From assembly GCA_008632985.1 (NCBI GenBank), contig QPGO01000191.1, positions 124,001 through 145,202 on the forward strand: 21,202 bases of DNA, in the 5' to 3' direction. This document shows positions 1 through 21,202 of the stretch, one piece after another. The DNA is from Psammoneis japonica. Its lineage: Eukaryota. Position 1 is the stretch's first letter; the number at the start of each line of letters is the position of its first letter. The notes below the pieces were generated by a model that was given only the letters and a program-made list of their open reading frames with translations, did not search any database and had not been told where the DNA came from. The translations under genes were made by a program, and so were the position numbers.

Positions 1-827
1 CCATGCAACCAGGGCCAGAGTTGCACTGGCTTCTTTTGGTCCAGGGTGGTTGCTGCAGGTGCAAAGAGTGGGGCACATTGCAGCTGCAGGAGGGCAACAA
101 TGTGACTCTGAGTGTGTGCTGCCAAGCTGAGAAGCCCAGCTTGGTTGTGAGCCAAGCCCTGCCAGGCCTGCTGCCCTGGCTCCACAGCTGCTCCTCCTGG
201 TGTGTGCATCAATTGTTGAAGGAGCACCACATTGACTCAAAGGCTGTGTTTTGGGTGGAACAGAGAGGGAAAGAATTGTTGTCCTCTTGACTGGTGCTTG
301 CTTCAGACCCCACATCATGAGCACAAGCTCCTCTTGAGAAATGAGTGAGAGACACTTCACACAGTCATTTTTGGTGCCTCTCTTTGGCTGCCCACTTGGC
401 ATTGCCAACAAACTCTTGAACCCAACCTCACTCACAATTTCTTCACCCTTCAACCACAAAAGCAGGCTCAACTTTTTGTTGGCTTTTTTGTGGCCAGGGA
501 TCACTGTTGCAGGCACAAATGGTGGGCACATGCCATGTGGCTCTGCTTGGCAACAATGTGATGCCAAGCAAGCATGTGCCACCCACCAAGGAGCCAAGCA
601 GCCCAGCTCAGCTTTGAATGGAGCTCCAGGACAGCAGCCAGCTCTTGGTGCTCCCAGCATGGCTTGCTTGCTCAAGCTGTGCTGCATTCACCCCACAATG
701 CTCTGTGTTGTGGTGGCTTGTCGCAAGCCATGAGGAGTCTGCAGTTGGCCAGGGGCCCATTTTGTAAAGGCCACACATGTTGTGTGAGGGGCCAGGTGCA
801 GAGATCTGCAACAACAGCTTTGTGGCT

Positions 828-1117
828 GTTGGCACCAAGTTGGCATTTGATTGGGAGTCAGTGCTGAGGGGCTGTGAAGTGGCTGTGCTGGGGTCAGGAG
901 CCCAGCCAGCTCACACTCTCTTGTTGTCACAAATTGCTGTCACAGCTGTCTTTGCATTGCAACCAGCCAGGTGCAGTTGGTCCCAAGCTGGCACTTGATT
1001 TGGAGTGACTGCCAAGGAACTGTGAAGTGTGGGGTTGGGCAGTCCAGCCAGCTCACACTCTTTGCTGACAGCAGAAAGTGCTGTCACACCTGTCTTTGCA
1101 TTGTGGTGCCAGCCAGG
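828..1117. repeat. Diverged tandem duplication, two ~143-bp units (828-971, 976-1117)
   Basis: Both units share the blocks ccagccagctcacactct, tgctgtcaca.ctgtctttgcattg and ccagccagg. Minus-strand translations are similar (NAKTGVTA..ELAGL..LHSS..TPNQVPAW vs NAKTAVTA..ELAGL..LHSP..TPNQMPTW). Confidence 0.8.
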
Positions 1118-2354
1118 CACACATGGCCAGAGCAGCCTTGGCACATCCTGCTGACAAAACTGGCAAAACAGCAGCTCTTGTGGTTGGGCCAGCATGCAGG
1201 CAGTCTGGGCACACCCCTGGGAAGTCAAACAGGAAGGAGGGCTCAGCATTGCCGCCAGTGCCAGAAACATGCTCAGCAGCTTGTCTTGAGAGAGATTCGA
1301 GCCCACACAGCCCCGAGCTGGGTGTCTTGGCTGGCAGGTTGGAAAGCATTCTTGAGCACAGTCTGGTGTGTGGGTGGCACTGTCACCAAGAGAGCTGCTC
1401 TGCAGAGGAAGAGGGAAACAGGCAACAGCATTTTGCAAGAACTGTTTTTTTTTTCAATGGTTGGGTGGGATGGGGCAGCATCTGGACTTTGACGGAGCAT
1501 TTGGCGGACAAAGCTTGAGCACAGAGAGCTGTCCACTCAAGCTCCACAAGTGGCACATTCCAAAGGTGACACCACACATGGGCCATTTGTTCATGCATCA
1601 ACATGCATCAAGCTGCAAGTCTCACAAAAAACCACCACCAACCTTTCAACCAACCACCATGGAGGAGAGAACAGGGCAAGAGGTTCGAAACAAGAGTGAT
1701 TCGTTGACTCTCTTCTTGTTTCATGCATTCAAGAGCTTCTTGTCCTTCTTGAACATTTGTTGTGCATTGTTGTCTCTTTTAATTCAAGTGCAAAGAGGAA
1801 TCACTTTTCTTGTTTCTTTCTCTTGAGGGGTTGTTGGTTGTTGAGTGATGCAATTTTTGTTGTCACATTTTTGGAAATGTTGGCAAACCCGATCACTGGC
1901 TTGATTGTCAACCCATTCACCATTTTAAGTCTCCATGGCATAAAATGCCATAAGCCCAGAGCCCTCAATTGTTTCATCAAACGCAGTGCTTTGCACACGT
2001 CCAACATCAACTCGACTCAGTTGAAATCCCAATTTGTGGGCGATGAAAAATCACGAATGTCAAACAAATGGCTACTTTCGACACCAACATCCCCGAGTTC
2101 AATCCAAATGTGACGGTATGCCTTACAGCTTATGACCATGACACATACAAGCATGCTTTATTGTTGCCATCGCGTGCTCGTATTGAAAATGCCGATAGAT
2201 CAAAGTTTACGAAAAGGATGGAATACAAATTCATTTGTGTATTCATTAGTGGCATTGGAATAATGACATTAAGGGCAGAAGGGATCTAAAATCCTTATTC
2301 ATCATTGACATTTCTGTATTGCTCAGAATTTGAATTCTGACCACTGCCGTTAAG

Positions 2355-2493
2355 CATTTAGCTTTCTTTGTGTCGAAGTGTAAATGACACTTAACGATTT
2401 GCACTAATCATATAGCTGTCTCTGTGTCGAAGTGGAAATGACACTTAACGTTTTACACTATTCATTTAGCTTACTTTGACTCGAAGTCAAATG
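2355..2493. repeat. 54-bp tandem repeat, ~2.5 units starting at 2355, 2409 and 2463
   Basis: cat.tagct..ct.tgtgtcgaagtg.aaatgacacttaacg.ttt.cacta.t repeats at exact 54-bp spacing; the third unit is partial. Confidence 0.85.
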
Positions 2494-2551
2494 TCGAGTT
2501 TGGGTTATGGGCTTATCGTTATTCAGCCACGATCATGAAGTCTTTGCCGAA

Positions 2552-2573
2552 AAAAGCCGGTCGACCGGCTTTT
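2552..2573. other. Perfect 22-bp palindrome AAAAGCCGGTCGACCGGCTTTT
   Basis: Read directly; it lies ~190 bp downstream of the stop of the minus-strand ORF ending at 2759. Confidence 0.9.
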
Positions 2574-2758
2574 CTCGAGCTCCAAAAGCTTTAAAAAACA
2601 TAATTGCATTACCCTCAGTGCAGAGCTCGTACGGTAGTGCTGTATGTTTTTTGTGTGAAACGGCATGCACAATGCACACAGCGCATCACGCGTGGTGTTG
2701 CAAATTCCGGCAATGATCATTAGCCAGCTACGATGTGGATGCAACCACTGCCACAGCA

Positions 2759-3033
2759 TCAGCCAAAGGTTCCCAAGAACATTTCGAAACCGAAACTAAC
2801 TGAAACATTCTTGGATGGGGAAATGAGCAGATCGTAAATGCACTCAAGCATGTGTGAGACTAGATGCAATTGTCTCGACTTCATCTCGGCACCGTTCATC
2901 TTGGCCTCTTGCAGCTTCTTCAATGTGCGTTTGCTCCAAATGAAAACACCATCTTGAGCATTGACAACATTCTCTGTTCCATTTGATTCTGAAAAGCCCA
3001 CGCCCACAAATGCTTCCAAGTTTTGGAAGTGCC
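2759..3033 (-). pseudogene. C-terminal part of the ORF interrupted by the copia element (GIY-YIG-like domain, 3' half)
   Basis: Removing 3034-13384 plus one GTGCC copy joins the flanks in frame: ...GLDNL*RGH|FQNLEAFVGVGF...LHLVSHMLECIYDLLISPSKNVSVSFGFEMFLGTFG-stop. The TGA is plausibly a decayed CGA. Confidence 0.7.
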
Positions 3034-3309
3034 TGACAGAAATCGAAGGCAGGCGGCAAGAACTCAAACAATGGCTCCTTGCTGCTGTCTAAATGGCAGA
3101 TGAGTCTCCGCTCAGAGACCATCGCAGGAGCCAAAAGACGTGCAAGTCAGTGCAATCGGGCCACTGTTGTCATTCTTGCGAGCCTTGTGGCTCAAAAGCA
3201 AACTGCATCGCGCGCGAACGCGCGGAACCAAAGCACGCAAAACTGTGAGCGGCAAACTAAACAGCGCGCGACATTTCGCGCGCACCCAAATCCTGTTCAA
3301 ATCCTGTCA
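3034..3309 (-). repeat. 3' LTR (276 bp)
   Basis: Aligns without gaps to 13109-13384; TG...CA termini with a TGACAG/CTGTCA inverted end. Confidence 0.97.
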
Positions 3310-3315
3310 CTCCCC
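3310..3315 (-). other. Polypurine tract (GGGGAG on minus strand) abutting the 3' LTR
   Basis: ctcccc immediately follows the LTR end at 3309, the canonical position for a copia PPT. Confidence 0.8.
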
Positions 3316-3321
3316 AGTTTG

Positions 3322-4870
3322 CTTGAGGAGCCACAGAAACAGATTCGACTTTGGATGGAATGAAGTTCCAGAACATGAGGGGGCGGAGAAGGTCCCAGAC
3401 TTGGGAGCAACCCCAGTGCTTGCTGAGAATGTCAGCAGGGTTGCGGGAGCCTTAGATGAAGTGGAGCTCAAGGCAACCAGAGGCAATTGCCTCACGCACA
3501 CGGTGGAATGACAGTGCGGTGTGTCGCTTGTGTAACTTGGAGTGCGGGATGGTGGCACTGTCTACAACCGACTTGTTGTCACCGAACATGTGGCTGACAT
3601 CATGGATCGGGACGCCAAGGCAGCGCAGGGTGATGTGCAGGTCGACAATCTGCTCGACACAAGTCCTTGCGGCAACAAATTCAGACCCGCAGGTCACAGT
3701 CTCCATGGTGGCTTGCTTCTTGGAGAACCAATCAGCCAGGAATTTGTTGAGGAAGTGGAGCATTCCCATGACAGAGCGTCTGGTGAGCATGCAATGGCAC
3801 AAGTTTGCATCGACGCAGTGGGTGGCAGTGAGGAACTTGCCAAGGGGCGGTGGAGCGTCCTTTGGGATCATCTCTTCTGCTTTGCCGCACACAGAATGCA
3901 TCCATTCATGGGCCGGAGCAGGGAGATCCGAACAGTTGGGCTCTTCCGTGCGAACGCGGAGAGCGCCGTGTCGCATCTTGGAGAGGTGCCCACAGACGCG
4001 TTTGGCACGATCCAAGTGGCCTTGACGGGGCACAGCTCGGAAGCTAGAGAGTGACATGATGGCTGTGGTGGTGTCAATTCGACCAAGGGACACTGCCCAT
4101 TGGAGTGAACCAACAAGAGACTGGAACTTGTGAATGCCATCGGGCCCCAGCAGTTCGGAAGTGTCCAGTTCGGGGTGGTCACCCTTCTCCAGAGGTGACA
4201 GGGCGTTGGTGGCAGGTTTCTCCCCAAACAGTTGGGTGCAGCTGTCGACCATGCACTTGATGCACTTGCACGGAGACAGGCACAAGGTGCCGTTGGGATC
4301 CCGGGAAAAGTCGCAGCCCAGATGGAACTCAATCGGTCCCGCACCCTTGAGCTTGAACTTGTGCTTTTCCGTGAGAGTGTCGACGAAAGATTGAGGGTCC
4401 TTCATGGCAATGGCGAGGTCATCCACACAAACGGCAATGTGTTCATGGTGGTCACCGTTCCTGCGCATCCAAATGTCGGGTTCGGCACGGCAGGGGAAGA
4501 AGCCTTCAGCTTGTGGGCAGTCAGCAAAGCGCTCGTGCCAGCGGAGGCCAGAGCTGGGCAGTCCATGCAGGGCCTTGTGGATGACAAGGATGTGGCCTTT
4601 GAGTTTGCCAAATTCAGGTCCGGCTGCAATGTAGAGCTTCTCCTTGGTGGTGGCTTCAAGGCAGGCATTGCCAATGTTGGTGGCCCATGTCTCCAACTCG
4701 TTGAGTTTGGCCAGGAAAATCATCAGCCGAAGGCCACGGAGGGAGACTGCTCCGGAGCAGACACTGTCGATGGGTGCATCCGTGAGGTGCCCATCAGCTG
4801 CGAGTCGTGCCTTGTGGCGACCGTCGTGTTTCACGTCATGCACTGGGTGCACTCGGATCTTCTTGTGTCC
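3322..4870 (-). pseudogene. pol: Copia reverse transcriptase + RNase H, hypermutated
   Basis: Motifs KHDGRHKARL, IGNACLEA, KALHGL (KALYGL), VCVDDL (YVDD), WFSKKQATMET.TCGSEF, MFGDNKSVV, KLHKRH.ALSFHRVRE. After a premature TAA at 3452-3454 the frame continues NPADILSKHWG. The 3' end is approximate. Confidence 0.95.
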
Positions 4871-4874
4871 CGCA

Positions 4875-4900
4875 GAGTCGCACCACAATCAGGTGTCGAG
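4875..4900 (+). repeat. Left TIR of Sola-type element
   Basis: Exact reverse complement of 8631-8656. A subterminal TGGACATTTC at 4917-4926 is mirrored at 8616-8625. Confidence 0.97.
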
Positions 4901-4940
4901 GGGGGCAATTGGATTTTGGACATTTCGATTTATTTGGCTT

Positions 4941-7900
4941 TCAGTCACGAGTGCAGATCCTGCCTTCCCCACCACACACAAAAAAAAACAACCCAACAGC
5001 GAACCACCATGTTGCTCCATTTTGAGCTACATTGTCGACCTCCTCTGCCTCCTCGACACCATCCAAGTCATCATCATTCTCATCATCGTCAGTGTCGGCA
5101 TCCACAACAGCACAATTGGCTGCAAGTGGTGCAGATTGCGCAGCTGCACTTCCAGCACGAACGTGCTTGACAAGGCGCTGCGCAACTTCATGTTTGAGAC
5201 CCGAAACCGGCAGTCCAAGCAGCCTGAGCTTGTCCTGAATCATTTTCTTGGTGATGTCCTCGGTTCCAAACATCTCGGCAAGCTGTGGCAAGAATGCCTG
5301 AAAGTGTCCCTGTAATTCTGCCGTTCTCTCCGAGTTGTCAATTCGCTCTCTCACCCAGCACGCCTTTGAATCTCGGATGTTCTTAAAAGGACAGGGCTGT
5401 TGGACTTGTTGGCAGCAGGAAAGGCACGAGCAAGGCATTTTTGAAGCGAGAATCTTCCACTTGTCAGGATCCTGTGGCTTTGGGTGGAGAAACCCAACTG
5501 CTTCGTGGAGTTTCTGGGTGTCCTTGATTCGCGTGCCTTGAGGTGCGTTTTAACGATCGGTGAATGCTGTGTGCCTGTGCTCGTTTCTCAGCTTCTCAAA
5601 CTCTTCTTTCTTTTCCGAGACGTGCCCAAACAGTCTTCTAGACACCATGAATGTTTTCTTTCCAAGGATGCCGGGATCGCTTGACGCTTCGAGTGACTTC
5701 CAGTCTGTTTTTGGTTCGTGGTTGCCCAGCTCCCGTCGCATGTGAACAAAGCAGGACAAAGCATCGGGCAGTCGTACCCCGCCAGCGTCCTTTGCACGGT
5801 GTTCCATTTGACTCATGCGGTGCTTCACCACCTTCCCTGCTGCATCCCACACCCCTTTAAAATGACATTTCTGTGCAAACCGGTGAGCAACTGCAACCCC
5901 GTCGACCGTGCTGTGGCCCGCAGTTGTCCGTCCACACCACAATGTGCTTCAGGTTGATGCCACGCTTCTTGAACTCACGCTTGCAGTGTTGAACAATCTC
6001 AAGAAGGCATGCATCATGGAAAACGTGGTCATTCTTCTTCCCTTTTGACATCGTTTCACCAAAGAAGTGCCAGACGTCGCAATCGTTGATTTGCCATTTC
6101 TTGTCTGCACCATTGTGCTTCACTGTGATTGTTCTTGGAGAATGCAGGACAACAAAAATGCAAAGGACAGCATGGGCGTCGACTGAGCAATTGTCAGTGA
6201 GGCACGCGCGAAGATCACACGCAGCGGAGAAGTCGGTGAAAATTGGCAGCTCCTCGATGGTGAGGGCATGTGTGTCAATGCATCGTGTGAGATTGATGAG
6301 TTCAGTCTCACAACAGTGCTTTCTACACTTTTTCAGCTGCATCTGCAGTCGTTCAACAACCGTTTTCACTGGAAGCTCCATGTCCGTCAGTTCAATTTGC
6401 GCACTCTGTTCACCTTTCGCGTTGGTCCCAGCTCTCGGTGCTGGCAGCCATTCCTTCACCGGGATGTTGACATCGCATTCGGTGAGTGCTGCACATTCTT
6501 GTGGCTTCAGTTTGTTGACTCCACAATTCTGACAGTCCCCGTGTGTGCATTTCCAAGGGATTGGCTTTGGTGGGCGGCCTCCAACCTCGGTGCAAAGCAT
6601 TGGCTGTTCCTCTGCCGGACAGCACGCAGCTTCAACCATGGACTTGTAGCCCTTTCCTGGCAGTGAAAAAATGTCATCTGTGCCGGATCCATCATCTTCA
6701 TCCTCCCTCATTTGCATGTGTAAGTCGCAAGTGCAGTTTGTTGCTTTTTCACGAATGACTTTGTTGCTCTTCAATGCTTTGTTCAGCACACTCATGTGCT
6801 CTTCTAGCCCGGTCTTTAGCAAATCCACACAGGAATGCTCAGACGGATCCTGAGCGCACCGGCAAACACAACCTCGGAATCGTTCCTTGCCTGTTGTGCT
6901 GCCACAGGTCTCTTGAAAGGACTTGCAGACATCCGATTGTTGGAACGTGTTGCATCGACTCTCGAGAGTTGCGTCATTCCACACTCTAGCTGGATGTTTT
7001 GCGCTTTCCCCTGTCGCCGGATCCTTGACTTTATAAACCCCACTTGACTCAGTGTCAACTCTAGATCCTTCTTCTGAATGGCAGAACTCAAGTGCGCAAA
7101 GCTCTGCTTCATCGTAGATGCAGTCACTCCGTTTCTTTCTTTTCCGAAATTCAAACTGATCCCCGCTCTCATGGAGGTCACGAGCTCTCTTGCGACTGGC
7201 TTTCACGTTGTGCCATCTGGTTCCCAACCGCCTTGACACCTTTTCTCCGCTGATGGAGGATTGCTCATCTGTTGAATCAGGCAAGCCACAGCAAGCAGCA
7301 GTTAAAACAGCATCAACTGCATTCCTTGTTTGAGCAGGCACTGTGCCATGGTGCTTGTGCTTTTCGAGAAAGTCGTGCAATCCGTCGACAATCGATTTGT
7401 CGACATCAGCATCTTGTGGATTCGCTGCAGCTGTCGCATTGCTCGAATGATCAACACGTTTTTCAAGCATGTCTAGCACTTTACATGCCAATGCTTTGTT
7501 CTTGTCCGTCAAAGCAATGAGTGCCTGCTCCAATCTCTTCACGTGTCGCGACACCGTCTTTTCGGAAACATTGTTTGCTTGCGACAATTTCTCATCAGTG
7601 ACATCGTCCCACTCAAGAACCTTCTTCTTCCTTCCATCAGCATCAAGAAAGTGTTCACTTTTACGACGCAATCCAAGAGCCAGGCCTTTTGAAAAAGGCG
7701 AGAGTAGCTTGCGCTCATCGTCTGAGGCTTTGTTGCTCTTTGTCGGTGTGCCGGCATGAGAAATGCCACTTGCGGAGGTAGCAGCAGAATTGTTGTTGCT
7801 GTTGGAGGCAGCCACAGGTGCAGGAGGAGGAGGAGACTCGTCCTCATTGTCAGCAGGCTGTTTCTTGCTTTTCTCCTTCTCTTCAGCCCTGGCTTTTTTC

Positions 7901-8349
7901 TTTTCGTGAGCCTTCTTGAGCACCTTGAGTAGAGAATTCTTGTCGGACTCAGTCACGGAACAATGCGTGGCTCTGGCAACCACTTTTTTTTTCACATGAT
8001 TGCACCATTCATCCCCTCCTGTGTGGGGTGGTGGGCGATCTCCTTCATCAGTTGCAAAACAGCAGTTGAGCGTTCTGCCGCTAGAATTTGGATCTCCATT
8101 CGGACGAGTGTCAGGAGTGTGCTGTCTTCGGAACGTGCCCATGCCGTTTCCGTTCTCATCATTAGATTGTTTGCATCGTGCATCCCTTGCCAGAGCATCA
8201 TTGAGCAACCCCGAAGTGAGCTGCTCGTCATCAGATGTGCCACACTCTTTCCGAATCAACGCTGCAAAATCATCCGCAATGATCCATCTTCTGCGACACC
8301 CATCGTGGGACGAGACCCTCTGAAATGCTGTGGCAACAGCCTTGCACAT
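4941..8349 (-). pseudogene. Sola2-like DDD transposase with C-terminal Cys cluster, SAP domain and acidic tail; disrupted
   Basis: Motifs FTDFSAACDL (D1), VWTDNCGPQ (D2), HRFAQKCHFKGVWDAAGKVVK (D3; compare the Sola2-type HGKG..D..G..VK). Frameshifting deletion near 5907; stop at 5550-5552. Then CSCLSC....PC and SAP-like ITKKMIQDKLRLLGLPVSGLKHEVAQRL (5172-5255). Confidence 0.8.
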
Positions 8350-8630
8350 GGTTTCCAGCTGCAGGCAATTTCACATTTAGATCCCCATGGGAGTGAAGAA
8401 GCTTGCTTGCCTTTGGCCTGCAGCTGGACGACTGTTCCAGTTGCGGTGAATGCAACCGAGTAGAGATGAAGTGCACTGATGAAAAGGATTCCCTCCGACG
8501 TGGTGTTGGAGGCAATTCTGACGTTGTTGCTGCCGCTGAGCAAAGGAATCCCAGATGTGAGAAACAGCAAAAAAACACTTTTTTCTAAATGTTTTTGTCA
8601 GGATTCCCTTTCTCTGAAATGTCCACGTGA

Positions 8631-8656
8631 CTCGACACCTGATTGTGGTGCGACTC
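8631..8656 (-). repeat. Right TIR of Sola-type element
   Basis: ctcgacacctgattgtggtgcgactc followed by the TSD cgca. Confidence 0.97.
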
Positions 8657-9593
8657 CGCAGGAGGAGTGGAAGACTCGGAGGGCCCGCAGTCATGGAAGA
8701 CTTCGCATTCCTCGAGTTGGTCCATCTCGAGATTAGTTGCGTCTCCCCATTTGCGGTTGCTGCTGCGTTTGTCTGGTGACATGGCAGGTTTGCAGTTCCG
8801 GGGAACTTCGCATCCGCACTTGCAGCAAGGTGCAGTGCGGAAGGAGCGAAGCTTGGCTTGGTTGGCCATGCAGAATGGCTTCTTCTGGCGCCTCGCGATG
8901 GTGCGGAACCGCTTCCAGCCATCAGTGTCGAGAAGTCCGTTCTCTCATGCACAGATGGCACAGGTGACAGGGTTGTCCTTGGCGATGATGGCAAGAGGCT
9001 CGGACGTGATCTCCCCACTTTCCCATTCAAGCACAATGTTGTAGCTTGAGCCTTTCCAGGTTGGGTCATGAGGCTTCAGAGGTCCTTCGTGTGGCACAAT
9101 GCGTCGAAATTTCCAAACAGCAGTGTCTTTGTCTTCTTGCTCAATGTAATTCATGATGTCGTTGCAGGCCAGGACTTCCTTGCATTTGTCGTTGTTGACA
9201 GAGCAGACGAACTTGGTGAGCTCGGGATTGCCGTTCACTTTCCATTCGTGGTCTTCGACAGCCTTGACGATGCGAGCTCTGTGGTGCTGTCCGTCCTCTT
9301 GTGGCTGCATGAGGAAGGTGCGTCCGATGATGTCTTGCGGGTTGAAAACTGGCATCTTGGGTGTCCTGATCTCCCCATTGGGTGAATCGACGGGGTTGTC
9401 GTCATGGCGAGATTTGATGATGGGTTCAGGTGGCTCCCCATCAGGAGGATCAAGATGCAGGTTTCGAACGGCAGGATCGGTGGCAGCGGATCGTACGTTG
9501 GACCGGCAGAGGATCTTCTGAGTCTCGTCAGAGAGAATCTTGAAGGTCATTTGGTGGCCGACGTGCTCAGCAATGCCAACAAAGCGTCCACAC
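8657..9593 (-). pseudogene. pol: Copia pol middle segment: integrase C-terminal region and linker to RT
   Basis: GRFVGIAEHVGHQMTFKIL, IIGRTFL, WKFRRI..HEGPL, LEWESGEITSEPL.IIAKDNPVTCA, then past a stop NGLLDTDGWKRFR...KWGDATNLEMDQLEECEVF. I recognise these as typical of diatom CoDi pol. Confidence 0.88.
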
Positions 9594-12170
9594 AGTGGCG
9601 ATGGGCTCATTGCGGCGGTGCACATTAAGGGCGGGGTTGGGTGATTTGCAGGCCTTCCTGAGGTGTGTGCCGGCAGGCATGTGGGCGCACTGCGTGGTGC
9701 CGTCGAAAGCACGACGAACCGTGTCGGCAGGTTGGAAGCCAAAGCAAGGCCGAAGAGACTCGAAGGGGGGGTCCTTGGGCTGCACAGTGCGCTCCAGGGG
9801 CGGAACGTCGTCGTCCTTGGGGTCAATCGCGTGCAGATGACACTCGTAGAACATGTCGTCATTCGGAATGAGATGGTCATCGAGGGCGGACGCGTGATCG
9901 GCAGACAAGGAGGCGGACATGATGGTCTTGTTGACAATGACACGATGACGGCAGTTGCCGTGTTCGTCAAATGGGTTGGCAGTGGGATCATCCTGTGGGT
10001 CAGAGATCGCGTCGCACCACTGGTCGTCATCAGTGACAGAGTGATCGAGGACGGAAGGATCCCATGTGTCATCACCGGCAAGGATGACATGGGGCAGGGT
10101 GTCCCATTTGGCATCAGTGCAAGGTCGCATGGCAACACAAGGCAGGCCGCCCTTGACGTCAATTGGGGTGACACAGCCATCAGGGGTGGCAATGCGTTGC
10201 AAGCCATTGGGCACCTTGACAGAGCAATCGTTGACATCCTGTTTGCACCATTTGAGCTGGCCACAGGAGTGAATGGTCTTGCCCTTTCCCGTGTGTGCGT
10301 GCTGATGGAGGATGGCGATGACGGGACCACGCTGTGTCTCAATGATGGCACCAGTGGTGACAATGGGGATGTCCACCAATTGATGGTCGTCAATGCCCTG
10401 AACGTCGACTTGGTGAGAGGTGCGTGCAATGACGCGGACGTCGTCACCAGCAATGCCGCCATTGGCCCCACGATCAACTGGAGCACCAGTGCGTGTGGAG
10501 CGATGAGCGGAGGCAGAGCAAATGACATTGTGGTTGTTGACGCGGTGGCAAGTGCGGCCATCAAGTTCCATGTCATCGGCAGGAGCGGGCAAGGTAGAGG
10601 GAGCGGCGGATGGCCCCGGTCGACCAGCGTTGGGGGCTTGGTTGGGAGACAACAGGCATTGCAGATCACCGGGTGGCAGTGGCTTGCACTTGGTGAGGTG
10701 CGCCAGGATGGGATTGTCTGAAGTGGCGCCCACATTTGGAGCGGGGTCACCAGAGTCAGCAGGAGTCGTGTTGGACAAGTTGACATCACCGTCGCTCCCA
10801 AGGTGTTGGTCGTGAAGGTTGGCCGTAACGGACTCATGGCAGTTGCTGGCTCGCGGGTTGCGGGGAGGCGGATGAGAATGCTCAAGGATGATTGCCTTGG
10901 AGGAATGGGGCAACGAATCCCAAATCCGTTGGTGGTCGGGAGGGAGACGTTTCCATTGGTCACCGGCGAGGCTGGGACCGCAGGTGCAGGCAGCATCAGC
11001 CTGAAGGACGTCAATGTCGCTGTCGATGTCACAGAACACATCATCGGACGGTTCCTCGGAGTGGACGTCATGTGCGCACATGGCATGTCGGGGAGCTCGA
11101 GGTGTCATCTTGGGTTGAAACGCACTGTCGCATTGAGCCGCCACGGAGAGGAGCAAGCCACAATGTTGATCGCATGTGAGGCTCTTGCCACTCTGCATGC
11201 GATGCTGATCAGCTTGGTTCTTGACAGCACGGAGTTCCTCAACAGGATGTGCGGCATTCTTGAGCATGACATGCTTCTGTCCTTTAGAGAAGTGGTCGCT
11301 GGCCGGGATGAGTGCCTCGCACTTGCGCAACTGATCTTGCCAACAAAGGATGAACCTGTGGGTCGGACCTTTCCAAGTGCCATCACCAAGACGTGCGGTG
11401 GTGAGGCACGTGAGCAAGGTGGAGGACTCGACAGATGCGCGGGTGGAGGCGAGCGCATGCTCGGACAAGGCGCGGCAGACAGTCTGGGCGTCAGAAGACC
11501 CCACATTTTCGTGAATGAGAGCCTTGCCCTTGTCAGTGAGAAGGATGCGTTTGAAGATGGCGAACATGTGCTTTTGCTGTTCAGCAAAGAGCAGTTTGTC
11601 TTCGGGGCTGGTCGGTTTGTACGACGAGTCTAGAGTGCACTCGACGTCTTGGGCATGGGCTTGTGCCACAAGTGAGGTGTGCCAAGTGTGCCACTGCTTG
11701 TTGGATTTGAGAGCCGTGAAAGCAGTGGGGTCACGCTTGATGCCTCGCTTGAAGTCTCTCACCGGGTCGCGTGCCTTGGTCGGGTTGGTGACATGCGGAG
11801 GTGCAAGGGGCAAGCTGCCGACGGATGCAGAAGACATGCAGTCGGGGCTGAGGCGGCAGGCAAGGAACTCCTCATGCGTGAACAACGAGGAGTCATTGGC
11901 AACATCAAGACCTTTGTGTGCTTTGACAATGCACAGACTGACTAGAGCTGCTAACATGTTCTTACAACCACAGGGCAAAGGGATCACATTAGCGCCGTCA
12001 TCACACTCAAGCGAGTCGATTTGGGACGGTGTGAACGTGAACAGTTCTTGATGCGAGTCCGTGCCGCCGTGGGTCAAAGCCAAACGAAGAGGGCTCCCAG
12101 CACCTTGGGCAAGCACGGTTCCAACAACGTGCTCAAAACCATCGGTTTGTTGCTGACGAGTGAGAACCAT
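9594..12170 (-). pseudogene. gag-pol: Copia gag-protease and integrase N-terminus; integrase catalytic core deleted
   Basis: Gag-region motif FKRGIKRDPTAF. Protease-like VDRGANGGIAG at ~10447-10478. LHQHAHTGKGKTIHS.GQL and WDTLPHVILAGD..WDPSVLD. PALNVHRRNEPIAT breaks off just before the expected first integrase Asp. ATG at 12170. Confidence 0.9.
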
Positions 12171-13108
12171 GGCAGACAAAAGTGGTGTCAGGACAAGCGA
12201 TTCTTGTTGGGACGCGAAGGCAGACTTGAAACTTGGGTGAGAACAGACTTCACTTGAAATGGACTTGACTTGAAATCTTGAACCACCTTAAAATCAGAAG
12301 TCGCCAGGCTGTGCCACCCCGTTCGTTGTCAAGTGCCAAACTTCCTGTCCGGTCCGTAGAGTTGTGCCGGCACGTCCGAACCCGCAGCCAGCGGCGCTTT
12401 GGGTTGCTTGCGAGCGGAGCAGCGGGTTGTAAACCCCTGCAGGTGAGCTGACTAGAGGTGGACAAGACCCCCGAACCGTTCTCATTTTATGTTGGTTGGA
12501 TTTCCCGATCAGACTGGCCAGTTGACGCAGGCGTCAGGCGCTGTGGACAAACGAACAAACGCGGGAAAAAACACCCTCGCCCCAACGTAGGCTGCAATCA
12601 CAGCTGCTTGCTCTCACAGTCGTCCTCGTGGACCCAGCAGAACTGTGGAGCACCAGTGGTCCGGGGTAGATCAGGTGCAATGGACTCGGTGTGCTTGTAG
12701 AGTGGCAGCAAAGCCGCAGTCCAAAGAGTGAGCACAAGTTCTTGGCCGTGAAGACATGCACATGTGTGTGTCTTCAGCGACGAAGATCCTTGAATGTGCA
12801 GGGTTCTTGACCGTCAACCGTTGAATGGGTGTGTCAAGGGATGAGGATCAAGGACAGACTTGGATGTGACCATTGAATGCATGTCTTCAGCGACAAAAGG
12901 CAGCACAATCAATCCAGATGTCCAGCGGCAAGGAGACTTGACGGTGACGTTAAATTCCTGCCGATGCCTGGTGTTGAATGCGCGCAGACTTGCCGATGCA
13001 TGTAGAACATGTACGGAGGTCCACGCAGAATTGAAATGGCGTCGTCGGCAAATCAACGACGACGATGGCGGTTGCTCAATGGGTTGACAATGAGCAAGAC
13101 TGTCAATC

Positions 13109-13384
13109 TGACAGAAATCGAAGGCAAATGGCAAGAATTCAAACAATGACTCCTTGCTGCTGTCTAAACAGCAGATGAGTCTCCGCTCAGAGACCGTCAC
13201 AGGAGCCGAAAGACGTGCAAGTCGGTGCAATCGGGCCACTGTTGTCATTCTTGTGAGCCTTGTGGCTCGAAAGCAAACTGCATTGCGCGCGAACGCGTGG
13301 AACCAAAGCACACAAAACTGTGTGCGGCAAACCAAACAGTGCACGACATTTCGCGCGCACCTGAATCTTGCTCAAATCCTGTCA
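13109..13384 (-). repeat. 5' LTR (276 bp)
   Basis: Matches 3034-3309 with ~24 substitutions (manual count); followed by the TSD GTGCC. Confidence 0.97.
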
Positions 13385-14749
13385 GTGCCCACGTCAGAGA
13401 TTGTCCAAACCATGCCCCTCGGACTCACATGGATGGAGCAGGTGCAACATCGACTTCAGCTCCGACAACTGTTTGCACTTTGATGCCTTGAGATGTTCTT
13501 GATGTCGAATTTGGAAAGTCCGATTCTCTTGGCCAGCCCCGAACACTTTCCCACTGCGTGTCCAGCCTTCGACATTGACAGCATCCCGAAACAAGCAGCA
13601 GCCCATGGGACTTGGATTGCAGCCCTCGTGAGTCAACTCAAATGCACCCTGCTGTGGAGATGCTAGAAGGTGTGAATCAGATTTCACACAAGACATGTCA
13701 GTCTTGACATGTCCAGCTGGCACAACCAATGCGCAAAGTGCTGGGAGGTTCTCCTCGAATGCCCGCAGCACAAAGTGAAAGTGACAGTCTTCATTGGGAA
13801 TGTGCAGCTGCTTCATGTGATGGAATCACTGTTTCACAAGCGGCACCATCAACTCTTCCCTGCCCTGCCCTTGGAGTTGTGGTGCTCCACCATCCTTCAT
13901 CGCCACGGCTTTGTTGCTGTCATGAACGGGCCCACCATTGTGGCCAACCTTTGCACGCATGGCATCTGTGAACGGCACGCAAATGTGCATTTTGTGCCAG
14001 GCAAAGAAAGCTTGCTCCACGTCAGATTCTTTCCAATGCAGGGGGCACTCTCATCCCGTCGCTGCACTTTTTGACTTTCTCATTCAACGTGGACTTCTTG
14101 ACAGGCACACAGCCCTTCTCGATCATTTGAGCTTTAAAAGCTCCCAAATTCCGGTGTCCAGATTTCTTCACCTGAACAATGGCTTCTGTCGCCTCAGCCG
14201 GTGTGTGTTGAAATCCATTGAGGGGACGTGGTGCCTTGATCCCCCCATCCCGTCCAATGACAGTCCTGGCAGCACCAGTTTTCGATTCTTTGTTTTCGTC
14301 GCCATTGTGCTTCGCTCCTGCCGTCACCAAGTTGGAGCCGAAGTTTTGCATCTCACGAAATGCACGATTCTTTTTCTGCAACGATCGATCATTTCTCTCC
14401 TCCTCACACATGTCTTTCTCTTCCTCTCTTTTTCAAGTTAACTGCTGGCATTGTTTCCGCGCTTGAACGATGTCACATTTGCTGCTGCTCGTGTCAGTGA
14501 GGTCGAACCTTCTTTGAGTTTCTGTGAAACAACAAAGAAATCTTTGAGCATTTTTGACAGCTTCTCCTTGTCTCCCTTTGAAGACCCCAACTCCACAGAT
14601 TCTAACACATTCGCGCGCGTTTCAAGAAGTGTTCCAGCATTTTTCACAAGCACGCCAACCTCAAAAATCTTTGATGTCTTCACTGCATCATTGCGTCCAC
14701 CACAGGAAAGAGACACTCCTGCACTCGACATGGTCGCGATGGCACCAAT
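13385..14749 (-). pseudogene. Degenerate, internally deleted transposon-like ORF with a GIY-YIG-like C-terminal domain (host of the copia insertion)
   Basis: Broken reading frames 14438-14731, 14022-14411 (PRPLNGFQHTPAE...MIEKGCVPVKKSTL, helical DNA-binding-like), 13826-14020 (DGGAPQL) and 13394-13816 (GCCLFRD...WTRSGK...FQIRHQEH). Continues in frame at 3033. Domain names are inference. Confidence 0.55.
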
Positions 14750-15117
14750 CTGAAATGTAAAGTGAGGGAAAATGTCAGTTTTTTTTTCATTTTCGTTTGA
14801 ACATAAAAAGCACGACTAATTCAAATTCAAAACAGTCATGGTTGACAAGACTCGAACTGTCATGTCCAAGTCATCAATGAGACTTGCCACTGTTCACTGC
14901 ATTGCGGGGCCAGCTGGTGACAAATTGACTGTCACAGCTGAGTTTGCGTCCAGTGCTGTGAAAGCTGTTGTTGGCAAGCAAGCTGAAGCTCAAGAAGGCC
15001 TTGAGGGAACAGAGCAACAAGGCAGAACACACGGTCAATTTGGGCTTGCCTTGAGAGAATGTTGCAGCTGGCAACAAAATGCAACGTCTCACATTCAGCC
15101 AGCAAGCCTGTCATTCA

Positions 15118-15242
15118 GTCGGCGGGTTGGCTGGTCCGTTGGTTGGTTGGTCGGCTGGTCGGCTGGTTGGCTGGTCAGCTGGTTGGTTGGTCGGTTGGTC
15201 AGTTGGTTGGTTGGTTGGTCGGTTGGTCGGTTGGTCGGTTGG
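15118..15242. repeat. Degenerate (GGTT/GGTC/GGCT)n tetranucleotide tract
   Basis: Read directly; ends exactly at the duplication junction. Confidence 0.9.
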
Positions 15243-15964
15243 TCTCCTCCTCACACATGTCTTTCTCTTCCTCTCTTTTTCAAGTTGACTGCTGGCATTG
15301 TTTCTGCGCTTGAACGATGTCACATTTGCTGCTGCTCGTGTCAGTGAGGTCGAACCTTCTTTGAGTTTCTGTGAAACAACAAAGAAATCTTTGAGCATTT
15401 TTGACAGCTTCTCCTTGTCTCCCTTTGAAGACCCCAACTCCACAGATTCTAACACATTCGCGCGCGCTTCAAGAAGTGTTCCGGCATTTTTCACAAGCGC
15501 GCCAACCTCAAAAATCTTTGATGTCTTCACTGCATCATTGCGTCCACCACGGGAAAGAGACACTCCTGCACTCGACATGGTCGCGATGGCACCAATCTGA
15601 AATGTAAAGTGAGGGAAAATGTCAGTTTTTTTTTCATTTTCGTTTGAACATAAAAAGCACGACTAATTCAAATTCAAAACAGTCATGGTTGACAAGACTT
15701 GAACTGTCATGTCCAAGTCATCAATGAGACTTGCCACTGTTCACTGCATTGCGGGGCCAGCTGGTGACAAATTGACTGTCACAGCTGAGTTTGCATCCAG
15801 TGCTGTGAAAGCTGTTGTTGGCAAGCAAGCTGAAGCTCAAGAAGGCCTTGAGGGAACGGAGCAAAGAGGCAGAACACATGGTCAATTTGGGCTTGCCTTG
15901 AGAGAATGTTGCAGCTGGCAACAAAATGCAGCGTCTCACATTCAGCCAGCAAGCCAGTCATTCA

Positions 15965-16065
15965 GTCGGCAGGTTGGCTGGTCCGTTGGTTGGTTGGTCG
16001 GCTGGTCGGCTGGTTGGTTGGTCGGTTGGTCGGTTGGTCGGTTGGTCCGTTGGTTGGTTGGTTGG
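15965..16065. repeat. Degenerate (GGTT/GGTC/GGCT)n tetranucleotide tract, second copy
   Basis: Read directly. Confidence 0.9.
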
Positions 16066-16373
16066 CGATGAAGGTTTGGCCACTTTGAGCACTTCTGAGG
16101 CTCAAAAAAGGGTCAGGGGATGCGCTCCAGCTCTTTTTTGGATCGTGCTGTGTGTTGTGCACGTGTGTTTCTACGTGACTTTGGTGGAATTGTGCATCAT
16201 TTTGCAGTGCAATTGCTGGGTGATCCATTCAACAGTTTTTGACATTTTTTTCTTCTGTGTCATTTGCAAATGCATTGAGAATGGCGCAGGGCAGGCAGAT
16301 TGCCAAAAACTTTGAGTGTGGACAGGCACAAATGCACTTGAAGATGAAAATGTCCACCAATGAAATTCTTGCA

Positions 16374-16976
16374 CTGCAGAGCTCGCACGCAGAATTCTGC
16401 GGGCCGAGTGTCACAAAACATCCCACCCAGGACTGGAACCCNNNNNNNNNNNNNNNNNNNNNNNNNNNNNNNNNNNNNNNNNNNNNNNNNNNNNNNNNNN
16501 NNNNNNNNNNNNNNNNNNNNNNNNNNNNNNNNNNNNNNNNNNNNNNNNNNNNNNNNNNNNNNNNNNNNNNNNNNNNNNNNNNNNNNNNNNNNNNNNNNNN
16601 NNNNNNNNNNNNNNNNNNNNNNNNNNNNNNNNNNNNNNNNNNNNNNNNNNNNNNNNNNNNNNNNNNNNNNNNNNNNNNNNNNNNNNNNNNACCAACCAAC
16701 CAACCAACCAACCAACCAACCAACCAACCAACCAACCAACCAAGAGACGCAACTTGATGTCCAGCAATGAAGAAATGAGATGGGGCACAGCAATTGCCCC
16801 ATGAAGAATGTTGGTGCACTCTTCAACACCAACACATTCCAGCTGAGTGCCAATCACATTGAAAATGTGGCGCTGTGAATGGAGTCAACAACAGGACCAG
16901 CGGCCGATGGGTTCCAGTCCCAGGTGGGACTTTTTGTGACATTGGGCCCGCAGAATTCTGCGTGCGAGCTCCGCAG
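16374..16976. mobile_element. Non-autonomous TIR element (MITE-like) with probable TA TSD, enclosing (ACCA)n and a 49-bp satellite motif
   Basis: 16374-16441 and 16908-16976 are ~68-bp imperfect inverted repeats (CTGC.GAGCTCGCACGCAGAATTCTGCGGGCC...ACTGGAACCC). Flanks are CA (16372-16373) and TA (16977-16978). The interior contains an assembly gap, so length is uncertain. Confidence 0.65.
16442..16690. other. Assembly gap (N run)
   Basis: Run of n. Confidence 1.
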
Positions 16977-17516
16977 TAAAATTGTCAAGCAATGGATGTG
17001 TGAATGATCGCCAACAGAAAAAGAGGCAATTTTGTGAACGTGTCTCCTCCTCCACACTTGAAGTGCATTCTTTGCAGCATGCCCGGGCACATTCTTTAGA
17101 CTCCAATCAAGTGACAGCCACAGCAATGCATCCAAGCCAAAAGAGTGCAACCCACTCAATCTTCTTCTCAAGAGGTTTGAAATCCTTTTTTGAAAAGTTC
17201 CTTGGACAAATGAGTGTGGGAAGAACCAGTGGATCTCACCGTGAAAAATCTGATGCAATTCTGCAATGCGTGAGAACCTTCTCCCATCACAGGCTTTGGC
17301 AGCACCCATTTGAAAGAAATCTTTCCAATTGCCAGAGATTGAAGTCTTGGCGCCAATCGCGCCAGATGCCCGTTTGCGGCCCACACATGGGCCGCAAATT
17401 TTTTCAAATCTTCAACGATGCAGACAATCGATGAATTGACCCCACAGTCGAATTGTCCATGCCCGAAAACATGGGAGTCGACACTTCATCTGTTGAAAAA
17501 GTCCCAGTGGTTGCTG

Positions 17517-17962
17517 TGCAGCATGCGTGCAGACAAAAGGTTATTTTGTCACGCCCTTTGTGACGTTTGAAGGCTGCAACACGTCGCCGTGACACATTGG
17601 CTCTCATTGGCAGCTGTGTGTTGCACTCCTCCCCATGTGTCGCGCATCCACATGGCTCTTCACTGATGTGTGCTGACACTGCACGGTTTTGGCGGAACAG
17701 TGTGGGTGCGCGTGAAGGAACATGCAGAACTGCACAGAGTTTTTACGCGTTCGACAGTGATCAACGTTGCTGCAGACAACTCCCACTCAGGGTTTCGAAA
17801 CCCTGGCCTCCTGCCCAATGGTTGCGATGAACCACTCCGCTGTGAATTCACAATGCAGCGTGCATGCAGACAAAAGGTCATTTTGTCACGCCCTTTGTGA
17901 CATTCAAAGGCTGCAACACGTCGCCGTGATGCATTGACTCTTGTCAGCAGCTGTGTGTTGCA
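17517..17962. repeat. 109-bp direct repeat pair (17517-17625, 17854-17962) in the left subterminal region
   Basis: Ungapped alignment differing only by transitions; each copy has small hairpins gacaaaa..ttttgtc and gtcac..gtgac. Confidence 0.92.
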
Positions 17963-18018
17963 GCCTCTAAAATGTGTGTGCATTTTCGCGCATTTTTTCG
18001 CCGATTTCTCCCTCCGCC

Positions 18019-18702
18019 ATGGCGGACCCTACGGCGGGCCACACCGGTGAAGGACATTCGCTCCATCAATCTCGGACGCCTGACAACATCGTCAGAGAAG
18101 TGCTGGATGTGTCAGCATTGCTTGCAGCGGGAACGGACATGCCTTTTTCGCCTGTTCAAGACATGCCGCGAAATCCGGTGTCGCAGTCCACTGCCGAAGC
18201 ACCATCTGTGCCCGTGCATGCCCCCCCTCCAAGTCTTCCTGTGGAGTCGCCAGTGGCCAAGAGAGCTCGAGTGCGGCTCAGCTTTGCCAAACAAAAGTTG
18301 ATCATTTCTGACATGATGTGCTTGCATCCTCAACACCAGCTGCTCTGTTCCGCCGAGGAAAGCATCAGCGGCATGGAAGTTCACGGGCAGATGCTGGAGT
18401 GTCCTCGAAAAGCAAACGGCAATGAGTTCAATGCTGCGGCTCGTTGCACATTCATCCCGGGGTGCGATCTGACATTCGACGAGGGTGGAGTCAGCTGTCG
18501 TTCTCGTCATTGTCCCATCAGGCAATGCAACAAAGACAAGCCTGACAAATTCAGAGTGGATTTCTTCATGCTGGCGGATGCCCTTTGGTGTTTCGTGCTC
18601 CATGTTGCATCTGTTTTCTGCTCCAGTGGAGCAGATGGCAAAACAAAAACTCCATTGGAACAGTTGAGGAACGACATTTGTTCTCTGAGGAAAAACCATT
18701 AG
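18019..18702 (+). pseudogene. piggyBac-like transposase remnant (N-terminus fused by deletion to the first catalytic-Asp region)
   Basis: FIPGCDLTFDEGG..CRSRHCPIRQCNKDKPDKFRVDFFMLADA matches the piggyBac pattern PG..L..DE.....R....QY...KP.K......D with Y->C/H changes. The rest of the DDD core is missing. Confidence 0.8.
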
Positions 18703-18855
18703 AAACCAATTTCCGCAGCAATGTTGCATCCATTTTGGTGGGTCGCAAAATTGCAGCTGTTGCAAAGATGTGCACAGCATGCCAGCAGCTGATGATTTCA
18801 AGATTGGTTTGGCCAAATTAAAAAACAACTGCATGACGAGCAGCTGCTTGGTGTC

Positions 18856-19278
18856 CTGCCCACATTCTTTGAAACCCGTGCGCGGCTCTTCATGGGTTTG
18901 GGGATGCAGATCATGAATTTTATGATGAATGCAATCCGGCAGCTCAACACGTTGATGACGACCAAGGAATCCATGAAGAAGAGAAATGGACTCGTGGCAG
19001 AGAGAGAAACGGATCTGCTTGTTGCTTGGACCCGTTTCTTCTCCAACATCTCCAATCGAAACCATGCAATCACAAATGGCAGGCATGACACAGGGAGCTT
19101 CACCGCAATCACGGCAATGCACCAAGGGCGTGATTCTGCCCTTCGTTGCCTTCACTGCAGTGTTGGCATCTTTTTCGCTGTCCACAACTGCGGCGACAGC
19201 GTCGTCGGCAGGGACGAACGAAACACTCGGAATGGCCGCTTCCGAACCTTTGTCAAATGCAGCCCAGAATGATGCCAT
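18856..19278 (-). pseudogene. Small Cys-rich ORF resembling the P2X7 C-terminal (ballast) / Kolobok KolX-type domain
   Basis: C..CGEAPC...NKQIRFSLC...LHGFLGRHQRVELPDCIHHKIHDLHP....RTGFK fits the pattern N...R...Y....HG.LG...R..(L/I)P.C....I...(Y/F)P.....GF after Y->C/H restoration. ATG at 19278; the original stop is inferred (CAG from TAG at 18856-18858). Confidence 0.65.
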
Positions 19279-19691
19279 GACGGCAGCTTCAGAAATCAGA
19301 AGACGAAAAAAGCAGCCCGCAGTTGGCATCAAAATAAGAGAGACAATGGCAGAACGACAGTCAGCGACAACAAAAGGGTGCCCACATGCGTCGTCGCGCA
19401 TGTTCTGCTCACGTTCGCTGTCCATGTCAACAGAGGTCGATGCTCGATGCGAAAATGGAAGCAGTGCAAAAAATCACTTTCGACAACAAATGACAAGATG
19501 TCACATCGCTCTTGCAACGTTGATTTCCTGCGCAAAAACAACAACGAGATGAGCTTCGTTTTGAGAATTGTGGCAAATTTGCGGCCCGCATGTGGGTCGC
19601 AAAAATTTGCGATAAAAATTTTTGCCGCCCAGATGTGGGCCGCAAAATCGCGCGTTGAGCGTCTGACGTGATTGGCATCAAAAAAGAATTT

Positions 19692-19749
19692 GCACAGAAT
19701 TCTGCAAGCCGAGTGTCACAAAACGTCCCACCTGGAGCTGGAACCCATC
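19692..19749 (+). repeat. Third, partial copy of the MITE-like TIR, same orientation as 16374-16441
   Basis: gcacagaattctgcaagccgagtgtcacaaaacgtcccacctggagctggaacccatc aligns with the inner part of the other two copies. Confidence 0.8.
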
Positions 19750-19795
19750 AGGGACAAGGAGAGTCAGGGCGTGGGATGAAAAGGAACTTCAGCGC

Positions 19796-21202
19796 TGACC
19801 CACCGACCTGCCAACCCACCGACCCACCGACCCGCCGACCCACCAACCCGCCAACCTGCCGACCCGCCGACCTGCTGACCCACCGACCCGCCGACCCGCC
19901 AACCAACCAACCCGCCGACCCGCCGACCCGTCGACCCGTGGACCCACCGACCCACTGACCCACTGACCCACTGACCAACCAACCAAGGGATGTGATTTGA
20001 TGTCCAGCAATGAAGAAATCAGATGGGGCGCTCCGCCGACCCGCCGACCCACCGACCAGCCGACCCACCGACCCACTGACCCACCGACCCACCGACCCGC
20101 CGACCCACCAACCCACCGACCCGCCGACCCACCGACCCACCGACCCGCCGACCCGCCGACCCACCGACCCACCGACCTGCCGACCCACCGACCCGCTGAC
20201 CCACTGACCCGCCGACCCACTGACCCGCCGACCCACTGACCCGCCGACCCGCCGACCCACCGACCCACCGACCAGCCGACCTGCCGACCCGCCGACCCAC
20301 CAACCCATCAACNNNNNNNNNNNNNNNNNNNNNNNNNNNNNNNNNNNNNNNNNNNNNNNNNNNNTCAACCTGCCGACCCACCGACCCGCCGACCCACCGA
20401 CCCACTGACCCACCGACCCACCGACCCACCGACCCGCCGACCCGCCGACCCGCCAACCCACCGACCCGCCGACCCGCCGACCCACTGACCAGCCAACCAA
20501 GGGATGTGATTTGATGCCCAGCAATGAAGAAATTAGATGGGGCGCTCCGCCAACCTGACGACCCGCCGACCCGCCGACCCGCTGACCACCGACCCGCCGA
20601 CCCACCGACCCGCCGACCCGCCGACCTGCCAACCCACCGACCCACCAACCCACCGACCCGACGACCCACCGACCCACCGACCCGCCAACCCACCGACCCA
20701 CCGACCCACCAACCCGCCGACCCGCCAACCCACCTACCCACCGACCCACCGACCCGCCGACCCGCCAACCCACCGACCCACCGACCGCCGACCCGCCGAC
20801 CCACCGACCCACCGACCCACCGACCCACTGACCAACCAACCAAGGGATGTGATTTGATGTCCAGCAATGAAGAAATTGGATGGGGCACCCCGCCGACCCA
20901 CCGACCCACCGACCCACCGACCTGCCGACCCGCCGACCCGCCGACCCACCGACCGCCCACCGACCCACCGACCCGCCGACCCGCGACCCGCCGACCCGCC
21001 GACCCGCCAACCAACCAACCCGCCGACCCACCGACCTGCCGACCCGTCGACCCGTGGACCCACCGACCCACTGACCCACTGACCCACCAACCCACCGACC
21101 CACTGACCAACCAACCAAGGGATGTGATTTGATGTCCAGCAATGAAGAAATCAGATGGGGCGCTCCGCCGAACCCGCCGACCCACCGACGCAGCCGAACC
21201 CG
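19796..21202. repeat. Composite satellite: degenerate (CCGA-CCCR)n tracts punctuated by a conserved 49-bp motif; runs off the window end
   Basis: Motif CCAAGGGATGTGATTTGATGTCCAGCAATGAAGAAAT..GATGGGGC.C at 19983-20031, 20497-20545, 20840-20888 and 21115-21163, with a diverged copy at 16740-16788. Confidence 0.93.
20313..20364. other. Assembly gap (N run)
   Basis: Run of n. Confidence 1.

Follow-up and report, generated by a model that had tools for sequence, protein, structure and literature searches.

Architecture of the locus

The window analyzed here, the whole 21,202-nucleotide stretch of Psammoneis japonica contig QPGO01000191.1, brings together several dead mobile elements: a Copia retrotransposon with a nested DDE transposon, unclassified repeats, and a satellite. 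No host gene was found within its 21 kb. The largest feature is a Ty1/Copia LTR retrotransposon on the minus strand (3034..13384), which aligns by tblastn at 12137-9594, 9607-8606, and 4870-3371 to the intact 1821-1923-aa polyproteins of its relatives. It has all the features of its class: an RVT_2 reverse transcriptase (RT), the order gag-PR-INT-RT, LTRs ending in TG...CA, and a 5-bp target site duplication (TSD). The two 276-bp LTRs, both on the minus strand, are ~91% identical; the 3' LTR (3034..3309, TGACAG...CTGTCA) and the 5' LTR (13109..13384) are flanked by the TSD GTGCC at 3029-3033 and 13385-13389. Between them, also on the minus strand, lie a 478-aa RT/RNase H open frame (3452..4888; RVT_2 match, E 9e-19) and a gag-protease-integrase part detected by tblastn (8606..12137), which carries a frameshift and a deletion. 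The deletion, at ~9591, removes reference residues 838-1012, and loose contig ends from other Copia copies read on beyond 9591/9593. The element is dead and interrupted by a DNA transposon. Depth places its family at roughly 1000 copies, and among named sequences its best match, at 63% identity, is a transcript from Cylindrotheca.

The interrupting element (4876..8655, minus strand), 3780 bp long, is bounded by perfect 25-bp terminal inverted repeats (TIRs) at 4876-4900 and 8631-8655, and CCGCAG stands on either side as its 6-bp TSD (4870-4875 and 8656-8661); other Copia copies pass from 4875 straight into the sequence after 8661, which gives the empty site. Its 837-aa, C-terminally truncated transposase frame (5857..8370, minus strand) belongs to a family that lacks a Pfam model, with 650 homologues (best identity 43%) and with D708 and D812 invariant in the family alignment. 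Residues 689-918 of a homologue's structural model align to the catalytic cores of integrase, IstA, and Mos1 at Z 8.4-10.2, moderately above the tool's stated background, with an rmsd of about 3.1-3.4 Å over about 150 residues. By its TIRs, TSD, empty site, predicted RNase H-like core, and conserved acidic residues, the nested element is a DDE cut-and-paste DNA transposon.

Several smaller features surround this pair. On the low-coordinate side lie an unclassified repeat of about 60-115 copy-equivalents (1..1925), none of whose ORFs matched a Pfam family, and a non-coding island (1926..2870) of GC 0.42, in which a 54-bp tandem repeat occupies 2351-2487. On the high-coordinate side lie a tandem duplication of two 823-bp copies, 97.6% identical (14396..16065), and a pair of 109-bp direct repeats, 88% identical (17517..17962). 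A possible piggyBac-like transposase remnant devoid of Tyr follows on the plus strand (17971..18702); its match to Pfam DDE_Tnp_1_7 is weak (E 9e-4, below the curated cut-off), as is that to PDB 6x67 (E 0.12). The window closes with an 8-mer satellite, GACCCGCC/GACCCACC/GACCTGCC, interrupted by a spacer of roughly 50 bp (19797..21116).

TpA depletion and its boundary

Dinucleotide counts over the whole window gave 137 TA (obs/exp 0.12), with CA at 1.54, TG at 1.53, CG at 0.72, and no depletion of AA (1.22). These TA, CA, and TG values fall within the cut-offs (Rho_TA <=0.43, Rho_CA+TG >=1.52) given in a preprint on TpA hypermutation in Bigelowiella natans (10.64898/2026.01.13.699255). Outside the island at 1926-2870, 91 TA remain in 19,956 bases; 200 mononucleotide shuffles of the same DNA gave 1084 +/- 27 and never fewer than 1017. 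The 0.95-kb island alone carries the other 46 TA (obs/exp 0.58), with sharp edges to flanks at 0.02 and 0.00, and is the internal control of the window.

Everywhere else the depletion extends regardless of element class or copy number. The Copia element holds 5.2 TA per kb, compared with 53.5 in its relatives (~90% depleted), and the count of about five TA that the first-pass annotation gave for each of 3310-4870 and 9600-11600 proved to be exactly five in both. The nested transposon holds ~30 (obs/exp ~0.14), the repeat at 1-1925 just two (TA 0.02, with CA at 2.08 and TG at 1.66), and both copies of the 823-bp duplication are equally TA-poor, as is unclassified flanking DNA at 2871-3032 and 13392-15863. 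About nine-tenths of the TA dinucleotides in these dead elements have been turned into CA or TG. That annotation had extended the scarcity to every repeat, which fails at the island, itself a repeat of ~90 copies (summed depth 4000-5200, single copy about 40-60), and to the satellites, which are uninformative because the 8-mer unit never held a TA to lose; unit variation there is of the CG/CA/TG type. Its remark that CpG stays abundant is right for Copia (CG obs/exp 0.63-0.80) and wrong for 1-1925, where nine CG remain (0.07).

Replaced residues, strand, and sequence context

The same changes can be read from conserved codons. The altered motifs CVDD, KALHGL, NACL, TCGSEF, RLAAD, and VHPVHD are all present in the translated RT frame, as is its single Tyr. 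Relative to 60 homologues, none of the 15 conserved Tyr columns keeps its Tyr in this frame (C 9, H 5, F 1). Among 42 replaced conserved residues, 12 are explained by TA>TG, eight by TA>CA, 10 by CG>CA/TG, one by another transition, nine by transversions, and two by multiple changes. Of the 31 single-transition replacements, 20 lie at TA, 10 at CG, and one elsewhere; transversions at former TA sites are few. Ordinary CpG>TpG/CpA decay is a second, separate process in the window. Over the whole Copia polyprotein, 31 conserved Tyr sites now read C 20, H 5, Y 3, F 2, and S 1. Opposite the 63 aligned Tyr of an intact relative (L003), the element has C 33 times, H 12 times, and Y four times, compared with 50 Y and neither C nor H for the 68 Tyr aligned in the control pair L003 and L001. 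In the nested transposase all five conserved Tyr columns have changed as well (C 3, H 2).

The occurrence of both products at TA sites of the RT shows that both strands are affected, and on the sense strand eight of the 20 changes read T>C. Because TpA is palindromic, A>G on one strand and T>C on the other are indistinguishable. Among the 91 surviving TA, 42 lie in YTAR (16% in unmutated relatives) and 10 in ATA- or TAT-containing contexts (49% in relatives), a shift with chi-square p about 1e-17 when survivors from all parts of the window are set against coding Copia DNA. The enrichment of YTAR among survivors suggests a preference for TAY (TAT/TAC over TAA/TAG), and four depleted metagenome loci follow a matching trend (p about 2e-7). 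Cys outnumbers His by 20:5 at conserved Tyr sites (p 0.004), an excess that could instead reflect a sense-strand bias; a test separating strand bias from context at these sites was not significant (Fisher p 0.12).

Related loci, copy number, and timing

Among 50 related metagenome loci, TA obs/exp is 0.06-0.31 in four and 0.52-1.02 in the remainder. In an alignment of 251 relatives, nine sequences, the query among them, carry C or H in at least half of the conserved Tyr columns, and no two share one pattern. Two loci that are 94.5% identical (L028 and L029) differ by 79 events, 45 of them at TA sites (25 TA versus CA/TG and 20 CA versus TG). Support for the bases themselves comes from contigs of run X1, which are identical to the window over 2549-3083, 4846-6570, and 7177-8685; runs X1-X4 represent one sample, possibly the source data of the assembly.

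Copy number is no predictor of depletion in the window. The nested transposon, at a depth of 39-79 with exact-match contigs and hence near the single-copy level of about 40-60 (earlier copies may have diverged beyond 90% identity), is as TA-poor as the ~1000-copy Copia family, and the ~90-copy repeat at 1926-2870 is TA-normal. The process had been proposed to be directed at repeats, which these values do not support.

Duplicated sequences within the window bear on timing. The LTR pair differs by 22 events, 12 at CpG and at most three at TA within these 276 bp, and has CA opposite TG at two sites; the 823-bp duplication differs by 20, of which 11 are CG-type and one is TA-type. Since both pairs differ mostly at CpG, either most TA loss predates both or TA was always scarce in the LTRs; the bulk of the loss may be older than the LTR split and the duplication, or inherited from a source copy. 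The 109-bp repeats (17517/17854) contain four CA-versus-TG discordant sites and one TA-versus-CA site, and one satellite-spacer site varies among copies as TTAG, TCAG, or TTGG. Such discordant sites were counted in favor of an explanation at the level of DNA.

Origin of the signature

The window displays a dinucleotide-specific signature, on both strands, with a local boundary. Because the DNA transposon is as TA-poor as Copia, the process acts on DNA and reaches beyond retroelement RNA or cDNA. We consider it likely that this is the end state of TpA hypermutation of the B. natans type, the leading cause being an activity of the host aimed at chromosomal DNA that is foreign or silenced. Such an activity would convert A, or its paired T, specifically within 5'-TA-3', yielding CpA or TpG on both strands atop ordinary CpG decay. 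The favored candidate would be a deaminase that acts on adenine in DNA (A>I, the inosine then being read as G) and prefers TAT/TAC over TAA/TAG, and the outcome would serve defense. Enzymatic drive, target choice, and defensive role are what we infer. The mutator proposed in the first-pass annotation survives in its core, an A:T>G:C change at TpA acting at the DNA level on both strands of retrotransposon and DNA transposon alike; its repeat direction and its extension to satellites do not.

The chemistry could differ while targeting is kept, an alternative with a real but clearly smaller chance of being right. A modified base in silenced chromatin (thymine oxidized to 5-hydroxymethyluracil mispairing with G, or a decaying methylated adenine) or error-prone repair would then take the place of the deaminase. 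It gains from the palindromic nature of TpA, from the lack of any deaminase in the window, and from the still untested status of the ADAT2 candidate in the main sections of the B. natans preprint. Its polymerase-eta variant is unlikely, as WA>WG errors sit poorly with undepleted AA and with so few transversions at former TA sites. Targeting itself would be dispensable if a genome-wide TpA>CpA/TpG bias or TA avoidance had acted on a window of merely neutral DNA. Depletion of all but 0.95 kb whatever the class or copy number, in a window free of host genes, speaks for that reading. We hold it to be improbable given the sharply bounded island, for which the 20 differences listed against other copies in 1721-2346 are of ordinary kinds, half of them transitions (10) and half transversions (10), and given the restriction of the B. 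natans process to particular regions, as that preprint describes it. Since the window holds no host gene, the word "targeted" leans on this one island and on analogy.

A slightly smaller chance still falls to editing at birth, whereby Copia copies were hypermutated during retrotransposition (RNA A>I and/or cDNA deamination) and integrated dead, leaving resident DNA untouched. LTRs that are both poor in TA and diverge chiefly at CpG would fit, as would the excess of Tyr>Cys, a sense-strand A>G change, over Tyr>His, and independent patterns among copies of one family are predicted here as well. Such editing does not account for an equally depleted cut-and-paste transposon with every conserved Tyr column changed to C or H, for the depleted unclassified flanks, or for sense-strand T>C in the RT, and the preprint's main sections place the B. 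natans mutations in DNA that was already integrated and resident. An artefact of sequencing, base-calling, or assembly is very improbable: although the four sequence-holding runs derive from one sample and may be the window's own assembly data, three stretches are matched exactly, a TA-normal stretch lies within the same record, unrelated metagenome records carry the signature, and conserved Tyr codons are replaced in a codon-consistent way.

Comparison with known hypermutation systems

The earlier dismissal of RNA editing, RT error, repeat-induced point mutation (RIP), and 5mC decay was sound, as none of them accounts for the signature. Fungal RIP likewise introduces dinucleotide-specific transitions on both chromosomal strands, kills mobile elements, and leaves a strong dinucleotide skew. 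Its direction in ascomycetes (CpA->TpA, TA enriched) is opposite to that of the window, and it requires sequence duplication, whereas here an element now at low copy number is affected and a ~90-copy repeat spared. With TA down to 0.12, CA/TG up to ~1.53, and polarized changes running from TA to CA/TG, RIP was rejected. APOBEC3/AID resembles the window in using hypermutation as restriction, in its short sequence context, and in leaving dead integrated copies; it deaminates C>U on single-stranded cDNA (plus-strand G>A), whereas the window shows A:T>G:C in a DNA transposon too.

Hyperediting of dsRNA by ADAR, fixed by retrotransposition, shares A>G and a 5' U/T preference. ADAR is reported to favor a 3' G, the opposite of the window, where TAG survives best. 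Its action would be limited to retroelements and the transcribed strand, whereas eight of 20 TA changes in the RT lie on the other strand; with the DDE transposon affected and sense-strand T>C present, RNA A-to-I editing was rejected. Methyl-CpG decay also yields CpA/TpG and is visible in 10 of the 42 RT residues, 12 of the 22 LTR differences, and the CG/CA/TG variants of the satellite, but G:C>A:T at CpG cannot remove TA, and it was rejected as the cause of TA loss.

A TA-specific mutator mark has been reported once only, in the main sections of the 2026 preprint on B. natans, where TpA-only hypermutation to CpA/TpG was measured in mutation-accumulation lines (10.64898/2026.01.13.699255). Two hypermutable regions, one of them single-copy, gathered 230 A>G/T>C changes among 231 mutations, all on TpA; they appeared during culture in DNA that was already integrated, confined to particular regions, at about 1000-fold over background and in some lines only, and an ADAT2-like deaminase was proposed as a candidate, untested (10.64898/2026.01.13.699255). 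The first-pass annotation knew of no such description in diatoms; by the preprint's account, the same hypermutation was already on record from an unrelated alga, and a diatom remains a plausible host. As far as the preprint's main sections allow comparison, the two cases share A>G/T>C on TpA only, both CpA and TpG as products, loss of TA coupled to gain of CA+TG, transposon-like genes among the targets along with single-copy DNA (in the window an element near single-copy depth), and local extent. They differ in that the window is near completion, with ~90% of TA gone, whereas the giant-virus region of B. natans still has 3.3% TA (10.64898/2026.01.13.699255), and in that a ~1000-copy Copia family and a DDE transposon are affected instead of viral inserts. 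The Copia relatives are diatom-like, and RVT_2 is not among the enriched Pfam families named in the preprint, whose main sections also do not report the TAY>TAR preference suggested for the window. Set against that account, the window is probably a saturated new instance of the B. natans-type process in another lineage, and no new kind.

Extent and dinucleotide specificity of TA loss

By dinucleotide counts the window retains 137 TA, an observed/expected ratio of 0.12, with CA at 1.54, TG at 1.53 and CG at 0.72. An island with normal TA content at 1926-2870, which serves as an internal control, holds 46 of the 137; outside it 91 TA remain per 19,956 bases, where 200 shuffles give 1084 +/- 27. 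AA (1.22) and AT (0.89) show no depletion, and therefore TA itself has been lost rather than A or T generally. Within the dead Ty1/Copia retrotransposon the TA density is 5.2/kb; unmutated relatives, taken over 164 kb, have 53.5/kb, so that about 90% has been lost. The local counts of the first-pass annotation (5 TA in 3310-4870 and 5 in 9600-11600) are exact, the RT/RNase H frame at 3452-4888 (minus strand) has the single Tyr reported for it, and all motifs quoted from that frame are found in its translation. The window carries 38 ORFs of at least 150 aa across all six frames, many of them overlapping. Long frames are open in all six because TAA and TAG are nearly gone. Gene callers would consequently over-predict in TA-depleted regions, returning long spurious frames with almost no TAA/TAG stops; GC content there rises by about 5 points, and the encoded proteins escape domain searches. 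Here Pfam missed the mutated gag and integrase parts, and 19 further ORFs likewise gave no Pfam family beyond chance or low-complexity matches.

Elements in the window and their copy number

The Copia element spans 3034-13384 (minus strand) between 276-bp LTRs at 3034-3309 and 13109-13384 (TGACAG...CTGTCA), with a 5-bp target duplication, GTGCC; LTRs and duplication are the mark of a real integration event. On that strand, 12137-9594, 9607-8606 and 4870-3371 match the intact polyproteins (1821-1923 aa) of related loci on metagenome contigs. A deletion inside the element, near 9591, removes the equivalent of residues 838-1012 of these intact relatives, and contigs of other Copia copies carry on with different sequence at 9591/9593. 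Nested within the element is a second transposon at 4876-8655 (minus strand), with perfect 25-bp TIRs and a 6-bp duplication, CCGCAG. Its empty site is seen in other Copia copies from X1, a sequencing run containing window sequence, and its sister runs, which pass straight from 4875 to the sequence after 8661. The 837-aa transposase frame (5857-8370, minus strand) found no match in a word-based protein search and belongs to no Pfam family; an exhaustive HMMER search of a 1.8-billion-protein library returned 650 relatives, typically 900-1250 aa long and in some cases bearing a C-terminal SAP domain, and the family alignment contains invariant Asp residues. Residues 689-918 of a homologue model (mean pLDDT 72) compare with the catalytic cores of integrase, IstA and Mos1 at Z 8.4-10.2, and Foldseek alone found no match for the model at E <= 0.001. 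We read the nested element as a DDE cut-and-paste transposon of a family without a Pfam model.

An unclassified repeat at 1-1925, with no protein family match, keeps 2 TA and 9 CG (CA 2.08, TG 1.66) and is probably the oldest piece of the window, in which both TA and CpG decay are complete. Further along lie an 823-bp tandem duplication (14396-16065), a Tyr-free remnant with weak similarity to piggyBac at 17971-18702 on the plus strand (a Pfam match at E 9e-4, which misses the curated cut-off, and PDB 6x67 at E 0.12), and an 8-mer satellite at 19797-21116. Related short satellites (GACCCGCC, TGGTCGGT and ACCA) occur at 19797-21116, 15125-16065 and 16691-16743. Scans of the window found zero Rfam families and zero tRNA genes. 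Copy number was gauged from summed contig depth, on which exact single-copy pieces reach about 36-59. On this yardstick Copia (50,000-140,000) has on the order of 1000 copies at >=90% identity, positions 1-2735 (3100-5400) about 60-115 copies, 13676-15863 (54-268) about one to five, and the nested transposon (39-79) is about single copy. The runs listed as containing window sequence include no RNA run, and a protein search aimed at copies from the same genome returned solely relatives at <=69% identity.

Polarity of substitutions in the Copia protein

The frame at 3452-4888 is a Copia-type reverse transcriptase (Pfam RVT_2, E 9e-19) with 2206 relatives at E <= 1e-3, the top identities being 67-68%. 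In an alignment of the best 60 of these 2206, 288 of 478 columns are conserved (at least 80%), and the window deviates at 42. Judged from codons and neighboring bases, 20 of the 42 replacements follow from a single TA>TG (12) or TA>CA (8) change; the remaining 22 comprise 10 CG>CA/TG changes, 1 other transition, 9 transversions and 2 that need more than one change. With 20 changes of TA type and 10 of CG type against one other transition, transitions are thus nearly confined to the two self-complementary pyrimidine-purine dinucleotides, the spectrum of two superimposed processes, namely ordinary decay of the methyl-CpG type and a TA-specific A:T>G:C process. Across 31 Tyr sites conserved in intact relatives the window has C at 20, H at 5, Y at 3, F at 2 and S at 1. 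In the alignment with L003, the closest intact relative (71% identity in RT), the window has C opposite 33 of 63 Tyr, H opposite 12, Y opposite 4, F opposite 4 and other residues opposite 10. In a control comparison of L003 with a second related locus, L001, 50 of 68 Tyr stand opposite Y and 6 opposite F, with C 0 and H 0.

Evidence for action on DNA rather than on RNA or cDNA

Were editing confined to retrotransposition, it should be restricted to retroelements and to one strand. Transposition of the nested DNA transposon has no RNA stage, and this element retains about 30 TA in 3.8 kb (observed/expected about 0.14) with all 5 of its conserved Tyr columns replaced (C 3, H 2). Both strands are affected in the RT (12 vs 8). 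Duplicates within the window also include sites at which one copy has CA and the other TG: 2 in the LTR pair, 4 in a 109-bp pair at 17517/17854 and 1 each in two shorter pairs. The LTR pair, the 823-bp pair and the 109-bp pair each contain a single direct difference of TA versus CA/TG, and one satellite-spacer site is seen as TTAG, TCAG and TTGG. The depleted DNA transposon, the changes on both strands and the discordant duplicates disfavor editing confined to retrotransposition and together favor action on DNA. The central proposal of the first-pass annotation, a chromosomal TA-specific A:T>G:C mutator, is thereby supported by the TA polarity, the involvement of both strands and the affected DNA transposon.

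Flanking-base context

YTAR (CTAA/TTAG, TTAA, CTAG) makes up 42 of the 91 surviving TA versus 16% in unmutated relatives, while TA with A before or T after (ATA/TAT) makes up 10 of 91 versus 49%, and ATAT, ATAC/GTAT and ATAG/CTAT are absent among the 91 (chi-square p about 1e-17 against unmutated relatives). The order of contexts is the same in four metagenome loci depleted of TA (p about 2e-7). In Copia alone, densities per kb fall from 16.4 to 0 for TAT, 19.5 to 2.6 for TAC, 9.0 to 1.5 for TAA and 7.9 to 1.1 for TAG. The fuller removal of TAT and TAC than of TAA and TAG appears to be an extended context of the process, and any candidate enzyme must reproduce this order. A preference for a 3' pyrimidine beside the changed A would also explain the excess of Cys over His among replacements of Tyr (TAY). 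An alternative reading is that the excess of Cys reflects a bias toward the sense strand, not context. When Tyr replacements are sorted by the base preceding the codon, a pyrimidine gives C 14 and H 1 and a purine C 6 and H 4, a trend (Fisher p 0.12). Owing to differing base composition, trinucleotide gains and losses relative to the related elements do not discriminate between strand bias and context, and the still-polymorphic TA sites of two related loci, L028 and L029, carry no context signal (7 vs 5 with a 3' pyrimidine).

Timing, repeat direction and the spared island

The LTRs are about 91% identical. Their 22 difference events in 276 bp divide into 12 of CpG type, 1 of TA versus CA, 2 of CA versus TG, 6 other transitions and 1 transversion, and three possibilities present themselves: the LTRs were TA-poor originally, the loss was partly inherited from the source copy, or it was fast and then stopped. 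At 13237/13238, among the 40 of 590 variable places listed for run X1 contigs, the first place reads T in 57% of depth and the second reads G in 37%, frequencies that require TA-bearing copies at that site. Between the 823-bp tandem copies there are 20 differences, 11 of CpG type and 1 of TA type, and the two copies are equally poor in TA, so their TA loss is older than the duplication.

The process had also been described as repeat-directed, and the copy numbers lend this no support. The nested transposon and 13676-15863, both low-copy, are as depleted as the thousand-copy Copia, and the island, although part of a roughly 90-copy repeat, has TA at 0.58, with flanks at 0.02 and 0.00. Contigs of this repeat also cover the TA-free part from 1499. 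The island is 0.95 kb of non-coding sequence with a 54-bp tandem repeat at 2351-2487, and a search for TIRs, a target-site duplication or a coding frame found none. At 20 variable places listed for its repeat, other copies depart from the window by an ordinary mixture, 10 transitions alongside 10 transversions; across the 16.4 kb of window 1-16400 in run X1 there are 476 transitions and 86 transversions. The satellites neither bear on repeat direction nor support the TA loss claimed for them, since the unit has no TA and its variants GACCCGCC (37), GACCCACC (42) and GACCTGCC (6) form CG/CA/TG triplets. These triplets indicate heavy CpG decay, and the satellite region is probably cytosine-methylated.

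The signature in related elements

Among 50 related loci on metagenome contigs, 4 have TA observed/expected ratios of 0.06, 0.13, 0.27 and 0.31, and the other 46 range from 0.52 to 1.02. We surveyed 251 aligned relatives with at least 6 informative of 19 conserved Tyr columns: 9, the query included, have C/H at half or more of these columns, 5 at 25-50% and 215 at <=10%, and the C/H patterns vary between elements. Unaffected relatives have Y 2969, F 100, H 37 and C 10 at the same columns. L028 and L029 are 94.5% identical across 1722 bases, and their 79 difference events consist of 25 of TA versus CA/TG, 20 of CA versus TG, 8 of CpG type, 14 other transitions and 12 transversions, a spectrum showing that TA was hit independently in two members of one family, be they copies or alleles. 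In publicly available metagenome and assembly records, Tyr replacement by Cys/His together with TA loss is found in L028, L029, L039 and L009 and in the proteins P0192, P0147, P0095, P0142 and P0030; in these other Copia elements the signature ranges from partial (6/13 conserved Tyr columns) to complete (9/9).

Comparison with known systems

As explanations of the TA loss, RIP, APOBEC-type editing, ADAR-type editing and CpG decay each conflict with the window in one or more of the defining features tested, although CpG decay is present as a second process. A literature search for the TA signature, in diatoms or elsewhere, found a single description, a preprint on Bigelowiella natans (10.64898/2026.01.13.699255), and another phytoplankton preprint makes no mention of it. 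The view that the signature lacked precedent is contradicted by the B. natans preprint. According to it, 231 of 302 new mutations fell inside two integrated viral regions, and 230 of those 231 were A>G/T>C, every one on TpA, at a rate of about 6e-7 per site per generation (10.64898/2026.01.13.699255). The process was active in some lines only, one of the regions is single-copy, and the genome contains 124 TA-depleted clusters, with transposon-type domains in TA-poor genes; an ADAT2-like protein is the proposed candidate (10.64898/2026.01.13.699255).

That chromosomal DNA can undergo targeted A:T>G:C hypermutation is so far known from this 2026 preprint alone and from one alga, and the window agrees with B. 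natans on every feature that could be judged here. The window is an independent, saturated instance of this recently described TpA hypermutation. Its organism is probably a different one: the Copia relatives appear diatom-like, and the sole named match to the Copia RT is a Cylindrotheca fusiformis transcript (63% identity). The preprint names three transposon-type Pfam families as enriched, none of them a Copia-type RT, and its text leaves Copia, LTRs and diatoms unmentioned. To the B. natans account the window adds a DNA transposon as substrate, saturation, a sharply spared island, a flanking-base preference and occurrence in environmental relatives. Classical transposons of both classes are substrates, and the process leaves sharp local boundaries. 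It is quite possible, although we lean slightly against it, that a TA-specific DNA-editing defense operates in two or more distant lineages of eukaryotes, one being Rhizaria and another, represented here, probably a diatom or a different stramenopile, acting through adenine deamination at 5'-TAY-3' in silenced chromatin, able to saturate thousand-copy transposon families, and common enough in nature to appear on several unrelated metagenome contigs. A diatom host would mean that the system extends across eukaryotic supergroups, and if the proposal as a whole is true, TA-specific editing would be an ancient counterpart of RIP that runs in the opposite direction.
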